This document shows positions 1-64,000 of a stretch of DNA of 64,000 nucleotides, piece after piece; within the stretch, counting starts at the first letter, position 1, and every line of letters begins with the position of its first letter. The stretch comes from a virus (taxonomy: Duplodnaviria > Caudoviricetes): IMG/VR virus record IMGVR_UViG_3300031949_000003; one strand, 5' to 3'. Made by a program: the position numbers and the translations under genes. A model generated the notes under the pieces. It worked only from the letters and a program-made list of their open reading frames with translations. It had not been told where the DNA came from and searched no databases.

Positions 1-1
1 C

Positions 2-166
2 CGTCGCGGGCGCATCGCGGCAAACGGTGGCGGCGGCGACTACGCGGCGCAGATGCTACTCGGACGCATGCGCAAGGCCGGGATCGTACGCGTGAGCAAC
101 TACGAAGGCAGCTCGAAGTGGGAGCTCACACAAGGCGGGCTACAGCTCGCACGACAGCTCGCGTGA
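2..166 (+). CDS. 3' part of a probable winged-helix protein (5'-truncated by window)
   Basis: Frame 2 reads ...LLGRMRKAGIVRVSNYEGSSKWELTQGGLQLARQLA*, a wHTH wing-like pattern. Confidence 0.45.
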   Translation, partial: RRGRIAANGGGGDYAAQMLLGRMRKAGIVRVSNYEGSSKWELTQGGLQLARQLA

Positions 167-380
167 ACGGGGTAGAAAATGAGCGGACTAAACTACAGCG
201 ATAGCGAGCCACGCATCCACGTCGAATCCGGCGAATGTGTATCTGTCCTGCTTCGACACCACGACGCCGAAGGCGCCTACGTCGACGTGCGGTTCCCTGA
301 CGGTCGCGTCAAGCGTCTTCATCCTTCACACGTCCGTCCGCTCACCTTCCTGGAACTACTTGCGTGGAGGAGTGAAGGTC

Positions 381-578
381 ATGCGAACCGCTGACACGAT
401 CACCGACGATCAAATCCGCGCGTTGCGCGACTGGGCGCGGCGCCTTCAAGACGACGCGCAATTCGCACTGCTGCGCGGCGAACGCGGCGAGGTCAAGAGC
501 CCGTCGCTACTGCACGAAATCAACAAGGCACGCACTCGTTGCGCCGCTATCTTCGACACCTGTGAGCTGAAGCCATGA
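381..578 (+). CDS. hypothetical protein (TADTITDxQI family)
   Basis: GGAGG upstream, ATGA overlap with next gene; N-terminus like 21826..22050. Confidence 0.6.
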   Translation: MRTADTITDDQIRALRDWARRLQDDAQFALLRGERGEVKSPSLLHEINKARTRCAAIFDTCELKP

Positions 579-829
579 ACAGACACGAAGAGCAAACCAC
601 ACTGATCATCAAGATCAAAGACCGCTACAGCACGTACAGCGTGGGCGCGATCGAGAAGAAGACGCTTCGTGTCGTGCGCCGCGGCACCAAGCGCGATGTC
701 ACCAGGAGCCGCAAGCTGCTCGAAGATCGCCGCATGCCCTGGACACGCATCGAATGGGGCGACGACGGGCAGCCCAACTACATCCACGACGTGCGCGAGT
801 TCCCAGCCCCGCCTTGGAGTTCGAAGTGA
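575..829 (+). CDS. hypothetical protein
   Basis: Overlap-coupled on both sides. Confidence 0.6.
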   Translation: MNRHEEQTTLIIKIKDRYSTYSVGAIEKKTLRVVRRGTKRDVTRSRKLLEDRRMPWTRIEWGDDGQPNYIHDVREFPAPPWSSK

Positions 830-1056
830 TCCGATGGAAGCGATCTCAGGACGGCTTCGTCGAATCGCACTGCGGTCGATGGCAGATCACGCCCGAGTAT
901 TGGAGCTGCACCGAGCCGCAAGCGTTCACGCTCCATCACAACGGAAAGATCGTGACCCGTGGCTGCGAGACACAGCGCGACGCCAAGGACACCGCAGACA
1001 GTCTCTTCGCAAAGGAGTCTCTCGCAAAGGAGTCTCTCGCAAAGGAGTCCTCGTGA
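826..1056 (+). CDS. hypothetical protein with C-terminal AKESL repeats
   Basis: GTGA coupling; 15-bp tandem repeat at 3' end. Confidence 0.55.
   Translation: MIRWKRSQDGFVESHCGRWQITPEYWSCTEPQAFTLHHNGKIVTRGCETQRDAKDTADSLFAKESLAKESLAKESS
1007..1049 (+). repeat. 15-bp tandem repeat, about 3 copies
   Basis: tcgcaaaggagtctc unit. Confidence 0.9.
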
Positions 1057-1433
1057 GGCGACTATCGTTTCGCGACCGACGAGGAGATCTCGCCGGATCC
1101 AAAGGTCAGATCGATCGTGTACAAAACGACACGCCAACCATGAACGCCGACAACATGGCTCTTCTGTGCTCGATCTACGCGTGCGATCGCGCGGGCAAGC
1201 AAATCGTCGACCTGCCACTCCCCGGCACACCCGAGTGCAACGCACTCTTCCTCGCGACGTGGGCGGCGTTCCGCCACGTGACGACCGAGCTGGGCAAGCA
1301 GCGCATGGCCGAGGAAAACCGCACACGGCGAGTCGATCCGCTGGAAGCATTCGTGCTCGGCCGCCAGATCCCCGCACACCTCCGCTGGGCAGAGACCGAA
1401 GCGATGATCCGCGCCGGCGAATGGTCCGCGTAA
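1053..1433 (+). CDS. hypothetical protein
   Basis: GTGA overlap with upstream ORF; start could be ATG 1140. Confidence 0.5.
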   Translation: MRRLSFRDRRGDLAGSKGQIDRVQNDTPTMNADNMALLCSIYACDRAGKQIVDLPLPGTPECNALFLATWAAFRHVTTELGKQRMAEENRTRRVDPLEAFVLGRQIPAHLRWAETEAMIRAGEWSA

Positions 1434-1435
1434 CG

Positions 1436-2101
1436 ATGCTGCACTTCACCAGCGGCGACATGTTCGAGCTACCTGTCGACATTCGGGTGAACACCGTGAA
1501 TTGTGTCGGTGTGATGGGTGCAGGCGTCGCCCTCGCTTTCAAGACTCGCCACCCAGCGATGTTCCGATCGTACAAGAAGGCTTGCGACGCAGGTGAAATC
1601 AGACCCGGAGCACTCAACATTTGGCACACGCTCAGCGAGTGGGTCATCAACTTCCCCACGAAGCGCCACTGGCGCGAAAACTCGAAATACGAGGACATCG
1701 AAGACGGGCTCAAGGCGCTTCGAACGTATTTGGATAGCATCGGACGCGCCGTGCGTGTTGCGCTGCCGGCGCTTGGGTGCGGTCACGGTGGACTGGATTG
1801 GTCGCGCGTTTCTAAACTCATCGAGTGCCATCTCGCGACAACGGACGCTGAGGTCTTCGTGTTTGAACCTGCCGATTCGAGACGTGCGGGCGCGATAGCC
1901 TCGCAGCTGAAGAAGTCCAAGATCGAACCTCGCTCCGACATGGTGTCGTATCCGACGTCGTCGGTCAGGATGGAAAGCATCGTGCTGATCGGGCCGCCCC
2001 ATACACGGGCAGCGCTCGCGCCACCATCGAGCTTACCGATGCCGAGCGCAGAGACGGCCCCAGCGTCCCTCAAGGTCGAGGATCCCGAAGGCGGCTCGTG
2101 A
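1436..2101 (+). CDS. macrodomain protein (Poa1p/DarG-type ADP-ribose hydrolase)
   Basis: GDMF...NTVNCVGVMGAGVALAFK...VINFPTKRHWR...ALPALGCGHGGLDW. Confidence 0.92.
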   Translation: MLHFTSGDMFELPVDIRVNTVNCVGVMGAGVALAFKTRHPAMFRSYKKACDAGEIRPGALNIWHTLSEWVINFPTKRHWRENSKYEDIEDGLKALRTYLDSIGRAVRVALPALGCGHGGLDWSRVSKLIECHLATTDAEVFVFEPADSRRAGAIASQLKKSKIEPRSDMVSYPTSSVRMESIVLIGPPHTRAALAPPSSLPMPSAETAPASLKVEDPEGGS

Positions 2102-2626
2102 GACCGTATTTGCTCATCGGCGATACGCGCAACGATCTCGATTTTGCCGAGAGCGCGGCGAAGCGCGCACGCGAGCACGGTGCCGAAATGATCCAGTGCG
2201 GCGACTGGGGATTCCTGTGACCGGGCAGCTCGCAGCTCGACGAACTCTCCGACATGCTCGTCGGCCTCCGAATCGTGGTGGCCCGAGGAAACGATCACGA
2301 AGGAACAGCTCGATCTCGCGCTGTCAGCCAAGGGGCCGATCCACGTGCTCGTCACGCACGACGCCCCCGCCTTCCCGCCGGGCTTCACGGCCAAGGGCTC
2401 ATCCGACTACCAGCGCGACCAGGTGCTCTCGATGAAGCACGTCGACAAGCTCATCCGACACCACCGTCCGATGCTGCTCGCACATGGCCATTGGCACACC
2501 CGCGCAACCACATATCGAGGCACCACACGCGTCGAAGCACTCGATTGCAACCAGAACGACCCCACGTACCTCGACGCCTCCACGCTCTTGTGGTCGCGAT
2601 CGCTTGCCGAGGACTCGCGCGCGTGA
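2098..2626 (+). pseudogene. calcineurin-like metallophosphoesterase, disrupted
   Basis: IGDT, QCGDWGFL, VTHDAP and HGHWH motifs; in-frame TGA at 2218, frame change near 2268, GNH motif absent. Confidence 0.75.
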
Positions 2627-2825
2627 AGGCCTGCGAGCGCTGCGGAGATCTCGTGCTGCGACGAACACGCTGCGCGATCTGCCGACGCCTCTGCTGCGCC
2701 GAGTGCATCGACTGGCCCCGAATGACAGGCTGCGTGCACTGGTGCCGCAAGCCCAAGCACGTCGAACACATCATGATCGAGGACCTCGAGCCGACGGGCT
2801 GCGACGCGCCTCGAACCCAAAAGCC

Positions 2826-3428
2826 ATGACCGACTTCGATCTCGATCTCTACGTCAACTTCGGGATGCACGCGATCCTCGGGAGGCTCGGCGAGGCCGAC
2901 CAGATCATGCGCCTCGGTGGTGACGCCGTCCGTCGCGTCGCAGCACACCTCTGCGAACGACTGCCGATCGATCACGTCTCGCTCCACCGCGGCATGCTGC
3001 TCGATCCCGAGAAGCCGTTCGCGCCAGATCCCAGTCTCACGTTCTTGTCGTGGAGCGAAGATCGCGACGTCGCGCTGTGGTTCGCCTGTCCACGATCCGT
3101 GGTCAGCGAGCCGCTCATGCAGCAGAACCCGAAGCTCCGCGGACACGTCGTCTCGATACCAGAGCCGCGATCGCGCGTGCTGTTCCACTACACGTGGGCC
3201 CACGTCTTCGGCGGCCTCGCGCAGCTCGCTCTCGCGCACCCCCTGATGGGCGCAGAGGGTTGCCGACAGATCGCGTGGTCTCTGCGCACGCAGCGCGAGA
3301 TCATCACCGAGCCCGTGGCCGATCTCCACCCCGAGCACGTTGGCGACCTCGACACCGCGGCGCTCGAGGAGCTGGAGAGGCGACTGTCACCGCCGTGGAT
3401 CATCGAAGAGGAGGGCATCAGAACGTGA
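2826..3428 (+). CDS. putative ADP-ribosyltransferase-fold protein
   Basis: LHRG, LSWSEDRDVALWFA and QREII in R-S-E order. Confidence 0.45.
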   Translation: MTDFDLDLYVNFGMHAILGRLGEADQIMRLGGDAVRRVAAHLCERLPIDHVSLHRGMLLDPEKPFAPDPSLTFLSWSEDRDVALWFACPRSVVSEPLMQQNPKLRGHVVSIPEPRSRVLFHYTWAHVFGGLAQLALAHPLMGAEGCRQIAWSLRTQREIITEPVADLHPEHVGDLDTAALEELERRLSPPWIIEEEGIRT

Positions 3429-4210
3429 AGCTCACCGAGAAGCAGCGCCAATGTCTGGAATACGTCGCGAAGGGCGATCCGCCGCCGTTCAAGATCACGA
3501 CCGTGGAGTCGTTGGCCCGAAAAGGACTCGTCGAGCACACGTCACTCGGCTGGCGCGTGACGTCTGAAGGCCGCGAGCTGTTGTCGAAAGGACGAGCAAA
3601 GGCACCCCGTACGCCACCCGCAAAGACTTCGAGCGTCCAGAAGTCGGCTCCAAAGCCCAAGCCGCGTGCCAAGTCCCGCGCAAGCAGCCAGGCGCTCACA
3701 AGAGAGACGCGGTTTGGAGAGCCACAACTACCAAGGCATCTCAGGCCGCTCGCAGACGACGTCACTGTAAAGGACGAGGCCGAGGCAATCTTTTACTTCG
3801 GAAACATCGACGCGCGTCTCGCGAAGGCATGGAAGCGCGACGTCGTGATGCACGAGGGCCCCATCACGATCCGCCGCTTTCTTGCGCCGTCCCACTTCGA
3901 CTCCACACACTACGCGTACGTCGACCGACGACTGCTCTGGTACCTCAAACACGATCCATCCGATCCGCTTGGCACCAAGTGGGAGGGCTACCTGCGGAGC
4001 GCGGGCGACGTGCCGCGGGGCGCGATCGCTGTCTTTGTCGGCCTCGACGTCGTGGCCAAGAAGTGTCCGCCCCAGCTCGCGGACGGCGCAGGCTCTCTCG
4101 ACGAGCGCGCTGCCCTTGAGGTTGTCGACAGAGCCAAGAGCGAAGATCAGGTCTCGCGAAGACGCGGCGGCACCGCGACCAGCGGCGAACCGGTGGAGAC
4201 GAAGCGATGA
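3425..4210 (+). CDS. hypothetical protein with N-terminal winged helix
   Basis: KLTEKQRQCL...SLARKGLVE...WRVTSEGRELL. Confidence 0.55.
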   Translation: MKLTEKQRQCLEYVAKGDPPPFKITTVESLARKGLVEHTSLGWRVTSEGRELLSKGRAKAPRTPPAKTSSVQKSAPKPKPRAKSRASSQALTRETRFGEPQLPRHLRPLADDVTVKDEAEAIFYFGNIDARLAKAWKRDVVMHEGPITIRRFLAPSHFDSTHYAYVDRRLLWYLKHDPSDPLGTKWEGYLRSAGDVPRGAIAVFVGLDVVAKKCPPQLADGAGSLDERAALEVVDRAKSEDQVSRRRGGTATSGEPVETKR

Positions 4211-4449
4211 CGGCGCTCGTGAAACAGGCACTCGATCACGCACGCCAGGCGACGCATGAGCCGCGCGAGTACCTTGACCGTCATCCGCCCGTCGAAACGC
4301 TCGCGCTCGGGCTGCTCGAACTGCATGAGGAGAACGGTCGGTTGCGGCTTGCGCTAGCCGAGGCGGTCAACACGCTTCGTGAGCACGTGACCCTCCGCAA
4401 CGACTACGAGGCGACTATTCGTAAACTCGGGAAGTTGGTGACACCGTGA
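4207..4449 (+). CDS. hypothetical coiled-coil protein
   Basis: ATGA overlap, helical composition. Confidence 0.55.
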   Translation: MTALVKQALDHARQATHEPREYLDRHPPVETLALGLLELHEENGRLRLALAEAVNTLREHVTLRNDYEATIRKLGKLVTP

Positions 4450-4513
4450 CCAAGCCGCCCGTCACGCGGGCACTGCGAGGACGCCCATTGCGAGTTGCAG
4501 GGTGGGGTAACCC

Positions 4514-5023
4514 GTGAAGCTTCTCCTCACCGAAATCCACGACCTCGCGTGCCGTTTCGTTCCCGCGATCGCTGCCGACTATCGCCTCTACGAAAAAGAT
4601 GACCGCTCGTGGTGGCCAGCTCACGAGATCGGTCATTTTCTCGTCGCTACACCTGCCGAGTGCCGCGAGCACAAGTTCGGCATCGACGACTATGCGACCA
4701 ACGGATCCTTGAAGTACCACTACATCGTTGCCCGTGAGATCGCAGCGATCTCGATCTCGCAGCGCCTGCTCCGCCGATCGGGTCACGCGGATCTCGCCGA
4801 CGACGAGATCCAGCTCACGGACGAGAACACGATCGACTGTTCGTTCGAGCGCTGGTGCAAACGATCGGTCCACAAGCTGCTGCACGAGAACCGAGTCGTG
4901 CGCCTACCGACCACGTTCGCGCGCCTCGAAGCGCTGCTCGCGCGCAAGGCTCACGAGTGCGACACACCGACCGCAGCGCGCCGCGGTGAGACTGTCGGTC
5001 CACGCCGGTATGCTGAACATTGA
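4514..5023 (+). CDS. HExxH metallopeptidase-like protein
   Basis: AHEIGH and downstream AREIAA. Confidence 0.5.
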   Translation: MKLLLTEIHDLACRFVPAIAADYRLYEKDDRSWWPAHEIGHFLVATPAECREHKFGIDDYATNGSLKYHYIVAREIAAISISQRLLRRSGHADLADDEIQLTDENTIDCSFERWCKRSVHKLLHENRVVRLPTTFARLEALLARKAHECDTPTAARRGETVGPRRYAEH

Positions 5024-5161
5024 TGATCAAGACCCCGATCCGATAGACCTAGCCAAATCCTAAAAATTCACTCTTACCGCGACGGCCCATAGAATGAAGC
5101 TATGGCCGACAGGACAGCACGCAGTGGGTCGACGCGACCGGCGCGTCGGCGTGATCAGCGC

Positions 5162-5617
5162 ATGCGTGTGATTTTGATCTTCGTGTTGATGCTGGCATGC
5201 GGTCCTTTGCCCGAGCGACCGTTGCCCTCTGGTCGACAGACCAACCGAGTGACGTTCGAGCTTCGCGTAGATGATCCAACGCTGGAAGCCGATCTCGACA
5301 AGGCGCTCGTCGGCTGGGCCTCGATCGGACTCGTACGCGTCAAATCGGGAGGTCAAATAGCTGCGATACTCGTCGAGCGTGTCGCCACGATCGAAAACAA
5401 CGCGGCCGGTGTCACCAACAGGCTGGAGCGTCGAATTTCAGTACGCGCGGACCTCCGTGGCTTCAACTTGTGGGTGACGCTCGCCCATGAAGTGGGTCAC
5501 GGCGTGCTCGACACGAGCACGCACACGTCCTGCGGGATCATGGGCGGGAAAGATCTGATTCCCTGCGCGGAAGACAAAGCCCTCGCGTGCCGCCGCGTCA
5601 GGCTCGGTTGTCCGTGA
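5162..5617 (+). CDS. putative lipoprotein zincin metallopeptidase
   Basis: MRVILIFVLMLAC lipobox; AHEVGH...H...GIM Met-turn-like; start could be 5102. Confidence 0.6.
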   Translation: MRVILIFVLMLACGPLPERPLPSGRQTNRVTFELRVDDPTLEADLDKALVGWASIGLVRVKSGGQIAAILVERVATIENNAAGVTNRLERRISVRADLRGFNLWVTLAHEVGHGVLDTSTHTSCGIMGGKDLIPCAEDKALACRRVRLGCP

Positions 5618-5682
5618 ACATACGATCGCGGCGATGGGTCGACGACTGATCAGCTCGGTGCGATAGACTGAACGAGCCTGCC

Positions 5683-6477
5683 ATGGCGAAGAAGAAAACC
5701 GCGAAGCAGCTCGAGCGCGACATCCAGGCCGTGCTCCGACGTGACAAGCGATCGCATGCCACGAAGAAGTCCTCGGCACAGATCAGCCGCGAGATCACGG
5801 TCGCGCTCCACGCCCCCACGATCACGAACCGCGAACAGATCTCCGATCGCACGTTACGCGCGCTGGGCGATGAACTCGACGAAGCCGCGGTTCGCGCTGT
5901 CGAGGCCGGCGGTGTGGGTGACCTGACGTACCAGGGAGCTGGGGCAACCGGGATCGTGTTCTGTGACGCACGAAAAACCGCGTACAAGGTTGCGCGCCGC
6001 GGTCGCGAAACGTCCGTCTTCGAAGAGGCCGAATGGCTCGTGAAGGCCGGGCAGGTACCCGGGGCACGCGAGCACGTGGCACGCGACACGCGATACGACA
6101 AGAAGCATGACGTGCTCGTGCGCGAGTGCGTACCAGGCCCTGTCGGCACGTCGCGCCAGACTTCCAAGCTGTTCGACCTTCACAAGGGAATCCGAACTGC
6201 GATGACGCCTTATGGTTGGCTGTCACCAGAATTCAAAGAGGACAGCTACGTCATGGCCCGCGGGCGCGGCCCTGTGCTGGTGGATGCTTCGTCAGCACTC
6301 CGAGTCGGCGGCGAGCTGGTCCGCTACGCACAAGATGTTCTCGCCGCACGCCGGCCACAGACCGAGCGTCTGGAAGATATCGCGTTCGCCATTCGCCAGG
6401 AGCGTGGCAGCTCGATCCCAGAGGCGGTAGCAGACAAGTTGCTCGCCAAACTGCGAGCACGCGGCATCGATACCTGA
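5683..6477 (+). CDS. protein-kinase-like fold protein with two QLxREI tags
   Basis: GAGATG loop, AYKV, FEEAE, VLVD; catalytic loop degenerate (EFKEDS). Confidence 0.55.
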   Translation: MAKKKTAKQLERDIQAVLRRDKRSHATKKSSAQISREITVALHAPTITNREQISDRTLRALGDELDEAAVRAVEAGGVGDLTYQGAGATGIVFCDARKTAYKVARRGRETSVFEEAEWLVKAGQVPGAREHVARDTRYDKKHDVLVRECVPGPVGTSRQTSKLFDLHKGIRTAMTPYGWLSPEFKEDSYVMARGRGPVLVDASSALRVGGELVRYAQDVLAARRPQTERLEDIAFAIRQERGSSIPEAVADKLLAKLRARGIDT

Positions 6478-6493
6478 AGCGCCAGCTCAGCGC

Positions 6494-6703
6494 TCAACGC
6501 ATCTTCTGCCAAGGGCCGACGACGATCTCATAGTCGCCCTCGGGAAGCTCGAAGCAGCGCGGATCCTGGTAGCCGCACGCGATGCAGATCGGGTTGAGGG
6601 CCTGGCAGTCACGGCTCGCTCGACATCTCGGACAGGTGAACGTGTTCGTGGACGCTGCGACACCCGGAGCGAAACCGCGGACTACTTGCGGAGACTTTGA
6701 CAT
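6494..6703 (-). CDS. small zinc-ribbon protein
   Basis: CPRC...CIAC; TATAAT 7 nt upstream of ATG. Confidence 0.6.
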   Translation of the reverse strand: MSKSPQVVRGFAPGVAASTNTFTCPRCRASRDCQALNPICIACGYQDPRCFELPEGDYEIVVGPWQKMR

Positions 6704-6710
6704 AGTGTAA

Positions 6711-6740
6711 ATTATACACATCCGTGGGACTGGGTGTCCA
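6711..6740 (-). promoter_or_regulatory. sigma70-type promoter, probably leaderless
   Basis: TGGACA-18-TATAAT on minus strand, ATG 7 nt downstream. Confidence 0.65.
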
Positions 6741-6862
6741 GATACCCGTATCTCGAAGGCGCAGCAGGCGCAGCCGGTGTGCCCGCTCAAGCCCGGGTGT
6801 CCCGTGCCCCAGGCCCGTGCAGAAGCGTACTTGCGCCTTACCTCGGCCGGCACGCCGCGTGT
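6732..6862 (+). promoter_or_regulatory. sigma54-like promoter with two upstream GGGT-N8-ACCC sites
   Basis: GGCACG-CCGC-GTGT at 6849-6862; sites at 6732-6747 and 6795-6810 (one mismatch). Confidence 0.6.
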
Positions 6863-6875
6863 ACTACGTGGGTGC

Positions 6876-7448
6876 ATGGCGAGCATGGCAACCCGGCACG
6901 ACGTCGAGCAACAGATCCTAACCCTCATCGAGACCTCGATCGAGGACACCGTCATCCCGGACGCGATCGCGGCGCACGCCGACAAACGCGCGGGCAAGCC
7001 GGTCACCAAGACCGACGCCGCGCAGCTCGAAGCCCAGGTCGGCGTGCCGGTTCGCATCCGCCGCCAGCACGGCATGACGCACGTCGGGTGGGCAGCCGGC
7101 AAGGGCGGCAACCCCTGGCTCGACGAGCGCTCGGTCCTGCTCGCGCATTCGGACACCGGCGTCCGTTGGCCGAGCGGCGACGAGCTTCGCAAGAAGGAGC
7201 CCGCGTACTTCAGCGCGCGCGACGAGCGCAACCTTGCCCGCAAGCAGCTCCTGCAAGAGCACGCGACCCTGCGCGGAGCGATCGGAAGCGAGATCCCGGA
7301 CCACGCTGACGAGAGCACGGTCTATCGTGCGGCGCAGGCGATCGTCAAGCTTCGTGAAGCACAGGAGGAGTTGCAGAAGCTCGTCGACTACGGCCAGCCG
7401 CTCCACGTCGTGCGCTTCCCCATCGAGAAGCTCGCGAAGGCCGAGTAG
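6876..7448 (+). CDS. hypothetical protein
   Basis: Strong GC3 codon bias; follows putative promoter. Confidence 0.7.
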   Translation: MASMATRHDVEQQILTLIETSIEDTVIPDAIAAHADKRAGKPVTKTDAAQLEAQVGVPVRIRRQHGMTHVGWAAGKGGNPWLDERSVLLAHSDTGVRWPSGDELRKKEPAYFSARDERNLARKQLLQEHATLRGAIGSEIPDHADESTVYRAAQAIVKLREAQEELQKLVDYGQPLHVVRFPIEKLAKAE

Positions 7449-7457
7449 GATTCGACT

Positions 7458-7697
7458 GTGAGCGTCTTTCGCTTTCTCAGTAGTCAGCGTCGATCGCAGT
7501 ACGGTGTGTCGCGCGGTGACGAGCGCATTGGCTTCGTCACCAAGATCGTGCATCGTCACACCGAGCGAGGGGTCACGCGGAATATCGTCGCCGGGTGGAC
7601 ACCCAGCACGCTCGATGGACGCGATCTCGCGACGGAGAAGACACGCGAAGCCGCCGCCCGTGTCCTATGGTCCCTGCATCAGAAGGAGCAGCGTTGA
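7458..7697 (+). CDS. hypothetical protein
   Basis: ORF track; TAGGAT 6 nt upstream. Confidence 0.55.
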   Translation: MSVFRFLSSQRRSQYGVSRGDERIGFVTKIVHRHTERGVTRNIVAGWTPSTLDGRDLATEKTREAAARVLWSLHQKEQR

Positions 7698-7699
7698 TC

Positions 7700-7843
7700 A
7701 TGTCTGCGGCTACACGCAAGGACGGCGTGCGCTGGATCGACACCACCGATCAGCCTGCGCGCTTCGGCCCCGCGCCGGAACCAAAGAAGACCGCCAAGCA
7801 ACTCGACGAGGAGATCGCCGAGAGACTCGGCATCAAGGATTGA
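7700..7843 (+). CDS. 47-aa peptide ending in QLDEEI tag
   Basis: AAGGAG upstream; PKKTAKQLDEEIAERL. Confidence 0.6.
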   Translation: MSAATRKDGVRWIDTTDQPARFGPAPEPKKTAKQLDEEIAERLGIKD

Positions 7844-7846
7844 CCG

Positions 7847-8662
7847 GTGGCGGTTCGCGACATCGAAGACATGGAGAGACTCGGGGCCCCCGATCCTGGG
7901 ATCTGGCCCACGCGCTTGTCGACGCAGCCGACCAACACTGCACGCGGCGTCGAGCGATTCTTCTCGGGCGGCGGCGGACTCAAGGAACGGCTCGCGGCGC
8001 GTGCCCAAGGCGAAAACATGGTCACCGCTGATCATTCGTGCGTGATCGGAGACGACAGCCAGGCGCTCGCGCACGGAGCGCTCGTGATCGGGACGCGATC
8101 GACCGCGTCTGGGATCGGATCGATCGCGCTCGGCAACCTTCTGAACGCAGAGCGAAATGGACAAATCCTGATCGAATCGGTGTGGGAGCGAACTCGGCGA
8201 ACTCGTCCTCGGGCGTACTTCGAGGGCGAATACGACCTGTTCATGAGCTGTCTCATGACAGTTTCCATCGAACAGTACGCAACCGTAGCGGGTATCGTGA
8301 TGCACGCGGACGTGTACTGCTCGTGCGGACACCGCGCCACCCGCGGGCATGTCTGGGCTAACGCGATCGAGATCGCGGAACCCCTCCAGCAGCTCGCCCG
8401 AATGGTCACCGATCACGAAGGACGTCAGCTGAACAACGTCTGGCTCTTCGAGCCCGGGAATCAGATCGAGCAAATCGACCGAGCGTTTCGATCCCTACGC
8501 TACGCGGGGGAGCCCTTGCCGATAGTCGAGACCGCCGAGGACGCCGCGCGGCTCATGGTCTGGTGCGACGCCCGCCTCCGAGATCTCGCGGGTACGCAGT
8601 ACACGTGGTGGTTGGAGGAGTGGTCTCAGCGCGCAAACGGTATGCTGAAAGAAGCGCTATGA
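7847..8662 (+). CDS. hypothetical protein
   Basis: 271-aa ORF, ATGA overlap downstream. Confidence 0.55.
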   Translation: MAVRDIEDMERLGAPDPGIWPTRLSTQPTNTARGVERFFSGGGGLKERLAARAQGENMVTADHSCVIGDDSQALAHGALVIGTRSTASGIGSIALGNLLNAERNGQILIESVWERTRRTRPRAYFEGEYDLFMSCLMTVSIEQYATVAGIVMHADVYCSCGHRATRGHVWANAIEIAEPLQQLARMVTDHEGRQLNNVWLFEPGNQIEQIDRAFRSLRYAGEPLPIVETAEDAARLMVWCDARLRDLAGTQYTWWLEEWSQRANGMLKEAL

Positions 8663-8979
8663 CCGTCGACGAAGTCGTCACGACGCTCTTTGAGCTTGGC
8701 TTCTCGCCGGCAGGAGAAACGCCCCTGGAGCACGTGCGCATCCCGACGATGAAAGCGCCCGTCCTCGGTGGTATGGGCGGCGAGCGGCGCACGCTCGGTG
8801 GCAGAGCGCGCTACGTATTGTCTGGCACCGATCTACGGGTGACCGTCGGGCCGCGCACGACTAACGTGTACTTCTCACGCAGTGGCAAGACCGAGTTCGT
8901 ACTGAACGAAAATACCAAGGATCTAACCGCGCAGGCACTGCGGGACGTCGTTACCGCGGCAACGGGGAAGGCTACATGA
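8659..8979 (+). CDS. hypothetical protein
   Basis: Overlap-coupled on both sides. Confidence 0.6.
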   Translation: MTVDEVVTTLFELGFSPAGETPLEHVRIPTMKAPVLGGMGGERRTLGGRARYVLSGTDLRVTVGPRTTNVYFSRSGKTEFVLNENTKDLTAQALRDVVTAATGKAT

Positions 8980-9257
8980 AGTCAAAAAAGACGAAGAAGA
9001 CGCACACACAGCTCGACCGCGAGATCACCGCCACGCTCTCCAAGCGAAAGCGCCGGCCGAAGCATCTCCTCACTTCACGGAGGTTGATCGTGATCGAATC
9101 CGACGGTGACCGCGACACGACGACCTGGGAAGACTTCGTCGACGCTAACCGCGAGATGCCGGAGCTAGAAGACGTCGCGGCGGAGCTGCGACGCCACGGT
9201 CGCGCCACGGTCGGCGGTGGCGCGGCGCCGCTGACGGTGATCAGACTCGCCAACTAA
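8976..9257 (+). CDS. hypothetical protein with N-terminal QLDREI tag
   Basis: KKTHTQLDREITATL. Confidence 0.7.
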   Translation: MKSKKTKKTHTQLDREITATLSKRKRRPKHLLTSRRLIVIESDGDRDTTTWEDFVDANREMPELEDVAAELRRHGRATVGGGAAPLTVIRLAN

Positions 9258-9267
9258 GATCGTCGTC

Positions 9268-9990
9268 ATGAGCAGCCTCCATCCATATTTCGTCTACTAC
9301 GGCGGCAAGTGGCGCGCGGCGCCTAGATACCCAGCTCCCCGCCACAACGTGATCGTGGAGCCATTCGCTGGGAGCGCGGGCTACGCGCTGCGGTACCATG
9401 AACGCCAGATCGTACTCGTCGAGAAGGATGAGGTGCTGGCGGAGCTGTGGCGCTACCTCATCCGGGCCACCGCAAACGACTTTCTCAGTCTCCCCGATTT
9501 GCGTGGAGATGCGACGGTAGACGACTTGAGCATCTGCGCCGGAGCCAAAGCGCTGATCGGCTTCTGGCTCAACAAGGGCGTGGAGCGCCCGCGCAAGAGC
9601 CCCAGCGCGTGGATGCGCAGCGGAATCCGTCCCAAGAGCTACTGGGGTCCCGAGGTACGCGCGAGGCTCGCGGCCCAAGCCGGCAAGATCGCGCACTGGC
9701 AGATCATCGAGGGCGACTACACTGCCGCGCCCGATGTCGAAGGGACCTGGTTCATCGATCCGCCGTACGTCGACGCCGGCCGCCAGTACAGGCATTCGTC
9801 CAGAGACATCGACTACGCGGCCCTAGCCTCGTGGTGTCTGGCACGACGCGGTCAAGTGCTGGTCTGCGAGAGCAGCGGAGCGAACTGGCTCCCGTTCGAG
9901 GATCACATCGTCGCGAAGTCGCTCCCAGGATCGCGCGGCAAGGGACACAGCCGCGAAGCTCTATGGACGAATGAAACGGAGGCCGCGTGA
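9268..9990 (+). CDS. DNA adenine methyltransferase (Dam/D12-like)
   Basis: YYGGK, EPFAGSA, FIDPPY motifs. Confidence 0.85.
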   Translation: MSSLHPYFVYYGGKWRAAPRYPAPRHNVIVEPFAGSAGYALRYHERQIVLVEKDEVLAELWRYLIRATANDFLSLPDLRGDATVDDLSICAGAKALIGFWLNKGVERPRKSPSAWMRSGIRPKSYWGPEVRARLAAQAGKIAHWQIIEGDYTAAPDVEGTWFIDPPYVDAGRQYRHSSRDIDYAALASWCLARRGQVLVCESSGANWLPFEDHIVAKSLPGSRGKGHSREALWTNETEAA

Positions 9991-10183
9991 GCGTCGAGTA
10001 TCAGGGCCGCACGATCGACGACGACGAGATCCGTGACATCTTCGCCTCGATCCCCGAGCTTCAGGCCGAGGTGTCTCGCTGCAAGAAGGTACTCCGCAGC
10101 ATCGCGGCGCTCTGCAACGCGCCGCACTGGACGGCAGAGCGTCGGTGGAAAATCGCGGCGCTCGCTTCGGAACGTGAGGCACC

Positions 10184-10792
10184 ATGACCACAAGAACCAT
10201 GACCAGCAAGAAGACTAGCAAGAAGACCGCCGCGAAGCCGACGAAGCAAACCGCGATGTCCGAAGCAGTCGCGGCAGAGACCGTCCGCCGCCTCATGCAA
10301 TCGGCAGGATTCGACGAGGAAGAAGTTTACGGTGGCAAGACCAATCAGCTCCACTTCGCGTCTCGCGAGGAGGGCGACGTCCTCGAAGGTCGCGCCGATC
10401 CTGGGACGGTTCGGTTCGCGCGAGAGAAGGCCAAGGAAGTCGAGACCGCCGTACCCGGCACGCAGGCGCGCGTCGAAGTCGTTGACGAATGGGTGTCGAT
10501 CGAGGTGACGCTGCCAGGGGGTGTTCCGCCACGGCCGCCACCCGCGAAGTCGCCAACAGCCAAGATCGAACCTGCACCCGAGTGGGCTCAGCGTTTTGAA
10601 GAGAGTGCGCCCAAGTACCTCCGGCCCGGCGACGAGGTCAAGTACACGAACTTCACCGTCGGCGGTTCATACGAGGGCACCGCGATCGTGACCTGGGATC
10701 ACGGCAAAAGAGGCGTCGAGGCACGCTCGCTCGGCGGCGAGAAGTTTCGCCTGGAGCGTGCGGCTGACGGATCACTCAGGAGATTCACGTGA
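10184..10792 (+). CDS. hypothetical protein with basic N-terminus
   Basis: Overlap-coupled; K/T-rich start. Confidence 0.65.
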   Translation: MTTRTMTSKKTSKKTAAKPTKQTAMSEAVAAETVRRLMQSAGFDEEEVYGGKTNQLHFASREEGDVLEGRADPGTVRFAREKAKEVETAVPGTQARVEVVDEWVSIEVTLPGGVPPRPPPAKSPTAKIEPAPEWAQRFEESAPKYLRPGDEVKYTNFTVGGSYEGTAIVTWDHGKRGVEARSLGGEKFRLERAADGSLRRFT

Positions 10793-11085
10793 GCGACGAG
10801 TCTGCGAGCCAAGGCGTGCGTCGCGACCAGGCAGCAAAAGGGAGCATGAAGAGCGTCGCGATTCGCTTCCGCAACGCGGCGGCCCGGAAGGCGTATCTCG
10901 CCGCACTTCGCAGACGTTGGAAGGAGGTCGGCTACTCCGCCGACTACATCGACGACTGGATCCGCGCAGTCTTCGATCCGAAGCTGCCGGTCGCGTACGT
11001 ATTCGGTCGCGACGACGCCGATCGAGCTGCCGATGTCGCGCTCGATATCCCCGGAGTCTCTTACACGTTCGAAGAGAGCGCGTGA
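10789..11085 (+). CDS. hypothetical protein
   Basis: GTGA overlap; start could be ATG 10846. Confidence 0.6.
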   Translation: MSDESASQGVRRDQAAKGSMKSVAIRFRNAAARKAYLAALRRRWKEVGYSADYIDDWIRAVFDPKLPVAYVFGRDDADRAADVALDIPGVSYTFEESA

Positions 11086-11163
11086 GCGACGGCACCAGAT
11101 GACCCTCGAAGACTTCAACGCGATCGCCTGTGACTCAGTTCACGACGACATCGTGAGGTTCAC

Positions 11164-11523
11164 GTGAGTGCGCGCGAGCGGCGTAAGCAAGTACGCGAGG
11201 GGCTCGAACGCCGGATGATCACGACCCCCGGCGGGCGCTACATCGACGAAGTCGGTGAAGCGTACAAGATGGGCCAACAGCGTGCGACGCGCGCCTGGAT
11301 CGGCATGAACCCATTTGATCCCGCACACGGCAAGCTCGAACGCGGCGTTGCGCTCGTAGCTCTCGATCTTGTGACCGACGATAAACTTGAGGCTGCACTG
11401 AAGCTGCTCGGGTTCAGATCGCCTGACTTCGATCTCGGTGATCGTGCCGTTAGTGAAGGCTACCGACGCGGCTACGCGAACCAGCTCAAGGACTACTTGA
11501 GCTACGAAGGACGGAAGACGTGA
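11164..11523 (+). CDS. hypothetical protein
   Basis: GAGG upstream, GTGA overlap downstream. Confidence 0.6.
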   Translation: MSARERRKQVREGLERRMITTPGGRYIDEVGEAYKMGQQRATRAWIGMNPFDPAHGKLERGVALVALDLVTDDKLEAALKLLGFRSPDFDLGDRAVSEGYRRGYANQLKDYLSYEGRKT

Positions 11524-11795
11524 CCCTCGAAGACTTCAACACGATCGGCTGGCGCGACTTCCTCCTGTGGGCGTGGAACGAGCCCGAGATGCGTGCGCAG
11601 TTCACCGCGAAGACCGGCATCGAGATCCAATCGGTGACCTCTCCGATCAATGCTGCGATCGACGCGGCAACCGGAGCGAACAAGAGCGTCGCCGCGCGGT
11701 TCATCGAGTGGGCGACGCGCGAACACTGGGGCGTCGAGCATGCCCCCGCGGCGTATCAGAAGGCGATCACCGCCGAGGGGACGCGGAGCACGTGA
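11520..11795 (+). CDS. hypothetical protein
   Basis: Overlap-coupled on both sides. Confidence 0.65.
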   Translation: MTLEDFNTIGWRDFLLWAWNEPEMRAQFTAKTGIEIQSVTSPINAAIDAATGANKSVAARFIEWATREHWGVEHAPAAYQKAITAEGTRST

Positions 11796-13170
11796 ACGCA
11801 CGCGCGATCCGCACGCTGTCGGAGGCGGAAGTAATCCGCCGCTGGGCGGAGCTGTATGCGGCCGGCAAGCACAAGGGGTACGCGCCGCCGAACCCAGAGC
11901 CGTACCTCGGACGCGGCGCGACGTGGGTCGAGATCGAGGTGCCGCACGATCTCTATGACGCGGACTGGAACGCCCCCGAGAGCATGCCGCCGCGGAAGCA
12001 GCGTTCGACGAACGCGCATATCGCAACTACGAAGGTATGGGCGATGACGACGAGAACGTCGTTATTGAGCGAGGCGGTCGCGAGCTTCGTCGTTTCGGTC
12101 CTGAGCTTCATCAGCCAACTTATTTCGGAAGTCCACGCTCGAAGACAGCACGACGTCACTCGACGAAGAAGAAGTCTCCTGCCCAACTGGAACGCGAGAT
12201 CGCCGAAGCTCTCTATCCCAAACGCGACCGTAGGTCGTACTCGACAAAAAAACCGGCTCTAACAGAGCCGAAGGCCCGTGAGTACACGAAGCTCGCGACC
12301 GCGACGAACGTCCCGCGCATCGAGAAGTACATCAACGATTTCGCTTACTCAACAAACTACCGTGTCGATCCTCAGCGAGCGCTTGAAAGATTTCGCGGTC
12401 GAGTTGGTGAGCCGACTTTTTCTTTTTCTTCGGCATGTCTCTTCCTCCCCCTGCCTCAGCGCATGCGTCCGAACAAAAATCCACCACGGTAACGCATCAC
12501 GAACCAGTTCTCCGGCGGCACCTTGACCGGATTCGTGATTTGAAGCGTCTCTCACTCCACCAGGGAGCCAAGATCGTCTACGCGCCGGATCCACTCCACC
12601 AAGAAGGCAGGATCCTCTACGACCCGCCGCTGGATCCACAAGGATGTCGCGCGCAGCTACAGCGTTCCCGAGGACGTCGTGCGACGCATCTACGCGACCG
12701 TGCAGACCGCCAAGCGTCAGGGTCTCTACGGTGGGTACTATCTCGATCTTCTTGAGCGCAACGTCGGTCGAAAGCTCGTGGGAGCCGAGTACACCGTCAG
12801 CACGCTGGCGAAAGAGCACCTGGGCTACGATCCACCAAGCGGCTACCAGGGTCCGAAGCCGAAGGGCTCTGCGAAGGAACCCCAGCGCCCGAAGTACGAC
12901 GATCCGAAGGTTCGAGCTGCGGATCCGATCCGCTCAAGCGCAGAGAGGATCATCAAAGCCGTCCTCGATCGGAGGAGAGACCCGCGCTTCGGTTGGGACG
13001 AGTCGAATGATTCGCAGGATCGAGAGCTCCTCCAGCGGGCGGCGGACGAGCTGGACGTGGCCGCGGACCTCACCGAGGAAGCTGGAGCGCGTGTGTGGGC
13101 CGGGACGCTTCGCGAGCGCGCCAAGCAGGCCCGGCGAGGCGACTACAGGCTCCTGGACGCTTACAACTGA
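11792..13170 (+). pseudogene. mosaic of out-of-frame gene fragments carrying HSTKK and QLEREI tags
   Basis: Coding-like frames switch near 11980 and 12380-12540; frame 12544-13170 is open with no ATG/GTG/TTG until 12679. Confidence 0.5.
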
Positions 13171-13351
13171 AGCTGCCTTCGCGACGACGCCTCGCGATCT
13201 GGGCAGCCGGGCGGCGATCTTCTTGCGCGACATGGCCTCAAGAAGACCGCGATGACGCTGCATCGCGCCGACGCGCACGTGCCTCTCGATCGTCCCGGCG
13301 CGCAGTAAGTCATTCGTGACCCGGTCGCGTGTTGCGGTTAGGATGCGACCG

Positions 13352-13585
13352 ATGGCCAAGACGAAGAAGGACACCCGCGAACTTGAACAGCAAGCTGCTC
13401 AGTACGGCAAAGCATTTCATGTCCTCATCGAATGGCCGGATGGCCGTTAGCAGCCGTGGCTTATTTTGATCCACGCCAAGGATGCGATCGAGGCCAGGCG
13501 CGTCGTCGGGAATTCGAGCGACATCCGAGAAGCCGGCGGCAAGGTTGTGAAGGTGGACCTCGCGTCGAACGGTGATGTCGCGTAA
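13352..13585 (+). pseudogene. hypothetical gene with internal TAG
   Basis: ...IEWPDGR*QPWLILIHAKDAIEARR... continues in frame to TAA 13585. Confidence 0.55.
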
Positions 13586-13833
13586 CGTCGCGTGACCAAG
13601 AAGTTGCAGCCGCCGCGCCTACGATTCGGTTGCGGGTGCGCCGCGCGCAGCAGTGCTCAAAGACGGCCTGGTGGGTGACGCACCAGATCACGCTGTCGCT
13701 GCTCGCGCTCCATGCCTCCTCGACGCACGCAGCGACTCTTTGGCGTGCTCGATTGCGCCACGATGTCCGAGACTGGAAGTGAGTCGCGGCACTTTTCTTG
13801 TGTCACTCCGGGGGGAGGGCCTAGCATCGTCAT

Positions 13834-14328
13834 ATGGCCGACATCAGCAAACGGACTCTAGACTGCGACGACGACGAGCGCGGCAAACGTGGCAAGCGGG
13901 GCCGCCAAGGACCTCCGGGCCCGGCGTCCGGTGGGCTGCTCAAATTCAGCGGTCCCGCGGCGGTCGAGCCTGAGTCCCAGGTGGTAAGCTTCCTGGCAGA
14001 CTCCGGAGCCGAAGGCGCCTCGGCCCAAGACGATCCTCTGGGCTATCCCGTGGCCGTCGCGCACAACCTGCGCAACATGGCGGTGAACATTGGGGCGTTC
14101 GTCGTGCCTCTTATCGTCGGCTCGATTATCATCGAGCTGATCAAGAATGGTGGACCGTTGGCGGTGCCCGGCTTCACGATCACTTACGGCCCCGGCGGGA
14201 CCGGCATCATGTCGGTCCTGGCCGGCCCCGAGCTGTTCGCGATCGAGGACACGTTCGACCTTCGGGTCACCACCTTCAATGTGGGGTCGGTGGAGGTGGA
14301 AATGTCGGCGACGGTCGGGGTGGAATAA
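13834..14328 (+). CDS. protein with collagen-type leader and beta-rich C-terminal domain (BclA-like layout)
   Basis: MADI...[20 protein letters not shown]; C-terminal domain resembles that of 31262..32116. Confidence 0.75.
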   Translation: MADISKRTLDCDDDERGKRGKRGRQGPPGPASGGLLKFSGPAAVEPESQVVSFLADSGAEGASAQDDPLGYPVAVAHNLRNMAVNIGAFVVPLIVGSIIIELIKNGGPLAVPGFTITYGPGGTGIMSVLAGPELFAIEDTFDLRVTTFNVGSVEVEMSATVGVE

Positions 14329-14640
14329 GCGTCTCGGAGTAAAATCGTCACGGGTGACTGACGACGCGCCGTTTCGCCAGCGGAGGCCCACGGTGCAGAT
14401 CAGCCGTGCAGCGACTCCGGGTCTCGACGACAATCTAGGTTCACCGATGTTCCCGCTCACTCCACGATCTCTGCTGGTCCAAGGTCTCGTGGAGTAGCTC
14501 GGGGATCGAGACAGAACCCACGCGGAACTCCCATTTTGTCCCGCCAAGCGGTACAAGCGCGCCTACGATGGCCACATCATCGATCTCGTGGACTACGACA
14601 ATGGGACGGTCAGGCTAGTAACAACAAAAACGAGCTGGTG

Positions 14641-15030
14641 ATGCGTACCAAAACCACCGCCCAGCTCGACGCCGACATCGCCGAGTCCCTCCGCACCCGG
14701 AAGAAATTCCGCCGCGACAAATCCACGCGGAAGAAACTTCCCGATGCCGCACGTGCCGCGATCGAGGATCGCGTCCTCACGATCATCGAGGGCACGTACA
14801 AGCGCTACGAAGAGTTCGGCAAATCCATCGGCCACAAGGAGCCGTGCCTCTCCGTCGGTCTCATCACCGACGATCTGCGCCAGCAGTCGGGCTTGCCCGA
14901 AGACTTCCGCTGGGCGACCAAGACGCGGCAGCGCACGTGGACGCGGACGATCCTCGAGTCGATGCGGCGTCGGGGATTGATCGGAGCGTCATTCGGCGTA
15001 GGGTCCCGCTGCTACGAGCCCAAACCATGA
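14641..15030 (+). CDS. QLDADI-tagged protein, possible winged helix
   Basis: TKTTAQLDADIAESL; ILESMRRRGLI. Confidence 0.7.
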   Translation: MRTKTTAQLDADIAESLRTRKKFRRDKSTRKKLPDAARAAIEDRVLTIIEGTYKRYEEFGKSIGHKEPCLSVGLITDDLRQQSGLPEDFRWATKTRQRTWTRTILESMRRRGLIGASFGVGSRCYEPKP

Positions 15031-15074
15031 GCAAGCACCCAAAGCCCATGCCCACGAGAGAGCTTCGCCGTCAG
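14956..15074 (+). repeat. direct repeat, copy 1 (partner 23081-23199)
   Basis: 49-bp identical core 14977-15025 = 23102-23150. Confidence 0.9.
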
Positions 15075-15136
15075 CGCTTTGTCGTCGGAGAAACGGAACC
15101 ACGTAGCCGTTCGGACGCGCGACGTTCACCTTCAAT

Positions 15137-16066
15137 TCAATATCCGTAGATCCGCGCGAGACGCGCGAACTCATCCCGTACGAGACACGACGGCAGGCAC
15201 TCCCACGTCAGGGGAACGTATGTCGAAGGACGCGGATGATGGTTGGTGCGAGCGTTCGTTGCCGCCAGGGCAGCTCGGATGCGTTCGAGGTCAACATCAA
15301 TCTTGGCAGCCTCGCAAAGTGTCTTGAGGATCGTCGCGCCGCGAACCTCGCGCAGATCTTCCACGCGGTAACGACTATCCGTCCGACGCGCGCAACGACG
15401 GTTCATCTCCACCCACAGCCACATCGCGGCCTGAATGGGCGCGCGATCCCACTTCGCACAGAATCCCGGAAACGCCTTCTCGAGGAGGCCCCACGCGGGT
15501 CCCTCACCCGCACACAGCCATGAGTTGATCCAGGCGATGGGATCGCGCGTCTGGTGTGCGACCACGATGTCCGAAGGAACTGTGGCGAGTGCAAGGACTG
15601 CCTCCCAGGCGACTTCTGCCACGTTGCTGCTCTCAACCACACAACCATGGAGCGTGTAGATCGCCTCATGCCCACAGGAGATCCCAGCAGTTTGCAGTGC
15701 CTTGGCTGTAAACATGGTCCCAGAATGGCGCCGGTCTGTTCCGCGATAGAAAGTGGTTTCGCCTTTGAGGGGTCCGCTGCCCCATACATGATATTGGGCA
15801 GCTGACTTTTTCGTGGCGTGATGCCGTTTCGGCGCCTGACTGGGTAAAGGTGGCAAGCCGATCCGTTCGAGCTTGATCGCCTTGAACGTTTCCTCGGCGT
15901 TTCGACCCAATGCCGCGACCGCGTCACGGTGCCACTCCGGCGGGTTATAGCGAAAGGTCTTGGCGCTCCGACCGCGCTTGACCCAGTCTCGTTTTTGAGA
16001 GGCGGTCTCCTTCGAGGCTTCCCGCTCCAGCCATCGCTGGCCCGCTGACCACCAGTCGCTGCTCAT
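15137..16066 (-). CDS. fusion ORF with C-terminal sulfotransferase-like domain
   Basis: HSGT...CGHE...HQTRDP...S...YRVEDL; HHATKKSAAQ linker. Confidence 0.5.
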   Translation of the reverse strand: MSSDWWSAGQRWLEREASKETASQKRDWVKRGRSAKTFRYNPPEWHRDAVAALGRNAEETFKAIKLERIGLPPLPSQAPKRHHATKKSAAQYHVWGSGPLKGETTFYRGTDRRHSGTMFTAKALQTAGISCGHEAIYTLHGCVVESSNVAEVAWEAVLALATVPSDIVVAHQTRDPIAWINSWLCAGEGPAWGLLEKAFPGFCAKWDRAPIQAAMWLWVEMNRRCARRTDSRYRVEDLREVRGATILKTLCEAAKIDVDLERIRAALAATNARTNHHPRPSTYVPLTWECLPSCLVRDEFARLARIYGY

Positions 16067-16173
16067 GGCTGAAGTCTATCGTCTGGAGGGACAGAATTGA
16101 AGTTTCCGGCCTGTTTCACGCGCCTGGGCATCAGCAAGATGATCCCACCGAGCCCACTGACGGTCCAAACAGA

Positions 16174-16530
16174 TCAACGCTCGTACAACGGGAGCCCGGA
16201 CGGAGGCGCGAAGATCAGATTGCCGACCCCACCACCAGCCATCCCCCCGAGGATGAACCCCCAGACGCGATGGGATTTCCACAGCACGGCTCCCGCGACG
16301 GATCCGATCGCCGACAGTCCGAGCGAACGCTGGAATGCTTGGTGCTGAGCTTCGGTCCAGGGACGCTTCGACTGCCACGACGAGTAGCCGCGGCGAGGCG
16401 CGTACCGTCCGCGATCGGGCGTAGGTGGTGCGGGCGCGGGCGGAGCGAGTGGCACCGGAGACTCCGTCTTCGGAGGTAGCTTATCGGCCCCGTTGCTGCC
16501 AATGAAGGATCGATATTCACCACGCGCCAT
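16174..16530 (-). CDS. small membrane protein (RGxY family)
   Basis: MARGEY start, Pro linker, two Gly-rich hydrophobic segments. Confidence 0.65.
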   Translation of the reverse strand: MARGEYRSFIGSNGADKLPPKTESPVPLAPPAPAPPTPDRGRYAPRRGYSSWQSKRPWTEAQHQAFQRSLGLSAIGSVAGAVLWKSHRVWGFILGGMAGGGVGNLIFAPPSGLPLYER

Positions 16531-16542
16531 GCGGAGATCTTA

Positions 16543-16839
16543 TCACGGGTCTTGGAGGTATTGCTTGAGCGACTCGGGCAGGAGTGCTCGACGGAGCTTG
16601 GCGAACGCGGCCTCGATCGCGGTCGCTTCGGTCGGGCCTGTGCCTTGGTAGAAGCCTGTCGCGTGGTGCACGACTGCTTCGAGTATTCCTTCGAAGGCTT
16701 CTCGGCGCGTCGACGCTTCGACGGCTTCGCTGAGTGACGGGTAGACGCGGATCGCGATGACTTCGAGGAGTAGGCGCTGCTCGCGCAGCTCGCCGAGCGT
16801 GGTCTCTTCGGTGATGTTTTTGGGATCGGGCACGCTCAA
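16543..16839 (-). CDS. hypothetical protein
   Basis: GGAG upstream; protein-like composition. Confidence 0.6.
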   Translation of the reverse strand: MSVPDPKNITEETTLGELREQRLLLEVIAIRVYPSLSEAVEASTRREAFEGILEAVVHHATGFYQGTGPTEATAIEAAFAKLRRALLPESLKQYLQDP

Positions 16840-17045
16840 CGCTCTCCCACCGCCGCGTAGTAGGCAACTTTTCCTGCCTCGGCGGCACGGTACGAAGCGC
16901 CTTTCCCTCGATACGCCGCGCTCGTCAGCGCGAGGCCATGCTCGACAAGCTTAGGAAGTACGCGGCGCAGTGATGCAAAAGACGCTGCTGCGATTCGGAA
17001 ACAGGATCATGAGTTCGAGTACGTCGCGCTGGTTCGCGGTTAGCT

Positions 17046-17540
17046 TCATACGACCTCGTAGATCCGATAACCGTTCCCGTGTTCGTCGACTCCGACGGTT
17101 TCTCGGAGCAAACCCATCTGGGCAAGTCGCGTGACCGTCTTCGAGTGCAGTCCTCGGACGGGCAAATTGATGACCCGCTTGTCGCCGATCATCGGATAGA
17201 ACTGGAACTTGTACCGGTAGACGCGTCTGTGCGAGCGAAGGATCTCCAGGTTGCGCTTCTGTGCCGCGGTCAACTTGGGAACCGCTTCCGTTTCGCGCGA
17301 GACGCTCGCGCACGGGGTCGACCGTTTGTGCTCGACTTCCCACACCTCGACCTCGTCGTCGCTGTCATCTCCCTGAACGGCGAGCTGCCAGTCGAGCGGA
17401 AACAGCGCCTTCGTCTCGCGGATCGCAGCTCGTGCGGCGCGCGCCGGGCCCATCCCCGCGTTCACGTGCCGTCGAGCGGCTTTCGCGAGCTGACTGCACG
17501 CGTGTTCGATCAGGTCTTGGTCGAGCTGTTGCGTGGCCAT
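17046..17540 (-). CDS. hypothetical protein with C-terminal winged helix
   Basis: KLTAAQKRNLEIL...TVTRLAQMGLL. Confidence 0.6.
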   Translation of the reverse strand: MATQQLDQDLIEHACSQLAKAARRHVNAGMGPARAARAAIRETKALFPLDWQLAVQGDDSDDEVEVWEVEHKRSTPCASVSRETEAVPKLTAAQKRNLEILRSHRRVYRYKFQFYPMIGDKRVINLPVRGLHSKTVTRLAQMGLLRETVGVDEHGNGYRIYEVV

Positions 17541-17541
17541 G

Positions 17542-17985
17542 TTAGTTGTCCGTTGGCGGCTTGTGGTAGTTCAAGATCCTGCCGTTCATGTCGCTCACGA
17601 TGCGGCGGAAGCAGATGTAACAGATCGGGCGTGCAGACCAGTCGGAGGTGTCGTGACAAGCGTCCATCCGTCCCCGTACGTCGGGCGCCGCAGTAGCAGC
17701 TTCTACCGCCCGGCGCGCCGCGGAACTACCGATATCAGCGTCGCCGACGACCAGTGCTGCGACGCCGCGATCGCCGAGCCAGTCGCCGATGCGAGCTGCC
17801 GGGTCGCCTGGCGGCGCGAGGCTCGCCCCGCATGAGCAGATCGCGATCGCGAACCGCGGCTTGTTGGGATCCTGCGTCTGAAACACGCGGCCGCATTCGT
17901 TACACATGACGTGAAACTTCCAACGCCTCGCACCGTGGACCTCACACGAGATCACGCGGACGTTTGCCGAGCTTGTAGAACTCAC
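17542..17985 (-). CDS. Cys-rich hypothetical protein
   Basis: CNEC, CSC, CYIC; GTGA overlap. Confidence 0.6.
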   Translation of the reverse strand: MSSTSSANVRVISCEVHGARRWKFHVMCNECGRVFQTQDPNKPRFAIAICSCGASLAPPGDPAARIGDWLGDRGVAALVVGDADIGSSAARRAVEAATAAPDVRGRMDACHDTSDWSARPICYICFRRIVSDMNGRILNYHKPPTDN

Positions 17986-18521
17986 GCGTCCTCCACGAGG
18001 ATTCGCGCGAGGTCGTCGCGATCGATCCGGCTCCACGCCGCCGGATCTTCGCCGGCGGGATCCGAGGTTCTCCAGATCGGCGCGGCTACTTGGATGTACC
18101 AGTGATCGTCGTCGTGTCCGACCCACAGTGCTGCGGGGAGCGCGCTGCGAAGCTTCTTGCACGCGGCTTCGTACTCGGCCGTATCTGCGGTTGCGCGCGC
18201 GACCGCCAGGGCGCCGCGCCCAGCGCTGGACAGATCGACGTGCTCGGAGATCGCGGCGGCCCGCGCGCGCTGCGCGGTCCGTCCGAGCCGACGTGGTCGC
18301 GATCGTGGCTTGGCGATCACGGACGCGATCTCGCGATCGAGCACCTTTTCTTTCTGCCGCGGCGTGACCTCGACGACTTGGCCACCGACCTCGCGCGCGA
18401 ACATGTCGGCCGTTGACCGCGCGTAGATCCACGAGGCGCGCGGGTTGTCGGGGCGCGAGTCGGGTGGGATCCACGCTGTTCCGTCAGGAAGGCGCACCTG
18501 CCAGATCTGCTCGGCGCTCAC
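17982..18521 (-). CDS. hypothetical protein with internal VLDREI tag
   Basis: QKEKVLDREIASVI. Confidence 0.65.
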   Translation of the reverse strand: MSAEQIWQVRLPDGTAWIPPDSRPDNPRASWIYARSTADMFAREVGGQVVEVTPRQKEKVLDREIASVIAKPRSRPRRLGRTAQRARAAAISEHVDLSSAGRGALAVARATADTAEYEAACKKLRSALPAALWVGHDDDHWYIQVAAPIWRTSDPAGEDPAAWSRIDRDDLARILVEDA

Positions 18522-18991
18522 CGCTTCTTGACCTCGTCGCGCGGCTTCCAGATCTGGTGACGACGCGGCGGCTGCTTGGTCTCGCGGGCGTGCTTGAGGT
18601 CGTACTTGAACGAGTATTCGACGAGCGCCCGCTTGGGCGTCGCGCGCACAACCGTACCTGGTCTGTAGCCGCGTGCTCCCTTGCCCGAATAGCTCGGCGA
18701 GTAGAACGTGATCTTCTCACCGGGCTGAAAGTCAGCCAGATCGGTTCCCGTCTGTCGTGGCGATCGTGGCGTCTCCGCGCGTCCGTAGTCGGATCCGAGG
18801 GAGAGTCCCTGATTCTCGACGTAGCCCTTCCAGTGGATGATCAGGCGCTGTCCGCTCGACACGGGCACGCTCAGCGAATGTGATCCCCACTTGCCACCGG
18901 CCATCACGATCGCGTCGCCCTCGCGGAAGAGTTGGAGCCCTCCTGGCTTGGGGAGCGTCGCGATTAGGTTGGCGGCTTCGGCGTTGGTCAT
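18518..18991 (-). CDS. hypothetical protein
   Basis: Overlap-coupled ORF. Confidence 0.65.
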   Translation of the reverse strand: MTNAEAANLIATLPKPGGLQLFREGDAIVMAGGKWGSHSLSVPVSSGQRLIIHWKGYVENQGLSLGSDYGRAETPRSPRQTGTDLADFQPGEKITFYSPSYSGKGARGYRPGTVVRATPKRALVEYSFKYDLKHARETKQPPRRHQIWKPRDEVKKR

Positions 18992-19010
18992 GGGTCAGCG
19001 TCAGCGTGGG

Positions 19011-19262
19011 CTACTCGTCGGCCGGCCGTGGCCACGGATTGCGGAGCAATTCCTCGCGCGCGAACAGGATGCACTTGCCGGCCGAGGCGTCGGCCTTGAG
19101 TGGTCCGGGCTTTGGTGGTTCGGGCGGCAGTAGCTCGAACAGCTTCGGCGAACCGTCGGGATTGTACGCGACGATCTTGAACGGCAATCCCTTGAGGACG
19201 ACGCCGCCGGGCAGCTGGACCTGGTTTGGGATGGATTTCGGACCGCGGGGTGATTTCTGCAT
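19011..19262 (-). CDS. hypothetical protein
   Basis: GGAGGAG upstream of ATG. Confidence 0.6.
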   Translation of the reverse strand: MQKSPRGPKSIPNQVQLPGGVVLKGLPFKIVAYNPDGSPKLFELLPPEPPKPGPLKADASAGKCILFAREELLRNPWPRPADE

Positions 19263-19278
19263 GGCTCCTCCTGGTGGG

Positions 19279-19818
19279 TCAGTGTTTTTTGGCGAGCTGC
19301 CGTAACATCGCCGCAGCCTCGACGGCTCCTTCTCGCGTGCTGTAGCCCGTACCGTCGGCGTTGTAGATGTCTCCCCGTACGACATGACCGCCGCTGCTCA
19401 CGGGCTGCCATCGATTGTCGATCTTGCGCGCGGAGATCGAGCTGCGTGCTGACGTCTTCGCGGTCGCGTGACTCGACTTCTTCGGCTTCCTTTTCGTCGC
19501 GTGATCGCCTTCGTCTTCTTCGATCAGCTCGCGCTCCCGCCGTTGCGCTTCCTTCAGGTTGCCGTACACCTCCCAGTCGGTCGCGTCCATGTACCCGGGC
19601 GCTGAGAGGCGGACGCCGTAACCCTTCTTGATGCTCGACTGGTCGTTGTACACGCGCGTTCCCTCGGTGTACTGGAGCAGGGGCTCGAAGTCGCCGCCCT
19701 TGGCACGCGCGGCTTCGCTCTTGGAGAGCACATCGAACGGCACCCACCAGGTGCCGCTGTTCGTCTCGACGGCTGCCCACTCCTGCTTCTCGGTGATCTC
19801 GGGTCTCATGAACGCCAT
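19279..19818 (-). CDS. hypothetical protein with HATK motifs
   Basis: AGGAG upstream; DHATKRKPKKSSHATAKTS. Confidence 0.7.
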   Translation of the reverse strand: MAFMRPEITEKQEWAAVETNSGTWWVPFDVLSKSEAARAKGGDFEPLLQYTEGTRVYNDQSSIKKGYGVRLSAPGYMDATDWEVYGNLKEAQRRERELIEEDEGDHATKRKPKKSSHATAKTSARSSISARKIDNRWQPVSSGGHVVRGDIYNADGTGYSTREGAVEAAAMLRQLAKKH

Positions 19819-19832
19819 GGCGATCTCCTATC

Positions 19833-20075
19833 CTAGTTTCCCCAGTCGACGGTGTCGTAGTTTTTCGAATACGCAGCTGACGCGCCGATGGACACGGACG
19901 ACCCGCGGCGAATCCCGACGGTCCCGTCGTCCTCCACCCAGGTTGCGTGGCGCTCCGGGTCGATCTGGGTACGGTTCAGCGGCGCGGCCTCACCTTCGCC
20001 GTAGTAGAAGCGCGCGGGTAGGGCGCGGCCGTCGCGGTAGTTCAAGAGGCCCGTCTTGGACCGCAGCGTTGCCAT
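19833..20075 (-). CDS. hypothetical protein
   Basis: TAGGAT 6 nt upstream. Confidence 0.6.
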   Translation of the reverse strand: MATLRSKTGLLNYRDGRALPARFYYGEGEAAPLNRTQIDPERHATWVEDDGTVGIRRGSSVSIGASAAYSKNYDTVDWGN

Positions 20076-20084
20076 CGGCCGATC

Positions 20085-20651
20085 CTACCGCTGTGCCTTC
20101 GCTAGATCTTGTTTTTGGGCGAGGGTCCGGGGGATCTCCGCGAGGGCGAGAGCGATCCGCCGGAGCAGGGCCGCGGTCTCGACGCGGGCGCCTGGCCACT
20201 TGCTCTCGCGCGGTCCTGCGACGAGGAGCTTGGCTGGGACCAGATCACACGTGTCGAGGGGCAGGGGTAATTGGACCCTCAGCAGGCTGCTCCAGATCCA
20301 GCGCGCGATCGTAGCGGGGTCGTTCGTCGGATCGACGATCATCCAGCGCAGGCGGCGATCTGCCACGAGATCGAGCGTCATGGCGGTGCCGGGCGTCGCG
20401 CGCGGGTCGTTGCGGTCGCGCGCGACGATCAGGGCGGCGTGCGCCGCGTGCACGTTGGCTTCGGTGCGTGGCGCGTAGCCCGTCTTGTCGTGCGGCGTGA
20501 GAAATCGCGCGACGTCGTGCGGGATTTTGCCGAGCTCGTCGCGTTGATCACGCGGCATGTAGCCCGCGACGAGCCAGTTGTTGTTGAGAGCGGCCTCGTG
20601 CGCACCACGATCAACACCGGTCTGGCCGCCGTGCACGATCGTGATGCTCAC
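20085..20651 (-). CDS. putative molybdenum-carrier / YpsA-type SLOG family protein
   Basis: GGQTGVDRGA, RTEANV, GTAMT, VAGPRES. Confidence 0.8.
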   Translation of the reverse strand: MSITIVHGGQTGVDRGAHEAALNNNWLVAGYMPRDQRDELGKIPHDVARFLTPHDKTGYAPRTEANVHAAHAALIVARDRNDPRATPGTAMTLDLVADRRLRWMIVDPTNDPATIARWIWSSLLRVQLPLPLDTCDLVPAKLLVAGPRESKWPGARVETAALLRRIALALAEIPRTLAQKQDLAKAQR

Positions 20652-21403
20652 GCGACTCTCCGCTGGGACGTGCGGCCGGTCTGCTTGAAGTAGCGCTCAC
20701 CAGCACGATGCCGCTCGATGGCGCGCTCGGCGGCGGCTTCGATCGGGGCAGGCAGCGCAAGATCTTCGCGCTCCAGGAGGAGCGGGTTCTCGAGTTCGGC
20801 GAGGTAGTCGTACGTGTCGTAGTAGTCATGCCGGTCGTGCATGGGATCGTCGGGCACGTCACGGCCCTCGGGATCGTACACACGGCCATCCACCCATAGG
20901 TCACGCCAGGCAGCCTCGATGGGTTCGGGATCTGGATCCGACCTGTCGTCCCAATCAGAGTCACGCGCGTCGTAGTCGTCGTAGTCACGCGAGACATGCA
21001 GGTAGCGAAACGCGTCCTCGTCGCAGTCCCAGTCCCAGTCGAAGGTGTCAGGCGTGTACTCGTACGGATCTGCGACGAAGCTGTCGACGCTGAAAGGATA
21101 GCCTCGATGATGCTTCGTGATCGTGTCCTTGAAGGTCGTGAGGTCGGTGCCGTGCAACCAGATCTTCGAATCGGCCTTGGCGAGTTCGAGGTCGAACAGG
21201 TCGCTCTCGATAGCGAGCCGTGCAATGAGGCGCGCGCGTTTCTTATCGGCACGCATCTCGACAAGCTGCGTCTGACTGCGCCGGAAGCCAGGGTTTGCGT
21301 GCTCACGATCGTCGGCCGTGGCGGAGGTACGGGCACGGCCACGGTTACTGCGCGGGCGCTTGTCGTCGTGACACTGGTTCTGTTTCTTTCCGTAACGCAG
21401 CAA
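20648..21403 (-). CDS. acidic Asp-rich hypothetical protein (start uncertain)
   Basis: Long ORF, GTGA overlap at 3' end. Confidence 0.5.
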   Translation of the reverse strand: MLRYGKKQNQCHDDKRPRSNRGRARTSATADDREHANPGFRRSQTQLVEMRADKKRARLIARLAIESDLFDLELAKADSKIWLHGTDLTTFKDTITKHHRGYPFSVDSFVADPYEYTPDTFDWDWDCDEDAFRYLHVSRDYDDYDARDSDWDDRSDPDPEPIEAAWRDLWVDGRVYDPEGRDVPDDPMHDRHDYYDTYDYLAELENPLLLEREDLALPAPIEAAAERAIERHRAGERYFKQTGRTSQRRVA

Positions 21404-21825
21404 TGGCCCTCCCCTCAGATCAAGTCCGCGCTGTGGATGTCGCCTGGCGTTTGACAGGTTCGACGCAGGAGTTCGCCTCCGGCAGCCGCTCGAACGCGCG
21501 CCGCTTTCTTACTCACGATCTCCGCTCCTGGAGGTAATCCGTCAAGGGAACAGGCGCGGCGTATCCTTGGGCGGCGCCCAGGTACTGCCGATCGTAGGGC
21601 GGATAGAACGGGCGACTAGTGCCGTTCGTCTCGCGACCACGCGTGCGCGCAGGCGTTTCGTCGTTGAAAAACTCGACTCCCTTCTCGAGCCACGTCGAAC
21701 CGGGGGTGTGAATGTAGTAGATGACGATCCATCGTGGGTACGTCAGCTGCGGCGTCGGCATCAGAATTGGACCTCTTGTTGAACTTGTTGGAAGTGCCGC
21801 CATTCGTTCCACGCCTATCCGGTTG

Positions 21826-22050
21826 TCACCCCGCATTGATGATCTCGGCCAAGCGTGCACGGGTTGCGGTCACCTCGGCATGATCCTCGGCACTGAGTGC
21901 GGGCATGAGCATGTGCGGAAACACGGCCATCTTGTAGATGCGCACGAATTCACGATCATTGTCCGTGTCCACGCCGCACGCGAATCGAGTGATAGCTTCC
22001 TTGACGCACGCGGAGATCTGCTCGTCCGTAAGGGTGTCAGCGGTGATCAT
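21826..22050 (-). CDS. hypothetical protein (TADTLTDEQI family)
   Basis: AAGGAG upstream; N-terminus like 381..578. Confidence 0.6.
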   Translation of the reverse strand: MITADTLTDEQISACVKEAITRFACGVDTDNDREFVRIYKMAVFPHMLMPALSAEDHAEVTATRARLAEIINAG

Positions 22051-22286
22051 TGGCACTCCTTGGGGTGACAACCGGATAAGCATGATTCGTTCTGCGGCAT
22101 GTAGAAGCGCGCTGTCGGGCTGCCCCGTAAAAACGCGGCGTAGGCGCGATGATTGCCGTCGGAAACGAACAGCTTCCCTAGTCGCCGTTTGGCACGCCGA
22201 CCCGTGTATCCGGCGATGCCCGGCGGCAGTGGCCCAGACATCTGTGCGTAGCGCTCAACACGTTCAATCTGCTTCAATGATAGCAC
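22047..22286 (-). pseudogene. ParB/Srx-like domain fragment
   Basis: LPP...FVSDGNHRAYAA; no convincing N-terminus. Confidence 0.45.
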
Positions 22287-22518
22287 AACCTGTGATCAGC
22301 AACTTCAACACGTCACTGCCTTGTCCATGGAGAGCTTCCGAGTGTACCGCCGACCGCCGAGGCGCACGGCATCCGTGCTCTACCCGACCACCGCACTACA
22401 CGCGTGAGTGCGTGATCGTACTTGCTCGGTCGGTTGACGATCGAGACCGCAAGGCGAATGACATGGGCCGCCACGACGAAACTGCCATTTTGTCCCTTGG
22501 CGCGGTAGGCTCAAGCCT

Positions 22519-22827
22519 ATGCACGAGCGTGGATGCTACGGTACGTGGGTAGGCCAAAGGACAGAGGCACCACCTCCTTTGGCGAAGCCGTCCACTGGTG
22601 GTCTTCTTGTGCTTCTTGGTATCGGCGTCGCCGGTGCCGTTGTGGCCATGACGATGTGGCCTCGAATGGACCCAAAAATCGAAGCACAGATCAAAGCCGG
22701 TGAGAAACGCTACAAAGAGGCGTATCCGACACGGGCTTCAAGGCGCGCTCGTGAAATCGAAATTGCGGGGATTCAAAAAGAGTGGCGTGAGAAAGGTTGG
22801 CGTCCGGGTCAACCAATCCCCAAGTAG
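22519..22827 (+). CDS. small single-pass membrane protein (RGxYG family)
   Basis: MHERGCYG, one hydrophobic segment, TAGGCT 7 nt upstream. Confidence 0.65.
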   Translation: MHERGCYGTWVGQRTEAPPPLAKPSTGGLLVLLGIGVAGAVVAMTMWPRMDPKIEAQIKAGEKRYKEAYPTRASRRAREIEIAGIQKEWREKGWRPGQPIPK

Positions 22828-23080
22828 CACGAGGCTAGGTAGTCCCTCGTCGACAACCCGCGCGCTCGATCGCAAGCATGCGCGTGACCGGCGGAGTCCC
22901 GCGCTCCAACGTAGATAAACGCGAGATCAAAGTCGCCGATACGTGATGGCTGAGACATGATCTCGTGGCTGCCCCGCAATCAATAATGCCGCCCCGGAAT
23001 CGCATCAGAGGCAACGGTCTAGAGGCAACGCCCAGCCCACTACACCGGATCGGGGCCGGCGCGGTCCGCCGTCAGTGCTT

Positions 23081-23199
23081 GAGTCGATGAGGTGTAGGGG
23101 TTTGATCGGAGCGTCATTCGGCGTAGGGTCCCGCTGCTACGAGCCCAAACGATGCGCCAACACCAAAAGCCGATGCCCACGAGAGAAGTTCGTCGTCAG
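23081..23199 (+). repeat. direct repeat, copy 2 (partner 14956-15074)
   Basis: Constant offset of 8125 bp. Confidence 0.9.
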
Positions 23200-23394
23200 T
23201 GCGAGCGCTTCACCGCTCGCCTGCTCGCGGAAGGCGCCAACCCCGACGAACTGGTCGGCCTGCTTCTGGGTTCGATGATGCGGATCATGCGCGACCGCGG
23301 CGTCTCGCGAGAGCTGTTCATGCAGGCAAGCGCGCTGCTCTGGGACAACAACAACCTGACCGACGTCCCCGCAGATCAAGACGGGCGCGGCTAA
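23152..23394 (+). CDS. hypothetical protein
   Basis: Intact version of the truncated ORF at 15027. Confidence 0.65.
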   Translation: MRQHQKPMPTREVRRQCERFTARLLAEGANPDELVGLLLGSMMRIMRDRGVSRELFMQASALLWDNNNLTDVPADQDGRG

Positions 23395-23396
23395 CA

Positions 23397-23567
23397 ATGA
23401 ACGACGGCCACGTCTTGGTGATCATCATCGCGGCATTCGTTGTCGTGCAGACGGTCGCGGTCGGCATCTACAAATACTTCCAAGCGCTGGCCGACCTGAA
23501 GAGCGCGGAGGCTTGCGTCCTTGTCGAAGCCGCAAAAAATCAAAACGAGAAGTCGAGCGCGCGTTGA
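23397..23567 (+). CDS. small membrane peptide, paralogue of 33100..33225
   Basis: MNDGHVLVIIIAAFVVVQ. Confidence 0.65.
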   Translation: MNDGHVLVIIIAAFVVVQTVAVGIYKYFQALADLKSAEACVLVEAAKNQNEKSSAR

Positions 23568-23900
23568 TCGACGGCTTCGTCGAACTGAAGTGCTGTGGAG
23601 CGAGCGTCGGCTTCGTGAACCCGCGACTGTTCACGGCCGCGGCCAGTAAACGATTCGCCGCGATCCAGCAGAAGCTCGGCAACACATGGACAGAGGATCC
23701 CGAGGCCAAGGCCCTGGTCGCCGATCCGGCGTCCTACGGACCCCCGCCCGACGGCACGCCGATCCTGTTCTCCTGCGGTCGCTGCGGTGCCCATTTCACG
23801 TGGATCGGCGGCGTTCCCGTGCGGGCGTCCTCGTCGTAAACCTTCCCTAGCAGATCTCTCTCTTGTCAGATCTGCCTTCTGTCGCAGTAGAGTCCTCCCG

Positions 23901-24215
23901 ATGCCCGCCTGCTCACCGAACCGCCCGCCACGCGAAGTCATCGATCGCCTGATCGACGAAGTCGCGTGGGCAAAAACTTGTATGCTCATCGCCGCTGCGA
24001 CCAAACCAAGCAGCCCCGAACGCGAGCACGAGATGGAGAAGCTCCGCGCTGCCATCGTCGAGCCACGCCGCGTCATCGACGAAGCCTTCGGCAAAGGACA
24101 GTCCCTGCCGCGTGAAGTCCTCATCGCGCTGCGCACGTGCGAGCTGGCGATTCCCAAGCTCGACGCCGGCGCGGTCCTCCGCCAGCAGGCCGAGACGCCT
24201 GGAGGAGCGCCGTGA
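23901..24215 (+). CDS. hypothetical protein
   Basis: TAGAGT 7 nt upstream; GTGA overlap downstream. Confidence 0.6.
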   Translation: MPACSPNRPPREVIDRLIDEVAWAKTCMLIAAATKPSSPEREHEMEKLRAAIVEPRRVIDEAFGKGQSLPREVLIALRTCELAIPKLDAGAVLRQQAETPGGAP

Positions 24216-24625
24216 ACGCGTTCCAGGAGAAACCCGCTCCACCGACCTCGTGTCCCGACACCTTCCACCTGTGCCTGCGATCGGCGGAGCATGCCGGATT
24301 CAGCGTCCTCGATCGCGCCACCGGCAAAGAGACTGCGGCGGTCGATGAGTCCCAAGCTCGCCAGATCGCCGAGCGAGACTACCCAGGTTGTGAGTTCGCT
24401 CTATCCACGATCACGAACGCGCGCGGAAATGCCGCGCCGTCCGGTGTACCGGACGCCGTGGTCGTTGCGGTCCTCCGTCGACTCGACGACGCGCGCTGCG
24501 AGGTCGTCGCCTACGTGGTGGCGAGTGTGATGGGCGAGGCGTGCATCCCGTTCTCGGCGAACATCTGGACGGGCGTCAAGGATCACCTCCCACACGATCA
24601 CCGCCGCCCGAGGAAACGTTCATGA
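24212..24625 (+). CDS. hypothetical protein
   Basis: GGAGGAG upstream; overlaps dnaJ start. Confidence 0.6.
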   Translation: MNAFQEKPAPPTSCPDTFHLCLRSAEHAGFSVLDRATGKETAAVDESQARQIAERDYPGCEFALSTITNARGNAAPSGVPDAVVVAVLRRLDDARCEVVAYVVASVMGEACIPFSANIWTGVKDHLPHDHRRPRKRS

Positions 24626-25749
24626 ACGCGCAGCCCGGATCGCGAGATCTCTACGAGGTACTCGGCGTCCCGCGCGGCGCGACGCCGGCCGACCTGAAGA
24701 AGGCATACCGCCAGATGGCGCAGCAGTACCATCCCGACAAGTGCCCCAACGACAAGAGCGCAGAGGAGAAGTTCAAGGAGGCCGCGAATGCGTACCAGAT
24801 CCTCTCCGACGACCAGCAGCGCGCGACCTACGACCGCTTCGGCTTCGACGGCCTGCGGCGCGGCGGAGGTGACCCTGGAGCTGGCCCAGGGTTTGGCGGC
24901 TTCAACAACGTCGAGGACATCTTCTCCGCGTTCGGCGACTTGTTCAGCGACTTCTTCACCGGACGGGGACGGGGACGCCAGCCGGGACGCGGCGCGGATC
25001 TGCGCACCGAGCTATCGATCGCTTTTCACGAAGCCATCTGGGGCGTGCGTAGAGACATCGAGATCACGCGAGCGGTCGGCTGCTCGACGTGTCGCTCGAC
25101 AGGTGCCGCCCCAGGTGTCAAAGCGGAGGTGTGTCTCGGGTGCCAGGGTAAGGGGCAGGTCGTCCACGCCCAAGGCTTCTTCATGGTGCAGACGACGTGC
25201 TCGCGGTGCCAGGGTGCCGGCAAGACGATCAAAGAGCCCTGCCGCGACTGCCGTGGGCGCGGCGTCCGATCAGAGACGTCCGGGTTGACCGTGGCCGTAC
25301 CGGCCGGCGTCGACGACGGTCAGTCGCTGCGCATCGCCGGGAAAGGCGAGAGCTTCCCTGGGGCTGGTGGCACCTCCGGCGATCTCTACGTCGTGCTGAG
25401 GATCGGTACCGACGATCGGTTCGAGCGCGACGGCGACGACGTCGTCAGCGAAGTCCCGATCAGCTTCTTCCAGGCTGCGCTCGGCGGTGAAGTCGAAGTC
25501 GACACGCTCGACGAAGGCTGCGAGGGAACCGTGATCTTGGAGCTCAGGCCCGGAACCCAGCCCGGCGACGAGATCGTGCGCCGCGGGCAGGGCGTCCCAC
25601 ACGTCGGAGACCACGGGCGCGGCGATCACTACGTCCGCTTCGTCGTCGAGATTCCCAAGAAACTGACAGCCAAGCAGGAGAAGCTCCTGCGCGAAGTGGC
25701 CGAAGACTTCCGCGTCGAGCGGCGACCCAAGAAGAAAGGGAAGCGGTGA
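24622..25749 (+). CDS. dnaJ: chaperone DnaJ (class A)
   Basis: J-domain with HPD, G/F region, four CxxCxxxG repeats, C-terminal domain. Confidence 0.97.
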   Translation: MNAQPGSRDLYEVLGVPRGATPADLKKAYRQMAQQYHPDKCPNDKSAEEKFKEAANAYQILSDDQQRATYDRFGFDGLRRGGGDPGAGPGFGGFNNVEDIFSAFGDLFSDFFTGRGRGRQPGRGADLRTELSIAFHEAIWGVRRDIEITRAVGCSTCRSTGAAPGVKAEVCLGCQGKGQVVHAQGFFMVQTTCSRCQGAGKTIKEPCRDCRGRGVRSETSGLTVAVPAGVDDGQSLRIAGKGESFPGAGGTSGDLYVVLRIGTDDRFERDGDDVVSEVPISFFQAALGGEVEVDTLDEGCEGTVILELRPGTQPGDEIVRRGQGVPHVGDHGRGDHYVRFVVEIPKKLTAKQEKLLREVAEDFRVERRPKKKGKR

Positions 25750-26229
25750 CAGAAACCCGCGCCACGCTGCCGCAGTGCCGGCACGCGAAGCCATGGAAGA
25801 CGTGCGCCACCTGCGCGCGTCAGGCGTGGTGCGAGGACTGTGGTGCGCACATCGAGCTGGAAGCGCCGCCGCACTCGCGGGAGACCGTCACGTGCGCGGA
25901 GTGCGTCGATCGGATGATCCGCAGACCGCCGACGCGGTTACATGCGTTCGGCTGCGACTGCGACGCATGCGAGCACTTTCGCGCGGAGTACGGATCGTGA
26001 GCGTGGAAAAGAGCGTCCGCATCGTACGAGGGCTGCGCCTCGTGTCCACGCTCCCCGGCTTCTGGAGGCCTGAGTCCGATCCTGGCGCACTGTTTCAGCA
26101 CATGGGCACGACGCGACTGGGCACAACAGGCGTGCGCTATACCGTAGAACGCTGGCTCACGCCGACAGGTGAAGGGGCGATGAGCCTCGACGGAGCCGTG
26201 AAGCGCTATCTCGCGAGGAAATCTTCCTC

Positions 26230-26388
26230 GTGAGCGCGAAGAAGAAACAGCTCGGAGGACTTGGGGCTATGCTGCTCGTGATTTGGGCGTTGCCGGGAAT
26301 CGGCCTATCGACGCTAGCGCTGATCTGGCTCGCACGAAAACCCAAACCAGACGCCGCACCTGTGAACGAACGCGGTCGGTACGGATGA
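26230..26388 (+). CDS. 52-aa membrane peptide ending in NERGRYG
   Basis: Own translation; overlap-coupled on both sides. Confidence 0.55.
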   Translation: MSAKKKQLGGLGAMLLVIWALPGIGLSTLALIWLARKPKPDAAPVNERGRYG

Positions 26389-26521
26389 GAATACTCCGGC
26401 GCCTCTTCTGCGCAGTGACGTGGCATTCATGGGTGCCGATGTTGGTCGAAGCGCGCGCTCTCTGCGAATGCTCGTTCTGCGGGACCCGGCGATGGATCTC
26501 GCTCTCCTGCTTCGATAAGCG

Positions 26522-26713
26522 ATGAATCAACGACGACTCAAGATGCGCGAGCGCACGCGCGCGGTAACATGCCCGACGTGCGACGCACTACCAGGCGCGA
26601 GCTGCTCTATGAACACGCGGGACGAACCCGACGTGCATCCTCGTCGCATCGCGCTTGCAGATCGCACGGTGTTCGCGCGATCAATACTTGCACTCACAAT
26701 CGGAGATCCGTAG
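26522..26713 (+). CDS. CPxC...C...H zinc-finger protein
   Basis: VTCPTCDALPGASC...HPRR. Confidence 0.6.
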   Translation: MNQRRLKMRERTRAVTCPTCDALPGASCSMNTRDEPDVHPRRIALADRTVFARSILALTIGDP

Positions 26714-27143
26714 CGTGAGCGTCGTGGTGGTGACAACGATCTCGTGTGACGCCTCGATCCTGCGCTGCTCGAGCTGCCAGGTAGAAGTCGCGACGGCAGT
26801 CGCCGTATCCGACGTCGATTGCCGGCTATGCGGTGGCGTGATGCAGTTCGATCGTCGCTGCGAGACAGGTTTCTCGCTGCACAAGGACTCCATCTTGATC
26901 CGCTGCATCGCGGAGAACAAAGACGGCTGGCGCTGCGAGGACAAGGGCGGACGCGACTTCTGCCGCGAGCACACGCATCTCGCGAATCCTGCTCGTGTGT
27001 CGCAACCGACGCCACGCGCGATCGGCGACGCGTGAAGGCCACTGGATTGAATGAGAGGTCACGCCGTGTTCAGCGCGCCAAGAAGGCGGCTCGTGCGTAC
27101 ATCCAATCGATGGTGAAGCCCTCGAAGGCCACGCGGAAGGCTG

Positions 27144-27220
27144 CGCAGAAGCGCTACCTCGCATCGCCGAAGGGGAAGGCCACGCAGAAGCGCTACCTCG
27201 CATCGCTGAAGGCGAAGGCC
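27144..27220 (+). repeat. 39-bp tandem duplication (QKRYLASPKGKAT) in basic ORF 27032..27241
   Basis: Two near-identical units. Confidence 0.85.
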
Positions 27221-27244
27221 GCAATGAAGAAGAAGGCGTAGCCC

Positions 27245-27685
27245 TTGTTAAGCAAGAAGGAACTCGAAGCACAGGCGATGGTCGCGCTCGACGCCTTCGA
27301 AGAAGAGGATCCGCGTGCCGCCGTACTCCTCGTGCCCATCCACACAAACGTGATCGCGCACGGCGAGCGAGAGGGGCGCAAGGACTACGAGGGCCGTGCC
27401 AAGGACGTAGCAGCAGGTCTGGGGGATCCTGAATGGGTGTGGCCGTACCTCAACGCCGCCGACGCTCACCTCGACGCGATCGGAATCCACTGGATTGCGC
27501 GAGCGATTGGAATTCCAGTGCGCCTATGGGAACACGTCTCGGAAGCGTGGCTCGAAGCGTTCAAGCGCGGCTACATCGCGGCGGGCGAAGCTGGAGCTGC
27601 CGCTACGCGCAAGAAGGCAGCGCAGCTCGATCGCGAGATCGCCGAGGCGCTCAGTGCGCGCCCTGGACGGAGCCGCGGAAGATGA
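27245..27685 (+). CDS. hypothetical protein with C-terminal QLDREI tag
   Basis: RKKAAQLDREIAEAL. Confidence 0.7.
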   Translation: MLSKKELEAQAMVALDAFEEEDPRAAVLLVPIHTNVIAHGEREGRKDYEGRAKDVAAGLGDPEWVWPYLNAADAHLDAIGIHWIARAIGIPVRLWEHVSEAWLEAFKRGYIAAGEAGAAATRKKAAQLDREIAEALSARPGRSRGR

Positions 27686-27833
27686 GCGGTCCGCCAGTCT
27701 TCCGCGCGCGTTTCGTTACGTGAATGGGGTTGCCTCGCATTCGAGATGCTTGCCTCCGAATCAGCTCGTCGCGGAACGGTCTGGAGTCAAAGCCTAGCTA
27801 GCCTAGCTGACTCGCATGAGATCTCCTTGTGGT

Positions 27834-28979
27834 CTATGTGCCGATCGCAAACAAGTATGCCCGCCCCGGACCGCCGTCGCCGCCGTCGGTCGTATTGACC
27901 GCGCCGCCACGCGCTCCACCGGCGCCGCCTACCACGCTCACCGTCGGGAAGGCGCCGCTCGTGACCACCGTGGCGATGCCGCCGCCGCCACCACCGCCAC
28001 CACCGCCTTTGGTTCCACCGGAGGCACCGCCGTTGCCGCCCCTGGCCTCGATCGAGCCCACACCCGTGATCGTGCGCGCGCACACGACGCCGTTCGCGCC
28101 ACTCGCACCACCGCCACCGCCACCACCACCAACGGCGTCACCCGCTGCCCCATGACCGCCGCCGCCACTGGAGCTGGTGCCGAGTTGGGCGTTGACGACG
28201 TTTCGGCCGGCAACGGCCTGCGCGATCACGAAGCCGTGATGCGCGTTGAGAAACTGATTCGTCGTCGGCAGGGCGGTGACGGTCCCGCCGCCTGTACCGG
28301 CGTTATTGGCGCCACCGCCGCCGCCTTGCAGGCTTCCGCCATCCGAGCCCGCGGCTCCAATACCGATCGCGCCCCCGATATGCGTCGAGGTCGGTGGCTG
28401 TCCGGCGCTGCCGCTACCACCGCTACCGGCGTCTGCGGCGCCGCCGGTAAACGTCACGCCATTAGTCACGCCACTATTGAGGGGCTTGGTCGCTGGGTCC
28501 CATGGACGCACCCCACCGGTACCGCCGGCCGTGACGCCGCCATCCGAACCAGCACCGCCGTTGCTCGTGATCTTGCCGTTGAGTACGAGCGCGCCAAGTA
28601 CGAACAGCCGGTAGCCACCAGTGACGACCTCGACGCCTGCATCGACTGTCATCGACGACGCAAACGTATCGCGCGTGAGTGTGTAGATGCCCGCCGCCGG
28701 AACGATCGACAGGCCGAAGAAACCAGAGCCGGTGACAGTCGACACGCCGTCGAACACGAGCGCGCCGTCGATCCCTGTGCCATACCAGCGCGAGCCGATG
28801 CCGGTGACGTCGATCGTCAGCTGATAGACCGCGGAGTCCTCGGTCTGCGCGAACAGCTGCGAGATGCCGCCCACGTCTTTGGAATAGACCTGTACGAGAT
28901 CGGCGACCGCGCCTGGATCGAGCGTGCGTTCAAGGAGCTTCAAGACGTGCGCACCCGCGCGGCGAATCAAGTTGGTCAT
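27834..28979 (-). CDS. glycine-rich fibre/tail-like protein, paralogue 3
   Basis: WYGTGIDGALVFDG...YTLTRD...GYRLFV followed by poly-Gly blocks. Confidence 0.8.
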   Translation of the reverse strand: MTNLIRRAGAHVLKLLERTLDPGAVADLVQVYSKDVGGISQLFAQTEDSAVYQLTIDVTGIGSRWYGTGIDGALVFDGVSTVTGSGFFGLSIVPAAGIYTLTRDTFASSMTVDAGVEVVTGGYRLFVLGALVLNGKITSNGGAGSDGGVTAGGTGGVRPWDPATKPLNSGVTNGVTFTGGAADAGSGGSGSAGQPPTSTHIGGAIGIGAAGSDGGSLQGGGGGANNAGTGGGTVTALPTTNQFLNAHHGFVIAQAVAGRNVVNAQLGTSSSGGGGHGAAGDAVGGGGGGGGASGANGVVCARTITGVGSIEARGGNGGASGGTKGGGGGGGGGGIATVVTSGAFPTVSVVGGAGGARGGAVNTTDGGDGGPGRAYLFAIGT

Positions 28980-30079
28980 AGGCCCACCAAGCGATACGTG
29001 ACTACCTGCCCGTTACCGCCAGTGCCCCCTGGCTGGGCTCCAACCGTGGCACCTGCTGCCCCAGCTGCGCCGCCGGATGCACTCGTCGTCGGCAACGTGC
29101 TGGACGTGGTGATAAGCATCAGCAAAGCACCTCCACCACCACCGCCACCACCGCCGCCCAGGTTGCCATTGCCGCCGTTGCCGCCGTTGGCAGTGATCGA
29201 TCCTGCGCCCGTGATCGTGCGCGCGCTCACGACAATCGAGCCCGCACTGCCACCACCACCGCCACCACCGCCGCTGATCGATCCACCGCGTCCACCACCG
29301 CCGCTGGAGGGCGTCATGTCGACATCGGCGTTATTGATCGTACGCGCGCAAATTGCTTGCAAGAGATCTTGCGTGTGGTGCGAGTTGACGAGCTGATTGC
29401 CGACCACCAGCGCGGCGACGGTCGCGCCCGCCGTGCCGATGTCATTTGCGCCACCGCCACCGCCAGCAAACAGTCCGCCGTTCGCACCCGCTGCGGTAGC
29501 GCCCGCCTGGGCACCATACCATGCAGCAGTGCCGCCGACTCCAGCGACACCGGCAGCGGTGACAGCACCACCCGCGCCGCCCGCGAGTCCGCGCCAGAGT
29601 AGTGCGCCGAGTCCCGCGGCGCCCGCGGCGCCCGCGGCGTTGCCCGCGCTGTTGCCGCCGTTGCCGCCATTGTTGTGAATGAGGCCGCCGAGCGCGAGCG
29701 CGTTGGAAACGAAGATCCGATAGCCGTTGTTCTTGATCGTCGCGCCCACGGCCAACGTCAAATTGTTCGCGAAGATGTCGCGCGTCAGCGTGTACACCGT
29801 CGCGACTGGAGCCAACGAAAGCCCTGCGAAGCCGGTGACCGTCGCAGCGCCATCGAAGTTCAGATTGCCGTCGATCCCAGAGCCGAACCACTCCGAGCCT
29901 GAAGTCGCCGCAGCAGTCAGTTGATAGATCGTCCCGTCGCTTGCGCGTGCGAACAGCTGCGCGATTCCGTTTACGTCCATCGGATACATCTGCACCTCGT
30001 TGGCGGCCGCTGCTGGATCGAGCGCCAGACGCAGCAAGCGCAAGAGGTCGGCGCCTGCGCGCCTGAACAAGCTGCTCAT
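28976..30079 (-). CDS. glycine-rich fibre/tail-like protein, paralogue 2
   Basis: Same architecture; ATGA overlaps. Confidence 0.8.
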   Translation of the reverse strand: MSSLFRRAGADLLRLLRLALDPAAAANEVQMYPMDVNGIAQLFARASDGTIYQLTAAATSGSEWFGSGIDGNLNFDGAATVTGFAGLSLAPVATVYTLTRDIFANNLTLAVGATIKNNGYRIFVSNALALGGLIHNNGGNGGNSAGNAAGAAGAAGLGALLWRGLAGGAGGAVTAAGVAGVGGTAAWYGAQAGATAAGANGGLFAGGGGGANDIGTAGATVAALVVGNQLVNSHHTQDLLQAICARTINNADVDMTPSSGGGGRGGSISGGGGGGGGSAGSIVVSARTITGAGSITANGGNGGNGNLGGGGGGGGGGALLMLITTSSTLPTTSASGGAAGAAGATVGAQPGGTGGNGQVVTYRLVGL

Positions 30080-31188
30080 GATCCGGTCACCGTGAAGAGG
30101 TACGTGATCCCGGTGCCGCCCGAGCCACCGGCCGTACTGGCGCCGCCACCACCGGCCGCCCCGCCCACGCCACCAACCACGCTCACTGTCGGGAATGCAC
30201 CGCTCGTAACGACCGACGCGATGCCACCGGCACCGCCACCACCACCGCCGCCGTCGGTGTTGCCGTTGCCACCGTTGCCACCCTGGGACTCGATCGTTCC
30301 AGCTCCGATGATAAATCGCGCGCACACCACGACACCGCCACCGCTCGCGCCACTGCCACCGCCACCGCCAGCGCCCGCGCCCGAGGCCCCGCGCCCGCCG
30401 CCACCGCTCGAGCCGGTCGACATCTGAACGCCATTGATGGTGCGGCCATTGACGGCCTGGTAGAGCACGAAGTGCTGCGTGCCATTGAGGGCCGAGATGC
30501 CGGTGATCCCGGGCGCAATCGCCCCGATGGTCCCCGCGTCGTTCGCGCCACCGCCACCGCCAGCGCACACGCCACCGTTGCCGCCGGCCGCCGTGTTCGC
30601 GGTCTGACTCCCAAGATGTCCTGGCGTCCCAACGGTACCGTTGACGCCCGCGCCCGTCGGAGCCCCACCAAGGGAGCCAGCAGCTCCTCCGTACAGAACC
30701 GCCGATACCGACGCGACCGCGCCTGCGGCACCCGCGGCGACCGCCGTGGCATTGCCTCCGGCGCCACCGTTTTGCGAGATCGCACCGTCGAGTGTCAGCG
30801 TATTGAGCACGAACACGCGATAACCGGCGGTCACCACACGCACGCCCGCGTCGACTGTCATATCCGTCGCGAAAATATCGCGTGTGAGCGTGTAGACGCT
30901 GGCCACCGGAACGAGTGACAACGCGGCGAAGCCCGTGCCAGTAACCGTCGCGGCGCCATCGAACACGAGCGGTCCGTCGATGCCCGTGCCGTACCAGGCC
31001 AACCCGCCCCCACTTGGGATCGGCGGGACGAGCAGGTAGATCGTTCCGTCGCTTGTTCGCGCATACGATCGAGTGACCCCAGCGTCATCCTGTCCGTAGA
31101 TCTGGACCTGGTTCGCAACCGCTGCGGGAGCCGCGACGCTCGCCAGGACGCGCAAGATCTCAGCGGCGGCTCGACGGACGAGGCTCAC
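30076..31188 (-). CDS. glycine-rich fibre/tail-like protein, paralogue 1
   Basis: Same architecture; AGGAG before GTG 31188. Confidence 0.8.
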   Translation of the reverse strand: MSLVRRAAAEILRVLASVAAPAAVANQVQIYGQDDAGVTRSYARTSDGTIYLLVPPIPSGGGLAWYGTGIDGPLVFDGAATVTGTGFAALSLVPVASVYTLTRDIFATDMTVDAGVRVVTAGYRVFVLNTLTLDGAISQNGGAGGNATAVAAGAAGAVASVSAVLYGGAAGSLGGAPTGAGVNGTVGTPGHLGSQTANTAAGGNGGVCAGGGGGANDAGTIGAIAPGITGISALNGTQHFVLYQAVNGRTINGVQMSTGSSGGGGRGASGAGAGGGGGSGASGGGVVVCARFIIGAGTIESQGGNGGNGNTDGGGGGGGAGGIASVVTSGAFPTVSVVGGVGGAAGGGGASTAGGSGGTGITYLFTVTGS

Positions 31189-31261
31189 AAGCAGTCTCCT
31201 GTCGAGTGCCCGAGCTTGAGCAACCTCAGACGCGCGGCGCCTGCGTTGCGAATGCGCGACA

Positions 31262-32116
31262 TCAGGCCGACTCTTCGATCTCGAGCCACGATTCGAGATC
31301 GGTCGTGGTCGGTGTGAAGTCGCCCGTTGTGGTGACCAGGACGCCCACCAGATCGCCCGCGACGAACGTGTCGATCCCGGCTGCTTGCGTGGTTCTGCCG
31401 TCCGTGCCCGCCGCGAGGGCAACAGCGAGCGTCCCGGCGACCCCGTTGATCGAAACCGTGATCGTCAACGTTCCAGCCGTCACCGCTTCGGTCAGCCGCG
31501 CGTTGAGCCCGACGATCGAGCCCGCGCGCATCATCGGGATGTCGTCGAAGTTGGTCGAGACTTGCGCGAACAGGGGAACGTTCGTTTGTGTCGCAGCGAC
31601 GTTCTGCTGCGCCCACTGTTCCGGCGGCGCGAAGCGTGGAGTCGCATCACCCGTCGGTCCTGTCGCGCCCGTCGATCCGATCGTGCCTGTCGGACCAGTC
31701 GCGCCCGTCGGACCAGTCGCTCCGATCGCGCCCGTCGGCCCTGTCGGCCCTAGCGCTCCGGTCGAGCCTGTCGAGCCCGTCGGTCCGGTGGCGCCGATCG
31801 CGCCCGTCGGTCCCGTCGGCCCCGTCGTTCCAACCGCTCCAGTCGGTCCCGTCGGTCCCGTCGGTCCCGTCGGTCCGGTGGCGCCTGTCGGTCCAGTGGC
31901 CCCGGTGTTCGCAGCGAGTCCCATCGGCCCCGTCGAGCCTGTGGGACCTGTCGGACCTGTGGGTCCAGTCGGTCCTGTGGTGCCGGTGCCGCCTCCAGCG
32001 GGCCCTGTCGGCCCGGTGAATCCGTCGTGTCCTCGACGGCCCCGCTTGCCGCGTTCGCCACGTTCACACTCATCGTCGTCGTCGCAGCCGGGCTGCGTGA
32101 TCTGGATTTCGGCCAC
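31262..32116 (-). CDS. collagen-like protein (GPT repeats, BclA-like layout)
   Basis: Long GxT triplet run plus beta-rich C-terminal domain. Confidence 0.85.
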
Positions 32117-32253
32117 AGCCCACCGTATCTGACGCGCGTACCCCTTTCCAGAAATTGACCACTGCCCTCAGCTCGATTTTTGAACAGTTACTGAGCTGTT
32201 TGGATGATTTGCACCTAAGAGGCGACGGCTCGCGTCGCGTGATAGGTCTGTTC

Positions 32254-32634
32254 ATGGAGAAACGGCTCACGTGCCCACGGTGCGACGCCGACCACGAGTA
32301 CGACGTGCCCGCCCGTGAGGTGACTGCTTCTCTTCGCGGCGTGCGATGTAGGGCGTGCGGGCATCGCTTCGGGTATGGCTTCGCACCCGAATACGTGACC
32401 GAGCGCGAACCCGAACTAGAGAATCGAAGCGAGATCGACGGCTCCTACGACAGCGCGGTCGAGACTCCCGCTGCACGAGAGCGACTCACGCGTCACGTGA
32501 CGCGGTACACCGCGTATCACGACCGTGATCGCGACATCCTGCTCCTACATCTGCTCGACATGGCAGATCGCCTCGACGACGAGCTGACGACGATCAAGCG
32601 CACGCTTGACGTGCTGACGAAACGCGGGCGCTAG
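32254..32634 (+). CDS. zinc-ribbon protein
   Basis: TCPRC...VRCRACGHRF. Confidence 0.65.
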   Translation: MEKRLTCPRCDADHEYDVPAREVTASLRGVRCRACGHRFGYGFAPEYVTEREPELENRSEIDGSYDSAVETPAARERLTRHVTRYTAYHDRDRDILLLHLLDMADRLDDELTTIKRTLDVLTKRGR

Positions 32635-33099
32635 GCTCGTCGGAGCCTAAGGCGCTCCGTCACACCGAAGACATTCGCGGGCGCTTCGATACGCCTCATG
32701 TGGAACGTGATCGAGGGCGTCATCATCGACGTAACGGCGACCCAGTTCAATGACTCGATGGTGAACCGGCTGTGTTTGGCGTGCTCGTCACGAGACAGCC
32801 GCGCCTCGCGAACAGCCCTATCGAGGCGTGCGCTCACCAGCACACCTCCCAACCGCCTGGCGCCCAGCCCTGGCGCACGATCGCGGCGACGCACTGATCC
32901 TTCGCGTCTCGCAGCGACGAGCACTCGCTGTTCTCGCCGCCGGTGCCGCGGTCGTCCCACGTGTGCCACGTGAATCGATGCTCGTCGTTCTGCCAGATCG
33001 TGGCTCGCGCGCACCCGCGGCCGTCAAGGAGATCCCATTTGCCGTCACGCGCTACGAGCCGCGGCAAGATGGAGCGATCGGCCCAGCGCCACGGTTTGA

Positions 33100-33225
33100 T
33101 CACGCGCTGCCTCGCTTTATGCAACAGCAGTCACGGCAACTCCTCAAATACTTGTAGCCGCCGACCGCGATCATCTGCACGACGACGAACGCGGCGATGA
33201 TGACCAAGACGTGTCCGTCGTTCAT
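33100..33225 (-). CDS. small membrane peptide, paralogue of 23397..23567
   Basis: MNDGHVLVIIAAFVVVQMIAVGGYKY. Confidence 0.55.
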   Translation of the reverse strand: MNDGHVLVIIAAFVVVQMIAVGGYKYLRSCRDCCCIKRGSA

Positions 33226-33450
33226 AACCTTAGCGTCGCCCTCACGGGTAGTGGTTGCGGTGCCGCTCGATGAAGGCGTCTGCCGTGTCGGGACCCGTCA
33301 GCAAAACGTACGGGACGACTGTCGTCATCTTTTCTGAACATGAGCCCATGCACCGTCACATAGGTATCTCGGGTGAACACCGCGAACTCATGATCTGTGC
33401 ACCGCACCCAAGCGCTGGGAGGCCGCCGCACCGGCCGAAGATAGACTACC

Positions 33451-34191
33451 TCACATCCCGTCACGACTGCCTCCGAACAAGTCGAGCTGCCTCGTCGGCG
33501 CAGGATCGCACGCGTCTAAATCGAGGAGCGCATCGCCGCGGATGTGGACGACTGTTAGACCCGCACGTCGGAGTGCAGGCGCGACGAGGAGACGCCGGTG
33601 GCAGCGCGCCGGATCCTCCTCGGCGCAAAGAATCGCAGTTCGGCGAACGCGCGCGAGCTCAACGAGCTGCCCGATCCCAACCTCGAAATCGGGAGCCGCC
33701 GCACGGCGCTCGTAGTCGACGCGGCCGTCCTGCCGATAGAACTCGGCTCCTTCGGGACGACCGCCGAGCTGCCGGCCCAAGAAGACGTAGTCGACGGCGT
33801 GCCCCGCCATCGTCTGCGCCAGAGCGGCCCTGTCGAAGTGCGACACCCACTTCGAGCTGGGATGCGATCGCACGTCGACGAGGCGCTCGATCGCGTGCGC
33901 ACGCAAGAGCGACACGAAATGCTCGATCGCGTGTCTTGAGTGACCGATGGTGAAGAGGGTGGAAATCTCCAGCCGCAAGAGCCAGGCGACGCACTCTTTG
34001 CAACAACGACCTGCGGTGTCTGGATGCTGCGCGCAGAACACGAACTTTCGCGTATCCCACTGCGGCGCGCTGACGCGCGCCTTGTCGCGATCGGCAGCGA
34101 GATCGCAACACGATCGCGGATCACCCTCCAGCGATCCTTCGCAGTGGATCACGTCCGGCAGCTTTTGCGGCTTCGGATCATTCACATTCAC
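33451..34191 (-). CDS. DUF488 family protein with Cys-rich N-terminal extension
   Basis: LFTIGHS, LVDVRSHP, LGGRP, ILCAE...CHR. Confidence 0.88.
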   Translation of the reverse strand: MNVNDPKPQKLPDVIHCEGSLEGDPRSCCDLAADRDKARVSAPQWDTRKFVFCAQHPDTAGRCCKECVAWLLRLEISTLFTIGHSRHAIEHFVSLLRAHAIERLVDVRSHPSSKWVSHFDRAALAQTMAGHAVDYVFLGRQLGGRPEGAEFYRQDGRVDYERRAAAPDFEVGIGQLVELARVRRTAILCAEEDPARCHRRLLVAPALRRAGLTVVHIRGDALLDLDACDPAPTRQLDLFGGSRDGM

Positions 34192-34360
34192 AGTTGTCCT
34201 TCCCCGTAGCTCTGCGCCTTTACGAACTGACGCCGACATTTTCCGCGCAGGCAGGTCTTGATCATGGGAGCTTTGCCGACCCGGATCGATCCCTGCCGAG
34301 AACAGAGAGCCTGCACCCAACGTCGACGCAGAGACGCTGACGCGTAGCAGTAGACACAGG

Positions 34361-35371
34361 TCATCCTGTGCTCCTGTCACGTCGTGATCGTACGGCATCC
34401 TCGATGATCGTCCCGAGGTCGTCGCGCTCGGGCTTCCAGTTGAGCACTTGCCGGGCGAGCGCGTTGCTCGCGACCAACTCGGCCGGATCGCCCGCGCGCC
34501 GCGGACCGACCGCGTGCGGTACCTCGCAGCCGAGCACGCGTGCCGTGGTCGCGAGCACGTCGCGCACGGTGTAACCCTGTCCGCTGCCGAGGTTGACCGC
34601 ACCGATCTCCTTGCCGTTGTCGAGAGCGTCGAGCGCGGAGAGGTGCGCTCTGGCGAGGTCACACACGTGGACGTAGTCCCGCACGCACGTGCCGTCCTTG
34701 GTCGGATAGTCGCCGCCGAACACCGTGAGGGGCGGGCGCCGGCCGAGCCCCGCGTCGATCGCGAGCGGGATGAGGTGCGTCTCAGGATCATGAGACTCGC
34801 GCAGCGTGCCGTCTGGATGCGCGCCGGCCGCGTTGAAGTAACGCAGCACGCCCCATCGGATGCCGTACGCGGGCCCGTACGAGGCGATCGCGTGCTCGAT
34901 CGCGAGCTTCGTGGCGCCGTACGGATTCACCGGAGCGTATCTCGCGCTCTCGGCGATCGGAGTCGTCTTGGGCTCCCCGTAAACGGCCGCCGTGGACGAG
35001 AACAAGAACACGCGGGGTCCGACCTCGCGAACAATGTCGAGCAGCGCCAGCGAACGTGCGACGTTGTGCTCGAAGTAGAGCGCGGGATTCACGACCGACT
35101 CGCCGACGCAGATCTTGCCGGCGAAGTGCACGATCGCCGTGACGCGGCGCTCCTCGATCAGCTTACGCACGAGCACGCGATCCGCGACGTCACCGCGAAC
35201 GCGCGTGATCCGAGACGGCGCGAGCGCCGAGGGTAGCTCTGGCCAGTCGGGTGCCCCGGACAAATCGTCGAGGACGATGACCTGACTGCCAGCTTCCCCG
35301 GCGAGTCGGGCGAAGTGCGATCCGACGAAGCCGGCGCCACCGGTCACGAGGATCGTGTCGCGCGCGCTCAC
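34361..35371 (-). CDS. galE: UDP-glucose 4-epimerase
   Basis: GGAGFVG, HFAG, SSTAAVYG, YGATK, LRYFNAAGA, DGTCVRDYVHV. Confidence 0.95.
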   Translation of the reverse strand: MSARDTILVTGGAGFVGSHFARLAGEAGSQVIVLDDLSGAPDWPELPSALAPSRITRVRGDVADRVLVRKLIEERRVTAIVHFAGKICVGESVVNPALYFEHNVARSLALLDIVREVGPRVFLFSSTAAVYGEPKTTPIAESARYAPVNPYGATKLAIEHAIASYGPAYGIRWGVLRYFNAAGAHPDGTLRESHDPETHLIPLAIDAGLGRRPPLTVFGGDYPTKDGTCVRDYVHVCDLARAHLSALDALDNGKEIGAVNLGSGQGYTVRDVLATTARVLGCEVPHAVGPRRAGDPAELVASNALARQVLNWKPERDDLGTIIEDAVRSRRDRSTG

Positions 35372-35785
35372 GGGCGCCCTCCGCGGCGCGCCCGCCGCCG
35401 TCGCCGTCGCTCTACCGCCCGACGCGCCTCGGGCGGCAGCGCCTGCAAGCGCTGCTGCTCGCGCGCCTGCTCGCGCGCCTGCTCGTCTGCCCGCTCACGC
35501 AGACGCTGGTTCATCTCCTCCGCGAAGCGCGCCCGCGCCGCTTCCCAGATCTCGCGCTGCTGGTCGAGCTCGGGGCTGTCTTGGACCGAAAATCCGAGAG
35601 CCTTGAGCTGCGTCACGAGCCCACGCAGGTGATCCCGCCGTTTCGAATCGACGACGAGCGCGCTCAGCACGGCGACGTCGCCGTCTTCTTGCAGGAGAAA
35701 ATCCACCGCGACCTTCTCCTCGTCAGAGAGGCGCGCGAATAGCTCGCGCGGTGACGGCGAGACGATCGTCGGCATCAAGCGCACA

Positions 35786-35956
35786 CTACTTCTTGCCCCG
35801 AGGCTTCGGCACCTTGCCCACAGAGCGGCGCGACTGCGAGCCGATCGCGAGCACCTGCTTGCGGCTCGTGACCCGAGTATCCGATCGCCCCGCACTGCGG
35901 TTCATCGCCTTAGTGACCTTCGTAGACAACTTCTTGCTGATTTTCTTCGTCGCCAT
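35786..35956 (-). CDS. small Lys/Arg-rich basic protein
   Basis: AGGAGG upstream; MATKKISKK... Confidence 0.65.
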   Translation of the reverse strand: MATKKISKKLSTKVTKAMNRSAGRSDTRVTSRKQVLAIGSQSRRSVGKVPKPRGKK

Positions 35957-36779
35957 ATGTCCTCCTAGGGCCAAACGTACACCGGGTAGCGGGGAGCGAT
36001 CACCGCGCCTCCAGCGCTGCGAGCAGCGCACTCTCCAGCGCGCGCATCTCGACCGGATCGCGACCTGCCTCGTCGATCGCGAGCTGGATCGTGAACGCCA
36101 CAGCGGCGATGACGAGATCCCGCGTCGGAGGGCTAGTGATATCGGTCGTCGTGACGTGCGGGCAGCGACATGCTGCGAGTGCCAGCTGACCGAGCGTGCA
36201 CGAGAGGTCGTGGGTCATGAGGAGCGCCTTCACGCGGCGCTCCTCTTGGTGCGCGGCTTCCTGGCGAGGCGCACGTTGGCGAGCATCTTCTTGCTCTCAA
36301 GTAGCCGCGCGAGCGACGCCACATAGAGTGCACCTGCCTCATCGCCCACGCTCGTGAGAAGTTGCGAGAGCACGTCGAGCTGGACCATCGACTGCTTGTA
36401 GAGATCCGCGTCGTCCCTTCGGGCCTGCGCGAGCAACCGATCGAGGTTGCCTGCCCGCTTCGAGGCCCAGTCGGCTAGATCACCCGGTTTCGAGAGCTTG
36501 GTCACGACGCGCTCCTCTCCCCCGACGACTGCCTCGAAGATGGCTCCCCCGACGACTGCCTCGAAGACGGCTTCTCACCGCGGCCGACGCCGCGCGCGTC
36601 CTGACAGTTGAAACAGAACCGCATGTGACGGTGCTGCCCCTTCCAGCGATAGGCGATGATCGACGAGCACGCGCGGCAGACGTCGTCGCCGCACGCCCAG
36701 CAGGTGACAACCGGGCCCCGGGCGAAGTTGCGACCGGACGCCTCGCAATCGATCGAGTCCACGACAGAGCAGTTACGGC

Positions 36780-37991
36780 TCACGATGCCTCCTCCTTCTT
36801 CTGGGCACGTGCGTACACGATCGTCCCGATCACCTCGACCTCGTCGAAGGAAAGCTCGCGGTTGATGAGGTACACGGGATCCGCGTAGTCGCCCTTGTAC
36901 GCGGTGATCGGCACGATCGTGCACGCACGTGCCCGGATGAAGGAGTCGACCTCCGCCTGGGTGAAGCTGTCGCGCTGATCCTTGATCTTCTCGGCAAGCT
37001 CCGTGCGGAGCGTCTCGTAGACGGCGTCGTCCACGACGTAGACGCCGCGCGCGTCCTTCGGAGACACCTTGACGAGCAGCTCGTCGAACAGCCTAGGCGT
37101 GTACCCCGGGATGCGCCAAGCCGCGGTACCGATCACACCGCACCAGATGAATCCGTCGAAGGCCACTTCGGGAAGATCCGCACCGCTCTTGATGCTCAGA
37201 TGTGCGAGGCGTGGATTGCCGATGAGCCCATAGCGTTCCGCCAGCGGCAAGTCGTCGAGACAGCGCTTGCCGATCTCGATACGACGCGCATCGCGCGGCT
37301 CGCCGTACGCGAAGAAGGGTCCGTGGTCATCAGGGAACGGAATCGGCAGGGGCTCCACGCAGACGTCATCGACCGTCTCCGCGATCGGACTCGCCTCGAT
37401 GTCCGGCAGGCCGACGTCCTGGAGGTAGGCACGGAACTCCTCCATGACCTCAGACGTGCGGAACGACTGCGGCTCTTCGCCCTCGGGACCGTACTCACGG
37501 TGGTCTTCGTTCCAGCCAAGCATCCCCGCGCGTACGCCCGGCCAGCGATCCCTTCCAGAATACCTGACGCACAACCGCGGCTTCTTGTCGAGGCGTGCAT
37601 TGGGGCGTGACCACCACGCCCTACGATCATGCTCCCAGTCGGAGCCGACGTAGACGTCGTACGTGGGGCCCGACTCGTCCGGGTACACGTGCAGCGAGCG
37701 CTTGGCGAGCTGCACGAAGTCGACCGCTGCGACGTCGTTAAACTTCTCGCCGGGCAGAAGACCCTGCGGACGACCGAAGCGGATCACGACGTCGTGGTGA
37801 CCGATGTCGATCGCGAGCTGACTGCTTTTGATCTCGCTAACGTAGCGGAGCTTCTGCGCGCCGCTGCCGTAGTCGCGGAAGGCGACGGTGAAGCCGGGCA
37901 CCTGGAAGTTCCGAGCGTGAAGAGCGCGCACGATCTGCTCGCACACCTCATCGAAGGGAAACTGCCGGCTCTTGGGATAAAGAAACTGCAT
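36780..37991 (-). CDS. hypothetical protein, 403 aa
   Basis: AGGAG upstream; long ORF with GC3 bias. Confidence 0.8.
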   Translation of the reverse strand: MQFLYPKSRQFPFDEVCEQIVRALHARNFQVPGFTVAFRDYGSGAQKLRYVSEIKSSQLAIDIGHHDVVIRFGRPQGLLPGEKFNDVAAVDFVQLAKRSLHVYPDESGPTYDVYVGSDWEHDRRAWWSRPNARLDKKPRLCVRYSGRDRWPGVRAGMLGWNEDHREYGPEGEEPQSFRTSEVMEEFRAYLQDVGLPDIEASPIAETVDDVCVEPLPIPFPDDHGPFFAYGEPRDARRIEIGKRCLDDLPLAERYGLIGNPRLAHLSIKSGADLPEVAFDGFIWCGVIGTAAWRIPGYTPRLFDELLVKVSPKDARGVYVVDDAVYETLRTELAEKIKDQRDSFTQAEVDSFIRARACTIVPITAYKGDYADPVYLINRELSFDEVEVIGTIVYARAQKKEEAS

Positions 37992-39218
37992 TCGATAAAA
38001 TCTCCTGGTTGTTGTCAGCTCGCGGTTTCTTCGGAGAGCAGCTCGTCACACATCGAGCGAAGAGCCACGACCTGGTCGCGAGAAAGGCCGAGCGAGACAA
38101 TGAAGCCTCCCGGAACCTGGATGGCGCGAATCGATCCTGCTGAGAGGTTGAACGGCTTTCCCTGCCCGGCGGGCATACGTGCGAGGGTGAACGTCCCCTT
38201 GCCGCGGCTGATCGAAGCGCGGATCTCGTTGAGAGCTTCCTGCATGTCTCGCATGTCGCCATCCGTGGTCTTGGTCATCGTGAATTCACTAACGTGAGTG
38301 CGATCCAAAGGATCACGCAAGTTGTCAGCACGATGCCGAAGGCAACGCGATTAGCGCGAGCCAGGCGCGCGTAATCGCCGTCGGTCATCGAGCCTGGTTT
38401 GCCGAACAAGCGATGCAGTAGCGATCGACCTCCGGCTGCTTCATCGCAGTCGGCTTCAGCATCGGGCTCTCCCGGATGGTCACGCCATGCAGGGCACGCG
38501 TGCCGCTTGCAGTCTGGACACCAATCGTTCACGGCAACACCTTTCCCTCGCGCTGAGCGACGATCCGATCCACGAGTTCGTGAAGCTCTTGCAGCTTGCG
38601 GTGGATTCGACCACCGGGGCGCGTGTCGCGATCGAAATCTTCCGTGGCTTTGCGGTATCGCGTCATGCAGTCAAGGCAGTCGACCTTGTAGCAGCGACAG
38701 ATCTTGTTCGCGTCGTCGGTCACGGGGCCTCCAGCAGCTCGACGTCGCGCGGACGTAGCCGTCGCAGCCAATCCAAGATCGATGCCCAGTCGCGCCGCGG
38801 CTCGATCGGACCCGCACCGAAGTCGACGCGCCACTGCCCGTCTTCGGAGCACGTGACCTCGTACGTGCGATCGACCCACGTCATGTCGGGGCCCGCCTGG
38901 ATCTGGCAGGCGATCAGCGCGCGGGCTCGCGGCTCGCGAAACGCTGCGATATCCTCGTAGCTCACGATCGCCACCTCGCGATGGCCCGCGGCAACGCGAT
39001 GGTGTTCGCCGCGATCCAGCGCGCGCGGCCCGCTTCTCGACAAGGGCCGCACATGATGGCCATCACGCGGCACCCCTCTGAGCACAATCGCTCGACGTCC
39101 TCGTGCCTCCGATCGCACGTCTGACAACGCACGCGCCGGAGGGGTCCTGTTCGGGGGAGCCGATCGTAGTCTCGGGACAGCCCGAGCGGAACGCCAGCGA
39201 TCGTCTCTGCCGGAAGAC

Positions 39219-39818
39219 TCATGCAGACTCCTTGGACGGCTTGGACGGCTCGAAGGGCTTGAACGCGTACAGCTCGACGCCCTTCGTATCGAGACCGTCG
39301 GGGTACTTCTTCATCGCTTCGAGCTGGTATTCGTTGGGCCTCCAGCCCCAGATCTTGACGAGCGTGAAGAGCAGCTCGGCCTCGTACGCGTGCCAGCGCG
39401 CGCGATTCGTCGGATCGCCGATCAGTCGATCGTTGTAGAAGTCGACGACCTGCGCGCCGACGAAGAGGATCGCGCCGAGCTGCATGAACGCGTCCTCCTT
39501 CGTCATCGCTGGCCACGTCCGCGGGATGAGCACCATGCCCTGCGAGACCCCGCGCACGCGCACGGCAGTGAACGTGAGCGACGGCACCTCGGGCCCGAGC
39601 GCGACTTGCACGCGCTTGTTGCCGACGAGATCCCAGACCATCTGCGCCAACGCTTGAACGCGCTCGTTGGGAATGAAGACGCGCAGTGTCGCGACGCCGG
39701 CCGCGAAGAGTTCCGCACACTCCTTTCCGCGTACGGCGACGGGATCCGAGTCGGGCAGCTCGTCGACGTGGACTTGGCCGGCTGTGAATCCCGCCACGAT
39801 CTCTTCGCGAAGTGTCAT
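39219..39818 (-). CDS. hypothetical protein
   Basis: Overlap-coupled, GC3 bias. Confidence 0.7.
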   Translation of the reverse strand: MTLREEIVAGFTAGQVHVDELPDSDPVAVRGKECAELFAAGVATLRVFIPNERVQALAQMVWDLVGNKRVQVALGPEVPSLTFTAVRVRGVSQGMVLIPRTWPAMTKEDAFMQLGAILFVGAQVVDFYNDRLIGDPTNRARWHAYEAELLFTLVKIWGWRPNEYQLEAMKKYPDGLDTKGVELYAFKPFEPSKPSKESA

Positions 39819-40014
39819 CGCTCCCCCTTCATCCATGCCCAGAAGTTCTTCTTGCACGAGCTGCACAACCCATATCGACCGCCACCGTGCCCCTCGATCG
39901 CCATCCGCATCCAGTCGTCTGGCCAGCGGGGCTCCGTCGATTCCTCACGATCTGGCGCGACGATCTCGACACAGCCGCACTTGTCGCACTTGATCTCGAA
40001 CTTCGGAGTAACCT

Positions 40015-40248
40015 TCACGCCTTGCTCCTCTTGTGGCGATCCACGACTTCGCTCTCGACCCGTCGCAGCTCGCGCCGAAGGAACGTCTCGAAGCTCTCCG
40101 GGACGTGCTCGCCCGCCGCGACGCGGCGGCGATCCGCGTGAACGCCGCGGGCGAGGTGCCGCCCGCGCCGCGTGCCGCTCCAGCAGCGGACGGCGGCCTC
40201 GGCGCCGCAGCTCGGACACGCGACCGAGAGTGCGTCGATCTTCGTCAC
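40015..40248 (-). CDS. CPxC...C...H zinc-finger protein
   Basis: LSVACPSCGAEAAVRCWS...HADR. Confidence 0.65.
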   Translation of the reverse strand: MTKIDALSVACPSCGAEAAVRCWSGTRRGRHLARGVHADRRRVAAGEHVPESFETFLRRELRRVESEVVDRHKRSKA

Positions 40249-40670
40249 GGTTTCTTCTTCCCTGCCTTGGCCGCTTCCTCGGCGACCTGTTGCCGCCTGC
40301 GGCCGAGCCATGCGTCCAGGTTCTGGGGAACACGTTCACCCCGCGCCACGCGGACACGATCGGGATGATGCGACCCCTGAGAAATCTTGCGGCCGACCCG
40401 CGTACTGCTCCAGCAGAGGTCGCCGATCTCGGCCCCGCACGTAGGACATTCCACCGAGAGCGTGTTGGTCTGGACCATCACGGTCACCAGGTAGAGGGCC
40501 TCCAGTCCAGCCGGGCCGAACTCGCCCACGACCTTGATCGAATCGTTCACGCCGTCCAGGTAGGATCGCAAGCGCTCCTTGGCGACGTCCTCTCCGTGCT
40601 GGGCGCGCTGCCGCAGTGCCCAGTCTTCGAGGTAGGCGTAGAACTTCTCGGCCGGTGTCGTGCCCTTCAC
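40245..40670 (-). CDS. protein with C-terminal CPxC...C...H zinc finger
   Basis: LSVECPTCGAEIGDLCWS...HPDR. Confidence 0.65.
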   Translation of the reverse strand: MKGTTPAEKFYAYLEDWALRQRAQHGEDVAKERLRSYLDGVNDSIKVVGEFGPAGLEALYLVTVMVQTNTLSVECPTCGAEIGDLCWSSTRVGRKISQGSHHPDRVRVARGERVPQNLDAWLGRRRQQVAEEAAKAGKKKP

Positions 40671-41510
40671 TCGTCGGGCTCCGCGAGCCAGCGCAGGTAC
40701 GATCGATAGATCGCGCGACCGTCCGGGCACATGGCGGCGAGTGTCTCGTCGGGAACGGTGTGTCGCTTTCCGTGCTGTTGCTGCCGCACCTCCTCCGGGT
40801 TGATGTCCTTGCACTGAGCGCAGCCATTGAAGTGCCGGCTCACGTCATCGTGGATCCACGAACCCTTCGTCACGATGTCCTCCCAGATCGGCAGTGCGGG
40901 CAGTCCGTCCGATTGCACGGGCGCGCCTGCTTGCTCGGCGCGCGACCGTCGATGGGCCACGTACAGATGGTCGGGCTATCTTCCGCGAACCGTTCGCGCG
41001 CCAAAATGGTCGGCGGAATGTCCTTACCGCAGCGCTCGCAGAACGGCAGGTGTGTTTGCCGCCAACGCACCGGGCCCAAGTGATTGCCGTGCTCGCACTG
41101 CGGTTCTTTCCTTCTTGCCGCGCGCTGCTCCGAGACCTCGCGCGTGTACAAGTGCCCCTTGCCGCTGCCCACTACATCAGGGAAATCGAGCGGGCCGTAC
41201 TTGGCCACGGCAAAGGCGAACTCCGGGTGATCGCGCAAACAGTCGGGTCCGATCGGCAGAAGCGTCGGTAGCCGCGACCCGTTGGGCATCGTCTGGAAGT
41301 CTCGCCACTCGTCTGTCTTGAGATCCTCGTCCGCGGACACGAGCCACCACTCGCCGTCGTTCGTGCGCGCCGTGTATAGGCGCGTCGCGTCAGGGCGCAC
41401 AGGGCGCGCGCAGTACGCGCATAGCGCGTCGCTGTACACGCCCATCCCGGCATCCGTCCCGGCAAACCGCTTGTACCAGCGATCTGACTGCACGAACACG
41501 AGCCGTTGAC

Positions 41511-42083
41511 TCACGGCAGGGCCTCTAACGCCAGCTGCAAGCGGTCACGGATCTTTAGCTCCTCGTCATCGGCGTCGGCCCATGCATCGATCATCCCGCA
41601 GAGGCTACGAACCCCGGACTCATAGAGCTCGACGAGGACCTGCCTGCGATCGTTACCGTCGGTCCGCCATTTCGCGTCCATCTCGTCGGTCCACGTCGCG
41701 ACCAGCATGATCTCGATCGTGACCCGCGCCTCGCCGTCGACGATCGTCGCGCCGATCGTCGGCCTCGACCAGGCCACGGTGGTGTGGTCGAACAAGTACA
41801 CGAGATCGATCCCGATCGCGTAGAAGGTCGGGAGGACGATTGTCACCGAGTTCCGATCGATCCGGATCTCGGACGCCTGGTACACCTCCCACGCGCCGCT
41901 GTCGCGGACCTCGAAACCAGGCTGCCCACGCTGCTCGGGGTGCTCGCGCAGGACCTGCGCCAGCTCGGCCTCCTCGCGCGCGCGATACGCCGCGTTGTGC
42001 GCCTCGAACCGGGCGCGGATCTCGGAGCGAAAGCTCTCGGCGACGACCTCGTCGGACCACTGCGGTAGCGGGGTTTCGGTCAC
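41511..42083 (-). CDS. hypothetical protein
   Basis: Overlap-coupled, GC3 bias. Confidence 0.7.
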   Translation of the reverse strand: MTETPLPQWSDEVVAESFRSEIRARFEAHNAAYRAREEAELAQVLREHPEQRGQPGFEVRDSGAWEVYQASEIRIDRNSVTIVLPTFYAIGIDLVYLFDHTTVAWSRPTIGATIVDGEARVTIEIMLVATWTDEMDAKWRTDGNDRRQVLVELYESGVRSLCGMIDAWADADDEELKIRDRLQLALEALP

Positions 42084-43219
42084 GGCTGATCCTCTTTCTT
42101 CGCGCGCCTAAGCACGCGGTTCGTGAGAGCGTGGCCGCCGTTGATGACCGTCACGAGAGCAGCACCCTCCCACAAGCCGCGATCGTGGTCCGCGTAGCTC
42201 GCGAGCAGCGCCTCCAGTCCCCAGTAGGTGGCGACGACGATCAGCATGATCGCGGCACCGAGGGCGAGCGGCAGGACGATAACTCGAAGCGCTGCGCGAA
42301 TCACGGCGTCTCCTCCGTCAACACGTTCGACACCTCGGGCGCGTGCTCAGCCGGGCTCTTTTCACCGTCGCGCGTCATGGCACGAACCCCGTCATGTCGT
42401 GAACGACGAGATGATACGTCTTGCCATCACGCGCGTAGACGATCGTCGCGCCGACGACCTGAATGCTGCCCAAGAGGTCGAGTCCGGCTGATTGATGCTG
42501 TAGCAGTATGTCAGCCACGATCTTAGCCTCCTTGCGGGCGGAATAGACAGCGCGTGTTTCTTCGTCGGTCACGGTTTCTGGACCTCGCCGCGCCCTCGGC
42601 GCAGTCTGCTCACGAGGAGATCAACGGTCTGCGGATCAAAGGCGTGGACTGCAAGAACGCGCTCGCAATCGACGATCTCCCTGGTCATGCCGTAGGTCCC
42701 ATGGGCGACTTCGATCGCGCGATCATGGCTCTCCGTCAAGATGAGGTGCGTGGTGATAGCGTCAGGAACCCCGTTCGGGTGCATGCGGACCTTGTAGACG
42801 TAGATGTCATTCATCACGGCCTGTCACCCTTCGCTGGTACAGGGCTCATGGCAGCCCCGCGGATCAACCGAATCACATTGAGCGCGTGACGGATCGGCCA
42901 GCCGCATTCATCACGCAGCATGCGGAGTGCAGCGACTTCCGAATCTGAGGAAACGAGCGCGACCTCCGCGAGTTCGTAATCGTCGGCGGTGATCACGACG
43001 ATTCTCCATCAAGGATACGGAGCACAGCCTCCCAGGTCTCGCGCTCGACACGCACGCCATGTAGACGTTCGTGCACTACCGGCGAGACCCAGCCACGCTG
43101 CGCTTGACCCTTCCGTAGATCGGCGCCGTCCTCCTCATCACGTCGGCACGCCTCGATTCGCACCTGTGCGTACGTGCACAGCTCGGCGACACGCGCGATC
43201 AGCTTGGCATCGCCGTCGC

Positions 43220-43999
43220 TCATGGCAGCACCTCCGGCGCATGCTCCGCCAGGAACACCCGCCACGAGCCCGGCTTCTTCTCGCCGCCGCGCGTGCCCTT
43301 GACGCCGCGGCCCCACAGCCCCTCGATCTTGATCAGATTCGGTCGGGCCCGATCTTCCATCTCGACCGCGCGGCGTGCGAGGTCAGGATGTCGCTTGGCG
43401 AGCTGGATCAGCTCGGCAGGCTTGAGCGAAGGGCAGTACCAACAGCTCGACTTCGGCGGTACCGGCAGACCCGCCGCCGCGATCTCAGCCTCGCAGCGGC
43501 TACGATCCCAGCCCCATTCGCGCAGGGGGTAGATCCAGGTCCACGGCCCCTTACTCTGTACACCGCCGCGCCGCGAGTCGCACGGACCGGCGTCGTATCC
43601 GATGGCCCGCTGGATCTTGCCACCGGCCTTGATGTGAGTCGCGAAGTGCTTGCCGCACGCCGTGTCGAGCGGCTTACCCTTCCACTTGAGCGAGCATCCC
43701 TTGCGACCGCCGAACGCGAGCGACGGCAGTGTCTTGTTGACGAGGCAGTTCTCTTCGAGCGTGGTGTAGTGCCCGTTCCGTCCGCGCTGCAAGACGTACT
43801 GCACGTCGGTGATCGCGGGGAAGCCAACGCGGTCGAGCCACTCGTCGATGATCGGCCGATACGCGTACGTCTCCGGCCACTCGTTACCAACCTGCGCGTG
43901 GCCGATCCAGTCGGGCCGGATGCCCCGCTGCCACCAGCCGACGAGCACGGCGGTCGAGTCGACGCCCAGGCCATACGAAAGTGCGAGAGGATCGATCAC
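43220..43999 (-). CDS. PAPS-reductase-like PP-loop (adenine nucleotide alpha hydrolase) protein
   Basis: SYGLGVDST, CSLKWK, YPL, PPKSSCWYCP. Confidence 0.8.
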   Translation of the reverse strand: MIDPLALSYGLGVDSTAVLVGWWQRGIRPDWIGHAQVGNEWPETYAYRPIIDEWLDRVGFPAITDVQYVLQRGRNGHYTTLEENCLVNKTLPSLAFGGRKGCSLKWKGKPLDTACGKHFATHIKAGGKIQRAIGYDAGPCDSRRGGVQSKGPWTWIYPLREWGWDRSRCEAEIAAAGLPVPPKSSCWYCPSLKPAELIQLAKRHPDLARRAVEMEDRARPNLIKIEGLWGRGVKGTRGGEKKPGSWRVFLAEHAPEVLP

Positions 44000-46526
44000 G
44001 GCAGCACCTCCTCGCGGATCTTCCTGGCAAGCGCGACGGTCCGATCTGCTCTCGGGCCCGAGTGGTACCAATTTGCGGCGTCCATCAGCGCGTCGTAGAT
44101 GTCGCGCCACTCTGCCGCGGAGAATTCGCTGAGGGAGCCATGTGGCAGCCTGTGAACCGTGGCGACCTTCGGTTTTTTCTTCACGAGAACCTCCCGAAGG
44201 ACGCCGGTCCGAGCCGCTCGTCCTTGATCGAGCAGATGCGCACGAAGGCAAGGCGCTGGTCACCGTCGTAGTGCTCGACGAACAACTCGTCGGGCATCGT
44301 GTCGCCGGTGAGCCCGAGCACGATCGGCAGATCGCCGTTATCGGGGTCGCGCCCCTTCAACTCGTCGAGCGCCTTGATCAGTTCGTTGACGGTCATCGGG
44401 CCTCCCTTCACGCGTGCTCTCGGATCGCCGGACACCACATGCACTTGTGCCCGTAGATGGGCTCTTCATAGACCTCGAAGCTGTCCCGATCCACGGCCGA
44501 GCGCGTGCCGACGACGAGCGGGATCGCGAAACAGTGACGGCAGCGCTTGCCGTGACTACGGTGTCCGTTGTGGCCCACCGGATTGAGATCGGGGACGCCT
44601 TGCTTGGTCAAGCGATCACTCATGTGCGCTCCCTCGTCCTCACCAGTCGCCTCCCGAGATTCGCAGACTGCTCGTGCTGTCGACGACATTACTTTTCAGC
44701 GGGCGCGCGCGGGCGTCGTGCGACGGCCCGCGCATCAGACAGAGCGTGTCACTCGCAACGTACAGCGACAGATCAGCGTCGATCGAGCGCAACAGCTCGA
44801 TCGCCTGACGAAACGCACGGACCGAGGACGCTCGGCTCACAGTCGCGCCTCCACGCCATAGAACTGGTCGCGAGATAATTCGTGATGCTTGCGATAGTGA
44901 TCCTCCCACGCCACGTAGTCATCACGCGTGAGCGACTCCTGCCCACGGCAACCACCCCAGGCGCGCGCCGGGCAGTGCTCGAAGAAGTGATCGGAGCAGC
45001 AGCAGTCGCAGCCGGCCAACTCGTTCAGCTTGTCGAGATCGCCTTCCCACATCGCGCGCTGTAGCTCCTCGTCGATCACGCGTGCACCAGCCCGCGGTAA
45101 TCGCGGTGCGTGAACGGCACGTCGTGCGCGGCGACGCGGCGGAGCAGCGCGATCGCCTCCTCCTTCGTACGGCCGGGCTTGTCGTTCCAGCGCGGAATGA
45201 GCCGCTTGCCGAAACTGTGGCGCATGCCCGTCGTCGCGCAGATGACGGACTCGGCGCGCGCCCAAAGCGTCCAGCGATACTTCTGCTTCGGATCGGCCTC
45301 CACGATCGCGTCGCCGACGCAGAGACCGGATCCGCGTTTGCCGCGGCGAAAACCACGCTCTTCGATGAGCTGGATCGCGCGGAGCACAGCCGCGCGGAGT
45401 GCACGAGAGGACAGCATCACAGAAACCCTTCTCGAAGCGGCGGAAGACCAGCCGTCTCGCGCGCATCGGCGCTCTTGAACGCGTCTTCCCAAGTCGGCCC
45501 TTCACCGATGAGCAGTGGCCTGCACCGTCGACGATCAGCATCGCTCCAGAGCACATAGCCGACCATGCAACGGTTGAGCACTTTTTTGGCGCGGAGACAG
45601 ACCTGTGCAGACGATCCGAACTCGCCGCGCGATGACCAGCGGCGGTCTGCTTCGGTCCACGCTTGGTGTTTGGTCACAGAGCTTCTCCCTTCTGCGGATA
45701 AGGAATCGGCGCGCCGTCTTCGTCACGCCAGTTGCCGCGCCAGCGGTAGAGCTGACACGGCGGTGGCCGATCGTTCTTGGCGAGTCGCACCAGCGTGCAC
45801 TCGGCCAAGAGGTCGGGGACGTGCGGGAGCCACAGCCCGGTGAACCCATCGCAGCTACAACAGCTACCTCGCGTCGAGTGCCAGGCGGGCCACGGATCGC
45901 CATCGTTACTCGGACGGCGATACACCGCGAACAGCTCGCCGTCGTAGGACACGGACACCTGCGTCAGCCGGTGCGCGAGGTACTGGATCGCATGCGAGCG
46001 CACTAGGTACCGCGGATCGAGAAGGGCCTTGGCGACCTTCATTAGACGACTCCCTTGGCCAGTGGCGGTATCGCCAGCAGATGCGCCAGGACTTGGTCGG
46101 CACGCCGCAACGTCCAGCCGCACTCGTCACGCAGCATGCGCAGCGCGACGACGCGATGATGCGCGACGTCGGTCGCGTAGGCGATCTCCAGGGCCGCTTT
46201 GCCCAGCTCGATCTCTTCGGACGTGAACATGCTAGAGCGACCTCCGCGTCACCGCTGGCTTGGTGTCCCACGGCTCGCCCTGATGACCCTTCGTCCAGGC
46301 GTCATTGCACTTGCCGTCGAGACAGCGATACTGCGGCCGACCGTCCGCGGCCTCGCCGTCGCGAACCGCGGTCTTCTGGCCGCACTTGTAGCAGCGTCCG
46401 CGCTCCATCTTCATGAATCCTTCCGTCCTCGATTCAATACGCGATGGGCGATCTTCATGCAGCCCGCCATGACGAAGACAATCGTGGTGACCATCCACGC
46501 GCCCAACACGAGAGCAAACAATCCCC

Positions 46527-47324
46527 TCATCGCAGGTGGATCCTCGCTTCGCCGATCGCGAGCTTCTGCTCCTGGGTCAGGTTGTCGACCAGGCCGCACT
46601 TGTTGCACTGCATAGCCACGAGCGTGCGGGTGACCTGATCGGCCGTCGAGTGGACGTCGCCGATCGGGAAGCAATTGGACGTCTCGCCCGCGACGATCGT
46701 GCCGTCGGCTGAGATGCTAGGCGAGCAGTTGCCGGCCATCCCGAACGCGGCGCGAGCACGCAGCATCGTCAGAGCCTCGCGGACATTGCCGAGTGAGAGC
46801 GTGAGCGATCGGAGGTTGAACGACGTGGGTCCCTTACGGACCGGCACGCCGTCGGTGCCGGCCTTGGCGCGGGCAGGCTTCATGCGCCCGAGCGGCACCA
46901 GAACAGTCAGTGTCGGCACGAATACGACGCGCGGATCGTCCGTCGGGATGTTGGTCGGTTGCTTGGGATAGAAACGCGGATCGTTGGTGACCTGCACCAT
47001 CAGTCGCGGCCACTCGGGGCGAAGAATCTTGGAGCGCCGCCCGGGATCGTCGAGCCACATCCCGTTGGTGATGAGAATAACGTCGTAGCCGCCACTGATC
47101 ACCGTCTCCAAGAACCACTCGACGTCGGGATGCTCGGTCGCCTCACCGCCGCTGATCAGGATCCGCCGCGGAATGCCCGCGCGCCACGCGTCTCCTTCGA
47201 GACGCTCGGTGAGTGCGAGCGCCGCCAGGAACGTCTCTCGCGTCATGTGCTCGCCGGCCGGAGTCGAATCTTCCATACAGTGCGAACAGCCCATACCGCA
47301 GCGATTTGTAATTTTGATCAGCAC
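46527..47324 (-). CDS. radical SAM protein
   Basis: CGMGCSHC, SGGE, ITNG, C-terminal Cys cluster. Confidence 0.88.
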   Translation of the reverse strand: MLIKITNRCGMGCSHCMEDSTPAGEHMTRETFLAALALTERLEGDAWRAGIPRRILISGGEATEHPDVEWFLETVISGGYDVILITNGMWLDDPGRRSKILRPEWPRLMVQVTNDPRFYPKQPTNIPTDDPRVVFVPTLTVLVPLGRMKPARAKAGTDGVPVRKGPTSFNLRSLTLSLGNVREALTMLRARAAFGMAGNCSPSISADGTIVAGETSNCFPIGDVHSTADQVTRTLVAMQCNKCGLVDNLTQEQKLAIGEARIHLR

Positions 47325-48074
47325 TGCTACTCGCCCCACCCGCGCAGGTCGTTGGCGACATCGAGCCAATACTGCGACTTCGCGAGCATCTTCTCCGCAG
47401 CTTTCGCGCGTCCAGCCTCCAGCTCCTCGTTGTAGTTGCCGAGATAGCGGGCCGCCATCATCTCAGCGTGCACGATGCGCTCCTCGACGGTGCGCTTGGT
47501 GCGCGTCTTCGCGGTCATCTACCTCTTCCTCCGGCGCCGGCCGATCGCGGAGGCGACGAGATCGCCCGCCATGTAGCCCGCGATGCCCGCGCAGATGCCA
47601 CGCGGCTCGGCCGCGATGTTGAACGACCGCATCACGTGCAAGAAGAAGTAGGCGACGAGGATCGCGACCATGACGATGACGAAACGGCGGACGGTGTCAC
47701 TCACGGCTTGACCTCCGGCTTGGGCGCGAGCTTGTAGAACGCCTCGAACGCCGCGTCCTCGACCACGCGCGCCGGCACCATGCCATAGCGCTGACGCATG
47801 AACTTGTCGTCGTCAAGCACCAGCTCGACCGCAGGGCCGATCACGGCCCGCGGCTGCTCTTGCATGAGCAGCCCGTACGCCATGTCCACCGCACGCTTGC
47901 GGACCTCGGATCGTGTCCAGATCTTGCCCTTGAGGCTCGTGATCATGTAGCGCTCTTGCCACTCCTTCGCGGTCACGACGCCCCCTCCGTGCGCGTCTGC
48001 TTGCCGGTGTAGACGGCAAGAACACGGCTGCGGAAGGTGATGTCGGCGTCGATGCTCATGACCCCACGTAGAAA

Positions 48075-48216
48075 GCAGTTCGCGTGCCCACGCGACCGCG
48101 TCGCAAACGTGCGTCGCCAAATCCCGGGTACCTTGGCACCCGGTCTCCAGGAGTCGACATCCCACGCGGGTCATGCGGATCGGCGTGGCGCGCAAGACAC
48201 GGGTTCTGAACTACCC
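48075..48216 (-). promoter_or_regulatory. sigma54-like promoter with two upstream GGGT-N8-ACCC sites
   Basis: GGCACG-CGAA-CTGC at 48088-48075; sites at 48126-48141 and 48201-48216. Confidence 0.65.
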
Positions 48217-50383
48217 AGGTCACGAAGCCACGTCCTTCCAGGCAACCGACCAGCCGCAATCTCGTGTCAGTATCTGCGTATCGACCTCGGCGGCGAGCTT
48301 GCGCAGCCACTTCTCGTCGGCAGGTGCTGCCGGCTCGCGTTCACGAACAACTCTGCGCCGTCGACCAAGCGCATGAGGTAGAGCACGCGCGCGTCGCCCC
48401 AGCGCTTGAGCTTGCCGAGCGCGCGGACGTCGGCCTGCTCGAACATCTCGGAGCTGCCGCCGACCCACGACCCACGGGCCCCACGGATGCGAGAGTGCGC
48501 GCGTTCCTGTCACGTCACCTCACCAACGTCCCCGAAGATCCCTTCGCCAACACCTCCGAAGATGCCTTCAACGGAATCCCGCGAGGATTCACTACGGGCA
48601 CTAGTCGTGACGAGTCCCAGATGATCGCGGCAAGCCAACCGGCCTGCCACGCGAACGACTTCGGATAGCTGCCACGCTCGCGGTTGTCACCGCAGCGCAT
48701 CCAGCCGACCAGTTCCTCGACAACCATGTCGTGACTCATGTCGTGGAGCATCTGCGCGGCGATCTCGGCCGCGCGCACTTCGATCCGTACAGCCTCGCGA
48801 CGTCTCATCGACGTACCTTCGGCCCGTCGAAGCGGTGCTTGCATTCCAGGCACTGCCAGCGTGCCGTGCCGGGCGCCTCACCCGCGATCGGCCGGCCGTA
48901 GTTGCGGAGTGGCACCGTGTCGGCGTGGCTGCAACGCGGACACGCGAGTTCCGGCAGCGGCTTCTTCTTCACCTTCACGTCAGCTCCGTCAGCTCGCTGA
49001 TCGTCTCGAGCACGCGCCGCTCGAACTCCGCGTGTGTCTCATCTTCCTGCCAGGTGAGGCGGCGCTTGTACGTGTTCTTGTTCGTGTCGACCTCGATCGT
49101 CACGGCGACCTCGCGAATGTGCTCAGCCATGCGGCACATCCACGTTCGGATCGTACGGAATCCGAACCACCGCACCCAGCCGATAGAACCTACCGGGTTC
49201 GAGCTGCTTCGCATGCGGCACGCAGCGACCGCGACCGCCCTCAGCGAGCTGCTCGATCGTTGGCCGTGCCACGCGACACGCAGCTTCCTCGTCGGAGGCT
49301 TCAACAATCGCGATCGCGATGTCGGGCTCTCGGTAGAGCGTCTTGTCCTGGATCGTAACGACAAACAGCATCGCTTAATAGGTCTCCCTATCCATCGCAC
49401 AGTTGAAGCAGATCCAACCGTCGCACTTGATCAGCTCTCCATCGATGAAGATGATCCAACGGCGATGTCTGGCGCTTTCCGCAGGACACCACTCGCAACA
49501 ACGGTTGCGGCGCCTCATCGAGACCTCCGATTCTTGATTGCCTCGAACGCGAAGTACGCGGCAACAAAGGCAAGAGCTCCAAGCGCGACGAGCCACGAAA
49601 ACGCGCTGACCCCAAACTCCCACGTGTGATCACGCCAGGTCATCGGATCACCTCGACGGAGACAGGCACCGGGGCCATCGGCCTCTGCGCGTTGAGCTGG
49701 TTCGCGATCCGTCGTGCGGCGTGCCCGTCGAACGCGAGCGCGCGAGCGCGCAGGCAGTCCCAACTGTTCTCGCTCGTCGTGTCGCTCCATGCAGAAAGAA
49801 AGTACGGCATGAAGCCGGTGCGCTGTACAACGACGTACTTCACCGAACCGCTCGAAGAAGGCTTCACGAGATCTCCGTCGGCGGGCGCACCAGCTTGAAG
49901 TGGCCGCCCTTGAAACCGCTCCAGTCGTACAGCCAGAAGCGCGGGAATTTGTCCGTGGCGCCCGCGTAGGCCGCGTCGACACGCGTGATCAGGTCCCAGT
50001 CCTTGGGGTCGCGATCCGCCGGATCAATCGACACCATCCCATCGAACTCTGAAATGTCCTTCTGGCGAAGGCCGTGCGCGCGCATCACCACCGTCATCGC
50101 ACGCAAAATCGCGCGCCAGCGCGGCATCGGCAACGGCACACGCACGATCATGAGCGGGCCCGGGCTGATGACGGTCATGTAGTGCCGCTGTGTCACGCAG
50201 GCTCCAAGACCTTCAGCCACGTGCGGATCAGCTTGCGGATGCTCCGGCGCTCACGTTGAGCTTCGAGCTGGCGATCACGCTGCTCGCTGCGAGCTGGCCG
50301 GCGTAGCCGATGCTGGACGAATTTCTCCAAGCGGCGGAAGCTTCGATCGCGGCGGTACGCCTTGCGGTTGCTCTTGCGGTTGC

Positions 50384-51319
50384 TCACGCGGCTTCCTTCG
50401 TGGCGCTGCCTTCTTCGAGGTACCCACAGCCAGTCGCCTTCGTTGCGCGGTTCGCCGCGCCGCAGATCTTGCACCGGGCGACTTTGGGCTTGTACTTCTT
50501 CTCGACGAACATGGGCAACGGCGTCCCCTTGCCCTTCTTGAAGCCCATGATCGAGAGCTTCAGGCCGTCGTGCACGCCTTCCTTGGGCTTGGTGATCGGG
50601 CGATCCGCCTCCATCTTGACGACGCGTGCGTACTGATCGGGCAGCTCGCGCGCGAATGTCTTCCAGTCGCCGAGGCTTCCGAACGGACAAAACACGCACG
50701 CACTCTTGCGCGGGATCGGGTAGCCGCTCGCACGCACGATTGCCTCGCAGCGGCAGCGGCAAAGGCCCTGCTCCATGAGCGGGAAGCGGTTGTGGCGGCG
50801 AGCGCGCGGCTTGGCGCCCTTCTTCACGCGCTTGGGGGCCTTGAGCTTCGCGCCCGTGTTCGGATCTTTCTTCGCGCGCTTCTCCTCGCCAGCCTCGAAG
50901 CCGATCCAGACTTCAATGTCCTGACCGGGAAAGCGATCGGCCGCCCAACGCTCGAAGCGCTCGACCTTGGCGATCGTGGTGCACTGGCGGCCCGGGCCTG
51001 CCATCGGCATCGACTTGCGCGCCTCCCACCAGGCGAACAGCGATCGGACCTCGCCCTTGGTGCCGCCGCGCACGGGGTAGTTGATGTGATCGATCTTGAC
51101 GAACTCGATACCGTACTGATCGCAGATCGGCCGCACGACCTCGTCGATGTGGCGATAGGTGCCAGGCCACTCGCCGGGATCCAGCGGGTGCCCGGTGTCC
51201 ATGAAGACCACGACGTCCGGCAGCTCGCCGCGATCGATCGCGGTCAAGAGCATTACGAACGAGTCGAGGCCGCCGCCGTACGAGAGGATCTTGGGCCAGG
51301 CGCGAAGGTCGTTGCTCAT
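50384..51319 (-). CDS. PAPS-reductase-like PP-loop protein
   Basis: SYGGGLDS, FMDTG, CTTIAK, IGF, FPL, RKSACVFCP. Confidence 0.82.
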   Translation of the reverse strand: MSNDLRAWPKILSYGGGLDSFVMLLTAIDRGELPDVVVFMDTGHPLDPGEWPGTYRHIDEVVRPICDQYGIEFVKIDHINYPVRGGTKGEVRSLFAWWEARKSMPMAGPGRQCTTIAKVERFERWAADRFPGQDIEVWIGFEAGEEKRAKKDPNTGAKLKAPKRVKKGAKPRARRHNRFPLMEQGLCRCRCEAIVRASGYPIPRKSACVFCPFGSLGDWKTFARELPDQYARVVKMEADRPITKPKEGVHDGLKLSIMGFKKGKGTPLPMFVEKKYKPKVARCKICGAANRATKATGCGYLEEGSATKEAA

Positions 51320-52077
51320 CGCGACCTCCCGAGACGCCGAGCGACCTCGGCCAGCTCGGCCTCGATGTCCGCGCCCGTGACGACGTAGCGAGGACGACCG
51401 GCGCGCTCGTACGCGGCGCGCTCGATGTAGAGCCGCGTGAGCCACGGAGGCATCCAGGGACACTGAAGGCGTTGCATGACTACCACTCCCCCCGCTTAAT
51501 AGCGCGGATGAAGTAACCGAGCGGCTGATCTCGCTCGGTTTCCAAACAGAGCAGCTCGCGGATGTTCGCGGGCAGGTCTTTGTCCTCGACGTGAAGCTCC
51601 GGCCGGTAATAGTCGGCATTGTCGGCCGCGGGCTTCGAGATGAACCACGTGCCGTTGCCGGACACGAAGTCGTAGTTGTGCTTCTTGAAGTACGGCAGGA
51701 TCTCGGTGCGTGCCTCCTCGGCGAGCTTCTCGACCTCGGCACGGAACGCCGCCTGCGCGACGTCGAGCGCCTTGGAGAGCTGGCCGAGCCTTTTCTTGGA
51801 GAGATCTTTCACGACGCCTCCTCTTCCGACTCTTCATGAGCCGCGGAGGTCTCCGTCGCCATGCGATGGTGCGACTTCAGGCGAAGGCAGATCGCGGTGC
51901 GCAGCGCGCAGACCTCCGCGACCTCGATCGCAATCTTTTCCTGCGCGAGCACGATCAGAAGCACGAACTGGGACACGATCGCCTCCCGCAGCTCGGGCGC
52001 CAGCAAAAACCACGCGGGCTGGTACTTGCCGGCGATCTGCTTGGCGAACGTGCGGACCTGGCCGTCCGACCAGCCGC

Positions 52078-52533
52078 TCACGACGACGCTCCTTCGAGAG
52101 AGCTAGCACGAGCGGCACTCGCCCAGCGCGACATCGCGCGGCGCAGCTCGTCGTAGTGCTCGGCCTCGGCGTGCAGCCGCGCAAGCTCCTCGTCGAGCGG
52201 CTTCTCCGGGTCGAACCGAGCCATGGTGCGCATCGCCAGGCTGCGCGTGTCGTGGTCGTACTTCGTGCCCGGCTGCACGAGCTGCGCGGTGAACTCCCAG
52301 AAGAAGTGGAAGTTCCCCTCGTAGCCGTCCCAGCTCCAGTCACCGACGTGGAGCGGACAGTCGAATTGGAGGAGATCCTTCAGCGCGCGGGAATAGCGGT
52401 CGAACGCGTCCGCGTAGTGCAGACTCGGCCCGAGCCCGTGGAGCGGGGCACCCGCCTCCTTGAGGCACGAGGCCGCATAGGTCATCGCGTCACGCAGCTT
52501 CTGCTCCTTCGACTGTCGCTTCTTCGTCGCCAT
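52078..52533 (-). CDS. hypothetical protein, first gene of the long leftward tract
   Basis: ATG 13 nt after a consensus sigma54 site. Confidence 0.7.
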   Translation of the reverse strand: MATKKRQSKEQKLRDAMTYAASCLKEAGAPLHGLGPSLHYADAFDRYSRALKDLLQFDCPLHVGDWSWDGYEGNFHFFWEFTAQLVQPGTKYDHDTRSLAMRTMARFDPEKPLDEELARLHAEAEHYDELRRAMSRWASAARASSLEGASS

Positions 52534-52545
52534 GCTTCTACCAGG

Positions 52546-52678
52546 AGCAACCGCCGCGCCAGCCTGACAGCATAGTGAGTGCACGCCAAGTCCCAGCACC
52601 GATGCTCGTGGCATCGTGTACCCAGGGCCTGACGTTCACAGATTCCGGCGCGCTCAAGACACGGGTAGCCGCTTACCC
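52546..52678 (-). promoter_or_regulatory. sigma54 promoter with upstream GGGT-N8-ACCC site(s)
   Basis: TGGCGCG-GCGG-TTGCT at 52561-52546; site 52663-52678 and degenerate site 52608-52623. Confidence 0.75.
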
Positions 52679-52751
52679 AGGGCACGGCTGATCACGAGCT
52701 TGACGCGCCGGAAGAGACCTCGGTCGTCTCTTCGTAGGACGTGTCAGGTCG

Positions 52752-52767
52752 TGGAATGCAGGCTGCA
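52752..52767 (+). promoter_or_regulatory. divergent sigma54-like promoter
   Basis: TGGAATG-CAGG-CTGCA; ATG 14 nt after the GC. Confidence 0.6.
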
Positions 52768-52780
52768 CTTGACGACAAGC

Positions 52781-53161
52781 ATGACGAAGACGACGCATGT
52801 GAAGATCCTCTGGTGCATGCCGATCGCGGGACCGCTCTACCGCGCGCAGGGCGAAGACGGCGACCTGTACTGCTACGACTGGACGTTCCGTGCCGCGACC
52901 ACGATCGACGGAGTCGCTGACGGCCGAACGTTCGAGCACGAGACGTATATGGTGCGTGGAGCGGTCAAGAGCCCGGAGGGCTTCTGGGTCGCCAACTACA
53001 ATCACAAGAACGATGTCGAAGCGTTCTGCCGACGCGTCGAGGAGCGCGGATCGATCGATCTCGCTTATTGGATCGAGACGACCGGCCAGAACTTCGATCT
53101 GGAGGCCGCGTTGAAGGAAGAAGCCGCGCGCGAGCAACTCGAACGCGGAGGGCGCTACTGA
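52781..53161 (+). CDS. hypothetical protein
   Basis: GC3 bias; TGATG overlap with 53161..53451. Confidence 0.7.
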   Translation: MTKTTHVKILWCMPIAGPLYRAQGEDGDLYCYDWTFRAATTIDGVADGRTFEHETYMVRGAVKSPEGFWVANYNHKNDVEAFCRRVEERGSIDLAYWIETTGQNFDLEAALKEEAAREQLERGGRY

Positions 53162-53519
53162 TGCGCGGGCACGAGAAGACGCTCTCGAACACCGGCTGTC
53201 CGTGGCCCGGCGGCGCGGAGGTCGAGTTCGCGCAGACGGACGTCGTCCAGCTCGGCAAGCTCTACTGCTGGGGCAGCGCGGCTGTCTCGTTCATCGTGCG
53301 GCTACGCGACGAGCGCGAGGTGTTCGTGCGCGCCGACAAGCAGAGCAAGGAGGACGAGCGTTTCCTGCGGAAGCTCGCCAAGCCGATCCGCGGCTGGGCA
53401 CCCGGCAGAGGCGAGGGCTTCCGCACGGTGTGGGGATCGCCGCAACCATGATCACGCGCGACGCGACAAAAGCCCTGAGCTGCCCGCGCAATTCAATCGT
53501 GGCGTACAGCCGACGCGCG

Positions 53520-53717
53520 TCATCGCGCACATCTCCACGAGCCAGGCTTTAGCGTGAACGTCTTGTACCCGACGAAGACGACGGCTGCCCCCGCGAGCCC
53601 CCAGACAACCCATTTGGTTACTTTTCCCGCTGTGGTTGTTGGTGCTTCTGCGCGCTCTGCGCCGATGAGGCTGTGATAGCCACGTGGCGAGTGCCCGTAC
53701 TGTCCACGCGCGTTCAT
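53520..53717 (-). CDS. small single-pass membrane protein (RGxYG family)
   Basis: MNARGQYG; hydrophobic segment; TATACT 6 nt upstream. Confidence 0.6.
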   Translation of the reverse strand: MNARGQYGHSPRGYHSLIGAERAEAPTTTAGKVTKWVVWGLAGAAVVFVGYKTFTLKPGSWRCAR

Positions 53718-53858
53718 CGTTCGAGTATACAAGCGTCGGGACAAAATGGGAGTTTTGAGCACCTTCACGAGCACCTTCACGTGGAGCAGCCCGGTGAAGT
53801 TACGCGGTTGACGCGCCACCGCGTCGAGCGACCGCTCGATGTCGACTCGGACGCGTAG

Positions 53859-54267
53859 TCACGGTTTCGGCCGCGAAGTCGAAGTCACCTTCGCGCGAAG
53901 ACTCGAACGAGGTCCCTGCATCGCGGCGGCGCGAGCCTCTGCCGCCTCGCGAGAACCAAAGTCGAACGCGGCATCCGGGCTCATCGTGCCGCCACTGCCG
54001 GTCGCCGCGACGTAGGCCCACTGACTGCCGGGCATCTGGAACGTCACGAGCTCGCGCTGGCTCAGTTCACGGTTCACGCTCGCGCTCGAGCTGCGCCTTC
54101 GTCTTGCGAGCTTTCTTGGGAGCAGCAGTCTTCTCGCTCAAGATCTTCTCGACCTCGACCCACGTCCAGACTTGCTGGAATGGCTTCCCGTCGCGCCAGA
54201 TCGACCACGGCTCCTCGACGCCGCGCGAGAAGACCTCGAAGGGACCTTGCTTCTTGGCGCTGATCAT
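53859..54267 (-). pseudogene. QLERE-tagged gene split by a probable 1-nt frameshift
   Basis: KTKAQLERE, extra C, then VNRELSQ... Confidence 0.5.
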
Positions 54268-54298
54268 CTGCCTGCCTCCCAAGATTCTACGCCCAAGA

Positions 54299-54694
54299 CT
54301 AGCGGAACGTACGAAGCGCCCGCACATAGCCGCGACTCTCACTGCCTGGCGTCGCCGGAGCGCTGGGAGCAGGGAGCTGCCGACGTTGAAGGACAGTCGT
54401 CCGCTGAGGACCTGACACGATGAGAGCGCGACCACCTGTCGGTTGATTGGGTTGATTTGTTTGATTCACCACGACTGGACGATCACCCATCATCTGCACC
54501 TCCACGCGCGGCAGAGGTTCTCGGACGATCGCGTCTCGGTAAGGATTCCGATCGTCTGAAACACGTGGAGCGCGAAGCCCGAGGGAGACACGCGCTGCTT
54601 CGAGGGCACGCGCCTGGTCGTCGGATGCAAGACTCACGAGGCAATCGCAGATCACGCTCACGACAGCGTGCAACGGGGTCTTGTCCGTACTCAT
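54299..54694 (-). CDS. hypothetical protein
   Basis: GGAGG upstream. Confidence 0.65.
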   Translation of the reverse strand: MSTDKTPLHAVVSVICDCLVSLASDDQARALEAARVSLGLRAPRVSDDRNPYRDAIVREPLPRVEVQMMGDRPVVVNQTNQPNQPTGGRALIVSGPQRTTVLQRRQLPAPSAPATPGSESRGYVRALRTFR

Positions 54695-54720
54695 TCGATC
54701 CTCCGCTTAGAGCGTTGATC

Positions 54721-55119
54721 TTACATCCCCGGAAGCTTGGATGCCGTGATTCCGTCACCACTGCGCAGGCGCGTGTGCCGCCGACGCCAGCTCGGCAGGT
54801 AATGATCCATGCGCGCGTAGAAGCGCTCGTCGTGCCCGGATCCCTTCTCGTCGTTGACGAGGAGGTGCACGAGCTCGTGCACCACCACATATTCGAGGTC
54901 GCCTGGCGACATGTCCGCGAGTGACTGGCTGATCCACAAGCGACGCTCCGGCAGGTTCAGCGATCCAAACGAGCGCATTTTCTTGATGCGGAACTCGCTG
55001 AGGGTCACACCCAAGATCGGCTGCCACTTGTCGAGGATCTTCTGGACGCACTTTTGAAGACGCGTGCGCTCCTGGTGATCCGCGATCTCGCGGTCGAGCT
55101 GGCGGGGCGTCTTCACCAC
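54721..55119 (-). CDS. YgjP/DUF45 (M48-like) metallopeptidase domain with QLDREI tag
   Basis: FGS, LEYVVVHELVHL, GHDERFY, YLPSWR. Confidence 0.85.
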   Translation of the reverse strand: MVKTPRQLDREIADHQERTRLQKCVQKILDKWQPILGVTLSEFRIKKMRSFGSLNLPERRLWISQSLADMSPGDLEYVVVHELVHLLVNDEKGSGHDERFYARMDHYLPSWRRRHTRLRSGDGITASKLPGM

Positions 55120-55927
55120 GATGATCGTAGCTCAGTCCTCGCCCGCAAGGGCGTTGCCTCTCGAAGGCTCTTGGCGGTCGAGCTGTGCGGGATCTTTCTT
55201 GACCGTCAAACACCCTCACGCGAAACTGAGGTCGTGCCACGAGCCACGGATTTTGTGCGGGAATTCAAGGGCGCGCGGGGATTCAAGGACGGCTGGTACT
55301 ACCGGTTGACCGACGGGTATCCCTGGATCGGACCATTCGTGACAGAACACATTGCTGGTCACGCGAGAGCACATGTGACCAGTAACGCCAGAGACGTCTG
55401 GTCCGAACCGCAGTGGCTCAAGATCTCCACGTCCGTCGCCCTTGGTCGTCTCTTCCTGACACCGCCCCGCGGCGCCCCCGCATTTAAGATACCTGCGACA
55501 AGCCGCCACACGGTCCCGGCATCATTGCCGCTTCAATCAAACGGCTACCAAGCGCGACCACGACTCGCACTGTCCACCCGTCAAGAAGCCCCCGCAGGGC
55601 GCGCTGAGAGAGCCGCTCCAGAATCGGTCATGGTCCCACGTCGGCGCGGTTCACGAACAGCCTGACGCCTGACGCTGATCTAGCTGTGCTGCCCAACAAT
55701 CGGCGGAGCAGTCCACAAACTGTTGCCCGTTTATCGATCAAATGGCAACGCCGCCCGCAGGGCCGTTTCGGGGACAACCGGCCGAAACACGAAGGTCAGC
55801 GGACTACTCACGTCAGGCAAACAGAAGATGGCATCAGGTCTTGTCTGCATCCTTCGTGATGGGGACTACGTCGATCGGTATTCTCGTGTACTTCCTGGAA
55901 TGCCTCTCATGAAATAGCCGCTCGACT

Positions 55928-57199
55928 CTAGAGGAGTGTGAGCTGCGCTGCTTTCGTATGTTGAGACGAAGCTGGAGCGTGACGATCTTCGAGTCCCTGT
56001 ATGTGGCGACCGAGGAGTCCGGTAAACAACGGGGGCACACACTCACCAATCACGTCGCGAAGTAGTGTGTCCTGAGGCATTTTCGATTCGTCCGGCATGC
56101 ACCATCGGTACGTTGAAACATCAATGCCCTGAAGAATTGCAACCTCAAGAGTGGAAAGTACGCGGTGCTGCTCGGGATGTCCTTTGTGATCAGAGCAAAC
56201 ATACGCAGACCTAGTTGTCACTGTTGAGCCGGGCCTGTCCCAGTACATGCGCTTATAGGCAGATGGGAAACCGGAGATAATCTGAAGTACTCCATCGCGG
56301 ACGACCGTAGGCCGGCAAAGATCTTCGCCGCAAGAACGACAGTGAGTGAGCGTCTTTTCATTGGCAATTATGCAAGACGGGCAGTCATTCTCGAATGCAG
56401 ATTGCCCCTCTGGGGTGGCGGCAAGCCACCGGTACAGCTCGTCCCGCCAACGCGGGACCCTATGCAATTCGAGACCCTCGACAGGAGAAGATCGACGGCC
56501 CTTCGCATCGAGAGCTGGAAAGTGGCCGAGCACCTCTCGAAGGGTGCGCCATCGACGAACGGATCCAACAGGATTGCTTGAATGCGTTGGTGCTGGCAAC
56601 AGGTTGCATTGCCGCCGTCCACCCCGCCTGAATAGGCCGACGGTTCGCAGCCGACGTTGGGGTAGACCAAAATCGGCAAGTTCTACCTGCTGAAAACATC
56701 CTTCGTATCCAAGCGCCCAAAGCTGCTCGCTCATGAGGTCGGTAACAAGTCGACTCTTCCCGCTCTCGTCCGCATCGAATGTGTTCATCATGCGGCAGAC
56801 GTTTTCGAAGAAAAACCACTTTGGCAGCAGCCTTCGCATCGCGTGTAGAACCGGTAGATAGAGCCGATTACGCGCATCGACTTCGGGTCGATAGCCAGAT
56901 GCCTTCGACCGTATCAGACTGCCGATTCCATTCTTGGACATGCCCTGGCACGGAGGCGTCGCCGTGAGAAGGAACAGTTCCGTCTCCTTTCGCTCGCGAA
57001 GCTGGCGCTCAATGTGGTGAATCAATGGGTCGACATGCGCTTCGACGTCGATCGTGTGCACCGCTCGTCCGAAATTCGAACGTGCCAAGGCCGCGCGCTT
57101 CGGCTCGATCTCTGCGAGCAATACGTGTTCTAGACCGGCGGATCGAAATCCCGTGTCGCCGAATCCAGCACCCGAAAAGAGACTCGCCTGCAACTTCAT
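55928..57199 (-). CDS. DNA (cytosine-5) methyltransferase
   Basis: LFSGAG, PPCQGMS, FENV, PQRRLR, GECVPP. Confidence 0.92.
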   Translation of the reverse strand: MKLQASLFSGAGFGDTGFRSAGLEHVLLAEIEPKRAALARSNFGRAVHTIDVEAHVDPLIHHIERQLRERKETELFLLTATPPCQGMSKNGIGSLIRSKASGYRPEVDARNRLYLPVLHAMRRLLPKWFFFENVCRMMNTFDADESGKSRLVTDLMSEQLWALGYEGCFQQVELADFGLPQRRLRTVGLFRRGGRRQCNLLPAPTHSSNPVGSVRRWRTLREVLGHFPALDAKGRRSSPVEGLELHRVPRWRDELYRWLAATPEGQSAFENDCPSCIIANEKTLTHCRSCGEDLCRPTVVRDGVLQIISGFPSAYKRMYWDRPGSTVTTRSAYVCSDHKGHPEQHRVLSTLEVAILQGIDVSTYRWCMPDESKMPQDTLLRDVIGECVPPLFTGLLGRHIQGLEDRHAPASSQHTKAAQLTLL

Positions 57200-57584
57200 C
57201 GCGGCACCTTCAATTGCTTGTCCGCCAAGTTAAGATGCGCGGGAACGATGTTCGACGGATCTCATGCGCAGTCACCTTGCGGGATCAAGCGTGATTTGTA
57301 TCAGACCGGTATGACGGACGTGCGGTGGGGGTGCACGACCAGTTCGAGGGATTTTCTCGGGCGGTTTCCAAAAGATCAGTGAGATCGATCGATTGCGGAA
57401 GCCCGCAAGCCCTTGGCGCGGCCGTTCGGTAAACCGTATCGGTGCAGGTGTTCGGCGATCTCGTGGTCGAGCTGCGCGGGCGTCTTCTTACAGCTGATCG
57501 CTGGAAGTCGAAGTTCCGCTGGCGTGTGGTCCGCGTCATCGACACGGTCGCGACGGTCGCGATCTAACGCGCGTCGGTTGACCG

Positions 57585-58313
57585 CTACGAAGGTGTGCCG
57601 CCGCTGGTCGACAGCAGCCACCAGCCGCCGAGGATAGCGTCCCAGACGAGAATGACTCCGCCGGCCTCCCCGATCGATAACGTGATCACCGTCCAACCGA
57701 TAAAGTTGGCGGGGGTGAGCGTGAACTGGATGTTGGTGGCTGCGCTGGTCGTGATCTGCTTGGTCTGCCCATCGACCGTGCCGTCTGCCAAGGTGAGAGG
57801 CACCAAGCTCGGCGCCTCTGGGACAAGGCCGCTGTGCACCACGAAGGTGACGTCGGGCGCCGGATCCACCGCACCGCCCGCGAGCGTCGGAATGTCCAGG
57901 TGCTCGGTCGTCGGTGCGATGTCACCGGTGCCGGTAGGGCCGGTGGAGCCGGTGGAGCCGTCAGGGCCGGTGGGTCCCGTCGGGCCAGTGGGTCCCGTAC
58001 TGCCGCTGCCCGTCAATCCAATCGGCCCCGTCGGTCCGGTTGGTCCGATCGGTCCGTCGCTCGGTCCAGTCGGTCCGGTCGATCCCGTAGGTCCCGTACT
58101 GTCGCTGCCGGTAGCTCCTGTGGATCCTGTCGGACCTGTCGGACCCGTCGGGCCTGTCGGACCCGTCGGGCCTGTCGGTCCGTCGCTCGGTCCCGTCGGT
58201 CCCGTCGGTCCTGTCGCGCCGTCGAGTCCATCGTGACCGCGCTTGCCCCGCTTGCCGCGCTCGCCTTCGCAGTCGTCGGTGCAATCCGGGATACGCCTGG
58301 TGATTTCGGCCAT
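57585..58313 (-). CDS. collagen-like protein with distinct C-terminal domain
   Basis: GPT repeats; [13 protein letters not shown]; TTGCCT-17-TAGCGT upstream. Confidence 0.85.
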
Positions 58314-58559
58314 GGTGGGATCAACGCTAGTTCAAGGCAGGATCACAGGCAATTTTTCGTCCTGCCATCGAAACCCGAAACCTCATTGGAAATCGGGCCC
58401 TTTAGACACAGCCAGGGGTGCGCGCTCTGCGAAGCGCCGCGTGTGATCACTGGATGTTCACCGAGCTGCTGAGGAAGGCGGTCGCCGAACGCGTGAGGTT
58501 CCGGGCATGGTTCCGTGCCCGACCTGCCACGATCACAAGTTCGTGCGGATCGTGGATGG

Positions 58560-58910
58560 TCACGTCGTTCCGCCGCCGCCGCACAGCGCCGGCCACAGCG
58601 GATCCAGGCACCGAACGGATCGCCGAGTAAACAGCCTCAACGCATGAGGCGATCGGCGATCGCGCGCGGCGTAGATCGACAGGTCGACGTCAGCGCCGAG
58701 CTTGCCGGTTCGATCGAGTTGGTTCGCGATGCGATAGATCGCCTCGGCCTCGCGCTCCAAGACCTTCGGGAACGTCTTCACGCGCTTCCGCATGTCGGCC
58801 GCTTCGAGATCGTCGAACAACCCGAACTGATGCGTTACGCGCTGCCAATCGTCATCCGTTGGCGTCGTCTTCGATTTCGGCGATGTCTTCCCAGGCTTCT
58901 TTGTTGCCAC
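58560..58910 (-). CDS. hypothetical protein
   Basis: ORF track; basic N-terminus. Confidence 0.5.
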   Translation of the reverse strand: MATKKPGKTSPKSKTTPTDDDWQRVTHQFGLFDDLEAADMRKRVKTFPKVLEREAEAIYRIANQLDRTGKLGADVDLSIYAARDRRSPHALRLFTRRSVRCLDPLWPALCGGGGTT

Positions 58911-59068
58911 CGACGCCGATCATCGAGCGGTCTGTACAGGAATGCGAATTGCCGTCGGTCGCGGCCTGGAGTACAACCGGGCCCTCCAAACGAGGCCGCG
59001 CCAACCTGTAATCGCGATCGATTGCCTCCGCGATCGCGCGGATTGAAACACCCGAGCATGTCGCACTC

Positions 59069-59788
<720 letters not shown>

Positions 59789-59790
59789 AC

Positions 59791-60204
59791 GTGCAGGTAC
59801 GGCCTGACGAGATGGTCATGATCCGCAACACGAAAGCCGCTCAGAGGGAGCTACTACGTGTGGCGCTCGTGCACCCTCCGTTTCCCATCGTGCTGCGCGT
59901 TCGGGACTTCCGCCGATCGCTGTTCGAGCTGGAAATGCTGATGACGGTGCCGGACACGAACAGCGGGCGCTACATCTGCCAGACGCTCGTGTTCGAGTGT
60001 GCGCTTCCCGTCTCACGACACAAATTCATCCGCTTCGTTGAAACGGCGCTGCGCGAAGCGGTCATGCACGAACTCTACGAGAGCCTTCACGTAGATGGCA
60101 AACGAGTACGTGACCCGCATGAAAGCCGTGAGGCTGGACGCGCGTGGACCGTGGTCGAAGACATGAGATGCTTTACACGCGCGAGAACGCGCTCGCGGGC
60201 GTGA
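59791..60204 (+). CDS. hypothetical protein
   Basis: HELYESLHVDGKRVRDPH C-terminal motif. Confidence 0.6.
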   Translation: MQVRPDEMVMIRNTKAAQRELLRVALVHPPFPIVLRVRDFRRSLFELEMLMTVPDTNSGRYICQTLVFECALPVSRHKFIRFVETALREAVMHELYESLHVDGKRVRDPHESREAGRAWTVVEDMRCFTRARTRSRA

Positions 60205-60218
60205 CGATTGTCGATTCT

Positions 60219-60746
60219 TCACTCCTCGATAATCGCGCCAGCGCGCTCGGCCGCGGCGCGGCCCGCCTTCGTGAACGGGCCGACCGCGACCAGCTCAGGC
60301 GAGACCTCGGATCGGTACGCGTCGAACAGGACCTGCGACAGCCCGCGCCCGCGCGCGTCGGGATCGACCCAGATGTGGTGCACGTATGGTCGGCCGTACT
60401 CGACGGCGTAGGCGAGTCCGGCTAGCGGATCGGCCACGCCTCCGTTGGACAAAACGATCAAGATCCGCCCCGCACGAGCCCCGCCGTAGTTCTTACCCGT
60501 CGTGAAGATCAAGTCCCAAGGTTCGGGCACGCCCACGAGCGAGATCTCGATCTGTTCGCGCCGCGTGATGCGCTCATCGATGAGCGCTTCGTGCACGCGC
60601 TCACGCGTCACGCGCTCCATGCCGCCGTTGCCGCCGTTGCCGCCGTTGCCGTTGCCTCGCGCCAGTGTCTCGTTGATCTCGCGATCGAGCTGTTTGGCCG
60701 GCGTCTTCTTCGCCGGAGCCGGTACCCGCGGCACGCGTTTCTTCAT
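60219..60746 (-). CDS. GNAT-like acetyltransferase with QLDREI tag
   Basis: HIWVDPDARGRGLSQVL acetyl-CoA motif A; KKTPAKQLDREINETL. Confidence 0.65.
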   Translation of the reverse strand: MKKRVPRVPAPAKKTPAKQLDREINETLARGNGNGGNGGNGGMERVTRERVHEALIDERITRREQIEISLVGVPEPWDLIFTTGKNYGGARAGRILIVLSNGGVADPLAGLAYAVEYGRPYVHHIWVDPDARGRGLSQVLFDAYRSEVSPELVAVGPFTKAGRAAAERAGAIIEE

Positions 60747-60924
60747 TACGACACCAGCACCAACTCGGATACCGGGAAGATCCACGGCCCACGGCCGAGC
60801 TGCTTGTGCCACTCGATCACGTACGCATCGGAGCCGACGATCCGCTCGACGGCAGCCGTGGCCCCGTCAGGGAGCATCACGATGGCTCCAGGCCGGATCG
60901 ATTCATCTTCCTCGCGTGGCAGCT

Positions 60925-61413
60925 TCATGGCGTCTCTCCACTCATCGGCTCTTCACTCACCGGCTCTTCACTCACCGGCTCTTCACTCACCGGCTCTTCA
61001 CTCACCGGCTCTTCACTCACCGGCTCTTCACTCGCCGGCGCCTCGTCGGCAAGAGCGTCAGCCATCGCCCGCTCGGCCAGCTCGGCGTGCACGTAGCGGG
61101 TCAACTCGCGCTCGATCGCACCGTCCGAGAGCGTCGCCGCCGCGAGGTCGCCCGTCGTGACGCCGAGCTTGTCCTGGATCACGGCGCACGCCGCGTCGAC
61201 CGCGCGCTCGACGAGCGCCTCGATCGCGACCTCGCACGTCATGATCGCGGTCGGGCCGGCGTGCCCGTTGACGTTGACGCCGCGAAACGACCGCAGCGCG
61301 TTGTTCCACGTCGCACGGTTGATGAGGCCGCGCGTGTAGAGCACGTTGATCTGCGCCTCGGTAAGCGCGGCGCTCTCTTTCGTCTCTTTCGTCTCTTTCG
61401 TCTCTTCCTTCAT
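60925..61413 (-). CDS. hypothetical protein with KET and EEPVS repeats
   Basis: GGAG upstream; repeats at both termini. Confidence 0.65.
   Translation of the reverse strand: MKEETKETKETKESAALTEAQINVLYTRGLINRATWNNALRSFRGVNVNGHAGPTAIMTCEVAIEALVERAVDAACAVIQDKLGVTTGDLAAATLSDGAIERELTRYVHAELAERAMADALADEAPASEEPVSEEPVSEEPVSEEPVSEEPVSEEPMSGETP
60946..61033. repeat. 15-bp tandem repeat, about 6 copies
   Basis: cggctcttcactcac unit. Confidence 0.95.
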
Positions 61414-61527
61414 GATCGTCTCCCTTCGCGCGAGTTGAACGCCCAGTGTTGCCTTTAAGTGCCATGAGCTAGGTTGCGCTTCGCGATCGCTATTCGCGAT
61501 TGCGATTGCGCGGATTGAAACAAACCT

Positions 61528-61944
61528 TCAGTGCCAATCGAGCACGATCTTCGTGTCCGGCGGCAGCGCGCGGACGTATGCCGCGATCGCCGTCTGATAC
61601 GGCCCGCCGCGATGGCCGTCGTAACGGAAGTGCTCCTCCAACCACGGCAGGAGGTGTTGCGGCGAGACGACCTCGTACGGAGAGCCGTAGGAGTCCTTCT
61701 CGCGGATCGTCCCGTAGATAGGCTCGCCCTGGTAATAACCCTCGGCGACACGAGCCCCGACGTAGGACGTCACGTCATGCCCGACCGGCATCTTCGAGAG
61801 ATGGGGCTTCACCATCTTCTCGAAAGCGAGGTAGTCGTCATGGCTGACGCCCCCCAGATCCAGGATCGTGTGGGAGTGGCCCCACAGACGTCCGTCGCTC
61901 ACGTGCCAGTGCTCGCAAGGCAGTAGGCGAAGATCGAGGCCCAT
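61528..61944 (-). CDS. hypothetical protein
   Basis: GGGAG upstream; MGLDL...VLDWH. Confidence 0.7.
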   Translation of the reverse strand: MGLDLRLLPCEHWHVSDGRLWGHSHTILDLGGVSHDDYLAFEKMVKPHLSKMPVGHDVTSYVGARVAEGYYQGEPIYGTIREKDSYGSPYEVVSPQHLLPWLEEHFRYDGHRGGPYQTAIAAYVRALPPDTKIVLDWH

Positions 61945-61956
61945 TACGCAGCTCCC

Positions 61957-62214
61957 TTACTCGTTATAGTGATTCGCCGTGGCCGACTTGCCGGCTTCGG
62001 TGATGGTCACCTTCTGCACTGCCGGATCGGCGCGATCGATGTCGATCCAGCCGAGGCTCTGCGCACGCTGCGCTCCTTGGTTCACGTAGTCCTCCGAGTA
62101 ACCGGACGCGTCGAATCGACGCTTGAGCGCGTCCATGTTGGTCGGGCTCTCCTCCACCACACCCGCGACCGTCATCGCGGCCTTGAGAACATCGTCGTTG
62201 CTCATCGTCGTCAT
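61957..62214 (-). CDS. small winged-helix-like protein
   Basis: AQSLGWI...TITEAGK. Confidence 0.55.
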   Translation of the reverse strand: MTTMSNDDVLKAAMTVAGVVEESPTNMDALKRRFDASGYSEDYVNQGAQRAQSLGWIDIDRADPAVQKVTITEAGKSATANHYNE

Positions 62215-62489
62215 CTCTCTTCTCTTCTCCTTGCTTGTTGTTGTTCCACTGCTCGATCACGTACGAGGCAGCGCCTCCGGCAGCGTCGAATTATCGACGG
62301 CCTTCTGCATGGTGCGGCCGGTGCCGGCACTCGTCGACTTCATCTGGTTTCGCGGCTCGTGCGCGAGGTGCCAGCCCACATCGTCGGGGTAGAAGACGAA
62401 CGTCCGATCGCCCTGGTGGGCGAACCAGTAGTCACGGCGGCTGCGATACAGCCGGACACGCTCGCCCCGGATCACCACGCTGCGGTGGC

Positions 62490-63731
62490 TCACGATACAC
62501 CGCCCTTCCCTGCGCCCACCGCACTGCGTGCGGCCTTCTTCGGCTTCTTTGCCTTCTTCGCAGCCGCAGCTTCCTTTGCCGCCTTCTGCGCCATCAGATC
62601 TGCGTAGCGAGCCAGCAGCTTCGCGGGCTCGGTGTACTTGACCTCGATCCCGTAGAGCGCGCCGACCTCGCAGCGCACGGCGCAGAGCAGCTCCGCCTCC
62701 TCCGCAGTCGGCATGACCTTGGGCCAACCCTTCGTGAAGAGCAGATGCTTGGGGATGCGCTTCTCGATCTCGACGCGCTTGGCGGCGAGCTGCTTCGCAC
62801 GTACGAGCGCCGCGCGCTCGGCGTCGCTGAGCAAGTGCGAAGCGACATCGGCGAGCCAGCGGCTGCCCTGGAACGCGAAACCGGAGCGGATCTCCAGGCC
62901 CACCACCGTGTGGAACACAGGCTGATTGGCGGTGATCGACGCCGAGACGCGCTGGTCGGAAAGATCCTGCATGATGCAGTAGCGGCACGAGATCCGCTTC
63001 ATGCCGAGTCCATAGCCCTCGTGCATCTGGAAGCCGCGCGCCGCGCAGAGCGCGAACACCTCTTGCTCGGTCCAGGCCGCGATCGGGTTCCAATCGACGC
63101 CGCTGGTCCCGAGACGCTGATTGGTGAGCCGCTTGTTCATCTTCGAGGTCGGCGCGTTCGTGCGCGGAGATTTCTTGCGTCCTTTGCCCTCTTCACGGCG
63201 GATACCGCACGCGCTGATGATCCGGCGCGCGGGGAAGCGCTTGACCAGCTCGGACGCGATCGGCGCGCTCTTGAGTTCCGACGTGCAGAAGCGCATCGAC
63301 GGCGTGGACCACGGCAAGATGATCTTGACGCACGCCAGATCGATGTAGCGCTTGACGTTGTTCTCCCAACGCTTGATCCAGCGCTTCATCATCCCGCCCG
63401 CGGCGCGACGAGTGACGATCAGCTCGACGCCCAAGAACGCCGCGAGGCGCTCGCAGGTCGGGAGCGAGTCGTCCCATTCGACGTTGAAGGCGGGATCGGG
63501 ATCGCCGAGGTCTGCGTGCACGAGCACGACCGGCCCCTTGTGTCCGACCGCGCGTAGATACTCGACGACTGCGATTCCAGCCGTTATTGAATCCTTGCCC
63601 CCCGAGACACCGATCGCGATCGGTGCGTCCGCCGCGATCAGCGCGAGCACCTCGTCGTCCAGCTCGACACCCCGCTCGATCAGGTTGGGTGGCATCGGGC
63701 GCTTGAGACGAAGGGTGACCAGGTCCTGCAC
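62490..63731 (-). CDS. phosphoadenosine phosphosulfate reductase family protein (start uncertain)
   Basis: GVSGGKDS, HADLG, RFCTSELK, GIRREE, NPIAAWT, RISCRYC. Confidence 0.88.
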   Translation of the reverse strand: MQDLVTLRLKRPMPPNLIERGVELDDEVLALIAADAPIAIGVSGGKDSITAGIAVVEYLRAVGHKGPVVLVHADLGDPDPAFNVEWDDSLPTCERLAAFLGVELIVTRRAAGGMMKRWIKRWENNVKRYIDLACVKIILPWSTPSMRFCTSELKSAPIASELVKRFPARRIISACGIRREEGKGRKKSPRTNAPTSKMNKRLTNQRLGTSGVDWNPIAAWTEQEVFALCAARGFQMHEGYGLGMKRISCRYCIMQDLSDQRVSASITANQPVFHTVVGLEIRSGFAFQGSRWLADVASHLLSDAERAALVRAKQLAAKRVEIEKRIPKHLLFTKGWPKVMPTAEEAELLCAVRCEVGALYGIEVKYTEPAKLLARYADLMAQKAAKEAAAAKKAKKPKKAARSAVGAGKGGVS

Positions 63732-63945
63732 GTTAGAGCGCTCCTTCATGACGACGCACGACCTCGTAGATCGCATCCCAGAACGACTCCGTGGCGCGAG
63801 GCACCGGGAAGAGGTCTGGGCTAGTGGCGCGGAGGTGATCGAACACCTCGGCTGCCGATTCTTGGTCGGTGGGAACGTGGCCGATCGCCGCGAGGAAACG
63901 GCCTTTCAGGTTAGTCGGGTCAGCGATCGTCATGCTTGATGATGT

Positions 63946-63962
63946 TCCACGCGGGATGCCAA
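63946..63962 (-). promoter_or_regulatory. sigma54-like promoter for 63733..63933
   Basis: TTGGCAT-CCCG-CGTGGA (GG instead of GC at -12); ATG 13 nt downstream. Confidence 0.45.
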
Positions 63963-64000
63963 CACGCGTGGAGCATAAGCTGCCGTTCTGACATGGAGCC

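Follow-up and report, generated by a model that had tools for sequence, protein, structure and literature searches.

Candidate enhancer-dependent sigma-54 promoters of a huge phage-like element resemble a regulatory cassette of its probable myxobacterial host lineage

Results

A repeated promoter cassette in a phage-like element

Several small-gene operons of a huge phage-like element are headed by a repeated cassette in which a GG-N10-GC box, placed just before a start codon, is preceded by palindromes of the form GGGT-N8-ACCC. We consider it likely that these are enhancer-dependent sigma-54 (RpoN) promoters, that the cassette was copied from a host regulon, and that the resulting transcripts are nearly leaderless. 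The sequences themselves show the architecture of the cassette, its conservation and phasing, its host counterparts, and the presence of rpoN in host-lineage genomes; that an activator binds, that transcription needs sigma-54, where it starts, and which activator acts and where that protein comes from are inferred.

The DNA analysed (the window) is a stretch of 64 kb, approximately 19% of a 333-kb contig (332,853 bp). The element is huge and phage-like, its hosts are probably soil myxobacteria, and indirect evidence points to its phage identity. No capsid, terminase or portal hallmark gene is present in the 64-kb window; it does encode a collagen-like protein of tail-fibre type, along with PAPS-reductase families that many phages carry. 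The cassette is conserved across a family of phage-like contigs of 200–500 kb, and one IMG/VR contig (L011), in which the window's proteins find no match, combines tail-spike-like genes with the same sigma-54-type control cassette.

Boxes and first genes

A first-pass annotation had proposed five GG-N10-G boxes 13–15 nt ahead of an ATG (a distance that here runs from the second position of the -12 doublet up to the A of the ATG), and all five were found:

6849..6862 (+): putative -24/-12 box GGCACGCCGCGTGT; GT at -12; 13 nt to the ATG at 6876
6876..7448 (+): first gene of this promoter; 190 aa, without a family match
48075..48088 (-): putative -24/-12 box GGCACGCGAACTGC; 15 nt to the ATG at 48059; ranks second in the window by sigma-54 consensus score
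47973..48059 (-): first ORF of this promoter; 28 codons, its stop overlapping (GTGA) the start of a 91-aa gene at 47701-47976
52547..52560 (-): putative -24/-12 box within TGGCGCGGCGGTTGCT; 13 nt to the ATG at 52533; ranks first in the window by sigma-54 consensus score
52078..52533 (-): first gene of this promoter; 151 aa, with a homolog in relative L004 that is 59% identical
52753..52766 (+): putative -24/-12 box within TGGAATGCAGGCTGCA; 14 nt to the ATG at 52781; box and upstream flank kept in L003 and L004
52781..53161 (+): first gene of this promoter; 126 aa
63947..63960 (-): putative -24/-12 box within TGGCATCCCGCGTGGA; GG at -12; 13 nt to the ATG at 63933; kept in L001, L004 and L008
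63733..63933 (-): first gene of this promoter; 66 aa, 88% identical in L001

A sigma-54 promoter is expected to have GG and GC doublets exactly 10 nt apart within TGGCAC-N5-TTGCW; two of the five boxes (6849 and 63960) lack the canonical GC at -12. The 66-aa gene is followed by a PAPS-reductase-like gene (62490-63749). All five promoters are grouped at 6.8 kb and at 48–64 kb. Thus, of the "element-wide" regulon proposed earlier, the repeated cassette at the head of small-gene operons stands, but its promoters are clustered rather than spread over the window.

Upstream palindromes and their flanks

Exact copies of GGGT-N8-ACCC occur four times in the window (at 6732, 48126, 48201 and 52663), where 0.4 are expected and none of 100 shuffled sequences reaches four; all four are intergenic. 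Three promoters had been described as carrying a pair of such palindromes, at gaps of 38/101, 37/112 and 47/102 nt from the GG. The gaps are correct; of the six sites, four are exact and two (6795 and 52608) are imperfect. The sites, none of which is assigned a strand, and one adjoining flank are as follows:

6732..6747: putative distal activator site of the 6849 promoter, exact; centre 109 nt upstream of the GG
6748..6759 (+): flank GTATCTCGAAGG adjoining this distal site; member of a recurrent ACCC-Gnn-TCTYGAGC extension
6795..6810: putative proximal activator site of the 6849 promoter; one mismatch, GGGT-N8-CCCC
48201..48216: putative distal activator site of the 48088 promoter, exact; centre 120 nt from the GG; plus-strand flank CAAGACAC
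48126..48141: putative proximal activator site of the 48088 promoter, exact; centre 45 nt from the GG; part of a longer palindrome, CCGGGT-N8-ACCCGG
52663..52678: putative activator site, exact, common to two divergent promoters; distance to the GG, 110 nt for 52560(-) and 82 nt for 52753(+)
52608..52623: decayed proximal site of the 52560 promoter, GTGG-N8-ACCC; exact in L003, one mismatch in L004

The conservation of flanks and orientation is also real, and recurs in relatives as ACCC-G(T/G)n-TCT(C/T)GAGC. Predicted activator sites of the 63960 promoter fall past the window edge. The ortholog of this promoter in L001 has a single exact palindrome, its centre 78 nt ahead of the GG. A corresponding site beyond the edge would be near 64030-64045, and the positions predicted earlier (63998-64025 and 64060-64090) are probably off by about 30 nt.

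A divergent sigma-70-like promoter

The distal site at 6732 had been said to overlap the -35 of a divergent sigma-70 promoter, and structurally this is so:

6711..6740 (-): sigma-70-like promoter TGGACA-18-TATAAT; 11 of 12 consensus matches
6494..6703 (-): 69-codon ORF with its ATG 7 nt after TATAAT (leaderless type); CxxC motif, without a Pfam match

Among the palindromes, only that at 6732 overlaps a -35, and this belongs to a separate promoter. Activator bound there could switch the 69-codon gene off and the sigma-54 operon on.

Conservation, enrichment and phasing

Considered alone, the window provides a modest excess. Loose boxes are at chance level (152, against 175 in simulated sequence), and only the composite in which a box and its ATG have a palindrome no more than 160 nt away exceeds chance, with four instances against 0.47 (p about 0.01). 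Strong support for the cassette comes instead from nine metagenomic relatives of the element (L-numbered loci). These carry 5–8 exact palindromes per ~20 kb, adjoining the same box, and those with orthologous promoters are 72–82% identical.

The 28 non-redundant promoters from window and relatives yield the consensus tGGCAcGc-N4-TGCa/t, with an invariant GG, a spacing of exactly 10 nt, and usually 13–14 nt between the -12 doublet and the ATG. A conserved purine stands 12 nt beyond the -12 C, the position at which a sigma-54 promoter would be expected to start transcription, and the ATG follows 3 nt on. Of 43 loose box-plus-ATG candidates from window and relatives, 24, including nearly all of those with good boxes, are preceded by a palindrome at no more than 220 nt. 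When the divergent control region at ~52.6 kb is compared with its orthologs in L003 and L004, boxes and palindromes stand out as conserved blocks.

Site centres lie upstream of the box, at 35–148 nt from the GG. The 33 centre-to-GG distances show a best period of 10.75 nt with a resultant of 0.60, equalled by none of 20,000 random sets, although orthologous promoters are included and the points are thus not all independent. The dyad sites are therefore upstream, distant and helically phased, as enhancers are. Together with the 28-instance consensus and the host-lineage counterparts described below, the phasing supports the proposal that small-gene operons with short leaders are controlled by sigma-54-type promoters with phased upstream sites.

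Counterparts in the probable host lineage

The element encodes its own IF3 and DnaJ. Its IF3 is 65–70% identical to that of a Kofleriaceae-named lineage of Myxococcota (77% in a protein search) and its DnaJ 65–67% identical to that of the same lineage; identity to Polyangiaceae in this comparison is 39–47%. On the basis of these two proteins the host is probably a Kofleriaceae-like myxobacterium. All five Kofleriaceae-like genomes tested, and four Polyangiaceae genomes, contain rpoN (Sigma54_DBD model, above cut-off).

The palindrome GGGTA-N6-TACCC is rare in the Kofleriaceae-like lineage, with 13 sites in the five genomes. In each genome one of these precedes a GG-N10-G(C/T) box by 62–83 nt, and the box itself lies 13–14 nt ahead of the start of a gene for a FliA/WhiG-like sigma factor. 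The lineage also encodes a sensor-less sigma-54 activator of 339 aa with GAFTGA and HTH_8. In one genome (G114) the activator's own ATG follows a similar box, and an exact palindrome lies 112 nt ahead of that box; in another (G249) one lies about 147 nt upstream of the start of the activator gene. JGI automatic names label activator relatives as flagellar regulators.

A scan of 185,579 genomes for two palindromes plus box returned eight matches, of which four are in Polyangiaceae. Each of these four is beside a homologous gene of the activator family with a near-identical recognition helix, and one is divergent from flgB-fliE-fliF. Two results count against the main reading. In 401 Myxococcota genomes, the simpler arrangement of a single palindrome plus box was not enriched over its control. 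At flgB of G249, box and start codon show the same geometry, but the ~600 nt of upstream sequence available in the locus contain no palindrome, even when one mismatch is allowed. With the FliE model, flagellar genes were found in only one of the five host-lineage genomes.

Origin of the activator and alternative explanations

Since the likely host family has the same cassette at a flagellar sigma-factor gene, the element probably uses a host activator. According to the mechanism we propose, host RNA polymerase containing sigma-54 would bind the GG-N10-GC box and wait as a closed complex, while an AAA+ activator with a Fis-type helix-turn-helix, recognizing dimeric sites, would occupy GGGT(A)-N6-(T)ACCC sites centred some 35–135 nt before the GG on one face of the helix. 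DNA looping would bring activator to polymerase, and the promoter would be opened with ATP. With the predicted start of transcription about 3 nt ahead of the ATG, the mRNAs would be nearly leaderless. The activator would most likely be the host's own 339-aa sensor-less protein, and by copying the host enhancer the element would have tied its operons to the activity of that regulator.

It is also conceivable, if on balance unlikely, that the same sigma-54 cassette is served by an activator encoded elsewhere in the element's 333-kb genome, and thus defines a self-contained temporal class rather than a readout of a host regulator. The window covers just 19% of the 332,853 bp, so that the remainder may encode an activator or a sigma factor; other host genes (IF3 and DnaJ) have already been captured, and the sites differ: those of the host have A/T-rich spacers and are single, whereas those of the phage have mixed spacers and are mostly paired. 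Against this, a homolog of the activator, HTH_8 or RpoN was found neither in the 64-kb window nor in about 110 kb of relatives, and none of the best 120 relatives of either host activator was placed on a contig matching a known relative of the element, although this is a weak test. In host-lineage and Polyangiaceae genomes the cassette is linked to activator genes, beside or upstream of them; the window yielded no such gene.

We regard as improbable the explanation that a repressor, or some other regulator outside the AAA+ class, uses the palindromes as operators, and that the box is read by a phage-encoded sigma factor or polymerase resembling sigma-54 in specificity. Dyads with a 12-bp spacing of half-sites would fit any dimeric helix-turn-helix protein, one site at 6.74 kb does cover a sigma-70-type -35, and huge phages frequently have transcription machinery of their own. 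However, the sites are helically phased with the box and lie 35–135 nt upstream of it without overlap, the box fits the extended sigma-54 consensus beyond GG and GC, and host genomes have the same cassette beside genes for sigma-54 activators. Repressor operators would be expected to lie over the core promoter or start that they control; no palindrome in window or relatives overlaps a -24/-12 box.

That the motifs are dispersed REP- or MITE-like repeats or recombinase sites, with a coincidental likeness to promoters, is scarcely credible. Recombinase sites had been named in the first-pass annotation as an outcome that would refute its reading, and recurrent short intergenic palindromes are typical of such repeats, but these would be conserved as whole units and placed independently of gene starts. 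Here only short motif blocks are kept, with variable DNA in the spacers and between the motifs; the blocks hold a constant place and orientation with respect to the start codon and recur at orthologous promoters in relatives 72–82% identical, and no target duplications or terminal repeats were seen.

Discussion

In the textbook account, phages are transcribed with the sigma-70 of the host, or with sigma factors or polymerases of their own; use of sigma-54 by phages is barely documented. If the reading as host-activated sigma-54 promoters is true, then a large group of uncultured viruses gates genes via an ATP-dependent activator of the host. Regulatory mimicry would then provide a new signal for host prediction, because here the cassette and the captured IF3 and DnaJ genes all point to one lineage. 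Leaderless sigma-54 transcripts would furthermore become available as a natural set, and the palindrome and its candidate protein would form a testable site–activator pair for an uncharacterised family of sensor-less Myxococcota activators.

More speculatively, huge soil phages may have copied a flagellar-type sigma-54 enhancer of the host (that of the minimal activator and fliA-like gene), such that phage operons fire only when the host regulator is active. Translation of the nearly leaderless transcripts might be favoured by the phage IF3, and the phage would read the developmental or motility state of its host rather than follow a fixed clock. We offer this as a tentative idea.

Comparison with known systems

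The only case found in the literature on sigma-54 in phages is that of the 58-kb Pseudomonas phage YuA. It is reported to depend on both host sigma-54 and sigma-70, and has a mapped sigma-54-like promoter (Ceyssens et al. 2008, cited in PMC10914365). YuA has a single such promoter and no described enhancer regulon, whereas here a unit with phased enhancers is repeated.

In flagellar sigma-54 hierarchies, activators of the FleQ, FlrA or FlbD type act upstream of fliA and basal-body operons. The cassette is similarly located at the FliA-like sigma gene in the host lineage and, in a Polyangiaceae genome, at flgB-fliE-fliF beside the activator gene; unlike those regulators, the candidate activator is without a receiver or FleQ domain. 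We know of no precedent for a link between a flagellar sigma-54 regulon and phage promoters.

A precedent comes from the same phylum: PexR of M. xanthus recognizes interrupted palindromes that precede a sigma-54 promoter, and it also acts as a repressor of a sigma-A promoter that overlaps (PMC12754779). Its sites, CACCG-N6-CGGTG, are in tandem, and leaderless mRNAs have been noted in myxobacteria (PMC12754779). The present system shares with it the interrupted palindromes upstream of a sigma-54-type promoter and a candidate site over a sigma-70-type promoter. The half-site differs, however; the GAF sensor domain of PexR has no counterpart in the sensor-less candidate activator, and PexR targets chromosomal stress genes rather than those of a mobile element.

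Classical enhancer-dependent sigma-54 promoters include glnAp2 (NtrC sites), nifH (NifA, TGT-N10-ACA) and pspA (PspF sites). As in these, the -24/-12 box has an exact 10-nt spacing, and paired dyad sites precede the predicted start by roughly 70–160 nt and share one face of the helix. The overlap at 6.74 kb is likewise matched by that of NtrC sites with the sigma-70 promoter glnAp1. Unlike the classical promoters, those described here have no evident IHF-type site, some of their distal sites are accompanied by an extra conserved TCTYGAGC flank, and only 13–15 nt separate the -12 doublet from the start codon, such that transcripts would be nearly leaderless. The cassette, moreover, is present in many copies, and on a phage-like element.

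Boxes and palindromes in the window

Five GG-N10-G(C/T/G) boxes of the -24/-12 (sigma-54) type had been proposed in the window by the first-pass annotation, and all five are present: at 6849(+), 48088(-), 52560(-), 52753(+) and 63960(-), each followed by an ATG (at 6876, 48059, 52533, 52781 and 63933) that lies 13, 15, 13, 14 and 13 nt, respectively, past the -12 doublet. When every GG-N10-GC in the window is given a crude sigma-54 consensus score, 52560(-) comes first and 48088(-) second. The six GGGT-N8-ACCC palindromes assigned to these promoters fared unevenly: those at 6732, 48126, 48201 and 52663 are exact, the one at 6795 carries a mismatch and the one at 52608 keeps a single half-site. 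The palindrome-to-GG gaps measured for them are right.

The four exact palindromes, all intergenic, exceed chance: shuffling leads to an expectation of 0.4 and none of 100 shuffled sequences reached four. Loose boxes in the window alone are no commoner than in simulated sequence; the composite of box, ATG and a palindrome within 160 nt occurs four times against an expected 0.47 (p about 0.01). An iterated position weight matrix, which over-fitted to GGCACGCG and dropped 52560, was left out of the counting. The evidence for the cassette from the window by itself is suggestive and short of conclusive.

A further candidate, 54836(-), was rejected as a promoter, being inside a gene conserved over its full length. 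An Rfam search of the window returned no family. The first cistron of the 48088 promoter, 47973-48059 (-), has just 28 codons, and the gene after it begins with a GTG that overlaps its stop (GTGA), an arrangement suggestive of translational coupling from a mini-ORF.

The element and its relatives

The window (64% G+C) is crowded with small ORFs without family and makes up 19% of a contig of 332,853 bp. It encodes a C5 methylase, complete DnaJ and IF3 genes, a collagen-like protein of tail-fibre type and three PAPS-reductase-like paralogs within 20 kb:

PAPS-reductase-like paralogs in the window
43220-43999, minus strand
50384-51319, minus strand
62490-63749, minus strand

Several collagen-repeat proteins with strong PHROG tail-fibre matches are spread across 13834-58313 (for example 31262-32116 and 57585-58313), and these are the sole structural-type signal in the window; neither a capsid nor a terminase gene was found there. 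The window had no match in phage and plasmid collections at the nucleotide level, or in IMG/VR at the protein level, and IMG/VR also lacks an exact 40-mer taken from the window end. Nine relatives with 72-82% amino-acid identity, on contigs of up to 231 kb, came from a metagenome scan that used the PAPS-reductase-like gene at 62490-63749 as its anchor; those of 201-231 kb include Ga0163162_10000022 and Ga0207710_10000039. On the basis of gene content, size class and L011, an IMG/VR contig with tail-spike-like genes and the same cassette (no window protein matched it), we infer that the element is a huge phage. In relatives, PAPS-reductase-like genes are paired with ParB-like genes, which themselves lie behind the same promoters (L002:14394-15431 and L005:20127-21002).

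Conservation of the cassette

In the relatives the same box adjoins palindromes, which number 5-8 exact copies per ~20 kb and are often paired 54-76 nt apart. Across window and relatives, 24 of 43 loose box-plus-ATG candidates, including nearly all of the good boxes, have a palindrome no more than 220 nt upstream. When 28 non-redundant promoters are aligned on the GG, the consensus is tGGCAcGc-N4-TGCa/t, followed by a conserved purine 12 nt past the -12 C and an ATG three bases after the purine. This is more than two doublets: it is the extended sigma-54 consensus. From the predicted start site, the leader would be about 3 nt long.

Distances from palindrome centre to GG (n = 33) cluster near 35, 45, 57, 66, 77, 89, 100, 110, 120 and 130 nt. 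The helical phasing (resultant 0.60 at a period of 10.75 nt) was matched by none of 20,000 random sets, a figure that overstates significance because orthologous promoters are not independent. In the divergent control region at 52520-52800 and its orthologs in the metagenomic loci L004 and L003, both boxes and the palindromes stand out as conserved blocks, and the counterpart in L003 of the decayed site at 52608 is intact. Spacers and inter-motif DNA vary freely, which argues against the cassette being a mobile repeat.

Two kinds of conserved block accompany the cassette. An asymmetric extension, ACCC-G(T/G)n-TCT(C/T)GAGC(A/G)CC, adjoins some distal palindromes, and a 13-nt block lies in the stretch from the 52560 box to its proximal site:

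Conserved blocks beside the cassette
6748-6759, 52652-52662 and 48190-48200, distal-palindrome extension (also at sites in L001, L002 and L005)
52585-52597, plus strand, 13-nt block CGCCAAGTCCCAG, invariant across the window, L004 and L003

TCTYGAG, from the flank TCTYGAGC, lies exactly 3 nt after a palindrome in 8 of its 64 occurrences. A second protein could bind the extension, whose orientation is not always toward the nearest promoter, as at L001 9704. For the distal flank, a sigma-70 or ECF reading was rejected, as neither the hexamers nor the 14-nt spacing from TCRAGA to TACCCA fits.

Search for an activator in the element

The first-pass annotation had proposed a search for an activator (an AAA+ sigma-54 enhancer-binding protein) or RpoN encoded by the element itself. 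Neither was found in the window, and no activator was found in ~110 kb of relatives. Six-frame searches for GAFTGA (the sigma-54 contact loop), the activator Walker A motif and the RpoN box returned nothing relevant; phmmer searches of every ORF in window and relatives with activator-like proteins of Polyangium returned nothing; and none of 97 window proteins tallied by Pfam family belongs to an activator, sigma factor or HTH family. In a weak test, none of the best 120 matches among activator homologs lay on a contig with the length of a known relative. A copy elsewhere in the element, in the remaining 270 kb, is the less likely source of the activator.

An unrelated IMG/VR contig (L020:5461-6168) encodes a small protein of ~120 aa, without an AAA+ domain, the C-terminus of which is 60% identical to the Fis-type DNA-binding domain (HTH_8) of a Polyangiaceae activator family. 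It may act as a phage-borne competitor at the activator's DNA sites; the 10.7 kb read of this contig holds no palindromes.

Probable host lineage

The window carries one translation factor gene of use in placing the host:

IF3 gene
59069-59788, plus strand, complete IF3 homolog with C-terminal tail

The protein is 77% identical to proteins named Kofleriaceae in NCBI records. Seven of 121 genomes sampled from the class stand apart as a group, with IF3 65-70% identical over the full length; the rest reach no more than 62%. DnaJ shows the same split (65-67% versus 39-42% for Polyangiaceae). The assignment to this Kofleriaceae-like group rests on these two captured genes and the shared cassette; rpoN is present in all five of its genomes tested. 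IF3 in E. coli discriminates against leaderless mRNAs, and an element with many predicted near-leaderless transcripts and its own IF3 may tune this step.

Host counterparts of the cassette

Counterparts of the cassette in myxobacterial genomes were found by two independent routes. In the first, one genome per species from 185,579 species was searched for two palindromes plus GGCACG-N5-TGC. Four of the eight matches are in Polyangiaceae or Polyangium assemblies, where each is the sole match to a relaxed single-palindrome pattern in its genome (5.7-11.9 Mb) and directly adjoins a gene of one activator family, comprising an AAA+ sigma-54 interaction domain and HTH_8 with no sensor domain. A single palindrome plus box gave 31 matches in 401 Myxococcota genomes, similar to the control number and thus no general enrichment, with just one further match beside an activator gene. 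One of the four proteins has GAFTGA, and its gene is divergent from flgB-fliE-fliF. The other three, which are orthologs, lack the loop and have a near-identical recognition helix:

GAFTGA-less proteins of the activator family (Polyangium assemblies)
L012:4798-5886
L016:6667-7716
L017:5511-6575

These have an 18-residue deletion, a Walker A of GAPGTGKR and an HTH that is kept, and their genes follow a sigma-54 promoter that carries GGGTC-N6-GACCC sites. Such a protein may antagonise the true activator through DNA binding. Genes for the flagellar basal body (flgB-like, fliE, fliF and flgE/F/G-like) occur in Polyangiaceae-labelled assemblies and a Kofleriaceae-like genome (L014:1-5543; L064); cultured myxobacteria are known as non-flagellated gliders.

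In the second route, Kofleriaceae-like genomes were searched with the helix-turn-helix of the Polyangiaceae activator alone. The best matches include a minimal activator of 339 aa with GAFTGA, encoded for example at L046:646-1665. Its gene in genome G114 has an exact GGGTAATTTTCTACCC 112 nt upstream of a GG-N10-GT box, itself 16 nt before the ATG; in genome G249 a GGGT-N8-ACCC lies about 147 nt upstream of the start. GGGTA-N6-TACCC occurs rarely there, with 13 sites across five genomes. In each of the five, one such site, its spacer A/T-rich, precedes a GG-N10-G(C/T) box by 62-83 nt, and the start codon of a FliA/WhiG-like sigma factor gene follows that box by 13-14 nt. In G249 the flgB promoter is CGGCACGCGTCGTGCT, almost the phage consensus, with GTG 12 nt later; the ~600 nt of upstream sequence in the locus contain no palindrome, even when one mismatch is allowed. 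Host genes share the box-to-start geometry, and the unusual short-leader arrangement is therefore, on the evidence of sequence, native to the host lineage and multiplied by the element.

Proposed mechanism and precedents

We propose that host polymerase bearing sigma-54 would bind the box, and that an AAA+ activator with a Fis-type HTH would bind the phased palindromes, loop to the polymerase and open the promoter, giving nearly leaderless mRNAs. Most simply, this activator would be the sensor-less 339-aa protein of the host. At 6.74 kb a minus-strand TGGACA-18-TATAAT overlaps the distal site, and the ATG of a 69-codon ORF follows seven nt later; activator bound here could repress the 69-codon gene while activating the 6849 operon.

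Sigma-54 enhancers are textbook, and NtrC at glnA activates one promoter while repressing another. The same activate-and-repress behaviour is described for PexR of M. xanthus (PMC12754779). [quoted passage not shown]
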